DNA of 64,000 nucleotides. Source: Spironucleus salmonicida (lineage: Eukaryota). Shown piece by piece: positions 1 to 64,000 of the stretch. The stretch spans positions 434,001 through 498,000 of the forward strand of contig NC_090603.1 in the NCBI RefSeq assembly GCF_000497125.1, written 5' to 3'. A model generated the notes under the pieces. It saw only the letters and a list, made by a program, of their open reading frames with translations, made no database searches and was not told the origin of the DNA. Made by a program: the position numbers and the translations under genes. Positions within the stretch are counted from its first letter, which is position 1. Every line of letters starts with the position of its first letter.

Positions 1-454
1 TGATCACGTTAAATTTGAACTGGTAGAACTTTGTCTCATTATTAAACAGGAATACGCCCACTCGTCCACATTGTATTTTAACGTTAAAGCCTTGCCTGCA
101 AAATGAGCCTAAAACTTAAAAAATGTTACGTAGAATGCAGTCAGTGAATTCGCGAGTCAATGTTCCTACTGTTACGAGACAAAGGTTCCTGGTAGAGTTA
201 TTTGGCATAAATCTCTTAATTTGCTACGAAATAGCATGCTATGTACAGAACTAATTCGTTAAAAATGCGTTAGGAAGGCCCTTAGAGTCAAATCCACAGT
301 CTGCAAAACCACGGATCATAGTGCCAATCGAATCCAGGTAGTTCACATAAACAGCGTCCCATATACCATTCCAGACAGTCTAGACATCTTCAGGTGTATC
401 ATCAATAATAGTTTGTTCAGCTGTGACAACATAGAGGTCCTAGTTCGTTTTCAT
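1..454 (-). CDS. Partial CDS (3' end outside window), possibly CCDC81-like HU-domain protein
   Basis: Code-6 ORF from ATG 454: MKTNQDLYVV...DVQTVWNGIWDAVY...TREFTDCILRNIFQVLGSFCRQGFNVKIQCGRVGVFLF. The pattern resembles eukaryotic CCDC81 HU-like domains by eye only. Confidence 0.5.
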
Positions 455-1396
455 TTGAATTGTGGAAGGGAGTGCGCCAAAATAGAATATATGAATATAA
501 CTATATAATAATCGTAATATAGGTAAAATATATATAAAAACATAAATAAGTAAGAAATATAAATGTGACTGTCCTACTAAGTTGGCTCAGATGAAAATGT
601 TGTAAAACATAAACTTTAAAATCATATGTAATGTATTTACATAGCATAATTGATATGATTACTCTAATAAAATTATAAAAATTATTAACGGAATTGCTAG
701 AGTAAAATTTAATTTATTACCACATTATAATATGTTAAAGAAAAAATATCTTAATAATGATATTAGTTTATCTAGGTTAATGGATAAATAATTCTGATTC
801 GCTATAATTTAACTGAAGTTTTGGTGTTGCTTTTTCCAGCGCAATCCTATTTGGATCATTAAGTGGCAAAACTCACACAGTACATCAAATTAAGCTCAAA
901 CTACGGAAAGAAGGCTAGCAGGCCAAACTTCCCCTTTTTGCCAGTTCGCTAGCGCAGACTAATCTCTTGCGCTGCAACACGTTAAGAGCAGACCCACTCC
1001 GAACCTAGAATTCGCTCTAGCTGCTTCCCTATCTGCAGTGATCTGGAAGGCGCATCCACTTAGATCTCCTCTCTGCGCGGCACGGTGGTTCTGGCTGGAG
1101 TTCGGCAGTATTTTAGTACTGCTTCGCAGCGCACATTCAAGATGAGTCAAGCGAGCAGCCCGCATTGGGCCATCTTTGACGCTAAACTGCCGCTGTCGGT
1201 TTCCGCAGTCCCGCCGGCCTCGCATCCAGCACCATACCGTCCGGCTCGAAGCCGCTAGCCTCGTCGCGGTTATGAAGCCGAATACAATAAGATGCCTATC
1301 TAGCAAAAACAAAATTGTATACTTTCTAGCTGGAGTATACTCCCCTTAATAGTAGCCTATGCGGCCGCTGCTGCAAATCGAGGCGCCCCTCCACAA

Positions 1397-1825
1397 ATGA
1401 GCATGAAGCAGGCCATGATCCTGGAGTTCAACTTCTACAACAGCAGGAACGCGCTCATCTCCTACACCGCAAAGGCCGGCACCCCGGAGCTGACCCCGAT
1501 CGTCATCTTCAACGACGACGCCAGCACCCTGTACTTCAACTTCTCCACCAAGTCCCGCCACTACGCGGAGATCGCGAGCGCCGTGCACAAGCGCATCACG
1601 GTGGGCAACATCTACACCAACCGGCGCTCCACCTTCCAGTACGAGCTGGAGCTGCTGGATAGCAAGGCGCACGAGGACCTCTACGACCTCTGCTGGAGGG
1701 AGGAGGTCTTCGAGATGTTCGACGAGGACGAGTTCCGCGCCGACAGGGTGGTGTTCAGGATCGTCATCAAGTCCGCCCAGTTCATCGACGAGGACGACCA
1801 GATCCTGGAGGAAGTGAAGTTCTGA
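1397..1825 (+). CDS. Pyridoxamine 5'-phosphate oxidase-like FMN-binding split-barrel protein (142 aa)
   Basis: ATG-TGA ORF with strong GC3 bias. Motif TLYFNFSTKSRHYAEIAS and size fit the PNPOx/general-stress split-barrel fold. Confidence 0.6.
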   Translation: MSMKQAMILEFNFYNSRNALISYTAKAGTPELTPIVIFNDDASTLYFNFSTKSRHYAEIASAVHKRITVGNIYTNRRSTFQYELELLDSKAHEDLYDLCWREEVFEMFDEDEFRADRVVFRIVIKSAQFIDEDDQILEEVKF

Positions 1826-1828
1826 TTC

Positions 1829-2281
1829 TCACTCGCCGAGCCGCGTCTACTGGTTCTCCAGCTCCAGGATCTTGAAGAAGTCCAGCTCCGACAGCGAGAC
1901 GATGCACTGCTTGATGTTGTAGACCTGGCTGCTCTGCTTGATCTCCGCCACGGTGATCACCCGCTTGAGGTAGCGGACGAAGCGCACCACCAGCGCCTCC
2001 TTGGACGCGGACACCACCTCGCACAGGCACACCGCCCCGGCGTAGTGGGCGGGCTGCGTGTGGACCACCAGGCAGGTGTCGCCCCGCTTCATCTTCAGCG
2101 AGATCTGGCGGTCGGACGGCTTGGAGAGGAAGTCGATCTGGACCGCGTTCTGCTCCTTGGTCAGGCGCTCGATCTTCTGGGCCGAGAGGCGGTTGGCGTG
2201 CGTCTTGATGACGTAGAAGACCTGGTTGCACTGGTTCAGGATGATGTCCGTGTGCTGGGCCTGGTGGTCCATGTTTAGCAT
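1829..2281 (-). CDS. EVE (PUA-like, Thy28/THYN1-type) domain protein (150 aa)
   Basis: FYVIKT...MKRGDTCLVVHT...GAVCLCEVV...VRFVRYLKRVITVAEIK...IVSLSELDFFKIL matches EVE motifs. One in-frame TAG corresponds to CAG in the other arm. Confidence 0.7.
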
Positions 2282-2322
2282 TTTGGGAGCGGGAGTGAGT
2301 ATATATAATAGCAGCAAAGTCC

Positions 2323-3810
2323 TCAGTGCGCCTTTCTGCGGCTGGTGCGCTTGCGGTTCTTCATGGCCACGACAGCCTGGACGATGCCATGGATGGCGAA
2401 CGCCGTGCAGCACGCGACCCACGATGCCCCCACCGCCACTGCGGCTATCAACCCGTAGTTCACCGGCTGTGCCTTCACGTCGTCCAGGAACAGGAGGTAC
2501 GTGGCGCCATCCAGCACCATCGACAGGCCGTATCGGGCCGTATCGAAGAAGCCGTCGTAGCCAGTGAAGGAGACCTGCGTGGCCGAGCTGTCGCCGCTCG
2601 CCGTAATCGCAACCTTGTTGTGGTTTATAAGCGAGAACTCGGCCGGTCCGGCGCTGCACTTCCCGTTGAGGTACAGGGTCAGGTCGATGACGTTTTTCCT
2701 CCTGACCGCCGTCACCTTGGTCCAGCAGGTCGGGACCATCTGGGGGGTCTGCTTGTACATGGCCTTGAGCGTCTGGTCTGAGCCCACCGAGATGATGTCC
2801 AGGACGACGCGGTCGAACTGCTGGGAGAGCACGATGGCGCTGCAGATCGGGCGCAGCTTGATGATCTGGCTCGCGCAGGTAATCTGAAGCACCTGGTTGT
2901 TGACGAGCGGCGCGTTGTGGCTGCTGAGGAAGGAGTGCTGGGTGCCGTTCACGATGAAGGAGAGCTTGAAGGTCGTGTGGTCTCCCAATTTACTCGTGTA
3001 GTCATCATACTTATCCTAGTCAAACTGGAGCCTGAGATAAATGTCGTCGTTCTGGAGCGACATGAGGGCTACCTGGAAGAAGGCCACTACGGTCTCCAGG
3101 CGCGTAGACTCCACGTCGACCTGGAACTCGACCTTGGAGCCCACCTGGCTGGTCGTGAAGACGATGAAGGTGTTGAGGAACGGCTGCTGCTGCACGAACT
3201 CGAGCAGGTCATCCTTGAACATTATCTCCTGCTTCGCAACCATGTAGTCGAACCCCATATTCAGGTCCAGCTCCACCAAGGCGCCGCTGAGGCTCAGCTG
3301 GACCGCTTGCAGGAAGTTGTCGGGGCTAGCAGTCTTGAGCTACATCTGCGTCTTGCAGAGGCCAGTCGGAAAGAGCTCCACCTCGATCCGGTCCCGGAAG
3401 ACCTGGGCAACGGACCGCGGCTCGTAGCACGCCTGCAGGTTGGACTTCTGGAGCGAGAACTTGGGGATCAGCGTGGTGAGCACCTGCCCGAAGGTGTAGA
3501 TGTCGAGCTGCGCTGAGTACACCAGGCCAATCTTTTGGCCAGTCGGGAGCGCGGCGGCAAAGGTGATGTTGGTGATGTTCTGGTAGGAAAAGGAGGACAG
3601 CGTGGTGGTCACAATGGGGATCTTGATGCCCTCCAGGCTGTTGATCGTGAGGTTAACCTGGACCCCAGGCGGCATCTTGCCGCAGGCTTCCACGTTAAGG
3701 GGCTTCAGCTGAACCACCAGCTGGTTTATGTTTTCATCATAAATGATTAGTGAATTTTCATCAAAGCAGTTATCTAGAACTTGTTGAAATATTTAAAGTA
3801 CAATCAGCAT
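2323..3810 (-). CDS. Type I membrane/surface protein 'P' (495 aa), intact copy
   Basis: ATG 3810 MLIVLQIFQQVLDNCFDENS... joins three same-frame standard ORFs through TAG codons. C-terminal TM segment (LIAAVAVGASWVACCTAFAIHGIV) and basic tail. Confidence 0.85.
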
Positions 3811-4512
3811 TTTAATGAAAATTTGTTTTATTATATAATATACGATTAAGGAAAAATAATAAATCTATAATATTTATAAATAAAAATATATGAAAGAAAT
3901 TGATCTATGCTACAATTGATATGAAATATAACAAAATATATGCCATTAGAATTAGAATTTTAGAGAATCAGTTTTAAAATTTAGAACAAATAAATGTAAA
4001 TTGATATATTATAGCACATTATAAACTTCTAGTATCAGTTAATGGTTTACGAAATATAAATTCAGTTAAGATAATGAGATGAAATATTCATCATTCATAA
4101 AGTAAATGTATAGTGTATTATTTAAATGCTTATCGTATATTCAGATATTTTACTTTGTAAAAACGATGGTTCCAAATATCTAAATTTAGATTTATGCTAG
4201 ATTTTATTGTAAATAGAAACTAAATGAGCACATAAAAGTTAATTATATAAAATATTAATACTGTAATACGAAAAACTAAAATAAAAAATATATTTAGTTT
4301 TTGGTTAGGATGAATATATGAAATAGCTTCTTATTCTCATATAAATAAAATTTACGGTTTACCTTACTACATATTGCTTTTAATAAAACTTAATATTTTG
4401 AATACGTAATAAATCTTAATATAGAAATTAATCAAGTAAAAACTAATATATTCAGTTTATTAGTAGTTTAAAAATAAATATTGCATCACCTATTATCCGG
4501 TATTTTGCGAAA

Positions 4513-6072
4513 ATGATAAGTTTAGTTCTAGCGCTGACCTGCTTCGAGCAGACCGCCCAGGTGGTAGGGCAGGAGCAGCAGTCCACGGTCTAGCTGCTGC
4601 TGACGCCGCTGGAGTCCGCCCACGACCTCTGTAAGGCCTCCTCCGGTACCGAGTCGACCGCCCTCATTAAGTTTAACGCAAAACAAGTCGAGGCGACGTT
4701 CACCTACCAGGACGACAAGGCCATAGTAATCCCCTTCGACCTTTCTTCAGATACAGGAAACTTCAAGGAGATGTTCAATACCGACGTGATATCCTACCAG
4801 ATCAAGCTGGCTGGCTCGCTCAACGTCAACGGCTCCGTGCAGAAGGTGAACCTGGTCCGCCTCAACACCTCCGCCTGCTGGGACGACCTGAAGCTGGTGT
4901 ACTCCCGCACCGCTGGGGGCGAGTTCATCCAGATGACCGGCACCCCGCTCCTCTGCACGATCAGCACGCCCGCCATCACCTTCCGGTTCGTCTCGGGCGG
5001 CCGGCAGCGGTAGCTAGCTATCTCGGGAAGCACCGGAGGCGCAGAGTATTACAAGAAAGGGAGCGCCTTCGACTACAGCAAGATCAAGTTCTACAAGCAG
5101 GAGCTCTCCACTCTGACCGACGAGGCCGACAAGCAGACCATGCGCGACTTTTTCGACGAATTCGAGCAGAACCGCGACCTCCGGGTTCAGTTCGTCCTCA
5201 CCACCTCCGACTACCCCGTCCGCGCCATCATTGACGTCATAGAGAGCCAGAACACCGCCTGCATCACAAACTTGAAACCCCGGGTCTATATCGACTCACG
5301 CTACGTGAACATCGAGTTGGAGAACAAAAAGTACGCGGGGGAGTCGGAATGCGTCTCGAACGCGGTCTACTTCAGGCACCACGCGATAATTCGCTCAAAC
5401 AAAGGCACGTTCCATGCGGTCGTTTTCGAGCAGAATGTCACCGATTTCATCGCCCGCGGGGGCGTGGACATGCCGTTCGACCCCCTGATCCCGGATTTCC
5501 AGCAGATTTAGGAGGCGGAGGTGCGGTACTATCTGACATCGTACGACGAGAGCGGGAACATATTGCTCGAGACCAGCCACAGGGGCCCGATGTCGCTCAG
5601 CTGCATCGATTACTTCGCGGCCAGCGTCCGGTAGCAGCAGGGTGGCTGCGTCGCAGTGAGCTTTTACGGCACCGAGTCGTGCCTGGCGAGGACGGTCCAG
5701 GAAATGGACATTATTTTCGCGTCCTAAATCGACGGGTTCACTTCTAGGGTCACCTATTTTTCGTTTAAGCTCTCATTTACGCCGTCAACCACTATAACGG
5801 AGCTGTGCAGTGGGGAAAATACCAATATAATATACGGCACAGATGCCCCAGAAACCACGTTCTACCAGCGCCTGAAGGCGTACTCGCGGCTGATTCAGCG
5901 GGGACAGTAGCTCTACGTGGCGTTTTCCGGGGAGCAGGAGTTCTTCAACTGGGACCGCTGCAACCTGGACGTGAGCGACGCGCTCCTCTACCCGATTGTG
6001 GGGTCCTGCGTGCTCATCGCCATCCTGGTCGCGCTGATGACGGTGTGGCAGTCGCGGCAGCTGATTCAATGA
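4513..6072 (+). CDS. Type I membrane/surface protein 'Q', variant L (519 aa)
   Basis: MISLVLALTCFEQTAQ... short signal peptide, spaced Cys, C-terminal TM (LLYPIVGSCVLIAILVALMTVW). Continuous in code 6. Confidence 0.88.
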
Positions 6073-6117
6073 GGCTCAGAGTGATGTTTTGCGCACTTCC
6101 CGGAATTTCCGCTCACT

Positions 6118-6771
6118 TCAGGGCCGCATCCCGTAGACCGCGAAGTCCTACCTCGCGCCGCTTTCCGTCTCCTCCAGCACCAGGAGGTTGCACATCCGCA
6201 CTCGGTCCGCCCGGAGGCCGAGGCAGGCGCCCGCGAGCTTGGCGTCGAGGTCGCGGCGCCACTCTGCGTCCGGCTCTCCGAATATATCGTTGCTGCTCGC
6301 AGCCTGCACCAGGAACTCGCAGCCAAAGCGGAGCTGCAGCCGCCCCCCGTCGCGCTGGGCGCCTTGCATCAAGAGCAGGGCCTGGCCGGCGTCCGTATCG
6401 CACAGCAGCTGCACCACGCGCATCTCCGCGGGGAAGTCGTCTAGCAGCACCGCGGGCCCGCCGGTAAAGGACAGCTGGGCGCGGCGCTGGGGGACCCTCG
6501 TGGCGCTGACGGTGTGGCTGGCCCCTGCCGCCGTGAGGGTTATGGCGGCACCAGCATCCAGGGCATCGAGGCACTGCCGGGACGTCTCTGGGCCGAGGTC
6601 GCCAAGGCAGAGGTAGGCCGGGGAGGCGAGATGGCCCAGGGCCTGTGCGTGCTCCCCGCCGACGGAGACTGCGAAGCGAGGCCTCATAGCGTCCAGCTCA
6701 TCGGACTGGAGCAGCTGCAGCCGGTGGCCCTGGAGCTCCGCGGCTACCAGCATGAGCACCCCGAGTAGCAT
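6118..6771 (-). CDS. Hypothetical protein with predicted signal peptide (217 aa)
   Basis: MLLGVLMLVAAELQGHRL...GAR-TAG-DFAVYGMRP-TGA. ATG preceded by AAA; AGTGA directly follows the stop. Confidence 0.7.
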
Positions 6772-6936
6772 TTTGGAAGGAAGTGGTGTTGTGCGTGTCT
6801 GGGGAGAGCACAGCGCGTACTGCCTCCACTCCAGCAGTTCAGCCCAGGGGTGCCTGTAGTGTGAATCAGGCTCACTCCTACGAAACCCCCGGGCCCAGGC
6901 CCAACCAGCGGCACCTCCCCGCATCGCGGTCGGCAC

Positions 6937-8781
6937 TCACTGGAAGCGCGCAGCGTAGTGCCCCACCACCCGGTCTGACAGCTCGCGCACCACGCCGAGG
7001 GACCCGGTGCGGGAGATGGCGTCCACCGCCGCGCCGTCCACAGGCCGGTCGAACACGCCGAGCATCTGCCCGAAGACGCCCAGGTTTGCCGCGGCCTGCA
7101 GCTCCGGGTCCGCGGTGCGCACGGGCACCCCGGTGTTGGGCTGCACCGCGCGGTTGAGGGCAAAGGGGCCCGCGGAGAAGAGGCGCTGCACCTCGTCGCG
7201 GGCGTAGAAGCCCACCACACGCTCACACTGGAGCAGGGTGAAGGGCAGGTGGTGCTGGGCCTCCAGGGCGGCGAGGCGCGCGCACACCCCATTGGCCGCG
7301 AGCTGCATGGCCACGGCGCGGTACACCACGAAGAGGCGCGAGGGGACGCCCAGCTCAGCGGCGAGGGCCTCCTCTTCTGGGGACAGCACCGCGCCCGGAA
7401 TCGCGTGCGGGGCGTCGATGGCCCCATAGGTGCGCTCCCCGATGCCCCGCACAAGGTCTGCCAGCTCGTGGCTGCGGCCCGCCCGGTCCGTGATCTTCTT
7501 CGCGTAGTGGCTTTGCAGCCCGAGGCGCATGATCTCGGCCTTGATGAAGGTGTCCGCCGCCTCGTCGATGAATGGGTTATACACGTACAGCCCGCAGTGG
7601 GCCACATACTGCCGCACCGGGAAGAGGTCCGGGAGCGTGGCCGCCACCAGCTCCGCCTCGGCCCGGGAGAACCGGCGGGCGGAGTGCAAGCGCGTGTTCT
7701 GCGCGTTAAGGCGCCCGACCTCATAGTTTGCGACATTCACGGCGGCCTTGGAGCAAACCAGGGCCTGCCTGCCCAGACGGAGCGCGAAGGAGGCCACCGG
7801 CGCCAGCGCCTTCGGGGCGAGCACCCGGCCCGCACGCTAGGCCTGCAGCACCTGCCGCGTCGGGAGGCTTGCGAACTTGACATTGCGGAAGACGAAGCGC
7901 TGGCGCAGCGGGACCGTCTAGGGCGGGAGCGCATCGGCGACTAGGTCCGTCGCGGAGTAGTCCATGACGTCGGGGAGGTCGTTGAAGAAGGCCGCGTCGA
8001 GGAAGTACAGGAAGCTAACCACTCCCACGCCGTCCATGGTTAGCATTCGGTGGGTCTCAGGCCCGCGGGGCTTACGCGCCAGGACGGTGCGCGGCACCCA
8101 CTGATCGAAGGAGGCGGGGGAGCGCATGACGTGCAGCAGCATTGATGCGCCGGTGACCTCACGGACCACGGTTCGCGCCTTGTTCGCGTCCAGGGCGTCC
8201 GGCTGCGCGCGATTGCGGAGTCTGTTGCGCTGCACCGCATTCACGCCGGCGTCCGCAAAGGGGGCGGTGACCAAGAGGCGATCCGGGGCAGACCCTAGCT
8301 GCTGGAGCACTGGCGAGAAGGGGTCCTCTGCGCCCAGCTCGACCTCGAGGAAGGGAAACCGCGATGCGATTTGGGCCACCACGTCCCGCAAGAACGCCGG
8401 CATCTGCGCGGAGAGAGTGAAGCGGCGCAGCACAGGCACCTAGGCTAAGAGTGCGGTGTGGTGCCCCAGGAAGGTCGCCAGTGGCGCCGCCAGCAGGACA
8501 TCGAGCGCGGCGTTGGCGGGCCCCAGCCGCCCAAGCAGCAGCCGGTAGAATCGCAGTCCGAAGCGCTAGGTGCCAAAGACCTCCAGCGGCAGGAGCGGGA
8601 GAGTGCGCTGGTCCTCAGGCGCACCGATGCCCAGGAAGTGCTGAGAGCGCGCCGCGTAGAGAGAGGCGATGGCGGCGGCCTGCTCCGGCGTGCAGGGCAG
8701 GGAGGACAGCTCGGACGCTGCCAGCAGGGACAGCTGGGCGCGGAAGTGCTCTGCAGTGGGGAACCCGGTGAGGAGTACCAT
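6937..8781 (-). CDS. 614-aa protein with Ada2-like C-terminal half (SWIRM-like)
   Basis: Three standard ORFs joined through TAGs from ATG 8781 (MVLLTGFPT). RRFSRAEAELV...DTFIKAEIMRLGL...IPGAVLSPEEEALAAELGVPSRLFVVYRAV...CERVVGFY resembles the Ada2 C-terminus. Confidence 0.55.
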
Positions 8782-8875
8782 TTGGAGCGGAGGGTCGGAA
8801 GGGAGGCGTACTGGGCCGCGGGCGAGTGGGACGCCCTGGCCGCTCCAATTGGGGTTCCGCCCAGACCCGCTCCGA

Positions 8876-9120
8876 ATGTAGCAGCGCACCGCCCTAATAG
8901 TTTGCGCCGCCGTCCTGGCCGTTCTTCTGGCTGCCCGCCACTACGTCGCGCGGTACCTTCAGCACGCCACGCGCAGTGCGCCACCGCAACTCCAGCGCCT
9001 GGCCCGGGAGCACCCGACTGCGTCCCTGAGGGCACCGTGTTCGACCTCGCGCACCTGGATCGCCTCCGCCCTCGGGTCCTCCAGCAGTTCCGCGCCAGCG
9101 TCCACGCCAAGGAGGAGTGA
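8876..9120 (+). pseudogene. Frameshifted copy of the 81-aa membrane-anchored protein (or a sequencing error)
   Basis: GAGCACCCGAC here versus GAGCACCCCGAC in the right arm: 1-nt deletion at about 9013. Confidence 0.6.
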
Positions 9121-9499
9121 ATTACATTATTACATTGAGCTAGCTTTTTGATAATAGTTGTAAAACTAGAAAACTATTAAAATAATCTCAGTAAAATAAC
9201 ATTTCATAAAGCAATAACTCTTAATCCAAAAAAAACCAATTGCTAATAAATAAATTATGAGCATAAAGGTTATCTCTGTTAGTTGAATGACTGCTATATT
9301 ATCTTTGAGTCTTAAATATCACATAAATCAAATATAGTTTACTGATATAATAAACTGATGATGGCCGAGAAATGAAATTATTTATTCACGCTGTCTTTTA
9401 ACACATCTTAATATTAGTAAATACTTATTTTATAATTCAAAAAATAAACTTATAATTAACTAAATAATAATAAAATATTTTCTCTCCAAAATTTCTAAA

Positions 9500-11218
9500 A
9501 TGTAGGATGATACTACAACAATTAAATAACTTTAACTATAGCTTTAATCACAACAGTAGCAGCTCCGTATTTCCCATTAATAAGCAGAATAATTATAACG
9601 TCTTTAATAAGCTATCATCCGTATGTTTTTAGAATTTAGAGATCGTGCAGCTGACGAATTATCAAACGTTCCAGCAGAAACTTAGGATTAACTATTAACA
9701 GAGCAACCTCTAGTTATTTTGGATAAGTTACGCGCGTAATTAAGAATTCTTTTATCGTTTAAGGATGATTTTGAAAATCAGCTTAAAATTAAAACAACAG
9801 TTCATGATTCATCATAATAGTCCACTAAGAAAGATGTTTAATAACGCTTGATAGAATCTTAAGATAAAATATTCCAACTAAAGTAAGAGCTTTCGAAAGC
9901 AAAATCAGATATTAATAACTTTGAGTAAGAAAAAGATTAATTGTTATATAATAATAACTAATAATTTCAAGATTTAAAGTAAAAGCTTACATTCATTGAG
10001 AAATCAAAGGCATAATTGGAAGATTAACTTCTAGAAAGAGATTAAAGAATCAAAAAATATAACCTTTTAATGAAAAATTAAGATCTAAAGCTAGCTAGAA
10101 TCAGTGAATTAGAGGCTAAACTTCAATAAAAAGAAACTGAGTTCCAATCTAGGATTGCAAAAGTTTAAACTTTAGATAGAAACGAAATCATTCGTCTTTA
10201 GCGGGAAATTGGAAACTTTAAAAAAATTCAAAGTGAAAACACAAAATTGAAGTCAATGCTAAAGGACTATGAAACATAGATTTCAAGTTTTAAAAACAAC
10301 ATTAAAATGGTCAAATTTGACGAATTAAATCATGAAAATTATGCTCTAAACACTCAAATTTAAGCACTGTTAACTGAAGTTCAAACGGTAAATTAGAACT
10401 ACAAATAAAGTGAAAATTCGAGAATTATCATGGAGTTGGAACTCAAAAATGCTAAGTAACAATTATAATAAATTAAGTCAGATAATGATAAATTTTCTGG
10501 TCTAAATAACATGAATTCTAGCATTATGAATAAATCTCAGACCTTGTAAAATAATTAAAATTAGTACTAACTTTCAACGCCAAATATGAAAGGTACTAAG
10601 AAATAAAATAATAATATTTTGGCTTAGTATGAACTTTAGACTGCTCTAGATAAGCTGAAAGAGCGCGATCGTGAAATCGAAGAACTCGCAAAACGGGTAC
10701 GAAAATTGCTCGCGTTGTAGCACAAATCTGCGTTATCTCAAAAGGCTTTTTAAGAGGAAAAACAATCACTTGAAAAATAAATTTAACAGCTTCGGGATGA
10801 GATTGCCCAACTACGAAAAATGCAGAATTTTGAAAAAATTTCGAATTAAAAAATAGGAAATTCAGACGAATTGCTGCGAGATGTTTAAAATTTACGTGCA
10901 TTTGCTATAACAGCTAGTAGTGTGTATAATAATGCGAATAATAAAAATTCTACTCTTTAAAATGGAAAAAATTAATAAGGTTAATAGTCATATAATAATG
11001 CGAATATAGGTAAAAATTAACAAAATTAATAAATTTACAGTGGTGGAATGGCTGCACTTGAGGATGTTGAGGATCCTAGAGAGTTTTTGAGATAGAGAGG
11101 TAGTAGTGCTAAGCTTACACCAGGGCGTGGAGGAGGTTATGGTAGTGGTCAGATGTTAGCTGGTAACACAGGGGGAAATGGGAGAGGTCGGAGTGCTGTT
11201 CAGTTTGGATTGATGTGA
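9500..11218 (+). CDS. Coiled-coil protein (~572 aa), single-copy, in the palindrome spacer
   Basis: MQDDTTTIKQLQLQLQSQQQQL... many TAA/TAG Gln codons, heptad-like composition, Gly-rich tail ending FGLM-TGA in frame. Confidence 0.8.
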
Positions 11219-11308
11219 CAGAGAGTGAAGTTATTGTTAGTTTCTTATGGTTTTATAGGATATTTGATTGTTTTTGTGAAATAACTTCAGTTTCAGTGGA
11301 GTTAGAAC

Positions 11309-11554
11309 TCACTCCTCCTTGGCATGGACGCTGGCGCGGAACTGCTGGAGGACCCGAGGGCGGAGGCGATCCAGGTGCGCGAGGTCGAACACGGTGCCCT
11401 CAGGGACGCAGTCGGGGTGCTCCCGGGCCAGGCGCTGGAGTTGCGGTGGCGCACTGCGCGTGGCGTGCTGAAGGTACCGCGCGACGTAGTGGCGGGCAGC
11501 CAGAAGAACGGCCAGGACGGCGGCGCAAACTATTAGGGCGGTGCGCTGCTACAT
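11309..11554 (-). CDS. Small N-terminally anchored membrane protein (81 aa), intact copy
   Basis: MQQRTALIVCAAVLAVLLAARHYV...REHPDCVPEGTVFDLAHLDRLRPRVLQQFRASVHAKEE, ending GAG-TGA. Confidence 0.7.
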
Positions 11555-11648
11555 TCGGAGCGGGTCTGGGCGGAACCCCAATTGGAGCGGCCAGGGCGTC
11601 CCACTCGCCCGCGGCCCAGTACGCCTCCCTTCCGACCCTCCGCTCCAA

Positions 11649-13493
11649 ATGGTACTCCTCACCGGGTTCCCCACTGCAGAGCACTTCCGCGCCCAGCTGT
11701 CCCTGCTGGCAGCGTCCGAGCTGTCCTCCCTGCCCTGCACGCCGGAGCAGGCCGCCGCCATCGCCTCTCTCTACGCGGCGCGCTCTCAGCACTTCCTGGG
11801 CATCGGCGCGCCTGAGGACCAGCGCACTCTCCCGCTCCTGCCGCTGGAGGTCTTTGGCACCTAGCGCTTCGGACTGCGATTCTACCGGCTGCTGCTTGGG
11901 CGGCTGGGGCCCGCCAACGCCGCGCTCGATGTCCTGCTGGCGGCGCCACTGGCGACCTTCCTGGGGCACCACACCGCACTCTTAGCCTAGGTGCCTGTGC
12001 TGCGCCGCTTCACTCTCTCCGCGCAGATGCCGGCGTTCTTGCGGGACGTGGTGGCCCAAATCGCATCGCGGTTTCCCTTCCTCGAGGTCGAGCTGGGCGC
12101 AGAGGACCCCTTCTCGCCAGTGCTCCAGCAGCTAGGGTCTGCCCCGGATCGCCTCTTGGTCACCGCCCCCTTTGCGGACGCCGGCGTGAATGCGGTGCAG
12201 CGCAACAGACTCCGCAATCGCGCGCAGCCGGACGCCCTGGACGCGAACAAGGCGCGAACCGTGGTCCGTGAGGTCACCGGCGCATCAATGCTGCTGCACG
12301 TCATGCGCTCCCCCGCCTCCTTCGATCAGTGGGTGCCGCGCACCGTCCTGGCGCGTAAGCCCCGCGGGCCTGAGACCCACCGAATGCTAACCATGGACGG
12401 CGTGGGAGTGGTTAGCTTCCTGTACTTCCTCGACGCGGCCTTCTTCAACGACCTCCCCGACGTCATGGACTACTCCGCGACGGACCTAGTCGCCGATGCG
12501 CTCCCGCCCTAGACGGTCCCGCTGCGCCAGCGCTTCGTCTTCCGCAATGTCAAGTTCGCAAGCCTCCCGACGCGGCAGGTGCTGCAGGCCTAGCGTGCGG
12601 GCCGGGTGCTCGCCCCGAAGGCGCTGGCGCCGGTGGCCTCCTTCGCGCTCCGTCTGGGCAGGCAGGCCCTGGTTTGCTCCAAGGCCGCCGTGAATGTCGC
12701 AAACTATGAGGTCGGGCGCCTTAACGCGCAGAACACGCGCTTGCACTCCGCCCGCCGGTTCTCCCGGGCCGAGGCGGAGCTGGTGGCGGCCACGCTCCCG
12801 GACCTCTTCCCGGTGCGGCAGTATGTGGCCCACTGCGGGCTGTACGTGTATAACCCATTCATCGACGAGGCGGCGGACACCTTCATCAAGGCCGAGATCA
12901 TGCGCCTCGGGCTGCAAAGCCACTACGCGAAGAAGATCACGGACCGGGCGGGCCGCAGCCACGAGCTGGCAGACCTTGTGCGGGGCATCGGGGAGCGCAC
13001 CTATGGGGCCATCGACGCCCCGCACGCGATTCCGGGCGCGGTGCTGTCCCCAGAAGAGGAGGCCCTCGCCGCTGAGCTGGGCGTCCCCTCGCGCCTCTTC
13101 GTGGTGTACCGCGCCGTGGCCATGCAGCTCGCGGCCAATGGGGTGTGCGCGCGCCTCGCCGCCCTGGAGGCCCAGCACCACCTGCCCTTCACCCTGCTCC
13201 AGTGTGAGCGTGTGGTGGGCTTCTACGCCCGCGACGAGGTGCAGCGCCTCTTCTCCGCGGGCCCCTTTGCCCTCAACCGCGCGGTGCAGCCCAACACCGG
13301 GGTGCCCGTGCGCACCGCGGACCCGGAGCTGCAGGCCGCGGCAAACCTGGGCGTCTTCGGGCAGATGCTCGGCGTGTTCGACCGGCCTGTGGACGGCGCG
13401 GCGGCGGACGCCATCTCCCGCACCGGGTCCCTCGGCGTGGTGCGCGAGCTGTCAGACCGGGTGGTGGGGCACTACGCTGCGCGCTTCCAGTGA
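11649..13493 (+). CDS. Ada2-like protein, right-arm copy
   Basis: Mirror of 6937-8781; one V/A difference seen. Confidence 0.55.
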
Positions 13494-13658
13494 GTGCCGA
13501 CCGCGATGCGGGGAGGTGCCGCTGGTTGGGCCTGGGCCCGGGGGTTTCGTAGGAGTGAGCCTGATTCACACTACAGGCACCCCTGGGCTGAACTGCTGGA
13601 GTGGAGGCAGTACGCGCTGTGCTCTCCCCAGACACGCACAACACCACTTCCTTCCAAA

Positions 13659-14312
13659 ATGCTACTCGGGGTGCTCATGCTGGTAGCCGCGGAGCTCCAG
13701 GGCCACCGGCTGCAGCTGCTCCAGTCCGATGAGCTGGACGCTATGAGGCCTCCCTTCGCAGTCTCCGTCGGCGGGGAGCACGCACAGGCCCTGGGCCATC
13801 TCGCCTCCCCGGCCTACCTCTGCCTTGGCGACCTCGGCCCAGAGACGTCCCGGCAGTGCCTCGATGCCCTGGATGCTGGTGCCGCCATAACCCTCACGGC
13901 GGCAGGGGCCAGCCACACCGTCAGCGCCACGAGGGTCCCCCAGCGCCGCGCCCAGCTGTCCTTTACCGGCGGGCCCGCGGTGCTGCTAGACGACTTCCCC
14001 GCGGAGATGCGCGTGGTGCAGCTGCTGTGCGATACGGACGCCGGCCAGGCCCTGCTCTTGATGCAAGGCGCCCAGCGCGACGGGGGGCGGCTGCAGCTCC
14101 GCTTTGGCTGCGAGTTCCTGGTGCAGGCTGCGAGCAGCAACGATATATTCGGAGAGCCGGACGCAGAGTGGCGCCGCGACCTCGACGCCAAGCTCGCGGG
14201 CGCCTGCCTCGGCCTCCGGGCGGACCGAGTGCGGATGTGCAACCTCCTGGTGCTGGAGGAGACGGAAAGCGGCGCGAGGTAGGACTTCGCGGTCTACGGG
14301 ATGCGGCCCTGA
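13659..14312 (+). CDS. Hypothetical signal-peptide protein, right-arm copy
   Basis: Mirror of 6118-6771; one R/P difference seen. Confidence 0.7.
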
Positions 14313-14357
14313 AGTGAGCGGAAATTCCGGGAAGTGCGCAAAACATCACTCTGAGCC

Positions 14358-15917
14358 TCATTGAATCAGCTGCCGCGACTGCCACACCGTCATCAGCGCG
14401 ACCAGGATGGCGATGAGCACGCAGGACCCCACAATCGGGTAGAGGAGCGCGTCGCTCACGTCCAGGTTGCAGCGGTCCCAGTTGAAGAACTCCTGCTCCC
14501 CGGAAAACGCCACGTAGAGCTACTGTCCCCGCTGAATCAGCCGCGAGTACGCCTTCAGGCGCTGGTAGAACGTAATAATAGAAGATTCTTAGCCATATAT
14601 TACGTTTGTTGTATCGGTGCTACATTTCTCTATAATAGCTCCGGACGGTATAAAGGATAGGTGAAATGAGAAATATGTAACTCTAGAAAGAAATCCATCT
14701 ACTTGAGAAGTAAACACTAAATCCATTTCTTGTATCCCACGGGATAGACACTATTCCGTAGCATAAAAATTCATAGCTACACATCCTCCATATATTTAAC
14801 TTACACGTGTTGTAAAATAGTCTATACAACTTAGTTATAATTAACCTCGATAACTTGTTTCTAACAATATTTCTCCATTTTAATCGTAGGCGGTTAAATA
14901 ATATCTTAACTCAGCATTGTCTATATCTTGAAATCCCGGTACTATTGGTTCAAATGGCATATCTACCCCACCACGAGCATTAAAGTCGTCATATGACTAT
15001 TTTAAAACTTCTGCATGGAAAACTCCATTATTTGTGTTAACGATAGCATGCTATCTAAAAGAAACCGCGTTATTTATGCATGTTGGTTCTGTTGAATATT
15101 TCTTATTATCAAGACCGATGTCTACATACCTAGATGTCAAAAATCCTGATGCTTTTAAATTAATCAAACATTATGTATTGTTGCTCTCTATGACGTCAAT
15201 GATGGCGCGGACGGGGTAGTCGGAGGTGGTGAGGACGAACTGAACCCGGAGGTCGCGGTTCTGCTCGAATTCGTCGAAAAAGTCGCGCATGGTCTGCTTG
15301 TCGGCCTCGTCGGTCAGAGTGGAGAGCTCCTGCTTGTAGAACTTGATCTTGCTGTAGTCGAAGGCGCTCCCTTTCTTGTAATACTCTGCGCCTCCGGTGC
15401 TTCCCGAGATAGCTAGCTACCGCTGCCGGCCGCCCGAGACGAACCGGAAGGTGATGGCGGGCGTGCTGATCGTGCAGAGGAGCGGGGTGCCGGTCATCTG
15501 GATGAACTCGCCCCCAGCGGTGCGGGAGTACACCAGCTTCAGGTCGTCCCAGCAGGCGGAGGTGTTGAGGCGGACCAGGTTCACCTTCTGCACGGAGCCG
15601 TTGACGTTGAGCGAGCCAGCCAGCTTGATCTGGTAGGATATCACGTCGGTATTGAACATCTCCTTGAAGTTTCCTGTATCTGAAGAAAGGTCGAAGGGGA
15701 TTACTATGGCCTTGTCGTCCTGGTAGGTGAACGTCGCCTCGACTTGTTTTGTGCTAAACTTAATGAAGGCGGTCGACTCGGTGCCGGAGGAGGCCTTACA
15801 GAGGTCGTGGGCGGACTCCAGCGGCGTCAGCAGCAGCTAGACCGTGGACTGCTGCTCCTGCCCTACCACCTGGGCGGTCTGCTCGAAGCAGGTCAGCGCT
15901 AGAACTAAACTTATCAT
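14358..15917 (-). CDS. Type I membrane/surface protein 'Q', variant R (519 aa)
   Basis: Same length as variant L with near-identical ends. Internal 14574-15182 is AT-rich and diverged but collinear and open (NNTQCLINLKASGFLTSRYVDIGLDNKKY...ARGGVDMPFEPIV). Confidence 0.88.
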
Positions 15918-16553
15918 TTTCTGATATATCTACGATATTTTAATTATTAAATATACTTAAGTTATAATAAGTAAAATCATATTTTATTACTGTTTATAGT
16001 ATTATTCTAAAACATAGTATACATTTTTCATAAACGGGTATATGAATATATTAATAATTATTAAACTACTTTAATAATATTATTTTTATTTATAGGATAT
16101 ATAAGATTTTATAATGAATTTTACAACTTTTCTCTAATATTATATTTATCTATTTGTATAACTCGTCTTTAGATTTAGTTGTATTCTAACTAATTCTATA
16201 GTTTTAAATGAAATAATAAAAGTTTATCTATTTATATGATAATAAATTTTGAGTATTAAAAATCTGAATATACTATACTTTCATATTAAATTTATTAAAA
16301 TTTGTATTAAATTTAAAAATAATGGAACACTTTATTGAAAACATGCAACTATTAGCAAATATATATAATTTTAACTATATTTATAAGAATGTACTTTAAT
16401 TATCGTATGTCAGATAATAAATAAATAAAAATATTAAAAAATAATTTATACAAATATTTTATAATATTATGTTTAGAATATTTGATAAGCATGGTAATCA
16501 ACTATTTTCATATTATTTATTATAATTTTTATATAAATATACTAATAATATTA

Positions 16554-18032
16554 ATGTTGATTGTCTTTCCAGTAGTTCTTGATAATTATTATGGTAAAAA
16601 TTGAATTACAGTGTATACTGAGTACATAAACCAGCTGGTGGTTCAGCTGAAGCCCCTTAACGTGGAAGCCTGCGGCAAGATGCCGCCTGGGGTCCAGGTG
16701 AACCTCACGATCAACAGCCTGGAGGGCATCAAGATCCCCATTGTGACCACCACGCTGTCCTCCTTTTCCTACCAGAACATCACCAACATCACCTTTGCCG
16801 CCGCGCTCCCGACTGGCCAAAAGATTGGCCTGGTGTACTCAGCGCAGCTCGACATCTACACCTTCGGGCAGGTGCTCACCACGCTGATCCCCAAGTTCTC
16901 GCTCCAGAAGTCCAACCTGCAGGCGTGCTACGAGCCGCGGTCCGTTGCCCAGGTCTTCCGGAACCGTATCGAGGTGGAGCTCTTTCCGACTGGCCTCTGC
17001 AAGACGCAGATGTAACTCAAGGCGGCCAGCCCCGACAACTTCCTGCAAGCGGTCCAGCTGAGCCTCAGCGGCGCCTTGGTGGAGCTGGACCTGAATATGG
17101 GGTTCGACTACATGGTTGCGAAGCAGGAGATAATGTTCAAGGATGACCTGCTCGAGTTCGTGCAGCAGCAGCCGTTCCTCAACGCCTTCATCGTCTTCAC
17201 GACCAGCCAGGTGGGCTCCAAGGTCGAGTTCCAGGTCGACGTGGAGTCTACGCGCCTGGAGACCGTAGTGGCCTTCTTCCAGGTAACCCTCATGTCACTC
17301 CAGAACGACGACATTTATCTCAGGCTCCAGTTTGACTAGGATAAGTATGATGACTACGAGAAGGTCTTGGGAGACCACACGACCTTCAAGCTCTCCTTCA
17401 TCGTGAACGGCACCCAGCACTCCTTCCTCAGCAGCCACAACGCGCCGCTCGTCAACAACCAGGTGCTGCAGATTACCTGCGCGAGCCAGATCATCAAGCT
17501 GCGCCCGATCTGCAGCGCCATCGTGCTCTCCCAGCAGTTCGACCGCGTCGTCCTGGACATCATCTCGGTGGGCCCAGACCAGACGCTCAAGTCCATGTAC
17601 AAGCAGATGCCCCAGATGGTCCCCACCTGCTGGACCAAGGTGACGGCGGTCAGGAGGAAAAACGTCATCGACCTGACCCTGTACCTCAACGGGAAGTGCA
17701 GCGCCGGACCGGCCGAGTTCTCGCTTATAAACCACAATGCAGCCGCGATTACGGCGAGCAGCGACAGCTCGGCCACGCAGGTCTCCTTCACTGGCTACGA
17801 CGGCTTCTTCGATACGGCCCGATACGGCCTGTCGATGGTGCTGGATGGCGCCACGTACCTCCTGTTCCTGGACGACGTGAAGGCACAGCCGGTGAACTAC
17901 GGGACGATAGCCGCAGTGGCGGTGGGGGCATCGTGGGTCGCGTGCTGCACGGCGTTCGCCATCTATGGCATCGTCCAGGCTGTCGTGGCCATGAAGAACC
18001 GCAAGCGCACCAGCCGCAGAAAGGCGCACTGA
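16554..18032 (+). pseudogene. Membrane protein 'P', right-arm copy with degenerate 5' end and in-frame TGA
   Basis: MLIVFPVVLDNYYGKN*ITVYTEYINQ versus MLIVLQIFQQVLDNCFDENSLIIYDENINQ. TGA at 16602-16604 aligns with TCA (Ser); the remainder is near-identical to the left copy. Confidence 0.7.
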
Positions 18033-18073
18033 GGACTTTGCTGCTATTATATATACTCACTCCCGCTCCCAAA

Positions 18074-18526
18074 ATGCTAAACATGGACCACCAGGCCCAG
18101 CACACGGACATCATCCTGAACCAGTGCAACCAGGTCTTCTACGTCATCAAGACGCACGCCAACCGCCTCTCGGCCCAGAAGATCGAGCGCCTGACCAAGG
18201 AGCAGAACGCGGTCCAGATCGACTTCCTCTCCAAGCCGTCCGACCGCCAGATCTCGCTGAAGATGAAGCGGGGCGACACCTGCCTGGTGGTCCACACGCA
18301 GCCCGCCCACTACGCCGGGGCGGTGTGCCTGTGCGAGGTGGTGTCCGCGTCCAAGGAGGCGCTGGTGGTGCGCTTCGTCCGCTACCTCAAGCGGGTGATC
18401 ACCGTGGCGGAGATCAAGCAGAGCAGCCAGGTCTACAACATCAAGCAGTGCATCGTCTCGCTGTCGGAGCTGGACTTCTTCAAGATCCTGGAGCTGGAGA
18501 ACCAGCAGACGCGGCTCGGCGAGTGA
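18074..18526 (+). CDS. EVE domain protein, right-arm copy
   Basis: Mirror of 1829-2281; ends ENQQTRLGE-TGA. Confidence 0.7.
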   Translation: MLNMDHQAQHTDIILNQCNQVFYVIKTHANRLSAQKIERLTKEQNAVQIDFLSKPSDRQISLKMKRGDTCLVVHTQPAHYAGAVCLCEVVSASKEALVVRFVRYLKRVITVAEIKQSSQVYNIKQCIVSLSELDFFKILELENQQTRLGE

Positions 18527-18529
18527 GAA

Positions 18530-18958
18530 TCAGAACTTCACTTCCTCCAGGATCTGGTCGTCCTCGTCGATGAACTGGGCGGTCTTGATGACGATCCTGA
18601 ACACCACCCTGTCGGCGCGGAACTCGTCCTCGTCGAACATCTCGAAGACCTCCTCCCTCCAGCAGAGGTCGTAGAGGGCCTCGTGCGCCTTGCTGTCCAG
18701 CAGCTCCAGCTCGTACTGGAAGGTGGAGCGCCGGTTGGTGTAGATGTTGCCCACCGTGATGCGCTTGTGCACGGCGCTCGCGATCTCCGCGTAGTGGCGG
18801 GACTTGGTGGAGAAGTTGAAGTACAGGGTGCTGGCGTCGTCGTTGAAGATGACGATCGGGGTCAGCTCCGGGGTGCCGGCCTTTGCGGTGTAGGAGATGA
18901 GCGCGTTCCTGCTGTTGTAGAAGTTGAACTCCAGGATCATGGCCTGCTTCATGCTCAT
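18530..18958 (-). CDS. PNPOx-like split-barrel protein, right-arm copy
   Basis: Mirror of 1397-1825 with two amino-acid differences (D/A, S/T). Confidence 0.6.
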   Translation of the reverse strand: MSMKQAMILEFNFYNSRNALISYTAKAGTPELTPIVIFNDDASTLYFNFSTKSRHYAEIASAVHKRITVGNIYTNRRSTFQYELELLDSKAHEALYDLCWREEVFEMFDEDEFRADRVVFRIVIKTAQFIDEDDQILEEVKF

Positions 18959-19888
18959 TTGTGGAGGGGCGCCTCGATTTGCAGCAGCGGCCGCATAGGC
19001 TACTATTAAGGGGAGTATACTCCAGCTAGAAAGTATACAATTTTGTTTTTGCTAGATAGGCATCTTATTGTATTCGGCTTCATAACCGCGACGAGGCTAG
19101 CGGCTTCGAGCCGGACGGTATGGTGCTGGATGCGAGGCCGGCGGGACTGCGGAAACCGACAGCGGCAGTTTAGCGTCAAAGATGGCCCAATGCGGGCTGC
19201 TCGCTTGACTCATCTTGAATGTGCGCTGCGAAGCAGTACTAAAATACTGCCGAACTCCAGCCAGAACCACCGTACCGCGCAGAGAGGAGATCTAAGTGGA
19301 TGCGCCTTCCAGATCACTGCAGATAGGGAAGCAGCTAGAGCGAATTCTAGGTTCGGAGTGGGCCTGCTGCTAAACGTGTTGCAGCGCAAGAGATTAGTCT
19401 GCGCTAGCGAACTGGCAAAAAGGGGAAGTTTGGCCTGCTAGCCTTCTTTCCGTAGTTTGACCTTAATTTGATGTACTGTGTGAGTTTTACCACTTAATGA
19501 TCCAAATAGGATTGCGCTGGAAAAAAAACAATATCTAACATGAATCCGCTGTAAATAAAAGTTAACAAAATCAAATTATGAAATAATTTACGCTTTGTTA
19601 TTACTTAAAGACAACTCAATTATAATATAATATAAATAATATAAACTTTATTCTAGTTTTACAAAAAATTTATCCTGATCGAAACTACTAAAAATTGAGG
19701 TTTACAATTTATTTAAGTTAAGAGCAAATGAATTCTCTGGATGCATAATGGATATGCAAAGTAAGATGCTTAAATTCTTGATTGATGATTGTTTATAGAC
19801 CAATTTTTACTTTATGAGTAAATGTTAAAGACAGAATAGAATGAACAATAATGATTACATTTTATAATTGAAATTTTAAAATAAACTC

Positions 19889-20545
19889 TCATCTCTCAGC
19901 TTCGTCATCTGCGCAGTCAAAGCTGACCTTTGTCTCGCTAATCTCAGTCTCACGCTCCCTGCGCTGCCGCTCGCGCCGGAGGTCCATCTTGCGCAGCGCA
20001 CTCTTCTGCTGCTGCTTGAGCTAAGCCATCTTGGCCTCAAGCGTGCCGGCGGCGATGTCGATGCAGATGTTGCGGGCGGGCTTGAGGACGGACTTGCTGA
20101 GCAGGTCCTTCTCCATCGCGAGGCTGGCGGTGGGGCCCACGCGGACGTCGGGCCGGAAGCGGGCGAAGTTGGTGACGATGAAGCGCACGAAGAAGGGGCC
20201 GTCGAGGGAGAAGAACTCGCGCGTCATGTCCCCAAAGGCGCGCAGGTCCTTGATGCGCTCCAGCTTGCTCTCGGGCTCGGCGAAGAGGTAGCGCTGCGTG
20301 AAGAGGTCCAGGTGGAAGGCGTCTTCCGGCTGCCGAGTCGGGGCGCGCACCTGCTCCTGGGACGCGTTGGGGAGCGCTCTCCGGGGCTGCAGCGCGGGCA
20401 GCGCCTGGAGCGAGAAGGACTGCGCGGTCTGGATCATGCGCTGCTGCTGCATCACGCGGTGGGGCGAGCGGAAGCGCTGCGGGCTCAGGGCTGGCAGCGC
20501 GGGGGCCTGCAGCTCGACGGAGCGCGCGAGGGGCGAGGACTTCAT
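19889..20545 (-). CDS. Hypothetical protein (218 aa), intact copy
   Basis: MKSSPLARS...EAKMA-TAG-LKQQQKSALRKMD...DDEAER-TGA. Confidence 0.8.
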
Positions 20546-20762
20546 TCTGCGCTCCGAGACTTATCGCGATTCGGATATTGGGGCAGTCCCGAATACCTCA
20601 CTGTAGACGTTGCGAGCATCGCTCCCATTGCTCGTGCCGCTCCAGAATGACCACCGCGCCGGACTGCCTCCAGGTTCCCGGCTGCGGATACTGCGAGCCC
20701 GGCAACGCCCTCGCCTGCCAGGGCTGCCTCGCGCCCTTCGTCTTCCTTGACGGCGTATGCTA
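20002..20762. repeat. Direct repeat copy 1 (761 bp)
   Basis: Matches 33643-34403 at offset 13641 with about 3 substitutions seen. Confidence 0.95.
20647..20762 (+). pseudogene. 5' fragment of cysteine-rich membrane protein gene
   Basis: MTTAPDCLQVPGCGYC...FLDGVC, then homology to 34288-34737 stops; no TM region. Confidence 0.75.
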
Positions 20763-20969
20763 ACTAAATTTCCCCATTAATTCTATTAGGTCAAATATGC
20801 GTACTCTGAGACTAGATTTTCCCCGTCAGTGGCAGTCCACCAACATCAGCTGCTGCACCTAGTCCACTACCATCCCATATTATTATCAGAATGTATTTTG
20901 TTATCATACTCTTATTTTTCAGTTAAACTAACACCCAAAAACCTCATTTTACCATGAAAACATCACCCC

Positions 20970-23132
20970 TCACTCCAATCCACCAAACTCACGGTCGTAC
21001 TCGCGCATGCTGAACTGGTAAAAGCGAAAGCCACGCTGTGCCGGGATCTGGACCCGGGCCTGTGTGCCCCAAAAACGCCGGTAGAAGAGGCACTTCACGA
21101 GGTTAGGTTTCTAGTAAATGGCATGAATACGTTTGTTAAGCGCGCGCATCTCCACAAGGCGGTAGTCGGGGTCGTCACCGTAGTAGTTTTCAGCGATGAA
21201 ATCCCGTATTGGTCGGTAGTACTGCGCAAATAGCCTGGAGTTGTCCATTTGGTGCTGCAACACATAGTTTATTGTGATTTTGTCCCCAAAAATAGCCGAA
21301 ATAGGCCGTTTATGGCGCTCCAATTTCTACTGCTATGGTTGCACTTGACTTTCGACCTCTGCCACGCGCAGGCGTTCATGGTGGTTCATCAGGCTAATCA
21401 TCAGCTCCTATGTAATATTCTTATTGTCAGACATGCAATGTTGAATGCCTTTATCCTGTTTACGGGACATGGTTGGGCATTCTGGAAAATATGCTTTTTT
21501 CTCCCTATCGATAATAACCCAAACTCGTGAGACTATTAGCGCATTTAGTATGTTAGCGAGGTCCAAACCATCACTTTTTATGACAGGAGGCTCAATAATG
21601 GAGTGGTAAGAGTCAGGTAATTTTTGTGTAGATGATTCATGAACGGATTGGTTAAAAGCTGAGAGTTCAAAAGCTGGCTCTTGTAGAATTTTTGGTTCAA
21701 AAACGGACGGTTCATGGTTGGATTGGATGCGAATGGATTGATTAGATACGGATTGGTCATGAGTACATTATGCATGATTGAATTGCTCGATTGCTGACTG
21801 CTCTCGAATTTGTGGTTCACAAATTGATTGCTCTAGATTAGATTGCTATTGAATATATCGTGGAGAAGCAGATTGTTCATGAATATAGGATTCATGACGG
21901 GATGCTTAAAGTGCAATAGCACTTATCGATGGGCTCTATAATGATGATAGTTGTATTGTTCCAACACTGTTATTTTTACTGAGTTATCCTGATACTTGTT
22001 CTAATACTGTTTAGGATTTTACTGAAATATGATCATTTTAATTAGTATGGATTTATTTTTACTATTCTGATAGTATTTTTAAACTATCATCTTCATCTTT
22101 ATTTGAAACACTTTATTAAGATTTTTAATGAGTAGATGAATTGACTGAAGTGATAACTTGTTGGGATTTTTAAATTGATACCATACTGGTATCTTTTTAA
22201 ATAGGTTGCACACGTTATGATGATTGAGATTAACTAGTAATGCTCTTAGGTTAAGAACTGGGATATTTTTCTTATTAAATTTCAACCAGATGAGGAATAG
22301 AGGATACAACAGATGAAAACATTAAGTTATCGATAAACTAATCAGATTCTCCTATATTAATACTTTTATCTTTATTATGTGGAATTGAATGAGGGATAGA
22401 CGAAATTTCCTTTGTAATACTTTAAGGCCCCTATATAGTACTAAGCGAGTTGAAAGTAGAGCACCATTCACTGCTGTCCTTAGCACTGGCCTAAATTTCC
22501 TAAATACAACATTCCTATTTGTTAAAATCTAATTATTATTTAATATCTCTATGATGAGAAGCTATTCTAACCACGCAATTATCTTTATTCATCAACATAG
22601 CTGTGGGTTATTCACGAATATATTATAAAAAGATTTATTTATTTATTAGTTGGCCAACGAATCCTTCTACTTCCACTCTGCAGTAAACATTACAAAATTT
22701 ACTACTTTATGGTAATAGTGAAAGGTCCTACGATAATTCGTAGTAATATTTATTAAGAAGTACAGTATACATTTATGGCGCCAAATAACAATTAGCTTCT
22801 TGGAAATATTTTAAATTATTTTATAGATAAGTATGAATTATGATTGAAAAGTGCTCTTTGAAAATTCCAGTTTTTGTAAATATTTTCCTGCAATTTAATG
22901 GTGCAGCAACCTAAAATATCATCTCTAGTTAATCATTAGTAAAATATTTAGTAACATTGATCCTATTTAAATCGAGTTAGCGATAATTAGTACCGTTGAA
23001 AATAATAGGAAGGAATGTATCATAGACTACCTCCACCTATCTTGCAGCTTCAATTATTTCAATAAGTTCTATTGGTAAGTTATTTATTAAATAGACCTTA
23101 TCAGATGATCCAACAGGAGTAGTCCTTTTCAT
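20970..23132 (-). CDS. Hypothetical protein (720 aa) with S/Q/H-rich low-complexity middle
   Basis: Read codon by codon: open from ATG 23132 (MKRTTPVGSSDKVY) to GAG-TGA. Confidence 0.85.
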
Positions 23133-23251
23133 TTTTTATATATATGTATTATTAATATATAATAATACATATTGTCAAAAAAGTTTCAGTTTTGTTTAAT
23201 AAAGCATACAACCTAAACGCTCGACACACCGAATCTACATTCTCACCAACT

Positions 23252-24373
23252 TCACCCTCCACCCTACCTATCTAAGAGCTAAATTTCCAACCCCTCAATA
23301 CTCTGCCTGACCACCTTCAGTTCCGCCTTTAGCATAATGACCTATTTTGTCAATTTCTCGTTCTGAGTGCTCAATTTTCGAATTTAACTTTAATTTAGAG
23401 TTTATGCTTCTTCTTTATCGCACTCAAAATTTTTTTGCTGCACGCGAAGCTAGATCTGAAGCCGCATAGCTATTTCGCCGACCGCTACGAAGCTGGCGGC
23501 CGCTGCACCGTTCATTACTTTAACTTCCCGCCCTAGTTGCTAAGCATCAGAGAGCGCGAGCTTGCAGCACTACAGCTAGTCCAAAAAACTGGCTTTTACG
23601 ACTTCGTCACTTTTCCCACCGTCCGCCAGACGTCGATTTGCCGCCAGGCGGGAATTTTCGGCCGTTCCAATTTCCGCTATGGCCGCTCGCTCCCGCTCCA
23701 CCTGCCATTATTACTGCAATTCAGCCCTCTAGCGTACAGACTGCTCCACTGCGCGCTCTAGCTCATACACTTTCGCACGGAGGCCCCGGAGAGCCGTTTC
23801 GTGCCTGGCGGCTATCATAGCAGCCTGCTCAGCTGAACGCGCACGGAGGGTCTCCTCCGTAGCTAAACTAGTTTGACCACAACGTAAAATGCTTAGCTGT
23901 AGTGCGTCTACCTGCCGTTATAGTTCTACGCGTTCGCGTACGGCTGTTTGAAGCGCGACCTACAGGCGCCCGGTCTCCTCGAGCTGTACTTCGTGCTGGT
24001 GGCCCAGGGTGGTATATTGGTCCCTGTATGCCTGCTTATCGATTTCAAGCTGCTTTTGCCGTTTGGTCATCTCGAAAATCTGGCGGATGTAGTGGTCCTC
24101 TGCGGTCTTGTGCTGGAACGGCTCCAGGAACGCAATCCGGGTCCTCTACTCCTCAATTATGCCTGCCTGACCCTGTAGCGCAGCCTGTAGTCTCCGGATT
24201 GTGCTCTGCGCGTGCAAGAACGTCTTCCCCTCTAGTACGAACTGCTCCGCGTCTACGTCATACGCGAAATGCGTTTTCGGCACACCTGCAAAGGTGATAC
24301 GTTCGAAAATGACGCCCTCTGCAGTTGACTTGTTAGCGAGCTCGTAGGCGGCCTATTTCTTGCGCTAGAACAT
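23252..24373 (-). CDS. Coiled-coil protein (373 aa)
   Basis: MFQRKKQAAYELANK...heptad-rich...LLDRQGGG-TGA. Confidence 0.8.
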
Positions 24374-24701
24374 TCGAAAATAAATATATTGTTATATTGT
24401 ATAATAATAGTTAAATTGAATGTGGAATTAGATGTAATGAACTTGCGCCAAATTATCGATTTGTATGCTGTACGGTTTACTAGTCTGGATCCAAGAGCGT
24501 GTAAATGATCTAAATGCAGTAAGGTATACATGAAACTATATATATTTTTTCAAAACTTGCTATGCTATAGCGAACTAGTGGTTGTGGCTATCTTGTACGG
24601 TGCGCTAATAGATGCGAGTTCCTGGATCAGTTTCAATTTCATAATTGAAATATAATTCGGTTTTTAAGTCCCTCCCATCCCCTAAAATCCAAATCCCTCC
24701 G

Positions 24702-26294
24702 TCACTCAACCACCTCCAGGTGCTCAATTTTGCTCTTGTCAATCGCCTGTACCTCCTCCAAAATGGCCTCGATACCCTTCTCGCCCTCCTTGAGCCTGAA
24801 ATACTCCTCCCTAAAAACCTGCCACTGCACGACCAGACAAGTGATTTTCCCAGCCTTTAGAGCCCGCTGGCTCACAGCCTTCATGATCCCGTACCAGCCA
24901 GCGTCGCTGTAGTGATTTCCGCTTATATCAAGTTTCTCGATATTCGTAATATTATTCAATAAATGACATATTTGCACCGCTCCAATTATCCCAAAACCGC
25001 ATTTTCGAGCGATCAACGTCTTGAAATCGCCATTTCCGGCGCCGGGCAGCTTTTTGAAGACGCCAGTCAGCTGCTTACCCTGAAAAGCCTTAAAAACGAG
25101 TTTCTGGCCCTCGCTAAAAACTTCTTTTGAGGCGAATCCGCAGCCGCAAAAGTTCGCTATCAGGAAGCTGATTCCGACGTCCCCGATGTCGTTTTCGCTC
25201 ACGTCGAGGACCTCCAAATACTTGTTATTTTCGGCCAGAAAAGCGCTGAAAACGACCATTCCGGAGGCCGAAAATCGGTTGTTTTGGAGCACCAAATTCG
25301 CGACGACCGAATTTTCGATCTGGCGGCCCAAACCGAACAGGAACTCGTCCGTGAGGTCGTTATTCGAGACGTTCAAATACGAAATTTGGGACGAATCGAT
25401 CGATTTGAGAAGTTGTTGCACGTTGTTATCGCCAAGTTTGTTCGACTGCAAATTGAGCGAAACGAGCGTTTTGCAGGTCAGAATTAGCTTCTAAATGACG
25501 TTTCCGGCGATGAACTGATTTTGGAGTTTGAAATTTCGCATTTTGAGCGGAAAATCGATTTGCGAGCCGAATTGACTCGAATTTTCGGCTTCTGAAGGCG
25601 GCAAACGCGGAATCGTTTGGTTGAAATTCAGGAGGCACGTGGAGGCGCTAGAGGCCGCCAGGGGCTTCTGGGGGTCCAAAATGTCGCTTCCTGGCACGTT
25701 TTTCGACAAAATTTGGGGTGTACTTGAAAGGTTTGAAGCGGAAATTTCGAGCTCTTTGAGGTCGTTTTGGGCGATTTTATCGGTCGTTTCGATGGCGCTC
25801 GGGATCTCAGCGTGTGCGAATTGCGTCAGGGAGGCCACGATTTCGACGAGGCCGAGAACGCCGAGATTTGCGTTTTTGAGACAGATTTTTGCGAATTTTG
25901 GCAGAATTTGGGAAAGCGATTTCGCGCCGTTGATATTCAGGGGCTGATTTGAAATTAAATTTGGGTTTCCGCTCCTTAATTGAGTGATAATAGCGTTTTA
26001 TGGGTAATAGTCATTTTTGGCGCAATCTTATAAATAGAGTGAAAGGAGGTCTTCTGGGTTGTAGTTTTGTTGGATATCGGAGATTAGCGGGATATCCTGG
26101 TTGACGAATACCTCTGCTGGCGACGGGGCGCTTTCTAGCGTCGAAATGAAATCATTTACTTCGGTTGGCAGATGCGCTGACAGGTGCGTTTTAACATCAG
26201 AGCGTGCAGACTATGACATATTTTGAATGTGATGGGAGCGCGCGGAGGGTGAGGACTGCTCCTCGAACTCGTGAGCTTCTTCGACTAGCTCCAT
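24702..26294 (-). CDS. Leucine-rich repeat protein, RNI-like (530 aa)
   Basis: Repeats LNVSNNDLTD, LVLQNNRFSASG, LDVSENDIGDVG, LDISGNHYSDAG; in-frame ATG at 26294. Confidence 0.85.
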
Positions 26295-26438
26295 TTGCTT
26301 GGAGTGGTTTGCGTTGAATATAGACAATTATATGATATACTATATAATAATGATGTTAATGTTTTTGTTTTAACTATTTAGTAATGAGCATTTTAGATAA
26401 TATTATGTAGTATATATAATTGAACTTGCTTAGCTTAA

Positions 26439-29400
26439 ATGGAGTTTGACAAGACAATAAAGCTTCTCAAGCAAAAAAGGGATGATAATAAAGACTAGCT
26501 TTCATATAACTAAATATATTCCTAGCTGTAGAAAGTAACTTGTCCTGATTAGATATTAAATTTCCTAAAAGCACTGCTTAAAATGTTTTAGCAGAATATC
26601 GAGCGCGAACAATTCTTTAATCTTAACTTCCCAGTTATTATTTTCAAGTTAGGTTTACTTAAGTATGAGGACGAAAAAATATTCTAAATTTGTGCTGTTT
26701 TGCTACGGAAAATAATGTCTGAAACCTCTGAGTCATGTAAGAAAGTGGAAGATTAAATACTTAAATATTTACATAAATCGCGTTATAACGAAACTCTATA
26801 ATTTTACATATTAATAGGAAATATTTGTACTAGTCCGACGTCGTCAGAAACAATTTTGCATTCAGCTATACCCAATTTGCTAGTTAAATTTTATCATTCA
26901 AAAATATCAACATAATGTAAAAATACTTAATTATTTGAAAGTTTAGATTTGGTTACAATGAAGAATCGGTTAGATGAGTCTGACTCCGAGAGTTAGAAGT
27001 CAGGGGCAACCATGCTATCTTCTTTAAGCTTAGATGAGGATATCGCATATAAACGAAATGATAATAACGGAGAGCCTTTGTCTGCCCGTTCCATTTTATC
27101 TGATTTTGGTAACACCTTGCTAGATGATGATTAAGACTTAAAAAAATAAGCTGATGTTGAAACATTTTCAGACAGAGATAAGGATTTTGATAACTAATCT
27201 GTACATAAAGATCGATAGGGAGAAGTCTCCTAGCTAAGCCGAGAAGATGATATGAGTAATATGGAGGATTAAATGTCTATGGGTCAATATAATCGTGAAA
27301 GTTAGGAATCTGTCCATATGACAACTGACACTATTGAAGAGCTGGCTCCAGATAATCTAGGGCATAATAAAAGCGTTTCTCAACTTAAAAAATTACCTTA
27401 AAAAGTAGTAATGAAAAAAGATAAAGTTCCAGTAGAATAATAATCCTAATAAGAGGAGCCATCTCGCAATAGTTAAGATTTTAGTGATTAAGAAGAATTT
27501 TCTAGGCAAGATTCAGGTAATTAAGATCAAGATAAGAAATACTTAGAAAATGAGATAGACAATCATTCTCAACATGAATAAGATTCAAAATATTCGGCAC
27601 ATAAATAATAGAATACAGTTTTTAATAAAAATAATGCTAATCAGGATGTTGAAGCCGATACTAGAGAATAGACACCTGTTTAAGAGGCTGTATTTCATGA
27701 CTAATTCAATAGCTCTGTTGATATGACAAAAGAACTCGATAATAGAAGAAAGCATTAGGACAAATAGCAACGAGTTGTTTTAGCTATAGCAGGTCCATTG
27801 TCATAAGCAATATACAATAAACCAAAACCAAAAATTATCCCATTACTTAACTTAAAATTATTATAAGAAGCACCATTACAACTAGATTAGACAAGATTTA
27901 TCGAGCCTGAACATTATGCAAATCCATTAGCATCGCCAACTAGATTACTGATTAGTCCGATGGCGAAATCAAAGAAAAATAATGAGGATATCGATCAAAC
28001 TTTTAAGAAATAATTAGAGTTTATTAATTAATAGAGGAAAGGTAGTATTATTTTAAATGAAATTGGCAACCTTATTGGGTAATTTACTGCGATGTCTGAC
28101 TATCCACTTATATCCAGTATAATTAAAAATACTAATTAATAGACAGTTATTTTTCCTGAATAATAAAATGCAGCGGAAATTTATATATAAAAATATTTTA
28201 CTGACCTTAATTCTAGAGAAGTTTTTGATTACGATTTTTCTTTTTCTATGTTGCATAAAATAATGAATTAATAAGACAATTTTGATGTTTTAGACATCTA
28301 GCGCCTAGGAATTTTATATATACTGCATGTTTTGATTAAGAATTCACCTTAGTTAACTGTTTAAATTCTTCCTTCTACACATGTAATGTTCACTTATGAC
28401 ATGATTTAACTTCGTTCCCAAAAATAAGGTTTTTTACCTGCATCTTTATTAGCTCTACATACAATAGTAGCTGATATTACTTAGGCAAAACTAGTCCTCT
28501 AAATGGATTTGTGGAATCAAGCGCTTACATAGATGCATACCCATGTGTCTAATGATTATGAATTTATTAACGTTTTCAACGAGAAATTAACCACTTTTGA
28601 TGATCCAGAAGCATATGAACGTAGAAACATCAATCTTCCATCACTTGTTTTTCTATTAGAACGTCTAGAGGGTACACGCCGAAAAATGGTCCTAGAATTG
28701 AGAATTCTTGCTACAAAACTACGTGACCTCTGTCTATTCCATAAAAATCTTTCTGCTGTTGAAGACCTACCACATGTAATTGGGTCGATAGTTGATCTTC
28801 TAGAGTGCTCATAAGGATCTAAGTTTATCCGTGCTGCTGCAATGGAGCTATTATTGCCTTCAATTATGAAGCTCATTGAGTTAATTTTGACTAAAAAAAT
28901 AAAATCGCGTTAATTTTACGTTTTTATATCACATAAAGTGATATAGCTAATATCTATTTTGATGAAAACATCTAATTCCGCAAGAGATTTATAGTAAGCA
29001 AACATAGACCAAGTGTTCTTAAAAATATTTGTTTTTAAGGGATTAGAAGTAGTTCCATGGCTTAGAAGATATGCTTATTTGATGCTTGTTAATTCTCGTG
29101 TAAGGCTAGAACTTTCAGGACTATTTATAAACCAAAAATAATGTGATACAACCTTTAGTATAATACGTATATCATTTGCATAATTTGTAGCTAATTTAGC
29201 AAAATTGATTTATAATTTATTCTTCCAGTTCTTTAATTAAGCCGAAGATGGAAAAGTTGTCAATTTGAATGATATAACGGTACCACAAGAGGCAAATTTA
29301 CTCGAAAATAACTTTCCTTAAGGGGATGATAGTAAATTTGACCTAAATAGCAAAATGTTGCATTTGCCTGTTCATTAGCTGTGTGAAAGCATTATTAATG

Positions 29401-32400
29401 GAGATAAATTATATAATTTGAAAAATGAGAATTAGTTTTAGACATAACATAACATTGTGAAAGAAAAGTTTTGTTGCACAGGAATGGGAGTCGATTTTAC
29501 AGATTTTTTGTTCTTAATTGATTATGATACTGGTGTTCTAATGTAATTTGTAATGTTGCATTAAGCAACAGTGTTGGAAAAAGATAATGAACGGGACGTT
29601 TATTACAACTGTTTGGTTGCTATTAAAAATTTAATTGCGATTCCAACATTTTTAAATATTATTCCTAAACATCAGGTAAATAAGCATTTAATATTTCATT
29701 ACTTGTCTTTTTTAAAATTCTATAATTAGAGTTTAGAGTTTATGAATAAAAAGTTTAAAGTATCTAGTTTTTAGCTCGCCGAAGTCCATTTATAGGTGTT
29801 AATTGAATTTGCTAATTCAAATGATGCTGCAATAAGATAGCATATATTAATTATTAAAATTATTGACTTTTTGGCTTAATAAATATAGTATGAAAGCCTT
29901 ACTGAAGCTGAGCGAGCTTCTAACAAATAATAAAGAACTAGCTTATTGCCTACTTATAGAGCGAACATTGGTGATTCTACAAACTCAGATTTAGATTTTG
30001 GAATGGATTCAGATATTGAAGATAAAAAAGCGGAAGAAAAACCGGCATTAACATAATTATCGTTAAATTTCTTAAGCATTCCTGCTTAAGGAAAAGAAAT
30101 TCCAACCGAAGATACAAAACCTAAAATATCTTTATAGTTACCATAAAAACTATAGCTTTTAGGCACTGATGGCTCAAAGGATAGTGGATTACTTATGAAT
30201 TTACCTTCATTAGCAGAAAAAGGTAAGATAACATCTAAATTGAATTTAAAGTTGCCGAATTTCAGTCTTACATCTGACAAATAAAATACTAAATCGGTCG
30301 ATGAATAATCATCATTTTAAAACAGTGACACCTAGCCTAAGATGTCACCTTTCAAAATGACATTAGCTCTTCCAGGTCAAAGCTCTGATAAAACTGAAGA
30401 TCCAGTAGTTTATAGTAATTTGAAAAATAATTAACTAAATGATGATATTGAGTCAGATTCTGATGGATGGGGTGATACAGCAACGCGTTTAAACATAGAT
30501 ATCGGTTAAAAAGACTCAAAGGAATATTCTCCACAATAGGTCACTAATTTTGACGATTTTAGCGATTCGGACGACATTCCATTATCACAACCTATTAAAA
30601 AGATGGGTTTTAACATTAATTTAAATTTAGGCAGTGTAGCTCCAAAAGAGTCTGAAAAAGTTGTTGTTCCAACGATAGTGTTATAATAAGCTGATCTTAA
30701 TCTCAAGATGCATTTAGTATTGGCTAAGCAATCTGGTAGATAAAATCTAGGTAAAGAAGTTGTAGTATAAGAAGAGGTTTTAGATGAAAAGGATGTATCA
30801 AATAAATCAGATTCATTTGAGTTTGAGGAATTAGTTAAAGTTGATAATAAGGACATTAATGATTTAGACTAAGAAACAGAAGTCCCTCTGATACCAATTT
30901 ATTATGATGACAGTTTACACTTTACTGTAATTAAATTTATACTCATTCTTATTACAAACCCTAAAACTGGAGGTCTTGATTGCAATTATGTCACACAATT
31001 TCCAAGTAATAATGGTATGGTAAACATTCCAGTTATATTGCACAATCACTTAAATAATGATCGAAACACTAAGATTGTTAAATAACTGATCAAAGAATAA
31101 TTTGGTATGAGCTAAAGACGACTTTTACGTCTTCTTTGTTTTTCATAGTTTAATTCTGAATATTATGATACTACCAAGTATAAATTATTGGCAAAAGGAG
31201 CTTACGGGGAAGTCTATTCTGGTAATGTTAATATTACAAAGAACGAACGTTAGTAGAAAAATGCGGTGCCTGTGGCTGTTAAGTTATAAAAACTTAGTAA
31301 TGGGCTACATGAACGATGTGTTTTGCATGACCTTTTCTAAGAAATAACTGTACTCGAAAATATTTAATCAGACCCAAATTTCTGTTAGCTTTATGACTAT
31401 GGAGTTACACCATAAGGTTATATTATTATTATGTAACGATATTATACATCCTTTAAAAATTTTAGAGAGTAATTGTTTGCGCATTCTGATTAGAAGCTAA
31501 GATATTAAAATCCAAAGAAAATGATTGAGTATGGCCATGAAACTAGTATGATGACTTATATTAGACTACTGCTATTAACATACTTAAAATTTATAGAGCA
31601 GTTAGACTTACTGCATCAAAAATATTACACAATTCATTTCGATTTGAAATGTGATAATATTTTCATTAATCCTGCATCCTTCAAGTGGTTAACTATGAAG
31701 TCAACTCCAGATCTCAATAACAATGGAATTTTCTAGCATGAAATTATGACTAAACATTTAAAGGCTAAACTGACTTCACAATTGCCTTATAACTTATAAA
31801 TTGCAGATTTTGGCGAATCTCACATGTTCTCTTGTCAAGAAGACGAAAATTCTATGCTTTCAAAAGGCACCGAGTTTAATAAATCGCCTGAAATGCTGGT
31901 TGCGACGAATCAATAATTTGCGAAATCATTCAACAGAAGACGTTAAAAGGGTGCTGGAAAACCATCTGATATCTGGTCAGCAGCATGTACTTTATTCGAA
32001 ATTTTGACAAACGACTATCTATTTTACGATAATGATTGGATTAGATTTTTCCTGAGAATCACGAGTTAGTAGTCCTAAACTGCCGAGTATGGAAAGGATT
32101 CATTTACATTCAGCAATGTACCACATTTCGCATAGTTAGTCCGCGGAGTGAAGTTGTCGCCTGAAAAGTAAGCCATGTTAGGTAATTGTAGGCCTATTAT
32201 TGATTTATTAGAGTTTTAACTCGTTTAGGACCCAACAAAAAGGCCATCTATATCACAAATAAAATAAATGGTAAATCATGTTCTCACCGTATATTTCCCA
32301 TCGTAATACTAATTTAATGCAGAGAAATACGCTAGTTCAAAAAAACCTGAACCCGCGCATCCAGGAAATGCTTTTAACCCTAATGCATGGTAATATTCCT

Positions 32401-33584
32401 TAATGGCTGCTTAATAAGATCTTATGGGCAACCCAAACGAAATTCTTGCCCCTAAAGTAAGTATTATTTGCAAAGATGATAAAATTACGGGAACGAAACT
32501 GACATAAGCGAAACCTCTATCTTTAGCGTATGCAAGTGACCTTCTACTCAATAATCAAATTTTATTAGGTGGACTAAAAGACGTTTAAAATGCCAAATAT
32601 ATGAACACCACAAACGTATCAACAGTTATTGATTGCACGATCCAACAAGTGGATGCAAGAATCACTACAATTTCCCATGTTTATCGACCATCAGTCAAGT
32701 TATTCAAAATATACAAGGGTCAAGACATTGATAAATTGAGCTTCAAGGATTTTATTATATCATTAGAAGAAGTTTTTGATGTCGTACGCTGTGCGTTGGT
32801 TAAAAATGCTGCTGTTATGATCGTCGATGAGACTGGATTCAATTTCTCCTCCTGCATCGCTGTAGCTTGCTTAATGGAGTTTGAAGATTTATACCTGTAC
32901 CAGGCCGTTATCTACCTGAAAAGGATCCGTCCTGCCGTGTTGTTGTAACAGAAATTCCTCGATTTCCTTTAGATTTGGCACGATAACCGAACGAAAATTG
33001 GGGTTAAAATGATGTCCATGTTCTCTTCGTAAACAATCAACAAATAGATCAATCTGGAGGCACCGGAAAACTACCAACTGGCCACATAGCGCGTCGCGGA
33101 AGCGAACTACCGTTGTATGTGCGGGAAGGTGTTTTTCGTCTAAAAAATGTTCACAAGTACATCATATGTGCTGTGTAACTGCGTGGCATCTAAACCGTAT
33201 AACTACACAGTTTCGGTGAATAACCAGGCAATTTCGTGCCCCAGCACATCCTGCAGGACGCTGCAGAATTACTTCGTTTCGCTTTATGGACTGAACACGC
33301 CGAAAATGCTCTACTGCTATGGTAAGAACGAAGACTTCATCAGCAACTGGCCAAGGGCCACGATGCTCACAGACGCGGTACCGAACTTCGAGCAAGCTGA
33401 GAACGCGCAGATCCAGTTCCGGGGTGTGGACAACATGAGGGCTCCGCTGTACCGGATGTAGAAGAAGGATGGTTGGAGCCTGTTTATCTGCAAGATTTGT
33501 GGGTCGCCGACACATTTCATCAAGGTGGACCAGAAGGAACAGGACCGCCAGATAGCCGTGATCTGCAACATCAGCAACAAGTGA
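26439..33584 (+). CDS. Large Ser/Thr protein kinase with C-terminal dual-specificity-phosphatase-like and Cys-rich regions (~2381 aa)
   Basis: One frame contains AKGAYGEVY, VAVK, HFDLKCDN, DFG, GTEFNKSPE and SDIWS, then a DSP-like ILLGG...VSTVIDCT...VMIVDETGFNFSSCIAVACLM...AVIYLKRIRP. Ends AAG-TGA. Confidence 0.88.
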
Positions 33585-33642
33585 GAATTGGCATTTTGCT
33601 TTTAACCCACCTCTCGACTGTGCCGGGCATGCAGTGTACTCT

Positions 33643-34186
33643 TCTTCTGCTGCTGCTTGAGCTAAGCCATCTTGGCCTCAAGTGTGCCGGCGGCGATGTC
33701 GATGCAGATGTTGCGGGCGGGCTTGAGGACGGACTTGCTGAGCAGGTCCTTCTCCATCGCGAGGCTGGCGGTGGGGCCCACGCGGACGTCGGGCCGGAAG
33801 CGGGCGAAGTTGGTGACGATGAAGCGCACGAAGAAGGGGCCGTCGAGGGAGAAGAACTCGCGCGTCATGTCCCCAAAGGCGCGCAGGTCCTTGATGCGCT
33901 CCAGCTTGCTCTCGGGCTCGGCGAAGAGGTAGCGCTGCGTGAAGAGGTCCAGGTGGAAGGCGTCTTCCGGCTGCCGAGTCGGGGCGCGCACCTGCTCCTG
34001 GGACGCGTTGGGGAGCGCTCTCCGGGGCTGCAGCGCGGGCAGCGCCTGGAGCGAGAAGGACTGCGCGGTCTGGAGCATGCGCTGCTGCTGCATCACGCGG
34101 TGGGGCGAGCGGAAGCGCTGCGGGCTCAGGGCTGGCAGCGCGGGGGCCTGCAGCTCGACGGAGCGCGCGAGGGGCGAGGACTTCAT
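33643..34186 (-). pseudogene. 3'-truncated copy of the 19889-20545 gene
   Basis: Homology ends after LKQQQK. The native C-terminus and stop are missing, and the frame runs on antisense to the kinase gene. Confidence 0.7.
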
Positions 34187-34403
34187 TCTGCGCTCCGAGA
34201 CTTATCGCGATTCGGATATTGGGGCAGTCCCGAATACCTCACTGTAGACGTTGCGAGCATCGCTCCCATTGCTCGTGCCGCTCCAGAATGACCACCGCGC
34301 CGGACTGCCTCCAGGTTCCCGGCTGCGGATACTGCGAGCCCGGCAACGCCCTCGCCTGCCAGGGTTGCCTCGCGCCCTTCGTCTTCCTTGACGGCGTATG
34401 CTA
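33643..34403. repeat. Direct repeat copy 2 (761 bp)
   Basis: Matches 20002-20762. Confidence 0.95.
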
Positions 34404-34737
34404 CCCTTCTGGTACATCCTCACTTCCCAACTGCGAGCGCGGCTTCGTAGCCCCGTCCGGAATTTTCTGTGACTGGTGTACCCCTGGATACTACCTGACA
34501 ACCGGAAGAGGATGCGCATGTTGCCCTTCTAATTGTAGACGCTGTGACGCCTCTGGTTGCAGGCGCTGTGAGGATCTCTTCTTCTTCAATGGCAAGCGGT
34601 GTGCACGGTTCTTATTTACAACAGACATCACCGCAACGCATATAGTGTACATAATAGCATGCCTTCTAGTGATAATATACCTCTTCTTCTGGTCTACGTA
34701 TCAGTGGTACTGGAGGGATCGAAGGAAAATAGAGTGA
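34288..34737 (+). CDS. Small cysteine-rich membrane protein (CXXC motifs, C-terminal TM; 149 aa)
   Basis: CGYC, CQGC, CDWC, CRRC motifs; TM HIVYIIACLLVIIYLFFW; tail RDRRKIE; ends GAG-TGA. Confidence 0.85.
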   Translation: MTTAPDCLQVPGCGYCEPGNALACQGCLAPFVFLDGVCYPSGTSSLPNCERGFVAPSGIFCDWCTPGYYLTTGRGCACCPSNCRRCDASGCRRCEDLFFFNGKRCARFLFTTDITATHIVYIIACLLVIIYLFFWSTYQWYWRDRRKIE

Positions 34738-35110
34738 GTCAAAAAGTCTCGATCGACTCCTATCATTTACAATTTAATCAGACACTTGCGTTTAATTATT
34801 AATCATTCCCCTTTATAAATAATGATATTTCATATTGATAATCTAGGTATCCTTTAATCTGAGAATCTAGCACAAGTATTCAAGCTAATTATATAAATAA
34901 TAAGACTATTTATTATAAATATTTGACTAACTTTGTTACCACATATATAATTAAATAATTTTACATTCTGAAAAAATTATAACATATATCTAATTTTCAT
35001 TATTACTTATGTTTATTAATAACTCTAACTTTAAATACAAAATAAAATGATATTTGATACATTAATATATATTTATTTAGTATAATATAATTTTCACTTC
35101 TCTAAAATTG

Positions 35111-35983
35111 ATGACGTCTCAATAATAAGACGAGCCCAGCAATATGTCTGAAATGGAATACGTTCCAGTCAACTATTTCAGATTACCAACCTACAAATAT
35201 TCTTAATAAGCAAAAGATTAGAACTTATTATTCTAAGTTGGTGAGGAAGCTTCTGATGAATTAATCGGCTATATATAAACGCCTTTATTAGTCAAACCAA
35301 TTTCCTACGATTCAGAAGCATACCCTAGAATTCATATCAATTAAATATCAGAATACAAACATCCTCTTCCCCCAATTTTTATTTTAACCAAAGTAGAGGA
35401 TATTTAAGAGCTCATCAATGCCACCAAAATACCTATTGAACCTATAACAGGATTTGCCACAAGCACTTTTGCTAGTGGGCATGATGTTCTATTCTTGCCC
35501 ACTGGAGTGGCATACAAAGTTGCAAAGGGCGAGACCAAGCTACCTGCAAGTGTTACTTAAGGCCATAAACCGACCACCAATCAAGTTAAAAAAGAGCAGG
35601 ACAAACCAGCCGAGGTTTAAATTCCCAAAATTCCAGTCAAGTATATCTTATTATCAATTATTATCTTCGCTCTTGCAATTTATTTTGCATTTAAATAATC
35701 AGAAAGTCATATTTTCTCCGGTGATAACAAGAGCTTGATTCAGAGAGCTTCCATTTTAGAGCAGCTTTCTTTAAAAGCCAATGCGACAGACGTCGAAATA
35801 AGACAGTAGTACAAAAGCTTGCTGATAAAATATGATATTTCTCTCAATCCGACATGTCAGTGGTGCCCAGCACGTTTAGAATAGGTTCAAGCAGCTTACA
35901 AGTAGCTAAATTTAGAGGAAGTAGTAATTCCGACCTCGTGGGATAAAGGTACAGATGGCGTCGTGAAAGGAAACTTTAAGTGA
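35111..35983 (+). CDS. Membrane J-like protein lacking HPD (290 aa)
   Basis: TM YILLSIIIFALAIYFAF, then LSLKANATDVEIRQQYKSLLIKYDISLNPTCQWCPARLEQVQAAYKQL. Paralog of 40468-41379. Confidence 0.8.
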
Positions 35984-36760
35984 TCACATCATTTTTTCTG
36001 CCAACTCGCTCCACAGAACCGACCATTTAGACTTCATTTCAGCCTTCTCCTTCCACCAAGCTGACTTTTCCTTTTCGTAAATCTCTTTTATTAACTATAG
36101 CTATTAGCTCTAATCGTCTAGTTAACTCCTTAAACTCTAAACTTCAGCCTTTTCATGTGCTGCCTCTTCTTCTAGTAACGTCAAAACCTGGCTAACTGCA
36201 AAAGGAAGCTCCGATTTCGCAGTTTACAAAAATATTTGATTTGAAATTTGACTTTCCACTTCTTTTTCCATTTATTTTTATTATTAAACTAAGCGCTAAA
36301 GAGCAATATTCTAGGACTAAACAGTGGGCTATTTAACTTCGTTAGATTTGAGTAAGATATTCAGTTTTTCAAGCTCCAAATTTTGGCTCTCCAAAACTTG
36401 AACCCTAATGTTCAAATTTTTGTTAATCGCGAGAATCTCATTTTCACGCTTAGCGTTATCTTCTTTGATCCTCTAAAACTCTTCCTAAAAATCGTTTTTT
36501 GGAGTCTTGATCTGGTCTGAAATGATTGCTCGATGAAACTTCGCAGTCTGAACCATTAGAGACGAAATCTCTGCTGAAACTGCATGAAATGCTTCCTGGG
36601 CCGGCAGCTTCTGCTCAGAGTCTAAAACGGACCATAGGACGTCTTTGGTCTGTTCCAGTTGGGCTTATATTTATTTTAAAATTTGAGGAAGTTGTATACT
36701 GTTGATGTTAGTGGGTGGGATTGAATATCCGTATTTTTCCAGTTTTTACAGTTGGTCCAT
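35984..36760 (-). CDS. Coiled-coil hypothetical protein (258 aa)
   Basis: MDQLQKLEKYGYSIPP...WSELAEKMM-TGA. Its stop abuts the neighbouring stop (TGATCA). Confidence 0.8.
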
Positions 36761-36925
36761 AATTAAATGAAAGGTGAAATTATAGGATTAGATAATAATA
36801 ATAATTATTATTATACATCTAAGGAAGGGGAAATTTTAATGAATTTTATTCATATAATAAATTAAATGGTTATATATTATATTCTAGTTTATTAATATGT
36901 TTGAGTTATTAATAACATAAAATAT

Positions 36926-37342
36926 TCACTTTCTAAATAATTTTTCATTATACTTGCTAATTTTTTCAATTATCTTATTTTTAGACTACATTTCATTACT
37001 CAACTTTAGCCTTTTTCTCAAAATAAGAGTAAAAATTTGTTGTCTTAAATTTGTACCCTTAGAACACTAAACTAATGTTTCTAAATTAACATTCGACTGG
37101 CAGAAGCTCTTGAAATCTATATCACTGTAATTTTTTGTATCAGCATAATCCTAGAAATCTGGAAGCATAACAAGTTGTTGGTGACCATTTGATTAAATAA
37201 ATTAAATTGTTGCACTATGTGATAACTTTAAAATGTATCGAATAACGTCTTAAATAGTAGTTTCTACTGACTAGTTAGACCGTTTAAAACTCAGGATGCA
37301 GATTGCTACAGAGACAGAAAATTGTGTTATATTAACATCCAT
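36926..37342 (-). CDS. Hypothetical protein (138 aa)
   Basis: MDVNITQFSVSVAICILSFK...EKLFRK, ending AAG-TGA. Confidence 0.6.
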
Positions 37343-37463
37343 CTGCGAAGGTGGAGAGAAATAAATGGAAATATTATTATAAGTATAAATAATTTATAAT
37401 AATTATATTGTTAGTTATTAGTATAATTATACCCTAATATAATTAATACTTAAGAAAAACAAA

Positions 37464-38801
37464 ATGAACCCATAAAAAATGTTCCGCAGGCGAAAAATAG
37501 AAGGATTAGGATTCTAACTTACGCCAAACGATCCATTACTTGTATTAAATTAGTAGAAACCTAGCTCTTCTACTTAAGGTATTTATAAACTTAAGGATAA
37601 TAATTTTGAGCTAAACTCTAAGCAGTATAACATGTTAAAACAGTAAAATATATAACTTTAACATTAATATTCAATTTAGACACACTAAATAGAATCAATG
37701 AGACTAGAAATAGATCAAATTCAAAAGAATACAATAGACATATTCAAGTATGAGCAACTTCAAAAAGAACTATTTTAACACTAAATTTATCTTAAAAATC
37801 TATAAGAAAAGATACAAGAACTATAGTCTGAAAATTCACATCTGATATCTAGCTCAGCAGACTCTATTTTGAAAAATTAACTTAGGTAAACAATTTAGGA
37901 TATGCATTCAGTACAGTACAAATATGACTAATTATAAACTAACTCTGAATAGTAATAATTAATATTAAGGGATAAATTATGTGATTTGGAGAAAACATAT
38001 TGCGAAACTAAATTTGACCTGGAGAATTAAGTTTTTAAGCTTAAAGATGGTTAAATGAAAATATTCAAAGAGTGTGAAACTTAAGTCAAAGACTCACGTA
38101 TCTAAATTAAAGATATCGAAGAGTAATATCTTTAAATGAAAGAAAAAACCATATAACAATAAATTTAACTCAATTAAATACCTGTTTTATAAGACTAGAT
38201 TGATTAAGAGAGAAAACGTTAGTTAACTAAAGAAAATGAGTTTTATTTACTAGAAAAAGAGTATTAAGAATAATTATAGTAACTATAGTTATTGATTCCT
38301 GCTAAAAAGGTATCACGATTTTCATTTCTTGCACCATAAATAATATAAATAAGCGAAGACTTTAACGATTTGAAGTATTCACTTTTAAATGCCAAAAAAT
38401 GTCTATAAATAAAAATAAATATGAACACCTATTTACATTAGATTACCACCGTATCCTATTATGTTTACACTAAACATAGATCTAGCTCACCTGAAGTTTA
38501 TAAACCATAACTTGCGTAAAAAGATTAACAATCAAAACAGGCGTAAATAGATGTCTTGAAAAATCTTAATGCTGAACTTTAACATGATTACTAATAGGTA
38601 TTGAAAGAAAAGATCACATTAGATTTAGAGGTTTAGAAATTAAGAAAGTTATAATCCCGTGTTGAACAAGAAAATATTTATGAGAAAATTGAGGATCTTT
38701 AAAGAGATAATGAGATGTAAAAGAGTGTGATAAGTGACCTTTAACACAGTAGGCTCATAGATTAGGAGATTATAGACAAAATTAAACGAAAAAGTAAATG
38801 A
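37464..38801 (+). CDS. Coiled-coil protein (~445 aa)
   Basis: MNPQKMFRRRKIEGLGFQLTP...; Q/E/K-rich; in-frame TGA at 38799. Confidence 0.75.
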
Positions 38802-38874
38802 GTTTATTGTATTTAATTTTATATATTACTATACATATATTATGGTTTGTATATATTGTATATTTTCTTTTTAA

Positions 38875-40458
38875 ATGTACGGTATTGATCTAGGAACATC
38901 TAACTCGTGCGTGGCAACACTTAAAAATTAATAGACATTAATGGTTAAAAATGCATTAAATTAAGTTATTACCCCATCAATAATCGCATATACATAGAAA
39001 GGGATGCTATTCGGTTAAGAAGCCAAAAATTAGTTGATGATTAATCCAGGAAATACTATATACTCGACCAAAAGACTAATTGGTAGAAGATTTGAAGATT
39101 TTGAGGTCTAAAACTAAATTAAAGAAGCAACATATAGTATAATAAATTAGGGAAATAACCCAGTAATTAAAACATCTCTTTCACCATTTTTAACGCCAAC
39201 AACCGTGGCTTCTGAATTTTTATAGCATCTTACGAAAGACTTGCCATCAAAAGATGTTGTTATCACAGTCCCTGCTTATTTTAACAATTCTCAGAAAGAG
39301 CAAACTGCAAAGGCGGCAGAGCTAGCTAATCTCAAGGTTATCCGCCTCTTAGCCGAACCTACTGCAGCAGCTCTGGCATATAATGCTAAAAATTCTTCCA
39401 AAAAAGACGAAATCCTTCTGATTGTTGATCTTGGTGCTGGTACATTTGACGTATCTATTCTAGAAAAATCAGGTGATATATATTCAGTAATAGCATCATC
39501 TGGGAATAATTTCTTCGGTGGTGATGATTATACTAGTAAAATTTTTAGTGATTTTACCAAAAATAAGATACTGAGTCCGGAGCAAAAAGCAGATTTTTTT
39601 TAAATTTCAGAGCTCTGTAAGCACTAACTCTCCTCATAGAACAGTTTCTCGCACCCATTGGCGTCGATGACACGAACTCACTATGAATCACTCATTGCTG
39701 GACTGGATGACTAGTTGAAGTAACCGCTCTTACAAGCGATTTCAGACGCTAATATCAACAGCTCGAAAATAAGCAAAATACTTCTCGTAGGCGGCTAAAC
39801 TCGTTAACCTTCTGTCTAGAAGTATGTTGAAAAACTTCTTGGTAAACGCCCACTATCAATTTTGGACCCAGATCTTTGTGTAGCCTAAGGAGCAGCAATC
39901 TAGGGAGGAATAATTGCAAAAACGATAAATTCAGTACTTTTAGTGGATGTAGCTCCACTTTCTCTAGGGATTGAGACATTAGGTGGTAGTTTTGCTCCTA
40001 TTATTCCTAGAAACGCTCCGATTCCAGTACGCCAAACTTAGGTTTTCACAACGACACAGAATGACTAAGAAGAGGTTGTTATCAACGTTTATTAGGGAGA
40101 AAGATAGCTGGCCAGCTAGAACCATTTACTAGGAAGCTTTGCTCTCAAAAATATAAAGAAAGGTCTCAAAGGCTCAGCGCGAGTAGAAGTATGTTTTGAA
40201 GTAGATAAGAATGGGCTGGTAAAGGTAAGTGCTAAGGATTTAGAAACTGGAAGCAATCAGAATATTGAGATTACGGGTGGAATTTCCGGTGAAATTAAAG
40301 AAGTCTCACAGGAGGAAAAATAAAGAGATCGTGAGATTCTAGATAGAGAGACTCTGAAGCGTGAGATAAAGGAGCTTGGAGGAGAATTTGATGATTCTGA
40401 AAGTATAGTTAAATTACGTTAAATCGTTGAGAAGTTAAAGAGACGTAGTAAAAAGTGA
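38875..40458 (+). CDS. HSP70: HSP70, mitochondrial/DnaK-type, short and divergent (527 aa)
   Basis: [76 protein letters not shown]. Confidence 0.93.
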
Positions 40459-40467
40459 AGTATTTAT

Positions 40468-41379
40468 TCATTTTCTTTTGACGACTCCATCATCACCTTT
40501 GGACCAGGATGTTGGTATCTCAAAATCGCCCGGAAGAAGCTTCTTATAAGCAGCAGTAATTTAGTCAAATTTTTCAGCACAATCTTCACAGCCGCTATTT
40601 CTATCTGGATGATATTACTAAGCTAATTTTTTGTATCGGTTCTTGATTTCCTAATTCGATTATTTTCCCTCTAATTCAAGAATTTATAGGAGTTTTTACC
40701 TGTTGATTAGTTTATTTTCAGAACTATACACGTGTCCAGATGATGAAGCAAAAGCAAAACAGAATATAGCAGCAGAAATAATAACTAAGGACAAGATTAA
40801 CCATTTTGGTATTCTTGGGTGAGATTTTGGTTATTCTTTAGGGAAATTTTGTTACAAAGCCTTTTAAGATACCTATTTAAGTGATTTTTGATCTTTTTAA
40901 GCAGCAATCAACTTACCATCTGGTAAGAACCAAAGATTCATATTGTTTTTGAATATTTAGGAAGCAGATTCAAAAATTTAGTCCCTGCTCAATTTTAACA
41001 TTAAAATCAATGACTCAAGCTCAATTTCGTTCTTAATGATTAAAATTGGTTTGAGTTCACCTTTATAACTTGGAATATCTTTAAACGCTATTTTAGGGTA
41101 TTCCTCTGACTCTAGTGATGGAATATTCAGCTTTAAAGGAGATTATAGATATCCTATAAGATCATCAGATTATTCCTCACTATCGTAATGAAGATTTTGA
41201 CTCTTAGCTTAAGCAGAATACTGATAGGTTGGAGCGCGAAATTGGCCTGCCGGAATTTTAGGTAAAACAGGAACTATTTTTACCTGCTCTTTCTGATCAT
41301 CTTTTGATTAAGGCCCTGTTTTGTCGATTCTAGCAGACGATTTCTTTTGCTTCATTTACTATGCTCTAGTCAACGCCAT
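40468..41379 (-). CDS. Membrane-anchored DnaJ-domain protein (303 aa)
   Basis: TM WLILSLVIISAAIFCFAF, then EIKNRYKKLAQQYHPDRNSGCEDCAEKFDQITAAYKKL. Confidence 0.9.
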
Positions 41380-41452
41380 TCCACTCTGACTTTAAACAAT
41401 TTACTCTTATTCAATATATAATAATCATATTTATTTTACCACTCCTTTTTAA

Positions 41453-42499
41453 ATGCTCACCATTCTCACGCTCGTGAGCTCGCTCACGCCAGAGAATTTC
41501 ACGCAAGCGACCGCCGCACCGTCTCTCATTAAGTTCTATGCCCCGTGGTGCGGCCACTGCAAGCAGCTGGCCCCCGAATACGAGAAACTGTCGAATTTGG
41601 ACCTCCCGTTCGGCGTCTTCGAAGTCGATTGCTCCCAGTTCCAGTCGCTCTGCGAGGTGAACAAAATCGCTGGTTTCCCGGCTGTAATGTTCATTTTCAA
41701 CGGCAATAGCCACCTCTACGACGGCGACCGGCAGGCCCAGAAAATCGTCTCCTGGACCGAGAAAATGTCGAGGCCCGTGCTCTCCGAAAGCTCTCAAATC
41801 AACAAATCCGGCGTCTTTTTTACAGTTTCCACTCCTAATTTAGAAGCGGACGAGCACATATTCGCTTTCGCAAAAGGAAAATACGAAATCGAAGCCGTAA
41901 AATCCGAGGAAAGGGCGATAATCTGCCACTCCAACGGAACGGAAATTTCATCGGGTTTCGAAGGCGCCAAAACGTTCGTTTCGCGCAACGCCTTCGGCGC
42001 GTTCCCGGAGCTCACAACAGAAAATTTTGACGCTCTGATCGGCTCAAATTTGAAAATTCTCATTATATCAGTTGAGGAAATTGAAAATTTTGATAAATAA
42101 GCATACTTATAAATTGCAAATCAAATTCAAAATTCCATTCCTTGTTGGCTAAATGCGACAACTTTCCGCTCCTTTGCATCGAATTTTAACGCCCAAAACG
42201 GCGGAAAGGCCATCATAATCGACTACAGCGAGAGCGAGAAATTCTACGTTTCGGACATCGCGTCGCCGGCGCAATTCTTGTAGTTCCTGCGCGACGTGGA
42301 AGCTGGCAAAATCGAGCAATTCGTCGTCTCCAACGACTCCTCAAACTTCGTAAAGTATGCCAACTACATCCTGCTGACTATCGCGATTTGCGTAGTTGGC
42401 AGTGGCGTCGCTTTCGCATGGCGCTGCTTTAGCCAGAAGCCCGAGTTCGAGCCCGAGCTGCGCACGATTGCGCCAGCCGAAAACTCCACGCCAAAGTGA
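41453..42499 (+). CDS. PDI: Protein disulfide isomerase, single active site, C-terminal TM (348 aa)
   Basis: Signal peptide, FYAPWCGHCK, TM YILLTIAICVVGSGVAFAW. Two standard ORFs joined through TAA/TAG. Confidence 0.9.
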
Positions 42500-42508
42500 C
42501 ATTTTACC

Positions 42509-44713
42509 TCACTCGAAACGCAGTCTCAGCCTCCCCAGCCGCTCGTCAGCGAGCATTTCGTGCGCCTGGCAGAAGTCATCGACGGCGTGAAAGTTCACCA
42601 GCACGCCGTCCAGGTCAGCCCCCGGCACCGGCGCCGGCACGCCGCGCAGCAGCCACCGCGCCAAATCGCAGAGCGGCGCGTTCCGGCAGAGCGCTAGCAG
42701 TGCGCCGCCCAGCGCCGCGTCCTGCGCGTAGTAGCGCGCTAGAATTAGCAGCGCCCACGCCTGCGGCAGCTCCGCGCAGCCCAGGTCCACGCTGATCATC
42801 GCTGGGGTGTAATTTTCAGACAAAACCGCGCAGAGCATCATAATCAGCACGACCGAGTCCGGCTGGCCCTGCGTTGGAACATTTACGGCAAACTTGAACT
42901 AAAATTATACTGATATAATGGCCTCTAAGAGTTCGGCAGAAAATTCTGGGAACCTGTATAGGAGCTTGATGAGCGTTTGGAAGAGCTAGGCGGAGAATTC
43001 TTGGTCGATTTGGTAACTATAGAGATATTTTCCAACAAATGCGGAGCAATTTAGCAGAATGTGATAGTCGCTGGGTGAGAACGTTGCACCGAGCTTAATG
43101 ATCGTCTGGGCCACAATTTCGAAAACTAAAAACGAGTTTTCCGCGGAGAGCTGGACTTCATTCAGAACTGAGAGAAGCGAGACAATTTTATCTTTCTAGG
43201 TGATAAAACCGGCAATAAGCATGTTTCCGAGGTCAATTTCAGAGGAGTTATAAAGTTAATTTATTGAACAAATTATATCGTAAACAGTTGTGTAGATGTA
43301 ATTACTCTCAGGTATTAGAATAAGGAATTCTACTAGTTCATATGCTAACTTTTAGCTATCAAGTAAATTTAATTTGCCTTCTTATGCTAATAAATTTACT
43401 CTATGGAATAAAAATTTACTTAAATGGGCTATTTGCAGTTTAGATCTCATGCCACTCATTAGATTTATCTGATCCTGCACAATTTAAAGTGAAAAATCTA
43501 ACTTATTCTCGAATTTTGGTGATTACAAAATATGGCCTAATGCAAAACAGCACCAGGTATTTATTTCAGCGCTTTGTGAGTAGATTGCTCTGTAGCTTTC
43601 CACAATTTGACTTAAAATTTAGTTTTCCGCTCCTTTAAGTACTTTTAGCATGAGGACAACCTATAAGTTCTCAACAAAAAAGTCTTCGGTACTTTATATT
43701 TTCGGTAGGAAAAGTTTGGTTAATTTATCTTCCAATTGTGTTTAAATTAACATAGGGCCTAGTTTTCCGCATATTGCACTAAATACGCCACATGCGGCAC
43801 CTATTGTTGCAATGTCCTCTTCTAGTAACGATTCTAAAGGATTATAACCGTTAAAGTCTGTGTTGGTGTCTTAGTTTTCTCGAAATTCGAAGCGGAAAAC
43901 TGAAATAGCAAAGTCTAAGAGATTTTAAATTTCTAAAGATTCAAAGTTTGTATTTAGATTTATTAAGTATTTTATTGAAATTAAATTTTGTGTAGTATTA
44001 GAATTGCTGGCAAGATTACCAAAAGCAAATAATTTAATAGCTGGTTGAAATTGCAGAATGGCCTAAATGTATGATTGATAATCTTTTTTAATATTCTAAG
44101 TAGATTTTGATACTTTATCTGCAAAAAGTAGAATAGTACATAGTAGTTTATCGCTTTTTTAAAATTCATTTTTTAATGCATATGGAATAACAAACTGAAG
44201 GCATTTATAGTATGACGGTGGTGGAAATGGATATAGAGCATCAAAAAGACCATAAAATCCATCTTTTGTTAATAATAAGTTATAATGTTAATCAAAAAGT
44301 GAATCAAATATTTTTCTAGAAGAAATTTACACTCTAGATCTTCTGCAAATTGCAGCAAATGTAATATGATTCATTTATAGCGTTGTAAGCTGTCGTAATG
44401 GTACAATTTTCATTACTGAACAAAGCGACTCAACTGTCAGATCATAATTGTATACTTAAGTGATCTCAGCTATTTATTATGCTTAAACTATAAATTATAA
44501 ATCCGTAACCTTATTTTATACTAAAATTTCTGAAAAATACTTAATCTGGGATAATAGTAAGCAAACATATTCGGAATTATTAGTTTACTAAACTAAATTT
44601 AGTACTAATAAAAGAAAATCTTACTAATTTCTCATTTATATTAGTTATTCTGTAGCTTATTATAAAGTTAATTAAGATGTAGGCCGTAGAATCTCATTTA
44701 ATATATTATCCAT
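42509..44713 (-). CDS. Alpha-solenoid protein, possibly importin-beta/HEAT-like (~734 aa)
   Basis: MDNILNEILRPTSQLTLQQATEQLIQM... resembles a karyopherin N-terminus; in frame with ORF 42509-42850. Confidence 0.55.
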
Positions 44714-44783
44714 TATTTAAAGTGGGTTAAAATATATTATAATAATATGTTGTAAATAAGAATTAGCTGAAATAATAGACATT

Positions 44784-46697
44784 TCATTCACATAGCTCAT
44801 AAATTAATTCTCTACCACTAATGATCTAGTCGCTTATCAGATATACTTCAAAATCATATTCGTCTTCTATTCCTTTATTAAATATACTAACTTTACCATA
44901 TTTCTCTTCTAAATATTTCTCTACACTACAAATTTCAAATTCAGTTATACCTTAACTAATATAAATAAAAATCTTTTCTTTGGTTCTAAACTATTTTGCA
45001 TCAAAATCTTCAATTGCAGCACACTTTTCGCAATAAATATTGGCTTTAGAAGAAACTAGTTCATCTTATAATGTCCAACTTGATTTTGTAAGCTATGGCT
45101 TAAAGGGGAACTTAAATTATGGGTTTAGGAAACTAAGCTTTTAACTACTAACAATACTCTAAATTAAATTTAACACAAATGGTTAAAACTGGGTACTTGT
45201 ATTATCATAAATTTTTAGTGTGTCTGCATATTAAATGTCAAAATATTCAATAAATTTCTAACCAATACATCTATATTATTCATCAAGTGGTAATTTATTT
45301 TCATAGAATTCATTTTAGAGCATTTATTATTAAAATTTAATTTCGTCTTTACCTTTTGTAATTAAACTAAAAACTATGACTGCTAAAAATAATCTAGCTG
45401 AATCAATTACATCAAAATCTGGTCTTGTTGATAGTGAAAATAAAAATGACAATGTTTTTCTAGTTTCTGTTTACGAAATTGGTAACTCTAAGAATAACTT
45501 AAAATTATTTTATAATAACGTAGAAAACAATGAATTCTAAAATGATTATATATTACTAATTAACTATGATTTATTGTCAACGTATTTTGCAACTTTGAAT
45601 AAATTCCAAATTTAATTAGTACGCTATAGAATTAAAGGTTGCAACAATAGATTCTCATGATTAGTTAATTTTTATAAATTTATCTTTTAAGCGGTATTTG
45701 AAAATTCTAGCTATCCTTTTTTCAAACCATTAAAATCATTGAAAGTTTAAAACACTGAATTCACACCTTATATGATATTGTATCGAGATATAAATTATAA
45801 TGCCTTTTAATCTACTTCAACAGTTTCCCTTATCATTTCACTTTATTTTTCATATTGTATTTCAATATTAGGACTCTTATGCGAGAGATCTGTGAAAATA
45901 CTTGTGAATTCATTTGAAAAGAATAGCATTGACAATATGTCACACTTTCTATCTAAAACTATTAATTTTGCCGATTCATCGAAATCTTAAAATTCTAATT
46001 TAGATACTAATCCGGCTAATTAACTTCCCTTTTACGTGAACACTGAAGGTTTTATCTTTAAATTACAAAACAAATTCTCAAGCTTATTTTTCACCTATCC
46101 TTCATCAATTTAGCTTAATTTTGACTTGATATTTAAATTAATATAACGGTTTCTTACTGTGAAATCAATACTTAAAATTTCAGGTCGGCTGGATATTTCT
46201 TATAAATTTACCTTCTTTATTTGTTGTGAAATATGTTCATAATCAGATGTAAATGCAATAAAGCTACCTCTATACGAGTAGGGGTTGAACTGCTTATTAT
46301 TTCTAACACAGCATTTTTCTTACTGTCGTATTTTGATAACCTCTGTTAGTGACAAAATTGGAGCTCCACCAAAGTCTTGTGCAATTAAATTAACATTTTC
46401 AGGTGTTGGAATCAAAAAGTATATAGCAAAGGTTTCAATTTGTCGTTATCTATTTTTTGTGATGATATCAACAGTTAAAACTCTGTAATCTACCAGCTCA
46501 TCGTATGAAATGAGGTCTGATATGATTTTTAATGTATGCTAATCACAAATTAATGTAGCGAATGCACTTTTCTCCTCGAGAAAATCTAAAATCTTAGTCA
46601 GAAAACCACGTAATGGATGTATAATAGGTTATAGAAGAGGTGAATGATGTGCTGGGAAGATTGTATATAATGGATGTGTTTCGATAGTACGGTTCAT
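44784..46697 (-). CDS. Sec1/Munc18-family vesicle fusion protein (~637 aa)
   Basis: TLICDQHTLKIISDLISYDELVDYRVLTVDIITKNRQRQIETFAIYFLIPTPENVNLIAQDF is typical SM domain 1. Confidence 0.85.
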
Positions 46698-47525
46698 TCG
46701 TATGTGAGTGGAGTGTTAGTTAAGATTTAAGTATATAATAATATAAGTATATATTTTTAAAATTAATTATAAAGGTATAATTAAACATTATAATTCAATT
46801 ATATTAACATTTGCTATAATAGTATCTAAACCAAAAGATATGGAATATCTCTTTGCCTATTGTAAATATTTATACCGAAATAAGATTGATTCTTCAATAT
46901 TGGTTTACCTAATAACATATCTGAAAGCTAAACACTTACTTAACCGCAACATCGTTATTTTTAACTCTGAGTGTTTTGCAAACATCTACAATAAAAATTA
47001 ACATTAAACTAATTATTATTCACAATAACATTACTATATTTATAATATATATCAGATTCTATACATTACTTATCTAGAACATTTTTATTCTCCAGATTTT
47101 TGAAATTTACTTTACTAAGTTTTACTTTGCTTATAAACCATAAAACAGGTAATAACAAATCATATCCTCTATTTTTTACATCACTGTAATCTCATAGATT
47201 TTCAGTCACAATTTAATTAGCATTCCAGAATCTTACACGGCCCAAAAAAATTTACTTTTACGTTTAGCTCCAAAAGCTCCAAATACGAATTTTTTCCTAT
47301 TGTGCAATAAGCGCCTCAACTTCTAATTGAAAAATCCTATCAACTGATCCAATGAATTTAACGTATTTAGAACCTAAAATTTGTAGCCCTATACTTTATT
47401 ATTGTAGTAAATGCTAATTCATCACCAGAACCTCAAAAAGTACTAAAAATACCCCCTGGAAATCGATTTCTAGCAGTTATCAGTTTTTAATCAATAGAAT
47501 TTCTGAGCAAATAATCAACAAATTC

Positions 47526-47630
47526 TCATTCATTCATTCATTAATTTACTCATTCATTCAATCATTAATTAATTTACTCATTCATTCAATCAATAATTCA
47601 CTTACTTCATTCATTCAATAATTCACTAAC
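47526..47630. repeat. Degenerate (TCAT)n repeat 3' of SRP54
   Basis: tcattcattcattcattaatttactcattcattcaatc... with a duplicated ~30-bp unit. Confidence 0.8.
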
Positions 47631-47656
47631 TTCCCCCCATTTAAAACCCAATCCGC

Positions 47657-49222
47657 TCACTTCCTGCCCTGCGCCATTTTCTTCAGCTTCTTCATCTCCT
47701 TATCGCCGCCTGGCAGCAGCCCCATCTGCCTCAGCTGGCTCACGGCCTTGTCAGGATCGCCCCCGAAGTTCAGGCCCGGGATGTTGGGCATTCCTGGCAT
47801 CCCGCCGCCAAGCCCTCCCATCATCTTCTGCATTTGGCCCATCTGCTCTCGATTGATTCCGCCGCCGTCCACGCTCGCGTTCATCATCTGCTTCATCTGC
47901 TGCCCCATCTGATTCTTGCCGTAGCGCTTCGTCATTTCGCTGAACTGCTTCATCTGCCCCATGAATTCCTTCACGAAAGCGACCGGGAAACCGCTGCCTT
48001 TCGCGATTCGCAAAATTCGATTTTCGTAGTTCTTCTCCTTCTGCAGCAAAATCGGATGCGAATCTAATTCCATTTTGGTCATACTATCCATTATATATGT
48101 CCATTTGACCATCGCATTTGTCCCTTCCTTTTCCTCGTCGAAGCCGTACGCATCGGCGATTTTGCTCATCCCGGGGATCATTTCGATCAGTTTTTCCATT
48201 GGGCCCATTTTCAGCATTTCGGTGATTTGGACGCGAAAATCGCGAAATGTGAAGTTCCCGTCCATCATTTTCGAGAGCGATTTAATTTGCGATTTCTGGT
48301 CGATTTTGCTGCTCTGAATTTTGTCGAAAAGGCCCTTAAAATCGCCGAATCCGAGCAGTTTTTGGACGAAATTTTGGGCCTCAAAAGGCTCGAAATCGTC
48401 GAATTTTTCGCCGGTTCCCAAGAAAATAATCGGCGAATTCGTGGACGCCACGGCCGTCAGGGCGCCGCCAGAGCGCGTTGAGCCGTCCATTTTTGTCAGA
48501 ATTATCGAGCCGATGTTAACGGCCTTTTTGAAGGCCAGCGCCTGTTCCTGGCACGCCTGGCCGATGCTGGCGTCCACTACGAAAATGCGCTCCGTTGGCG
48601 TAATTGCGTTATCGATTTGCTTCATTTCGATTAGGAGGTCTTCTGACTGTTTGTGACGGCCTGAAGTGTCGATGATTATGAGGTTGAATTTGAGCTTTTT
48701 GAAGTGCGCCACGCCCTGCTGTGCGATTTTTATAGGGTTTTTCTCGGTGTATGAGCCGTAAAATGGCAGTTTTGCGGCCGTGCAATTTTGCTTTAGCTGG
48801 TCAAATGCACCCGCGCGGAACGTGTCACAGCAGACAACACCGACACGCCAATTTCTGCGTTTGTAGTAGGCGCCGTACTTCGTAGCGGTTGTGGTCTTTC
48901 CTTGACCTTGGAGACCGTAGAATGTAACGATATTCGTGTTTTTTGGATTTAGCGATTATGGTTTTTACGGTGTATCCAGTATTTTCACTAGCGCGCTTGC
49001 TAGGAGCTGGGGGATTTAAGTTTGGGGTTGCTATACGGTTTACAGCTGTTGGGTCAGATCTGCGCGGAGCTTGGCAACGATTTATGGCGAAATATCAGAT
49101 TCTTCCAGAGCCTGCGTTACATCGTATATAAGGGAGTCTATATACTCTTTTGGGTGTTTCTTCGAGTTCAGGGCTGAAGATAATGCTTTTGTGATCTTAT
49201 CTGATAATTCATTTAGTACCAT
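47657..49222 (-). CDS. SRP54: Signal recognition particle 54 kDa protein (521 aa)
   Basis: MVLNELSDKIT, GLQGQGKTTT, DTFRAGAFDQL, DTSGRH, TKMDG, GTGEK, Met-rich M domain. Confidence 0.96.
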
Positions 49223-49320
49223 GTTGTAGAGGAACGGCAATCATAAAAATATGTTAAATAATATACTTTAATTAGTAAATAATTAAATATTTAAAAATCC
49301 AAGTATTGAGTGCAGTTCGA

Positions 49321-49857
49321 TCATATAAGTTTACGCAAATTTATCTATTATAACTTCTTGAGTAACATATTAGTACTTATGTTGATAACATTGATTTCTT
49401 AATTTAAATACTCAACTCTACCAAGGAGCCTCGTAGATTCATGGATCAACAAGAAAATCTAGTTTAATAAATGTTAGTCTTTAATATCTTTTGATACAAG
49501 AGCAAAGTCAATAGTATCTCGTAAATTTTCTTTCCAGTGATTTATTTCTTCTTCCACTGTAAACATTGCTTGTTTTTTAAATGGTGTAATCGCATACTCC
49601 TAATCAACTACCATATGTTGCAAATTTGACACTTTCACTACATTTTAAACATTAACTATAGCAAAAGGCTTTCTACTAGAGACAAAATCAGCGCCAGACT
49701 AACTATTTGAAAAACTGTTTGATAAGAAGTCCATATTATCAAAAACCCGCGGTTTATTTAAAAGAATTCTTAGTGACTCTTTGTGTCTCAATACATCTGG
49801 TTCCTGATACTATTTTAACCTTTTATGAGAAGGTCCGCCTTTTACGAGCTTTTTCAT
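49321..49857 (-). CDS. Hypothetical protein (178 aa)
   Basis: MKKLVKGGPSHKRLK...INLRKLI-TGA, open in code 6. Confidence 0.7.
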
Positions 49858-50132
49858 TTTATTTATTGTAAAAATTATATTATAGATATAATTATAAAGT
49901 TGAGGTTAGAGCAAAGAATTTGACATGTATTATTATATAAATTTATAAATGTATTAAAAACTATATTTAGAATAATTAAAACATCGCACTAACTAATAAA
50001 AATTTAATACAGATTCTTTAAATAATTATAAATTAGAAGCATATATAAGATGAGAATCAAATATATATAATTTTATGAAATAATAATAAAAACATTTAAA
50101 TTTAATTCATAGTTTGCCATATTCTATCAATA

Positions 50133-51410
50133 TCATTTTAGTACTTCTTCAATTTCTCCTCTAAATATGACACTAAAAATAATAAAATTCAAAGCATCCC
50201 CACTTGATACAGATTTGCTATCACAACTAAATAATGGAGGTTCAAATTCTCCTTATCGTTCTAATTACATCTCAAACTTTTCTAAATTATTTTATAAATA
50301 TCTAAATATTGATAGCTCACACGTCTCGGAAGGGACAATATGTAATGGTAATATTTATTTAAATTACTATCTAAGCATAACACTTTTCACCCTATTTATT
50401 TATCTTATTATTAAATCATTTGGTATTTTTAAACAGTTAATAATGGAATTGAGATCAGATGCAGTGGGTAACTCACTATCCTATTTTTAAGATAAAAACT
50501 TGTTTATCTCTTATTATTTTTAATTTGACAATTGAAGTTTGCTGATCAAAGATTATTCATTATTTTATGACATTATCATATCATTTTTAGTAGTATTAAG
50601 CTACTAATTTAGCTTGGCATTTTTCATACCTAATTCTAATATTTATTAATTTTTTTATTAAACTTCTTATAATAATTTTTATATTTATACACTTTAAGAT
50701 TCATATGATAACTCCAATTAGACTCTTGATTCTGTAAGTGGATTAAGCTGATGGTTATTGTGATCATCTATTTTACCTTATAATTCTTTGTTTCGTTATT
50801 AGAATTATTTTAATTACGAAATATATGAAACGATTTCAGCTTCAGCTTACTGCTTGAATTATAAATACTCCTAATTTGGTTCCTATTTATTAATCTTCTA
50901 CTATTTTACTTTAAGTTTCGCATTTTACTCTTTTAGTGAATTATTTATTCTTTATAATTCTTATATTTATTATTTGTAAGATTCTTCTTCAAACGTACAA
51001 AGTTACTCTCCGTTATCGTCAGTTTATATCAGAACATTTGTCATTTTTGTAGTACTTTATCTATCTCTAGGGATAAAATTTTATTCTTCAACAGATTTTC
51101 GTAATTCAGCTTCTAATTACGATATATATTGTTTTTGCTATTTAATTATCTTATCGTCTTCAGATAACGATACTCGCCCCCCATCTTATGATAAATCTGC
51201 TGCTTCGTAAATACGTTCAAAGCAAAGTGAAAGGAGTTGTTATTATCTTTAATAAGCTTAGCTTTATAATTGCTCTAATACATGCTATTTTTCCAAATTC
51301 TCTCCAGATGTATATAATGACATCATATTAAGCTCATCTTATTTTGCTTGCTGTTAGAGCTGTAAAAATCGCTCAGCTGCCACTTATGATTATTAGATTT
51401 GGCTTTACAT
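50133..51410 (-). CDS. Q/E-rich coiled-coil hypothetical protein (~425 aa)
   Basis: MQSQIQQSQVAAERFLQL...FRGEIEEVLK-TGA; start and stop are in frame. Confidence 0.7.
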
Positions 51411-51478
51411 TTTTATAATTTCAATAACTATTTTATTATATTACCAATACAATTAAACCTTTTCACTTATGACAAATG

Positions 51479-52585
51479 TCAAACTTAAACCACTTTCATA
51501 TCTGCTGTAAATATGATTTGCCCATTTCGCGTTGGAATAGTTGGAACTGTGGGGTATATTGGCTGGTATTATGGTTGGTCTTAAATTACATTTTTTTGCC
51601 TAGCCTCTACCTGCTTCGTCCGGTAAATTGGCAGAATACCCTTTCTAAACAGACACACGATTACGATAATCAGAATAATTATAGCAAGAATCCCCGCACT
51701 GACTGATACGATCAAAATAATCAATTACACGTTCAACCCTGTTGGAGCAAATTGCAGACACTGCAAATGGCTCCCAAATGCGATTGTTTAGCACCCCTGA
51801 ATGTCAAACTGTGTATCATACGCCACACAGCGGCCCTGAAAAATCGCGGTTCCCGGAAGGCACTGGCACGCCCCCGCGATGATCGTGGACGAGCAGACCG
51901 ACGCGATAACCGCGTCAGTCTAGCTCAACTAGACTGCCTGATTCGCATTTGCGCAGAGACGCCCAGTCTGTATGGAGTTTGGCAGCGCGTATCTCACTGC
52001 CACCTGCCCTGTCGCGCAGGCCACGCATGCTAGCTGGAACGTGGGTACCTGACCGTTAGGGCAGATACAGGCTGCGGTAAGTCCCAAATTTGTGCAGCTG
52101 ATGCACTGCATCTGCCGGAAAATTGTCCCGGCTGGGCACCGGCATTCGTTGTTGACTTGCACGAGCCCTGCCGGGCACGCGCAGACTGTCAGCCTGGTGA
52201 GAGTATTGAAGAGCGGCGCTGTACATGGCACGCAAACACTGCCCTGGAGCTCTGCACCCAAAAGACATGTTTGGCACTGGGCCAGAGGGTCGGCGCCTGT
52301 ACTGCAAATACACTGCAGGCCTAGAATCTGCTGGTTCGGCTGGTTGCAGGGAACACAACCAAACCCCGTCATAGCGAACTGGAACGGCCTGCATGATATT
52401 TGTGGTAGTGTAGAGGCCTGGAAATTCGCAAAAAATTGGTCCAAAGGTGGCTAAATGCAGGCGCTGTTCAGCATGAGGCTTAGCGGGTTGATGCACGAGC
52501 AGGAGGTTAATGAAACTTACGTGTTTAGAATTTCAGAGCAGAACTAGCAGGTGGCAGGCTACTTCAAAAAACCTGCACATATCAT
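51479..52585 (-). CDS. Cysteine-rich membrane protein (CXC/CXXC; 368 aa)
   Basis: Many CXC and CXXC motifs; TM LIILIVSVSAGILAIIILIIVIVCLF followed by RK and a Pro/Tyr-rich tail. Confidence 0.88.
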
Positions 52586-52780
52586 TTTTCAACTTTTTGT
52601 AAAGTTACTTAATATTATACTATAAATAATATATAAATATTTAAAGAAAAAATTCTTATTACAAACTGGTTTATCTAGAAATTATATTGTTTATATCGGA
52701 AAAAAATTATTTAAGCAGGTAGAATCTTAATTATTAAATTGATAGTAAATAAATGCGGGCTGAAAATTAAATGACAAACA

Positions 52781-53365
52781 TCATTTTATCAGTTACTTAG
52801 TAGGCCTCCAACGTTTCCGCTCTACGCCTTCTCGGTATGCATAAACCGGATAAATTTGCTCTTTATTTGCAATTCTACGTGGTTATACTGTTTCAAATCC
52901 TTAAAACGTTTAGAACCTAACGATTCTCTCTTGACAAATTAATCCAGATGTAAACTCAGGTTGTCTGTTATTTTTCTTTAAATATTAATCCAAAATATTA
53001 ATTTTAACAGTTTATGGAACTGTTCTTGGTTTGAATTTATCAGTTTATAATTTTTATGAGATTACCTATGCAGCCTATCTGCAGGTTACATGTTAAATGA
53101 TTAAATCCGTGGTATTAAGCTAACTTTCGTATGTTACTTCAGTTAGATAAGTGTTATCATAAGTATCAAACTATTTGATATCTGATACTATAGACATCAG
53201 GTCTTTTGCAGCTAGAATACTATCTCTTGAGGATAGGTATGGTTATGATTCATATCTATGCCGAAATCCAGTTTTTTCAATTATTATTTATCTAGATTTC
53301 GATGTTGTTAGAAGAAAGTCGTCTTAAAGCTATTTTATTTAATCATCAATTTCTTCCCATTCCAT
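52781..53365 (-). CDS. Hypothetical protein (~194 aa)
   Basis: MEWEEIDDQIKQLQDDFLL...; stop assigned by frame. Confidence 0.55.
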
Positions 53366-53452
53366 CAATGCTATATTATGTTCTGATAAAATTAAAATTA
53401 TTAAATTTATTTATATTTTGTCATTTATATAAAATAATTCAATTTGATAAAA

Positions 53453-53647
53453 ATGACTAGTTGGGATTTAAAACAGAATATGAAGGTTACTATATCCGAA
53501 TTTCATGGACAAAAGTATATTGATATTAGGAAATATTATGACAAAGATGGAGAATAAAAACCAACTAAATAAGGCATAAGTCTAAGTCTGGAAGAATTCA
53601 AAAATATTATGGATAAAAAATCAATAATCTTAGAACTATTTTAATGA
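53453..53647 (+). CDS. PC4/Sub1 ssDNA-binding transcriptional coactivator, core domain only (64 aa)
   Basis: KVTISEFHGQKYIDIRKYYDKDGEQKPTKQGISLSLEEF is the PC4 signature. Confidence 0.9.
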
Positions 53648-53656
53648 AGTATTTAA

Positions 53657-54412
53657 TCACATAATTTTACTAATTAATGGCACACAGCACTGATATAACC
53701 AATCAGACCTGGGTTAATCTTTAAGGTGCATTACATATCCATTAGGATATCTTTACCATTTTAAAAACATTGTATATTAATAAAAAGCGTATCCCTCTTC
53801 ATCAAATAGCATTCTATATCCTATTATCATTATTTTTAGATATTCTTCAGCTTTTAAAACAATATATCTATCTTAGCTATTAATCTAAAGTGTTCTGGTT
53901 TGGTTGTCAATTTTTAGTTGAATTTTATTCAATTATTACTCATCAAATGACTAATTACTAAACTAGGATTTTAAAAATGTGAAATCCTCGCATAAATTTT
54001 TTATAAATAAGGAAAAGCCAATAGAATGTGCAGACTAAAATAAAATAGCATATTCAAATTATTCTAAAGGTTTATATGGCAGCACTTAACTAGTTAAACT
54101 TGGTAAAACTTTATAAAAAATAGCACCAGATAAATTCAATTTAACTTGTTATTATATAAATCTTCTTGTAAGCATGCCATACTTAATATCTTAATCTTCA
54201 TCTATAGAAGAACTATCCTAGTGAAAATTTATGTCTTTAGCATAAATACTATTAATTTTAGGATTAATACATGTCGAGTGAAAATTTAAGTAATTGTCTG
54301 ATCTTAAAGGATCAACATTTTATCTATCTAGTTATTTCTGTATATTCTTTAATATTTTCTTCTATTTTAACCTCTTGACTTTAGGTTTAGTAGTTGTAAG
54401 TATTTGATTCAT
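53657..54412 (-). CDS. Hypothetical protein (~251 aa)
   Basis: MNQILTTTKPKVKRLKQKK...; start and stop are in frame. Confidence 0.65.
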
Positions 54413-55007
54413 TTTATAAATTAAATTATCAGTTTTAGATAATAATGTTAATATTAATTTGTAAATAATCGATTATTCTGATATCAATATTATGATAGTA
54501 CAGGAAATTATGTCCTACAATTTTTTGTACCAGATCGTCCATAAATTATCGTATAATCTAATTAATTGTTTTAAAACTAACTTTAATAAATAAAAAACTA
54601 TGATTAATATACTAATTTTAATATATTGCTTTATGTGTACTCAATAACGTTCGAAAGAAACATTTCTTATTATCGTCTGATTCTACGTAACTAAGCACCT
54701 TAACCTACACAATAAAGTTTCTCCTAACTTTTTATTACATAATGAACTTTTTATTACAATTTCCCGCAGCAAGCAATTCTTCAATTCACATATTTTCGAC
54801 CTCTCATCATCGTCCTTATATCACATTTCCCACTTTATCAAACAAGCCTAAATAACCTCACTAGGCTAGTTTTTAGCTGATTTTTACTCTTTAAACCTCA
54901 AATTTCACTATTCTCATTTCCCCAACTTCTCAATTCTCCCAATTTTTAATCCCCATTTCCTCCCATTTTCAACCCCTCAATGTCCCCAATTCGCCCCCTC
55001 CCACTAT

Positions 55008-55118
55008 AAAAATATAAAAATATCAAAAATATCAAAAAACATCAGAATACCTAAAAAACTCAAAAAAACTCAAAAATACCTAAAAACTCAAAATCCTAAA
55101 CCCCCCAAAATCCCCCCC
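55008..55118. repeat. Tandem ~9-10 bp A-tract units (phased A-tracts), non-coding
   Basis: aaaaatatc aaaaatatc aaaaaacatc agaatacct aaaaaactc aaaaaaactc aaaaatacct aaaaactc aaaatcct; almost no G on this strand. Confidence 0.8.
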
Positions 55119-56267
55119 TCACTGCCTACTCTCACTCCGCTCCTAAAGCCCCAACTGCATCAGGCACATGCTGACCTCGTCCATACCGCCCAGGGCGGCC
55201 AGCAGGTTCTGGCCAGCGTCCGAGTCTTCCTGGATGACGCGTTTTCCCAAGTGGGGGCCCTGCTGCGGCTCCGAAATGACCATTTTGAAGTCGTGCGAAA
55301 CGATCGAATTGGACATCGAATTGTTCATTAGCGATAGGGACTGCATCTGGTCCGTCAGCGTCGAAAATTGCGTTTTTGTGAAGTTTTGGAGCGAAATTTG
55401 CGGGGGCGCCGGAATTGTGCTGGGAATCGAATTCGCGATGTCGAAAAGCTGGGAAACCTGCAAGCGCGGAATCGGGAATATTGGGGGCTGCGTTGCCGCT
55501 AGCGGGATTTCCTCGTAGTGCGGGAGCAAAAATTGGGTCGATTTTAGGGGGCTAAAATGGTGAGATTGGGCGGCGGGGGGTCCAAGGGGCTGCGAAATGG
55601 ACGTTTGCTGCTTAATTATCGTGTTGTTTATCTTGCGCTCCAGCTCGACGATTCTGGCGTTTTTGGAGTTTGTGACGTCTTCGGTGAGCTGCTGAATTGC
55701 TGTTGGAATTTGGACTTAAATCTCGCCGGACATCAGCTGATAGACTTCGGGGTTGATTTAGCGAAGAATTTGGTTGTTTCCTTGTATGTAAAGAATCCAG
55801 TTCGAATAAAATTGCTCATAGCGCTATTTCTGTGATTCTGGGTCAGTTTAATAAAGCTATTATAGATCTATGAAATTGAAATTAAGAAAAACTTATAATT
55901 GTGACATTTTCTTACTCTTTTTGAAGTTGTAGAAGGCTTGTCTTAGTGATTGTGGCATGAAAGACTAAAACGAGCGGGGTATAAAAAACTCGACAGTTTC
56001 GGGAAATGTAAAAAGCTTGTACTTTAGCAGCGTTGCGACGTATAAATATAGATCATCTTTTTCGTCTTGTGATAAATTTTGTTAAGAATGTTAATTAGAT
56101 TTTATGAATGAAGAAATAAATGTTTGAACTTAAAAAACTGATTACAAAGTTACTTAGGCGATTGAGCCAAAATCTAATTATTTAAAATTTTATTATAAAT
56201 ATTTTGACAAAGACTAAGCATCTGGTTGATTAAATTTTTGTTTTAAATATTGTTCTATGTTGTTCAT
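55119..56267 (-). CDS. Hypothetical protein (382 aa) with Pro/Ser/Gln-rich C-terminal half
   Basis: MNNIEQYLKQKFNQPD...MQLGL-TAG-ERSESRQ, ending CAG-TGA. Confidence 0.75.
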
Positions 56268-56320
56268 TATTGTGAATATTGGAGTGGTAAATATAATGAT
56301 AGTATAATATATAGAAATTA

Positions 56321-59300
56321 TCAAATCAGATCCATGTCGTCTAGTTTAAACATATCTCCAAGCAGTTTAATAACGAGTTTTTTACTATTGACATCTTTAA
56401 GGCTATTAAATAATTTGATAGACTGTTCAACACTGCTTTTTGGACTAATAATTGAACATACTTTTAATGCAGATATTATCATATTAATATCATTTAATTA
56501 TTATAATTATTTCATTACACCACGAAATTCTCCTTTGTATATTTATTGTAAAGCTGAATTTAAATTGCTTGCATTAGTCCATTTTAAAATAACACTAACA
56601 CATGTCTGATTATCTATAAATAAAATGAATGTATCAATAAATTCTAATATAAATTTAGTGTAATCATTATCATTATAATGTAAAAATAAATCAAAAATTT
56701 CCTAACTAAATAAATTTTACCTTAGCTTTAAATTAATTTGGTTCTTAAATTCTAAAAGATTGTAACCTAAATTTTACATAATTTACAAAAGGGAGGATAT
56801 GACTTGCTCTTCAAAATTGTTAGTTAAAAATTATAAGAATGTACTTCTCTATTCATTTTCTATCTTAAATATTGGAAAATTAATATTTTTTATATGTTAA
56901 TATAAAAATAATTAATAGTTTATTGTTTATGTAACGTTAACAAAATAATCTAATATTCTACTAAAGTTTTCTACAGAAGGTGACAATTCTAATTCTGATA
57001 AACAAATTAAGAAATTAAATAGTTCTGCTGCTTGTTAATATTTTTTATTAAGTGACTAAGTAATGGTTTATTCTAATACATAGTGTTTTCGTAGTTTTAA
57101 AATCATTTTATAATAATCATCTAGTGAATTAAATTTAATTAAAGATTAGTCTAATCTTGAAAATATTCCAAGAATTCTAAAATTTTCAAAATTGGTGTGA
57201 TTAATATGTGGATAGATAGAATACAATATTAATAGACTAATTAAGTTGCCCGTATAAAGTTCTATATCTATTTTTCCTAACATTATTAATAACGCGCTAA
57301 AAATTGGATCTTCTAAGAATTATTCTGATTATTGCATTAAACCTGTAAGAGTATCCGTTATTAAGCCGATAATAGATTTTTAAAATTCTATTTATTACTC
57401 ATTCATAAATTGTTATAATAAGGTTTCATATATCGAAATAGAGCTTGTATCTTTTTAAAGTTAAGAGATTATTACTAAATAAAATAATAAAATATTATTA
57501 AATATGAGTTCTTTACAGATAGTTATTAAATTTCTTGGGTTATTAGTTTATATTAAGTTTAAAATGCAACCAGAAATAATTTAAGTTTTACTGTTATCGT
57601 TAAGGTTCTAATAATCTATTATTTTTAATAATAATTAACAATTTTCTTCATTTAACGGACTATTATATAAAATTTCACATAAAAATTCAATATCATCATA
57701 TTTCTTATAATCTAAATACTGTCTTAATGTTAACACATCATCTAAATATTATTCGTTAGTTAATATTGATTTTTATAAATAATTAGTCACATAGTCTATT
57801 TATATAAATGTATTTATACTAGTTTAAGAACCTATACGAATAAGTTTCTATAACAATTAAATTGGATTTTTTATCATAGAAAATGGCCCTTAATATGTAA
57901 TATTAAATTTTTCTTTCTATACATATACTGACTAAAGTGTCTATTTCATTAAAAATTTAGTAATAGGTGATTATTTAATAAGTTCAAGTACTATAATTAA
58001 AAATTATTCCAATAAGACAACATTGGGCTAACTACATTCATCTATAAAATGTTAAAATATAATTTCAAGTATACTTGAACTAGGATTAACTTCAAATATT
58101 CTAGTGAGAAGACACACAATTCTTGGAGCTATCTATGTATCATAAAATTATTTTGAATTTTAATCATCTTATAGGCTAAGTAAACTTAATGCTTTGTTCA
58201 TCATTAATAAGACTATTTTATTAGAAATATTAAAATTAGAAATAATGTCAATAAAACAATCCAAAGTCAATACAGCAGCGTGAAAAATTTAACTAATTTT
58301 TCCCTAAACAAATATTTATTATGTATAAATGGGTAAAAGTCCTAGTGCTGCAAATATATCCTGATAATATTATGGAATAATATACTCCAAATATTGTTCC
58401 TAATAATAATTTTTAGTAAAATAATTACTCATAATTTAGTAACCATTGGAATCAGCAATTTATTAATAAGTTAGTGACTATTAATCTGTAACTATAAATT
58501 TATTATTTTAAGATTTAGTATAAATAACTTTAGATGGTTTAAAGCTAGAGTGTACTAATAAGTATTAAATTACGATCATTATTTAAGGAACAAAATAATT
58601 ATTATCTATGTTATTAGACATTTTAGTAATAAATTAAATAACTTGGCAAATTTAAATAGCATTTAATATTTATGTTTTATAAATATTAAATTATAAGAAA
58701 TATTAAAACATTGAAATAAGGTTTTCTGTGATCATCTTAATCTCATTTTTGTTAGGAACATATATTTTCATATGTTGTTAGCTAGAAGTAACATCTTCTT
58801 CCGCAAAGTTAGTCAATATATCCCTAACAGAAGCATTATTCAGTGAAACCTAAAATATTTATAGTTGATATTTATTAGCTAGACTATTAGTTTCTTGCAA
58901 ATTTTTAAGTAATAATAAAATTGCCATGAAAGAATTGGCTGAAATAGCTTCTATTAAAAATTAAATATCATATTAGTCTTTAGTATTATAAGTATTTAAT
59001 AATAATTCTTTACATTCGTTAGTAATAATACTTTATTGTGGTGATAAATTATACTATTAATAACTTTAAGAAGTAAAAGTTGTAAGTTTTTGAACAAAAC
59101 CTAATATTTATAATCTATACGTGAAGCTAATTTCAAACTAATTAGTCGAATTCCTAGAATAATTTAATACTTTAAATATTTCGTAGAATTAATATGATAT
59201 ATCTGTATTCACAGAACTTAATATATCAAACACAAATAGTAGTATTCCTTTATAATATTTATTCTACTCTGAAATTGTAAACTACTAAACTTTCATGCTT

Positions 59301-61579
59301 AGTATTTTTTCATCATATTCTGATTCTTCAACCGTAATACTTTAAATACTTGCCTCATTTAACTCTTATTCTAAAAATCCCTGATAATTAAGTTTCATTT
59401 CCTCTTTCTTTGAAGAATATTGCCACTTAACTCCTGGTAGTAAATTAGAATATGATAATGCTTTTTCAATTTTTGCGTTAGAAGATTTATAATAATTTTT
59501 CAAGAGATTAGAATAATTAGTAAATTTATTTAACAAAGTAATAATGTCAATTTACTCGTTTTATGATTATTTTATCTTAAAAAAATTTTAGTAAGATACT
59601 ATCTATTTCTATACGCATTCTGGTGAAAATAATGTTATATTAATGTCCAGTAAACTTTTTCTGAAATCAAATATGGATTTAAAATCATCATCCTCTTGAT
59701 ATATTAAAAATTAGGTGAATATTGACATCCATTTCACGAAATTAATTTTTTGATCCAACATTATGTCTATTACTTCATAATTTTTAATATTTCCATTTTA
59801 TAATAGCCCTTGTATCATATTTATAATAGTAATAGATAAATTCTTTTATTTAAAATTTAAAATTTTCTTTTTATTTGGATCATTACAAACACTATATTGT
59901 CTATAATATAAAGTATTAAATAAAACCTTCAATATGCATTTTTATAATTCATGATTAGTTTTAATCAAGACTAAAACCTACTCTAAATAATTAGTATTTT
60001 TACTTTCCGAAATATACTCTATCATTATAGCAAAAATATCGAACAACCGCTAGTTTTAGTTTTTAACTTAAAATTCATTATAAATGCATAGAATTTCAAA
60101 ACAAAAATCTTTTAAATGTAAGTAGTATTTTAGTCTAGTTTCTTATTCACCACTCAAATATTATACATCCAATTACTAAAATGAAACAAGTGTTTATCCT
60201 GTAGTCTTTTAATACTTTAGTTCATCATAAATAAACAAATAAAACTAAGACCCGAAAAATTATAAGGTTTCATCAATATCAATATTATATTATTATCTTT
60301 TTATATCTTTACACAACAATGACAATAGTTTTAACACTTATAATTTATTATCACTTTACATATAAGGTTCAAGAATATCTTATAACGAATCGATATTCTT
60401 AATTAAAGAAATCTCTATTGTGATAATTAATCTATCATTAATACTTGTTAAAAATTCTTATTAATATTAAAGACTGAAAATACTAAATATTATTTAAACT
60501 ATATTTTGAAGCATTAATTTAATAATAGAAACTGATACAGTAGAGTTTTAATTTTTGTTAAAATTAAATAGCTTAAACGTTTATTATTATTGCTATTTAA
60601 GTTAGCTATCTAAATTCATCTAAATTACATCCTATGTCATCTCTACAATAAATAAAATTTAATCTTGTATAATTTTATTTTCTTGTTATCCATCTTTATA
60701 GCCTAATATTGCAATAACAAAAGGTGACTTTAGCTAGCTCGCAAATTACTTTGTAAGCTAAGTTTAAAATGTTCTAATCTATAGAATTTATTCTAATAGT
60801 TTGTGTAAATTTTGTATGAAAAATTAATGTAAACTAGAAACTGATGCGACATCAATGAAATATAGTGAAGTAAAATAAAATTTACATAGATATACTTTAA
60901 TTGGTTAATTTAATGTTTAATTAACGATTTAACTTAACTATGTAAAAATAACTAATAACTATTAATGATACTATTAAAAAATTTACTTAATTATATCCTT
61001 TTGAAGCTTTTTGAAAATAAATAGAATCATAATGCAAAATAAGAATGCAGTTTCTTCATTAAATGAATACTAACAGCTTAATATTTACTTAAGTATTTTT
61101 TCAGGTTCACAAAATATTGACATCATAAGCACAATAACACTATTTATCTGAACTTAATCTTTATCAGACTCACTTAGAACTTTTCGTATACTAACTTATT
61201 CAATAGCACCAGAGTAAGATTTAAAAATTGTTTAAATGTTATTAATTTTTAGTTCAAGAATTAGTTTTTCTATTTAAATCTAATTTTAGTTAGCTTATAA
61301 GCTCGATAGTTATACATTAAAACTGCCTTTAAATTAAGTTTGTAAGTATTACGAAAATCTGTATATGATTATTTACTATGTTTATAAATTAACATCAATA
61401 ATAGATGCTAAAATTAAATAAGGTAGTATATCTTATTCTTTAATAATTTATTCAACTATGAAATCCTCCAGTACTTTACGTGGAAATTATTTTATAGCTA
61501 AAATAGTGATTTCTTTTAAATTATGATCTGCTAACTACATGCACAATAAAACTAAAGTTTAGTTAGTGGTATCAGACAT
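56321..61579 (-). CDS. Very large Leu/Ile/Gln-rich, probably HEAT/ARM alpha-solenoid protein (~1752 aa)
   Basis: ATG 61579 (MSDTTNQTLVLLCMQL) and TGA 56321 (...LLGDMFKLDDMDLI) are in frame. Interior not fully checked. Confidence 0.65.
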
Positions 61580-61643
61580 TTGTATTTACTTATATTTTAT
61601 TATTTATATAATAATAAAAATAAATTGTTGATTTAAAATCGAA

Positions 61644-63392
61644 ATGGAATTAAGATAAAATAGTTTTTCAGAAGAGAACTTATAACCAAAAATTTGGTGG
61701 TCTAGATTATTAAAGTATGTTCACTCTAGCTTTTTTACAAAATTTTTAACGTTTTAATCGACCAGATGTTATGTAATAGATTTTTTATCCAATTTATTAT
61801 CTTTTCCACAATAAAATTAATTTATATAATATATAGATATCGAATCGCTATTACCATTTTTGTAAAATGTAAAAACTCTAAAGGTTAGCTAAATTGCTAC
61901 ACTAACAGTGGATTAATTAATAAATATTCTTAGCCATCTACCATAACTGACAACACTGTATTTACCAGGATATTTTTTATGTCACTCAGTTGTTTTAATT
62001 TAATTAATTCATTATAGCAAACTAACAAAACTACGGATAACAGGTGAATTGAAGTTGATAAGTTGTTTTGAACTTTTATCTTCTGCGAAAAAGCTATAAT
62101 TTTTTTCATGTGAACACCCACAATTTATTGAAGAGGATTCAGAAATAATAGATAAAGCATTCTACTCTAAGCCTATAAAAATACAAGGCTTATCATGCTA
62201 TATATAAGGAATTAACTCGCCATCCACATCACTTTCATTACCATATTATGAAAATTTATAATTTATTAATATTACATTGCTTGATGAATCTTGTTTTGAG
62301 CTTAAACACAATCAATTAAAGAAGATTATAATTACCTCCTAAAAGAATATTAAAGTATTTAGAATTAATTGTCCTCATTTATAAGAAATATAAGTATTAT
62401 AAGATGCTTATATAACCCAGTAAAATTTTTTCTATCTAATGAATTAAAAATATATTTAATAAATTATCATCAATGTGTATGGAGAAATTAATTTGAATAA
62501 TTCTTAGTCAAATGAATCACTAGAATGCTTAAAAATAACTAATTAAAAGATTAATGCCGCAATTTTAGATGAAAATGTATTGAAAGCTAGTATTATATAA
62601 TAAATTGCCTTCTATTACCCGAATATTAAAACGCTTGTTATAAAAAATATTAACACAAAAGTTATCGATAAGCATATGTTTTCTCTTCTAGTAAATAGTA
62701 AATAACTCTCAAAGCTAGTAATCTCATGTGACAATAATTTCTAGGAGACGTTATATTTTGCTCAAGAAAAACCAAAAGATAATTTCTTTTTGTAAGATAA
62801 CGAGGAAATAAATTCAATGAAATAAGCCCTTCTCTATGAGAATAAAATTTAATATCTTACCTTAGAAAATATTTCAATCACCGACTAATTTTCTTACGCC
62901 CTATTCATCTACCAACACAATTATTCACTGAGAAAAATACAGTTCAACAACTTAAAGTTCATTACGGATACCTCAATTTTCCTATTGCTTACGTCAACAG
63001 AAATAAAACAAACCAAAATTTAACAGGTTGGACGAAAAGCTTTCTCCTGCCCGATTTCGGACGCATGCCAGTCGGATGCCACCAACAGTGGCCCCTGCAA
63101 TTTCCTTCTTAACAAATCGCTTCAGGAGTCTGAAAAATCCTTCGTGTCATCGTTTTCCATTCTGTTTTTTGACGGCATCATCGAAGAGCAAGTAATGTAC
63201 CAGCTGGAGGACCTGCAGATCATTAACTGCAGTCAGATAAGCAGGAAAATCTGCAACGCGCTCTATCTAGCTGGTTATTGCCTAATGAACGTGCAGCTGA
63301 GTATTCCGCTCAGCGAAAAGTTCATCAAAAGGATCTAGAAGCAGCGCCCGGGGATCCAGATAGAGGGGCTGAGTCTACGCTTGTAGAATTGA
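61644..63392 (+). CDS. LRR-containing hypothetical protein, FBXL-like repeats (~582 aa)
   Basis: LQNVKTLKVSQI, LPQLTTLYLPG, LEDLQIINCSQIS; in frame with ORF 63144-63338. Confidence 0.65.
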
Positions 63393-63403
63393 GAAATTTA
63401 AAA

Positions 63404-63544
63404 ATGACGGAGGTCTATTTAATAGAGCAGAAAGTTGCAGATTTTGAGTGCAAAATCGCGCTGTTCCATCCGTTCAGAGCACAGCTGAAGAGGAGGGAGA
63501 CTAAGAATCCTAGATTCCGTAGGGAACCGCAGGATTTCAAGTGA
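63404..63544 (+). CDS. Possible small protein (46 aa)
   Basis: AAAATG start, MTEVYLIEQK...REPQDFK, ending AAG-TGA; fills the gap between two genes. Confidence 0.35.
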   Translation: MTEVYLIEQKVADFECKIALFHPFRAQLKRRETKNPRFRREPQDFK

Positions 63545-63564
63545 GCAATTGTTCAGTTTAACCG

Positions 63565-64000
63565 TCAAATCTCACCAGCATCTTCAAGTTTTTTCGTTAT
63601 ATCAGACATTATCGCGATAATGCGCGACTTAAATAACGCTCCAGCCTCGCCACGCACAACGCGGTATAAAATTTCACCAATTTCTTCCAACTGCGCATCG
63701 CTCGCTCCCTAGTGCACTATGAACGGAAATCCGATTCTAATCCCATTTTAATTTTTCGCTCCTATTTTTTGACCATTTACAATAATTCCTGCAGCGCGGA
63801 GCTCGTTTTCGACATCTGGTGCGCACTTGAGCACGAAGTAATGCATGTCGGTTCCTCCAGTATAAATTTCTTCTGTACTGAATTTGGCGCAGATTTCCTT
63901 GCTGAATCGCAGAATTCTCCGGTTCTTGTCACGGAATTCAGCGCTATCTGCCTCAATCGCCGCTTGTGCAATTCCTGCAATATTGCTCATGAAGGGTCCT
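63565..64000 (-). CDS. SHMT: Serine hydroxymethyltransferase, C-terminal part (5' end outside window)
   Basis: GPFMSNIAGIAQAAIEA..EF, YTGGTDMHYF, AGIIVN, NGIRIG match SHMT C-terminal motifs. Confidence 0.8.

What the first reader, a model, noticed from the sequence alone, without database searches (positions are those of the whole stretch)
831..19525. 18.7-kb gene-bearing palindrome that is a mosaic of homogenised and diverged blocks
Seen: two ~8.3-kb inverted arms, each with 7 genes, around a 2.2-kb single-gene spacer. Three tracts are near-identical. The innermost (5857-9120) shows about 5 differences by eye and the outermost (831-3731) clearly more. Two collinear islands between them are strongly diverged. 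Inference: the duplication is old, as the islands show, and is being kept identical by arm-to-arm gene conversion that weakens away from the spacer, as in Y-chromosome palindromes.
Basis: partly seen in the sequence, partly recalled or inferred. Interest (0 to 1): 0.85.

Follow-up and report, generated by a model that had tools for sequence, protein, structure and literature searches.

The report
Gene-bearing mosaic palindrome in Spironucleus salmonicida
A real 18.7-kb inverted duplication in the fish parasite Spironucleus salmonicida has arms that are mostly kept alike by copying between them, and the copied parts are strikingly GC-rich, which bears on an old puzzle about this genome's patchy base composition.

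Summary
The palindrome is real: arm A 831-9123, arm B 11306-19525, spacer 9124-11305. The DNA is Spironucleus salmonicida nuclear sequence, read with TAA/TAG as glutamine. Each arm holds six clear ORFs, not seven.

Three tracts, 83% of arm A, differ by 0.18% (inner), 0.94% (middle) and 1.48% (outer).

- **Island 2** (5256-5856) is codons 248-448 of a 519-aa membrane-protein gene. It has 264 of 601 differences and no gap. GC3 is 0.77 in arm A and 0.21 in arm B. Arm B's gene is therefore a three-part compositional chimera.
- **Island 1** is the shared promoter plus the first ~28 codons of the neighbouring gene. Its intergenic part shows no detectable homology.

The island-2 split is as deep as the split from a third paralog.

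Exchanged tracts are GC-rich (49-70% even where non-coding). Unexchanged sequence is 14-33% GC, except arm A's island 2.

Divergence is lowest beside the spacer but does not rise steadily outward.

Segmental arm-to-arm gene conversion, probably GC-biased, fits best. Whether the islands are old remnants or later imports stays open. This is a new member of a known kind, of moderate interest.

The parts
831..9123 (.). Palindrome arm A (8293 bp)
   Evidence: sharp ends seen
11306..19525 (.). Palindrome arm B (8220 bp), reverse complement of arm A
9124..11305 (.). Unique spacer, 2182 bp, GC 0.286
9500..11218 (+). Spacer gene: 572-aa Q-rich coiled-coil-like ORF with 62 in-frame TAA/TAG codons; no Pfam match
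   Evidence: single copy in the window
831..3731 (.). Outer near-identical tract (partner 16624-19525): 43 differences in 2901 bp, clustered; GC 0.58
3732..4508 (.). Island 1, arm A (partner 15922-16623): diverged first ~28 codons of gene 3 plus the gene 3/gene 4 divergent intergenic region; GC 0.196 against 0.152 in arm B
4509..5255 (.). Middle near-identical tract (partner 15175-15921): 7 differences in 747 bp; starts 4 bp before the ATG of gene 4
5256..5856 (+). Island 2, arm A: codons 248-448 of gene 4, GC 0.547, GC3 0.77
14574..15174 (-). Island 2, arm B: the same codons of the arm-B gene 4, GC 0.326, GC3 0.21; 264 of 601 positions differ from arm A, with no gap
5857..9123 (.). Inner near-identical tract (partner 11306-14573): 6 differences in 3267 bp; GC 0.686
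1142..1825 (+). Gene 1, 227-aa ORF (arm B copy 18530-19213, minus strand); GC3 0.79; 3 differences between arms; start codon uncertain
1829..2281 (-). Gene 2, 150 aa (arm B copy 18074-18526, plus strand); GC3 0.99; weak EVE-domain similarity below the Pfam cut-off (21 against 23 bits)
2323..3810 (-). Gene 3, 495-aa protein with a C-terminal hydrophobic anchor (read by eye). In arm B the ATG at 16554 is followed by an in-frame TGA at 16602-16604, and the next ATG-started ORF is 16680-18032. 33 nucleotide differences in the homogenised part (12 synonymous, 21 non-synonymous)
4513..6072 (+). Gene 4 arm A, 519-aa membrane protein (N-terminal and C-terminal hydrophobic segments read by eye; the paralog is named 'Transmembrane protein' by UniRef); family of 19 cluster representatives
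14358..15917 (-). Gene 4 arm B, 519-aa intact ORF; three-part compositional chimera (GC3 0.85 / 0.21 / 0.92)
6118..6924 (-). Gene 5, 268 aa (arm B copy 13506-14312, plus strand); 1 difference between arms; no family match
6937..8781 (-). Gene 6, 614 aa (arm B copy 11649-13493, plus strand); 2 differences between arms; annotated protein P0004; no other homolog found

Best explanation
This is an inverted segmental duplication (a palindrome with a 2.2-kb unique spacer) on a Spironucleus salmonicida chromosome. Each arm carries six genes.

The two arms exchange sequence by non-reciprocal recombination, that is, intrachromosomal arm-to-arm gene conversion. This happens in discrete tracts of roughly 0.75 to 3.3 kb, and at least three tracts of different ages now cover 83% of arm A.

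Two segments have stayed outside the exchange for a long time: the shared promoter of genes 3 and 4 with the first ~28 codons of gene 3, and codons 248-448 of gene 4. Their split is about as old as the split of this gene pair from a third paralog on a contig of the same length. Once sequence is that diverged, heterology (and perhaps selection for two ectodomain isoforms) blocks conversion, so tract ends are sharp.

Exchange is accompanied by strong enrichment of G and C in coding and non-coding sequence alike. GC-biased repair of heteroduplex is the most likely cause. The palindrome is thus a local example of the genome-wide rule that duplicated regions of this species are GC-rich.

What is shown:
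- the anatomy of the palindrome
- the chimeric gene in arm B
- the depth of the island split
- the match between exchanged tracts and high GC

What is inferred:
- that exchange is ongoing
- that it is GC-biased
- that the islands are remnants rather than imports
For: 1. Palindrome and tracts.
2. Chimera: gene 4 of arm B has GC3 0.85 in codons 1-247 (7 nucleotide differences from arm A), 0.21 in codons 248-448 (264 differences, split 68/37/159 by codon position, no indel) and 0.92 in codons 449-519 (0 differences). In 20-codon bins this is a step function.
3. Old split under purifying selection: dN is 0.32 with synonymous sites saturated. All six island cysteines are invariant among arm A, arm B and P0002.
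4. Protein identity in the island is A-B 59.1%, A-P0002 57.6% and B-P0002 62.6%. In the two flanks A-B is 98.8% and 100%.
5. In the maximum-likelihood tree of the island, arm A, arm B and P0002 are unresolved. The N-flank tree gives (A,B) with support 96/99 (7 of the 15 rows of A3 were used).
6. Island 1 is AT-rich in both arms (0.196 and 0.152). Its intergenic part has no detectable homology and its coding edge is diverged.
7. GC follows exchange rather than coding. Homogenised non-coding 831-1141 is 0.49 and 8782-9123 is 0.70. Unexchanged intergenic sequence is 0.19 and 0.14, spacer non-coding sequence 0.215, and the flanks 0.31 and 0.23. GC drops within about 100 bp at all four arm ends.
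8. The only other repeat in the window, 20002-20762 = 33643-34403 at 99.6%, has GC 0.67.
9. Literature:
   - Duplicated regions make up 19.2% of this genome and have 44.7% GC against 30.7% for the rest (PMC9509377, section 21 read).
   - High-GC3 genes were called hard to explain (PMC1805757, passages) and recent relative to S. barkhanus (PMC2874811, passages).
10. No B-type donor was found among annotated proteins of 285-909 aa.
Against: 1. Arm A's island 2 is GC-rich (GC3 0.77) although it has no exchange partner in the window. Under pure arm-to-arm GC-biased conversion both island copies should be AT-rich, as in island 1. This needs another copy elsewhere, an earlier partner, or a different GC driver.
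2. The bias itself is not demonstrated. The 70 substitutions in the near-identical tracts cannot be polarised without an outgroup. They are symmetric between arms (arm A weak/arm B strong 32, arm A strong/arm B weak 27).
3. Recombination between sequences about 57% identical is not expected. The order in which tracts became homogenised while the islands escaped is therefore inferred.
4. Both island-2 junctions fall in motifs conserved across the family. This would also suit a segmental import.
5. The arm A copy of gene 4 is itself absent from the protein collection, so 'no donor found' is weak evidence.
6. No reads were available, so over-polishing of the 3.2-kb near-perfect tract cannot be excluded.
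Confidence: 0.5

Rival explanations
1. Younger or fully homogenised palindrome with a later import. Both arms were once alike and GC-rich throughout gene 4. Arm B's segment from gene 3 codon ~28 to gene 4 codon 448 was then overwritten by segmental conversion or template switching from a diverged, AT-rich member of the same gene family. Codons 1-247 of gene 4 were afterwards re-homogenised from arm A.
For: - It explains why arm A's island 2 is GC-rich (GC3 0.77, slightly below its flanks at 0.85 and 0.92): it had a partner until the import.
- Arm B's island has the background composition (GC3 0.21; weakly expressed genes have GC3s around 20%, PMC1805757 passages).
- Arm B's island has the shortest branch (0.18 against 0.45 for arm A).
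- Both junctions lie in family-conserved motifs.
- The family has 19 cluster representatives.
- Arm B's gene 3 carries an in-frame TGA, as a copied pseudogene end might.
Against: - No donor was found. With arm B's island as query, the only hits were B itself and P0002 at 63%, and there are no further paralogs in the window.
- Arm A's island 1 is very AT-rich (0.19), whereas other homogenised non-coding sequence is 0.49-0.70. This argues that island 1 was never part of the exchange.
- It needs recombination between sequences about 57% identical, plus a second event.
Confidence: 0.3
2. Assembly or polishing artefact. The inverted copy, or the near-identity of the tracts, was produced by chimeric long reads, collapse, or cross-mapping during polishing.
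For: The inner tract has only 6 differences in 3267 bp. The genome paper checked read pile-ups only at the two largest duplications (PMC9509377, section 21).
Against: - A unique 2.2-kb gene-bearing spacer, 56 scattered differences across the three tracts as defined, and two islands with in-frame, codon-periodic divergence are not what missed-adapter or fold-back chimeras give.
- The 614-aa protein cluster holds 2 member sequences on 1 contig.
- Arm B's chimeric gene 4 is an annotated protein (P0001).
Confidence: 0.05
3. The GC-rich arms are foreign DNA (lateral transfer or an integrated element) that was duplicated on arrival. Their composition reflects the donor, not conversion.
For: Genes 5 and 6 are about 69% GC and have no homolog outside this genome. 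The arms are 58-69% GC against 31-35% around them.
Against: - All six genes use in-frame TAA/TAG as sense codons.
- Gene 4 belongs to a family whose other members have AT-type amino-acid make-up.
- Arm B's gene 4 switches composition inside one ORF.
- Earlier work judged lateral transfer unlikely for high-GC3 genes (PMC1805757 passages).
Confidence: 0.03
4. Island 2 of arm B is a hypermutated copy (RIP-like or deaminase-type C-to-T change) of the arm A sequence.
For: GC-to-AT changes dominate from arm A to arm B (174 of 264).
Against: - 62 of those 174 are transversions (C>A 41, G>T 21), and 90 of the 264 differences are not GC-to-AT changes at all.
- Changes are 3-periodic (68/37/159).
- The protein is as far from arm A as an old paralog is, the ORF is intact, and all cysteines are kept.
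Confidence: 0.01

Closest known systems
Duplicated GC-rich regions of the S. salmonicida reference genome (Xu et al. 2022, PMC9509377)
   Same: Same organism. The tracts meet that paper's definition (at least 2 kb at 95% or more). GC is elevated as reported there (44.7% against 30.7%). The paper suggests gene conversion for cysteine-rich protein regions.
   Different: The paper has no occurrence of 'palindrom' or 'inverted'. It does not describe arm-spacer-arm structures, mosaics, or a within-gene composition step. GC here is far above the reported mean (58-69%).
Primate sex-chromosome palindromes (Y-chromosome P1-P8, recalled; X palindromes, PMC8981503; Y palindrome P6, PMC3723533, search listing only)
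   Same: Inverted arms around a unique spacer; gene-bearing; arm-to-arm gene conversion; arms more GC-rich than flanks.
   Different: - The arms here are only 8.3 kb.
- Identity is patchy (0.18-2.4% divergence) and interrupted by islands of saturated divergence.
- The GC excess is about 27-38 points, against about 5 points (46% against 41%) in primate X palindromes.
- Concerted evolution has not been shown here by a between-species comparison.
Identical inverted VSP gene pairs of Giardia (G. muris: seven pairs, head-to-head or tail-to-tail, with intervening genes; PMC7641422 passages)
   Same: Diplomonad; inverted identical copies of membrane-protein genes with other coding sequence between them; recombination or segmental conversion proposed.
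   Different: - Six genes per arm rather than one.
- The genes are not VSPs: no Pfam match and, by eye, no CXXC-rich repeats.
- The pair here is only partly identical.
Segmental (mosaic) gene conversion in surface-protein families (trypanosome VSG, Giardia VSP arrays; recalled, and the discussion passage of PMC7641422)
   Same: An internal block of an ectodomain differs between copies, while the N-terminus and the membrane anchor are shared. The junctions lie in conserved motifs.
   Different: No evidence here of switching, of silent donor arrays or of expression control. The family is small (19 cluster representatives).

Membership tests
Palindrome maintained by arm-to-arm gene conversion (sex-chromosome type) | Two inverted arms flanking a unique spacer | tested here: met
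   arms of 8293 and 8220 bp, spacer of 2182 bp, sharp ends.
Palindrome maintained by arm-to-arm gene conversion (sex-chromosome type) | Concerted evolution: the arms are closer to each other than to orthologous arms in a related lineage | not testable with these tools
   No Spironucleus genome collection was available. The internal proxy is that the flanks are 99-100% identical in protein while the island between them is 59%.
Palindrome maintained by arm-to-arm gene conversion (sex-chromosome type) | Arms more GC-rich than flanking single-copy sequence | tested here: met
   exchanged tracts are 0.58-0.69 GC against flanks at 0.31 and spacer at 0.286; this also holds for non-coding sequence.
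Palindrome maintained by arm-to-arm gene conversion (sex-chromosome type) | Outgroup-polarised replacements biased from AT to GC | not testable with these tools
   No outgroup DNA. Unpolarised differences are symmetric between arms (32 against 27).
S. salmonicida 'duplicated regions' (PMC9509377) | Self-match of at least 2000 bp at 95% identity or more | tested here: met
   982-3789 at 98% and 5857-9015 at 100%.
S. salmonicida 'duplicated regions' (PMC9509377) | GC above the genome background | tested here: met
Giardia-type VSP inverted pairs | The paired genes are VSPs (cysteine-rich CXXC ectodomain, conserved tail) | tested here: not met
   No Pfam family for gene 3 or gene 4. The profile of the gene 4 family finds nothing in PDB. 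Absence of CXXC repeats was judged by eye from the translation.
RIP-like repeat hypermutation | Differences are almost only C-to-T and G-to-A transitions | tested here: not met
   112 of 264 are such transitions; the other 152 are of other kinds, and the pattern is codon-periodic.

The most novel reading that the evidence does not exclude
The palindrome shows, within one locus, the process that builds the unexplained GC-rich blocks of the S. salmonicida genome. That process would be very strong GC-biased gene conversion between repeats, in a lineage with no observed sex. It would push third positions to 0.8-0.99 GC and raise even non-coding sequence to 0.5-0.7 GC. It would also spread the GC-rich version directionally into AT-rich paralogs, leaving arm B's island 2 as the last unconverted remnant.
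Probability: 0.3. Interest if true: 0.7.

Novelty: new member of a known kind. Interest (0 to 1): 0.5.

Why it matters
The patchy GC content of S. salmonicida, and its genes with GC3 near 1, were described in 2007 as hard to explain by mutation bias or by selection (PMC1805757, passages). In 2010 they were described as recent relative to S. barkhanus (PMC2874811, passages). In 2022 duplicated regions were found to be GC-rich (PMC9509377, section 21).

This locus gives an internal control that genome-wide averages cannot give. The same gene, at the same position, under the same purifying selection, has GC3 0.77-0.92 where it belongs to the GC-rich lineage or to the exchanged tracts, and 0.21 in arm B's unexchanged block.

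If the bias is confirmed, it would show unusually strong GC-biased conversion acting between repeats in a diplomonad. It would also give a simple marker (steps in GC3) for mapping conversion tracts across the genome. The unexplained GC-rich island in arm A sets a concrete test between 'exchange drives GC' and other drivers.

Tried and rejected
- **RNA genes.** Rfam and tRNA scans of the whole window found nothing, so this is not an rDNA- or tRNA-type palindrome.
- **Table 11 reading.** It breaks every gene and was replaced by table 6.
- **Gene function.**
  - Pfam gave nothing for genes 1 and 3-6 (the only matches, for gene 3, had E-values of 0.025-0.1).
  - Gene 2 gave only a sub-threshold EVE match.
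  - PDB sequence and profile searches gave nothing for the gene 4 family or gene 6, and only a chance-level match (E = 0.82) for gene 2.
  - Gene 3 and gene 4 are not detectably related.
- **Structure prediction.** It was not accepted on two tries. Whether island 2 is a discrete domain is therefore unknown.
- **The protein-atlas search.** It does not take proteins read under another genetic code.
- **The listing of cluster members.** It was switched off. Which ORFs of the arms are annotated, and under which accessions, stayed unchecked apart from P0001 and P0004.
- **Donor search for arm B's island**. Only B itself and P0002 were found. Shorter or unannotated donors, and the rest of the genome's DNA, could not be searched.
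- **Rejected readings.** RIP-like hypermutation and foreign origin were rejected.
- **Monotonic gradient from the spacer.** Rejected.
- **Literature.**
  - No paper holds both 'GC-biased gene conversion' and 'Spironucleus'.
  - None of the ten papers listed for Spironucleus, 'palindrom' or 'inverted duplication' contains 'Spironucleus'.
  - The 2014 genome paper has no occurrence of 'gene conversion' or 'palindrom'.
  - No supplements were opened; tables of duplicated regions there might list this locus.


Full report
**1. Observation**

The palindrome exists as described. Five collinear inverted-repeat pairs merge into one blastn alignment. It covers 831-9123 against 19525-11306, 92.2% identity over 8324 columns, E = 0. 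Arms are 8293 and 8220 bp and the spacer 9124-11305 is 2182 bp. The ends are sharp to the base on all four sides.

A global alignment gives three near-identical tracts:

| Tract (arm A) | Differences | Length (bp) |
|---|---|---|
| Inner, 5857-9123 | 6 | 3267 |
| Middle, 4509-5255 | 7 | 747 |
| Outer, 831-3731 | 43 | 2901 |

Two diverged islands lie at 3732-4508 and 5256-5856. Together the tracts cover 6915 of 8293 bp (83%) of arm A.

**2. Organism and genetic code**

Under table 11 every gene is broken. Under table 6 the window fills with long ORFs. These include a 2381-aa kinase, HSP70, SRP54, a protein disulfide isomerase-like protein and a Sec1-family protein. All carry in-frame TAA/TAG and end in TGA.

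A paralog of the palindrome's gene 4 is named by NCBI 'hypothetical protein SS50377_27933 [Spironucleus salmonicida]' (P0002). It lies on a contig of 1,071,966 bp. That is the same length as the contig carrying the window's own 614-aa protein (P0004).

[quoted passage not shown] No tRNA or Rfam family is present in the window.

**3. Anatomy**

Six ORFs per arm have coding-type codon composition, with GC3 0.79-0.99:
- Gene 1: 1142-1825, plus strand.
- Gene 2: 1829-2281, minus strand. It has a weak, sub-threshold EVE-domain match.
- Gene 3: 2323-3810, minus strand.
- Gene 4: 4513-6072, plus strand.
- Gene 5: 6118-6924, minus strand.
- Gene 6: 6937-8781, minus strand.

Genes 3 and 4 are divergently transcribed. 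By eye, both are membrane proteins with a C-terminal hydrophobic anchor. They are not detectably related to each other.

831-1141 and 8782-9123 lack codon periodicity, and each carries a 1-bp indel between the arms.

The spacer holds one AT-rich coiled-coil-like ORF, 9500-11218. None of the genes has a Pfam match above cut-off or a PDB relative. No further paralogs lie in the window.

**4. Island 2**

Island 2 is codons 248-448 of gene 4. The two copies align without a single gap. They differ at 264 of 601 positions, split 68/37/159 by codon position. dN is 0.32, synonymous sites are saturated, both ORFs are intact, and all six island cysteines are invariant among arm A, arm B and P0002.

GC3 is 0.77 in arm A and 0.21 in arm B, while both flanks have 0.85 and 0.92 in both arms. 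In 20-codon bins, arm B's gene shows a clean step down and a clean step up, exactly at the identity boundaries. Arm B's gene 4 is therefore a three-part chimera of a GC-rich and an AT-rich lineage. This is direct evidence of non-reciprocal exchange.

The substitution spectrum rules out RIP-like hypermutation. Only 112 of the 264 differences are C>T or G>A, and transversions are abundant.

**5. Island 1**

The intergenic part of island 1 (about 700 bp in arm A and 640 bp in arm B, GC 0.19 and 0.14) aligns no better than dinucleotide shuffles (z = -0.4, 200 shuffles). Its edge, 3732-3812, is the first ~28 codons of gene 3. This edge is AT-rich and diverged in both arms but recognisably homologous.

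In arm B the ATG at 16554 is followed by an in-frame TGA at 16602-16604. Arm B's gene 3 has therefore either lost its N-terminus or starts at the next ATG, 16680.

**6. Age**

In the island, protein identity is A-B 59.1%, A-P0002 57.6% and B-P0002 62.6%. In the two flanks A-B is 98.8% and 100%, and either arm is 49-57% identical to P0002.

Maximum-likelihood trees used 7 of the 15 aligned family members. The other eight, more distant, were left out.
- Island tree: arm A, arm B and P0002 are unresolved. A+P0002 has support 60/68. A+B is not rejected (p-AU 0.32), nor is B+P0002 (p-AU 0.09).
- N-flank tree: (A,B) with support 96/99.
- Island branch lengths: arm B 0.18, P0002 0.35, arm A 0.45.

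Arm B's island has the shortest branch and arm A's the longest. This fits composition-driven acceleration in the GC-rich lineage.

**7. Composition**

Exchanged tracts are 0.58-0.69 GC. The flanks are 0.31, the spacer 0.286 and the rest of the window 0.345.

The link is with exchange, not with coding. Homogenised non-coding sequence is 0.49 (831-1141) and 0.70 (8782-9123). Unexchanged intergenic sequence is 0.14-0.22. The only other repeat in the window, 20002-20762 = 33643-34403 (99.6%, direct), is 0.67 GC.

This matches the published genome-wide figure: duplicated regions 44.7% against 30.7% (PMC9509377, section 21). It also matches the pattern in primate X palindromes, though it is far stronger here (46% against 41% there; PMC8981503, passages).

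The exception is arm A's island 2. It is GC-rich without a partner in the window.

**8. Gradient**

| Region (arm A) | Differences / bp | Divergence |
|---|---|---|
| 5857-9123, beside the spacer | 6 / 3267 | 0.18% |
| 4509-5255 | 7 / 747 | 0.94% |
| 2331-3731 | 33 / 1401 | 2.36% |
| 831-2330, outermost | 10 / 1500 | 0.67% |

The two halves of the outer tract differ with Fisher p = 1.7e-4. The inner tract against the whole outer tract gives p = 2.9e-9.

Differences are strongly clustered (squared coefficient of variation of the gaps = 5.2, measured over 831-3789). Examples are 6 of 7 bases at 2611-2617 and 7 of 9 at 2989-2997. Gene 3 carries 12 synonymous and 21 non-synonymous differences.

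Divergence thus peaks around genes 3 and 4 and their promoter, and it falls off on both sides. The inner tract is the most recently homogenised. A steady decline of conversion with distance from the spacer is not what the data show.

**9. Mechanism and rivals**

- **Best reading (0.5).** An old inverted duplication whose arms exchange sequence in discrete tracts, with GC-biased repair. The islands are unconverted remnants, protected by heterology and perhaps by selection for two ectodomain isoforms.
- **Main rival (0.3).** A homogenised palindrome in which arm B's gene 3-gene 4 region was later overwritten from a diverged AT-rich family member and then partly re-homogenised.
  - This explains arm A's GC-rich island.
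  - It lacks a donor. That is weak evidence, because arm A's own copy is missing from the collection.
  - It conflicts with arm A's very AT-rich island 1.
- **Artefact (0.05), foreign origin (0.03) and hypermutation (0.01)** are unlikely, for the reasons given under each rival.

**10. What is known**

- The 2022 genome paper reports GC-rich duplications and suggests gene conversion near cysteine-rich protein genes. It has no occurrence of 'palindrom' or 'inverted'.
- The 2014 paper mentions neither 'gene conversion' nor 'palindrom'.
- No paper in the library combines 'Spironucleus' with 'GC-biased gene conversion'.
- G. muris has seven identical inverted VSP pairs with intervening genes (PMC7641422, passages).

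This locus is therefore a new, unusually informative member of known kinds: palindromes with arm-to-arm conversion, and the GC-rich duplicated regions of this genome.

**11. Left unchecked**

- Read support.
- The rest of the genome's DNA.
- Sister-species loci.
- The papers' supplements (not opened).

Noticed in passing
window 20002-20762 and 33643-34403: A second duplicate: a direct repeat of 761 bp at 99.6% identity, 13.6 kb apart, GC 0.67. The first copy lies only 477 bp outside the palindrome's outer edge. No family match for the ORFs in it.
   Followed up: partly
window 16554-16604 (arm B, 5' end of gene 3): In-frame TGA 16 codons after the ATG of arm B's gene 3; arm A's copy is open. 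Arm B's gene 3 may be truncated at its N-terminus or be a pseudogene.
   Followed up: partly
window 42509-44800 (minus strand): A 763-aa ORF whose 3' end is GC-rich (0.73 at 42600-42800) while the rest is 0.21-0.34. This is another within-gene composition switch, with no partner in the window.
   Followed up: no
window 11050-11200: The last ~60 codons of the AT-rich spacer gene are GC 0.46-0.54 and glycine/arginine-rich, just outside arm B. This might be a former piece of the arm; no similarity to arm A's side was seen.
   Followed up: partly
window 51479-52585 (minus strand): A 368-aa cysteine-rich ORF with a C-terminal hydrophobic segment, sitting in a GC-rich block (0.56-0.61). By eye it resembles the cysteine-rich membrane proteins described for this species. 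No Pfam match.
   Followed up: no
whole window: GC swings between about 0.2 and 0.7 on a kilobase scale, also in segments with no repeat inside the window (23.4-26.2 kb, 41.4-42.8 kb, 47.6-49.2 kb, 55-55.6 kb). Whether these have copies elsewhere in the genome could not be checked.
   Followed up: no
window 4513-6072: Arm A's intact 519-aa copy of gene 4 is absent from the protein collection. Arm B's copy is present only as a 379-aa form starting at Met141 (P0001). The public annotation of this gene pair looks incomplete.
   Followed up: partly
window 2611-2617, 2989-2997, 3328-3340, 4647-4678: Tight clusters of differences between the arms inside otherwise near-identical tracts (6 of 7 bases, 7 of 9 bases, and so on). 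They change 2-3 adjacent codons in the two membrane-protein genes. They could be micro-patches of old divergence or complex mutations.
   Followed up: partly

Follow-up and report, generated by a model that had tools for sequence, protein, structure and literature searches.

The window analysed here is a stretch of 64,000 nucleotides of the Spironucleus salmonicida genome. It contains two closely related genes, Q-L (4513-6072, plus strand) and Q-R (14358-15917, minus strand), that lie within an 18.7-kb palindrome. The arms of the palindrome (left, 831-9123; right, 11306-19525) contain the inverted repeats I1-I5 and were aligned with blastn. In three blocks their identity reaches 97.8-99.9%; it is interrupted by two islands, the promoter region and an internal cassette of Q. 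The outer block (831-3789, aligned with 19525-16566) is 97.8% identical and carries 64 differences, many of them clustered. The segment 4509-9123 aligns with 15921-11306 at 94.2%, the cassette included. The inner block (5857-9123, partner 11306-14573) has 6 differences in 3267 nt. It comprises the Q C-terminal coding region, a 268-aa ORF (6118-6924, minus strand) and a 614-aa ORF, P0003 (6937-8781, minus strand), which like its twin P0008 is an annotated protein. The arms are separated by an A+T-rich, single-copy centre (9124-11305) with a 572-aa coiled-coil-like ORF (9500-11218, plus strand). Elsewhere in the window there is a second GC-rich repeat of 761 nt (99.6% identical), and no tRNA genes were found in the window. 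An initial annotation of this DNA had missed the palindrome around the pair, as well as the opposite codon composition of the two cassettes described below.

Each Q gene is preceded by an A+T-rich promoter island. The left island (3790-4508) lies between Q-L and gene A-L (2323-3810, minus strand), which is transcribed divergently from Q-L and encodes a 495-aa predicted membrane protein that exactly matches an annotated protein (P0040). The right island occupies 15922-16565, and gene A-R (16680-18032, plus strand) is annotated as 450 aa with an internal Met as its start. The two islands (80-89% A+T) cannot be aligned, giving 33-54 identities per 100 columns with gaps, and the upstream regions thus differ as first described. 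Homology between A-L and A-R is still recognisable past the conversion edge, with 20 differences in 3732-3785 and a length difference of three codons. The counterpart of the A-L signal sequence in the A-R region is old-diverged and has an in-frame TGA at 16602-16604.

Both Q genes are single open reading frames of 519 aa that end in TGA when read with NCBI table 6. This reading requires the diplomonad code, in which TAA and TAG specify Gln. Under table 11 there are 6 in-frame TAA/TAG codons in Q-L and 12 in Q-R, which rules out a bacterial reading of the ORFs. The exact sequences of both are already annotated as proteins on the same contig of 1,071,966 bp. BLASTP aligns them with 433 of 519 residues identical and no gaps. 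The identity is distributed very unevenly: 242/245 in residues 1-245 (mismatches at 51, 55 and 56), 120/203 (59%, ungapped) in the cassette at residues 246-448, and 71/71 in residues 449-519. The DNA of the two genes differs at 271 of 1560 positions. Four of these differences are in the shared N-terminal tract (4509-5247, plus strand, partner 15183-15921) at 4647, 4663, 4676 and 4678, and the other 267 fall inside 5248-5856 (609 nt, no gap). No difference is present over 4679-5247 or from 5857 to the stop. Identity begins 4 nt upstream of the ATG, and the inverted repeat that results (4509-5255 and 15175-15921) matches at 743 of 747 nt (99%). The description of an intact 519-aa pair with constant ends, a cassette of about 60% identity, no net indel and retained cysteines is therefore correct. 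All 12 cysteines, 6 of them within the cassette, occupy the same positions in Q-L and Q-R.

The further claim that Q is a type I membrane protein is plausible given a hydrophobic N-terminus and one hydrophobic stretch at 485-518, which is matched by a helix at 488-518 in the structure model. In that model the ectodomain probably consists of four beta-sandwich domains, with the cassette mapping to the third and probably the fourth, the membrane-proximal ones. Fold searches with Q returned generic Ig/FN3-like beta-sandwich matches only (Foldseek TM at most 0.25 over the whole chain; best VIA Z 8.4, for a single domain). No Pfam family was assigned to Q-L, Q-R, gene A or P0003, and a search of a protein atlas for function reached no more than lead level (feature scores up to 0.76, structure TM no higher than 0.39). 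The many CXXC motifs and the conserved C-terminal pentapeptide after the transmembrane helix that were sought as marks of VSP or CRMP membership were not found in Q, which has 0 CXXC and the tail QSRQLIQ. A profile search with Q yielded 19 hits at E<=1e-3, and those looked up belonged to S. salmonicida or Hexamita inflata, except for two whose records name no organism. Full-length HMM similarity, the same length and a conserved Cys framework place Q-L and Q-R in a diplomonad family of type I membrane proteins of about 520 aa (SS50377_27933-like). C10, F11, C40, C122, C148, C364 and C390 are invariant in a 13-sequence alignment of the family. A comparison of gene A with the Q family profile showed no relation (hhalign probability 2%).

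The composition of the Q genes changes as abruptly as their identity. Along Q-R the third-codon GC content (GC3) runs from 0.85 to 0.22 to 0.92, each step coinciding with the limit of a putatively converted tract. The flanks, which are taken to be converted, have a GC3 of 0.84-0.92. Cassette R (14574-15182, minus strand), in which 9 in-frame TAA/TAG codons specify Gln, has 0.22, and cassette L (5248-5856, plus strand, codons 246-448), which is also unconverted, has 0.77; Q-L overall has 0.82. The unique genes of the window have a GC3 of 0.18-0.32, and in those neighbouring GC-rich blocks it climbs towards the blocks. GARP/FYMINK ratios in the Q family are 0.62-0.73 in four members of near-identical pairs and 0.34-0.50 in five singletons.

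The cassettes differ at 161 of 203 third positions. By the NG86 method there are 143 synonymous differences at 136.7 synonymous sites, which is saturated, and dN is 0.32; the N tract (735 nt) has one synonymous and three non-synonymous differences. As judged from these sequences, the split between the cassettes is ancient and not the product of fast protein evolution. The saturation of dS also makes dN/dS across the cassette unusable as a test of diversifying selection.

A third copy of the unit provides a scale. SS50377_27932, a paralog of gene A (58% identical to A-L and likewise 495 aa long), directly neighbours SS50377_27933, a Q paralog (56%), as judged by their locus tags and accessions, which indicates an old duplication of [A, Q] as a single block. 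Within the cassette SS50377_27933 is identical to Q-L at 117/203 and to Q-R at 127/203 positions, compared with 120/203 between Q-L and Q-R. A maximum-likelihood tree of the cassettes does not separate the three (supports 62-65). A clade of Q-L and Q-R is not rejected (p-AU 0.233), and the cassette split may thus somewhat postdate the split from SS50377_27933. The branch of cassette R is the shortest (0.16, compared with 0.48 for L), and with SS27053 as outgroup L has 24 unique changes and R has 10, R retaining more outgroup states. The initial annotation had proposed a search for further cassette donors. In protein searches 2 of 5793 near-length candidates passed and no additional relatives of the cassettes came up; among 28 shorter proteins examined as short or fragmentary donors of cassette R, none passed. 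The closest protein to cassette R is 63% identical within the cassette. No literature was found on the four paralog locus tags.

Sequencing runs were available as short-read contigs from one DNA run (X1) and from runs X5-X8, whose RNA status is only a guess. In X1 the depth is 11.2 for the contig of cassette R and 9.23 for the alternative bubble of 669 nt, compared with 18.4-21.1 in the arms and 12.9 in the centre; by the tool's own caveat, contig depth is not equivalent to copy number. These depths fit two copies of the arms and one copy of each cassette, so that each cassette looks single-copy and no extra identical donor is indicated. Contigs end at the cassette and island edges, and the only joint at which the strand changes (9200/11309, in X1) corresponds to the inner edge of the palindrome. 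The check on RNA that had been suggested found both cassettes in all three of the RNA-like runs X5, X6 and X8, which are from bulk cultures. Expression of both variants is indicated only as far as the guessed RNA status is right, and levels cannot be ranked from contigs. Q-L and Q-R both appear to be transcribed, and neither copy looks like a silent store. Contigs over the four N-tract SNPs have L-type letters in X5 and X6, and R-type letters only in X8, even though the L-cassette bubble is the deeper one in that run (63.5 vs 18.2). Two intergenic segments, 9200-9450 and 15977-16478, have no cover in X5, X6 or X8, which fits RNA libraries but proves nothing.

At this locus a unit of several genes was probably duplicated long ago in inverted orientation, with gene conversion later homogenising parts of the two copies. 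The duplicated unit would have comprised the divergently transcribed genes A and Q plus the downstream genes, and its inverted copies would now form the palindrome. Repeated conversion from arm to arm (concerted evolution) may then have produced the three near-identical blocks. Overwriting would always have spared the promoter island, along with the initial codons of gene A, and also the 609-nt cassette of Q, and both would keep the ancient divergence. Q-R would accordingly be a chimera with L-type, GC-rich ends around its own A+T-rich middle, and each Q gene would retain its own promoter. GC-biased repair may have a part in the GC richness of the arms, and the cassette may be protected from overwriting partly by selection that favours two different modules next to the membrane. 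The copies are inverted and near-identical over long tracts, and the duplication is older than the identity of the tracts, because the cassettes are saturated at synonymous sites with a dN of 0.32, compared with four differences in the N tract. A relic model would predict such an old-diverged start of A-L and A-R beyond the conversion edge. For S. salmonicida, published work suggests gene conversion in regions of surface-protein genes and gives average GC contents of 44.7% for duplicated regions and 30.7% elsewhere (PMC9509377). Our searches found no work on biased gene conversion in Spironucleus and nothing relevant on S. salmonicida palindromes. One feature argues against GC enrichment from arm-to-arm conversion alone: cassette L, which has no present partner and on that view would be expected to be as A+T-rich as cassette R, has a GC3 of 0.77, which favours either a regional cause or an imported cassette R.

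Under such an import, a GC-rich 8.3-kb arm was recently duplicated or fully homogenised with both arms L-type at first. The right copy would then have gained, through ectopic conversion by a divergent and now lost paralog, an A+T-rich stretch of 609 nt and, as a separate event, a different upstream region. This history is rather unlikely, although it accounts for the GC-rich cassette L as a single copy, for the genome-baseline composition of cassette R, and for the short branch and retained outgroup states of R. The rise of GC3 in unique genes towards the GC-rich blocks points the same way, as a long-resident patch might have drifted upwards. However, no donor was found, the nearest protein being so distant in the cassette and the shorter proteins yielding nothing, and cassette R has single-copy depth in X1. 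At least two separate imports would be needed, one of the cassette and one of the island with the start of gene A, both sparing the 747-nt tract between them, and the start of gene A in the right arm is homologous but old-diverged, like a relic. We infer that conversion, not import, produced the mosaic. An assembly or haplotype artefact, with allelic or strain-specific cassettes distributed by the assembler over two otherwise identical arms, is very improbable. The depths of the cassettes in X1 are about half those of the arms, as in a 50:50 allelic mix, but one cassette per arm fits equally well. Allelic heterozygosity is reported as about 0.15% (PMC3916229), compared with 44% divergence of the cassettes. 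The published assembly is described as using long reads and optical maps, with read pile-ups checked at the two largest duplicated regions and not at this locus specifically (PMC9509377), and the distinct promoter islands are just 747 nt from the cassettes, easily spanned by any long read. A recent duplicate whose middle diverged fast under diversifying selection can be virtually dismissed. Q is a predicted surface protein with amino acid differences concentrated in two ectodomain modules, but the cassettes are saturated at synonymous sites and compositionally opposite, and selection on the protein cannot produce such a contrast with flanks that have 0-4 differences.

The initial annotation had raised an inversion or conversion switch. 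Its geometry is accurate: crossing over within the 747-nt tract would turn 5256-15174 around and place each cassette behind the other of the two different upstream regions. Any palindrome with internal heterology shares this geometry. A functional flip-flop, in which such crossovers swap ectodomain modules between two differently regulated promoters and generate clonal surface variation with no dedicated recombinase, is improbable. Besides the geometry, it draws on the upstream regions being unrelated from 4 nt before the ATG, S. salmonicida promoter elements being placed within about 60 bp of the ATG (PMC3916229). The R-type letters of X8 are a weak hint of reassortment, but they could equally well stem from conversion of 32 nt or from which variant the assembler chose. 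Both cassettes are found in the three RNA-like runs, so that neither copy looks silent. As first noted, no recombinase is visible: domain searches found no recombinase, integrase or transposase Pfam among 40 ORFs in 1-21,126 (8 + 32, with the near-identical right-arm twins of scanned left-arm ORFs omitted), the only hit being a sub-threshold EVE domain. Short specific inverted crossover sites were sought as well, and the repeats proved to be coding homology blocks of 747, 2959 and 3267 nt. S. salmonicida, a diplomonad, is also a eukaryote and not a bacterium. The arm homology adds up to 6973 nt, of which the 747-nt tract makes up only some 11%, so that most flips would miss the genes, and the variable part is the membrane-proximal and not the distal half of the ectodomain. 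Just as improbable, if not slightly more so, is a recombinase-free flip-flop that would re-deal the modules between promoters, with selection for a two-module system preserving the 609-nt island. Some of the flips would then redistribute the modules, as the tract between promoter and cassette is itself one of the three homology blocks, and this fish pathogen would possess a eukaryotic counterpart of a shufflon. Concerted evolution accounts for the whole pattern. The conversion part of the earlier proposal thus stands, as an evolutionary mosaic, while nothing points to a programmed switch, and a new switching mechanism is unsupported on present evidence. The locus looks like an ordinary case of concerted evolution whose compositional imprint is unusually sharp.

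It is common to regard diplomonads as effectively asexual, and the role of recombination in their genomes is poorly known. The Q locus can serve as a clean natural marker for gene conversion within a chromosome, with the third, unconverted [A, Q] unit as a yardstick. It offers a way to measure the length, direction and GC bias of conversion tracts in Spironucleus, and could show why the duplicated regions of S. salmonicida are GC-rich. For the biology of the parasite, a predicted surface protein is kept as two versions that differ only in two membrane-proximal domains.

Several known systems resemble the locus in part. The palindromes of the human Y chromosome have multi-gene arms that are kept near-identical by intrachromosomal conversion, and GC-biased conversion has been reported for them. 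Unlike these, the Spironucleus palindrome has a conversion-free island inside a gene, and its compositional contrast is far larger. In bacterial phase-variation loci and shufflons inverted repeats flank a segment whose inversion recombines constant and variable gene parts, and inversion between the repeats of the Q locus would do likewise. However, the bacterial loci rely on a dedicated site-specific recombinase that acts at short specific sites, and usually have one expressed copy, none of which is seen at the Q locus. There is also a likeness in form to the inverted VSP pairs of Giardia, described as diplomonad membrane-protein genes in head-to-head or tail-to-tail orientation (PMC2996952; G. 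muris genome paper, 10.1101/870949) and, by Adam et al. (2010), as near-identical up to abrupt points of divergence, with a few kb between the copies. Q itself, with 12 Cys, no CXXC and a different tail, is not a VSP. In comparison with the pairs as described there, the Spironucleus arms are 8.3 kb long with several genes, and the Q pair, unlike identical Giardia pairs, retains an internal island that diverged long ago and has opposite codon composition. The locus also agrees with the duplicated regions of S. salmonicida reported by Xu et al. (2022, PMC9509377), which are at least 2 kb long, at least 95% identical and GC-enriched. Those data, as presented, are genome-wide averages, to which the Q locus contributes the palindromic form and a GC3 step within a gene. 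On the sequence evidence, what is new here is this step in Q-R, together with the saturated synonymous sites of the cassettes and a distance between them as great as that to the third paralog, SS50377_27933.

The paired genes Q-L (4513-6072, forward strand) and Q-R (14358-15917, reverse strand) are closed under the bacterial code, with 6 and 12 in-frame TAA or TAG codons in the two frames. Both are open with NCBI table 6, in which TAA and TAG encode Gln and TGA is the sole stop. Exact matches to the two 519-aa proteins, and to the 614-aa protein encoded by a neighbouring GC-rich ORF, are deposited from one 1,071,966-bp contig, which also carries the paralog SS50377_27933. Other ORFs of the window include ordinary eukaryotic genes (SRP54, protein disulfide isomerase (PDI) and a protein kinase). 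These genes and the exact matches to deposited S. salmonicida proteins identify the window as part of the nuclear genome of this fish-parasitic diplomonad, rather than of a bacterium or a ciliate.

The initial annotation described the Q products as type I membrane proteins with constant ends, a variable middle that retains its cysteines, and differing upstream regions. This description was borne out. The products are identical at 433 of 519 positions with no gaps (242/245 in the shared N tract, 120/203 in the middle cassette and 71/71 in the shared C tract), and all 12 Cys are kept between them. A type I topology is consistent with the hydrophobic N-terminus and the lone hydrophobic helix predicted at the C-terminal end. 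The two genes differ at 271 nucleotides, of which 267 lie within the cassette (5248-5856 in Q-L, 14574-15182 in Q-R) and the remaining four at 4647-4678. Identity starts 4 nt 5' of the ATG, and the A+T-rich promoter islands upstream (3790-4508 and 15922-16565, about 80-89% A+T) do not align.

A profile search places Q in a diplomonad-specific family of ~520-aa membrane proteins, with members from both S. salmonicida and Hexamita inflata. The class features checked in the Q sequence do not make it a VSP or a CRMP. An AlphaFold model from a 13-sequence alignment (mean pLDDT 78, pTM 0.61) predicts several beta-sandwich domains in tandem, then a transmembrane helix, and its Foldseek and VIA-align matches are generic Ig/FN3-like only. 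Single-domain matches bound about 6-117, 118-244 and 247-363, with a further beta-rich stretch to about 433. With domains assigned from aligned ranges rather than inspected coordinates, the cassette (codons 246-448) probably begins at a domain boundary and spans the third and probably the fourth, membrane-proximal domains.

The Q pair lies within an 18.7-kb palindrome. The palindrome arms span 831-9123 and 11306-19525, on either side of a unique, A+T-rich centre (9124-11305). Each arm contains gene A, Q, a 268-aa ORF and a 614-aa ORF. Gene A encodes a 495-aa predicted membrane protein and is transcribed divergently from Q. Arm-to-arm homology falls into an outer block (831-3789; 97.8%, 64 differences, many in clusters), an N-tract block (4509-5255; 743 of 747 identical) and an inner block (5857-9123; 6 differences in 3267 nt). 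GC content is high in these blocks (55-74%), and the intervening islands and the centre are A+T-rich. The contig from the DNA sequencing run X1 has single-base indels relative to the window at 10220, 11414, 13533 and 14082; RNA-like contigs covering the last three match the window, and 11414 is the counterpart of the sole arm-to-arm indel (9012). The outer arm also contains a 150-aa ORF (1829-2281, reverse strand) with a sub-threshold match to the EVE domain (E 3.6e-4; 21 bits vs a cutoff of 23).

The new fact at this locus is a compositional step inside a single gene, Q-R. The shared N and C tracts have GC3 values of 0.84-0.85 and 0.92, respectively; cassette L has 0.77 but cassette R only 0.22. 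Third positions differ at 161 of 203 cassette codons, and L has G or C where R has A or T in 176 of the 267 cassette differences. Synonymous sites of the cassette are saturated (143 differences over 136.7 sites; dN 0.32), whereas the N tract has one synonymous and three non-synonymous differences, and the cassette divergence is thus old. Fast protein evolution after a recent duplication is ruled out by this saturation beside an N tract with only 4 differences. Over the cassette, Q-L is about as distant from Q-R (59% identity) as each is from the nearest paralog, SS50377_27933 (58% for Q-L, 63% for Q-R). The cassette ML tree leaves the branching of the three unresolved, and a Q-L plus Q-R grouping is not rejected (p-AU 0.233). 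The branch of Q-L is longer (0.48 vs 0.16 for Q-R), with 24 vs 10 unique changes relative to the outgroup.

SS50377_27933 directly adjoins SS50377_27932, a gene A paralog of equal length and 58% identity. The two form a third [A, Q] unit in which both genes are about equally diverged. The starts of gene A-L (2323-3810, reverse strand) and gene A-R (16680-18032, forward strand), just outside the outer conversion edge, are homologous yet old-diverged. The A-R start region (16566-16680, compare 3732-3810) has an in-frame TGA at 16602-16604, and its annotation begins at an internal Met, giving 450 aa with no signal-like N-terminus; the A-L N-terminus is conserved with SS50377_27932. In RNA-like contigs of X5, X6 and X8, the shared gene A body continues into the left-type start, with loose ends at 16624. 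Wherever the arms are non-identical, their divergence is of this same old paralogous kind, the signature of an ancient duplication homogenised patchwise.

Within gene A, outer-arm differences at 2611-2617, 2989-2997 and 3328-3340 are tight multi-nucleotide clusters altering 2-3 adjacent codons (for example TSK/EKV and KV/AA). Over codons 124-591 (P0004 numbering) the arms differ by 15 non-synonymous and 8 synonymous codons; the right copy matches SS50377_27932 at 4 differing sites and the left copy at 1. Among protein records from other S. salmonicida chromosomes, near-identical pairs have locus tags nine apart (SS50377_24132/24141 in the Q family, SS50377_27340/27349 in the gene A family), a hint that comparable duplications of several genes, or palindromes, occur there too.

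The best reading, which we consider probable though well short of secure, is concerted evolution of an old inverted duplicate. Gene conversion between the arms would have overwritten most of its coding sequence but spared the promoter island and the Q cassette, which would now be relics; Q-R would have become a chimera because its cassette escaped overwriting. Duplicated regions of S. salmonicida are described as GC-enriched (44.7% vs 30.7%), and gene conversion near surface-protein genes is suggested in the same source (PMC9509377). Within the Q family a GC-type amino-acid composition is found in the four members of near-identical pairs and is absent in five singletons. GC-biased conversion at the palindrome is a reasonable inference. 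The main loose end is cassette L, which is GC-rich though partnerless and so keeps alive an import alternative: both arms would once have had an L-type cassette, and an A+T-rich paralog, since lost, would have supplied the replacement on the right arm. We regard this as unlikely, as no donor was found in the protein sets searched or by X1 DNA depth, and at least two separate imports would be required.

Elsewhere in the window, a 761-nt direct repeat (20002-20762 and 33643-34403; 99.6% identical, 62-68% GC) is a second case in which duplicated sequence is GC-rich, and its copies are abruptly bounded by unrelated A+T-rich sequence. Across the final 150-250 codons of three long A+T-rich genes (20970-23132, reverse; 26439-33584, forward; 42509-44800, reverse), GC3 climbs from ~0.2 to 0.7-0.88, in each case at the end that adjoins a GC-rich block (either copy of the 761-nt repeat, or the PDI gene). 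This suggests that regional GC islands spill over into neighbouring genes.

Sequencing runs bear on copy number and expression. In X1 the 669-nt cassette R contig has a depth of 11.2, and an alternative bubble of the same length, sharing only its 30-nt ends and fitting cassette L, has 9.23, against 18.4-21.1 over the arms and 12.9 in the centre. Depth is not itself a copy number, and these values fit two arms with a single copy of each cassette. Runs X5, X6 and X8 are only guessed to be RNA; their arm depth is very uneven, unlike that of X1. Of the words sampled from 3900-6000, a stretch that is 71% coding, they contain 66-70%. Depths in X5, X6 and X8 are 13.1, 26.6 and 18.2 for cassette R and 32.2, 37.7 and 63.5 for the alternative bubble. 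It thus appears that bulk cultures transcribe both Q variants, although contig depths cannot rank their relative levels.

The initial annotation proposed an inversion or conversion switch. Its geometry stands, in that the cassettes would trade promoters after a crossover within the 747-nt tract, and one observation could be taken in its favour. At the four N-tract SNPs (15752-15783, equivalent to 4647-4678), contigs are solely left-type in X1, X5 and X6 and solely right-type in X8, despite an L-cassette bubble in X8 that is 3.5 times deeper than cassette R. This mismatch could reflect reassortment, a short conversion or merely the assembler's choice of variant. A programmed switch is disfavoured: the tract makes up some 11% of the homology between the arms, a recombinase domain was found in none of the 40 ORFs scanned, both copies seem expressed, each has its own promoter region, and the variable part of Q is membrane-proximal. 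Promoter elements of S. salmonicida are described as lying no more than about 60 bp from the ATG (PMC3916229). We consider a functional flip-flop very improbable.

The locus is filed as a palindromic gene pair whose concerted evolution has probably been patchy. Its notable features are the sharp intragenic GC3 step and the third [A, Q] unit, which dates the duplication. In the literature searched, supplements not covered, neither GC-biased conversion nor palindromes were found described for Spironucleus, and the SS50377 paralog locus tags were not found mentioned. Palindromes whose arms are held identical by conversion are known in other systems. In Giardia, surface-protein genes in inverted near-identical pairs with abrupt divergence points are well known, as described in PMC2996952 and 10.1101/870949.
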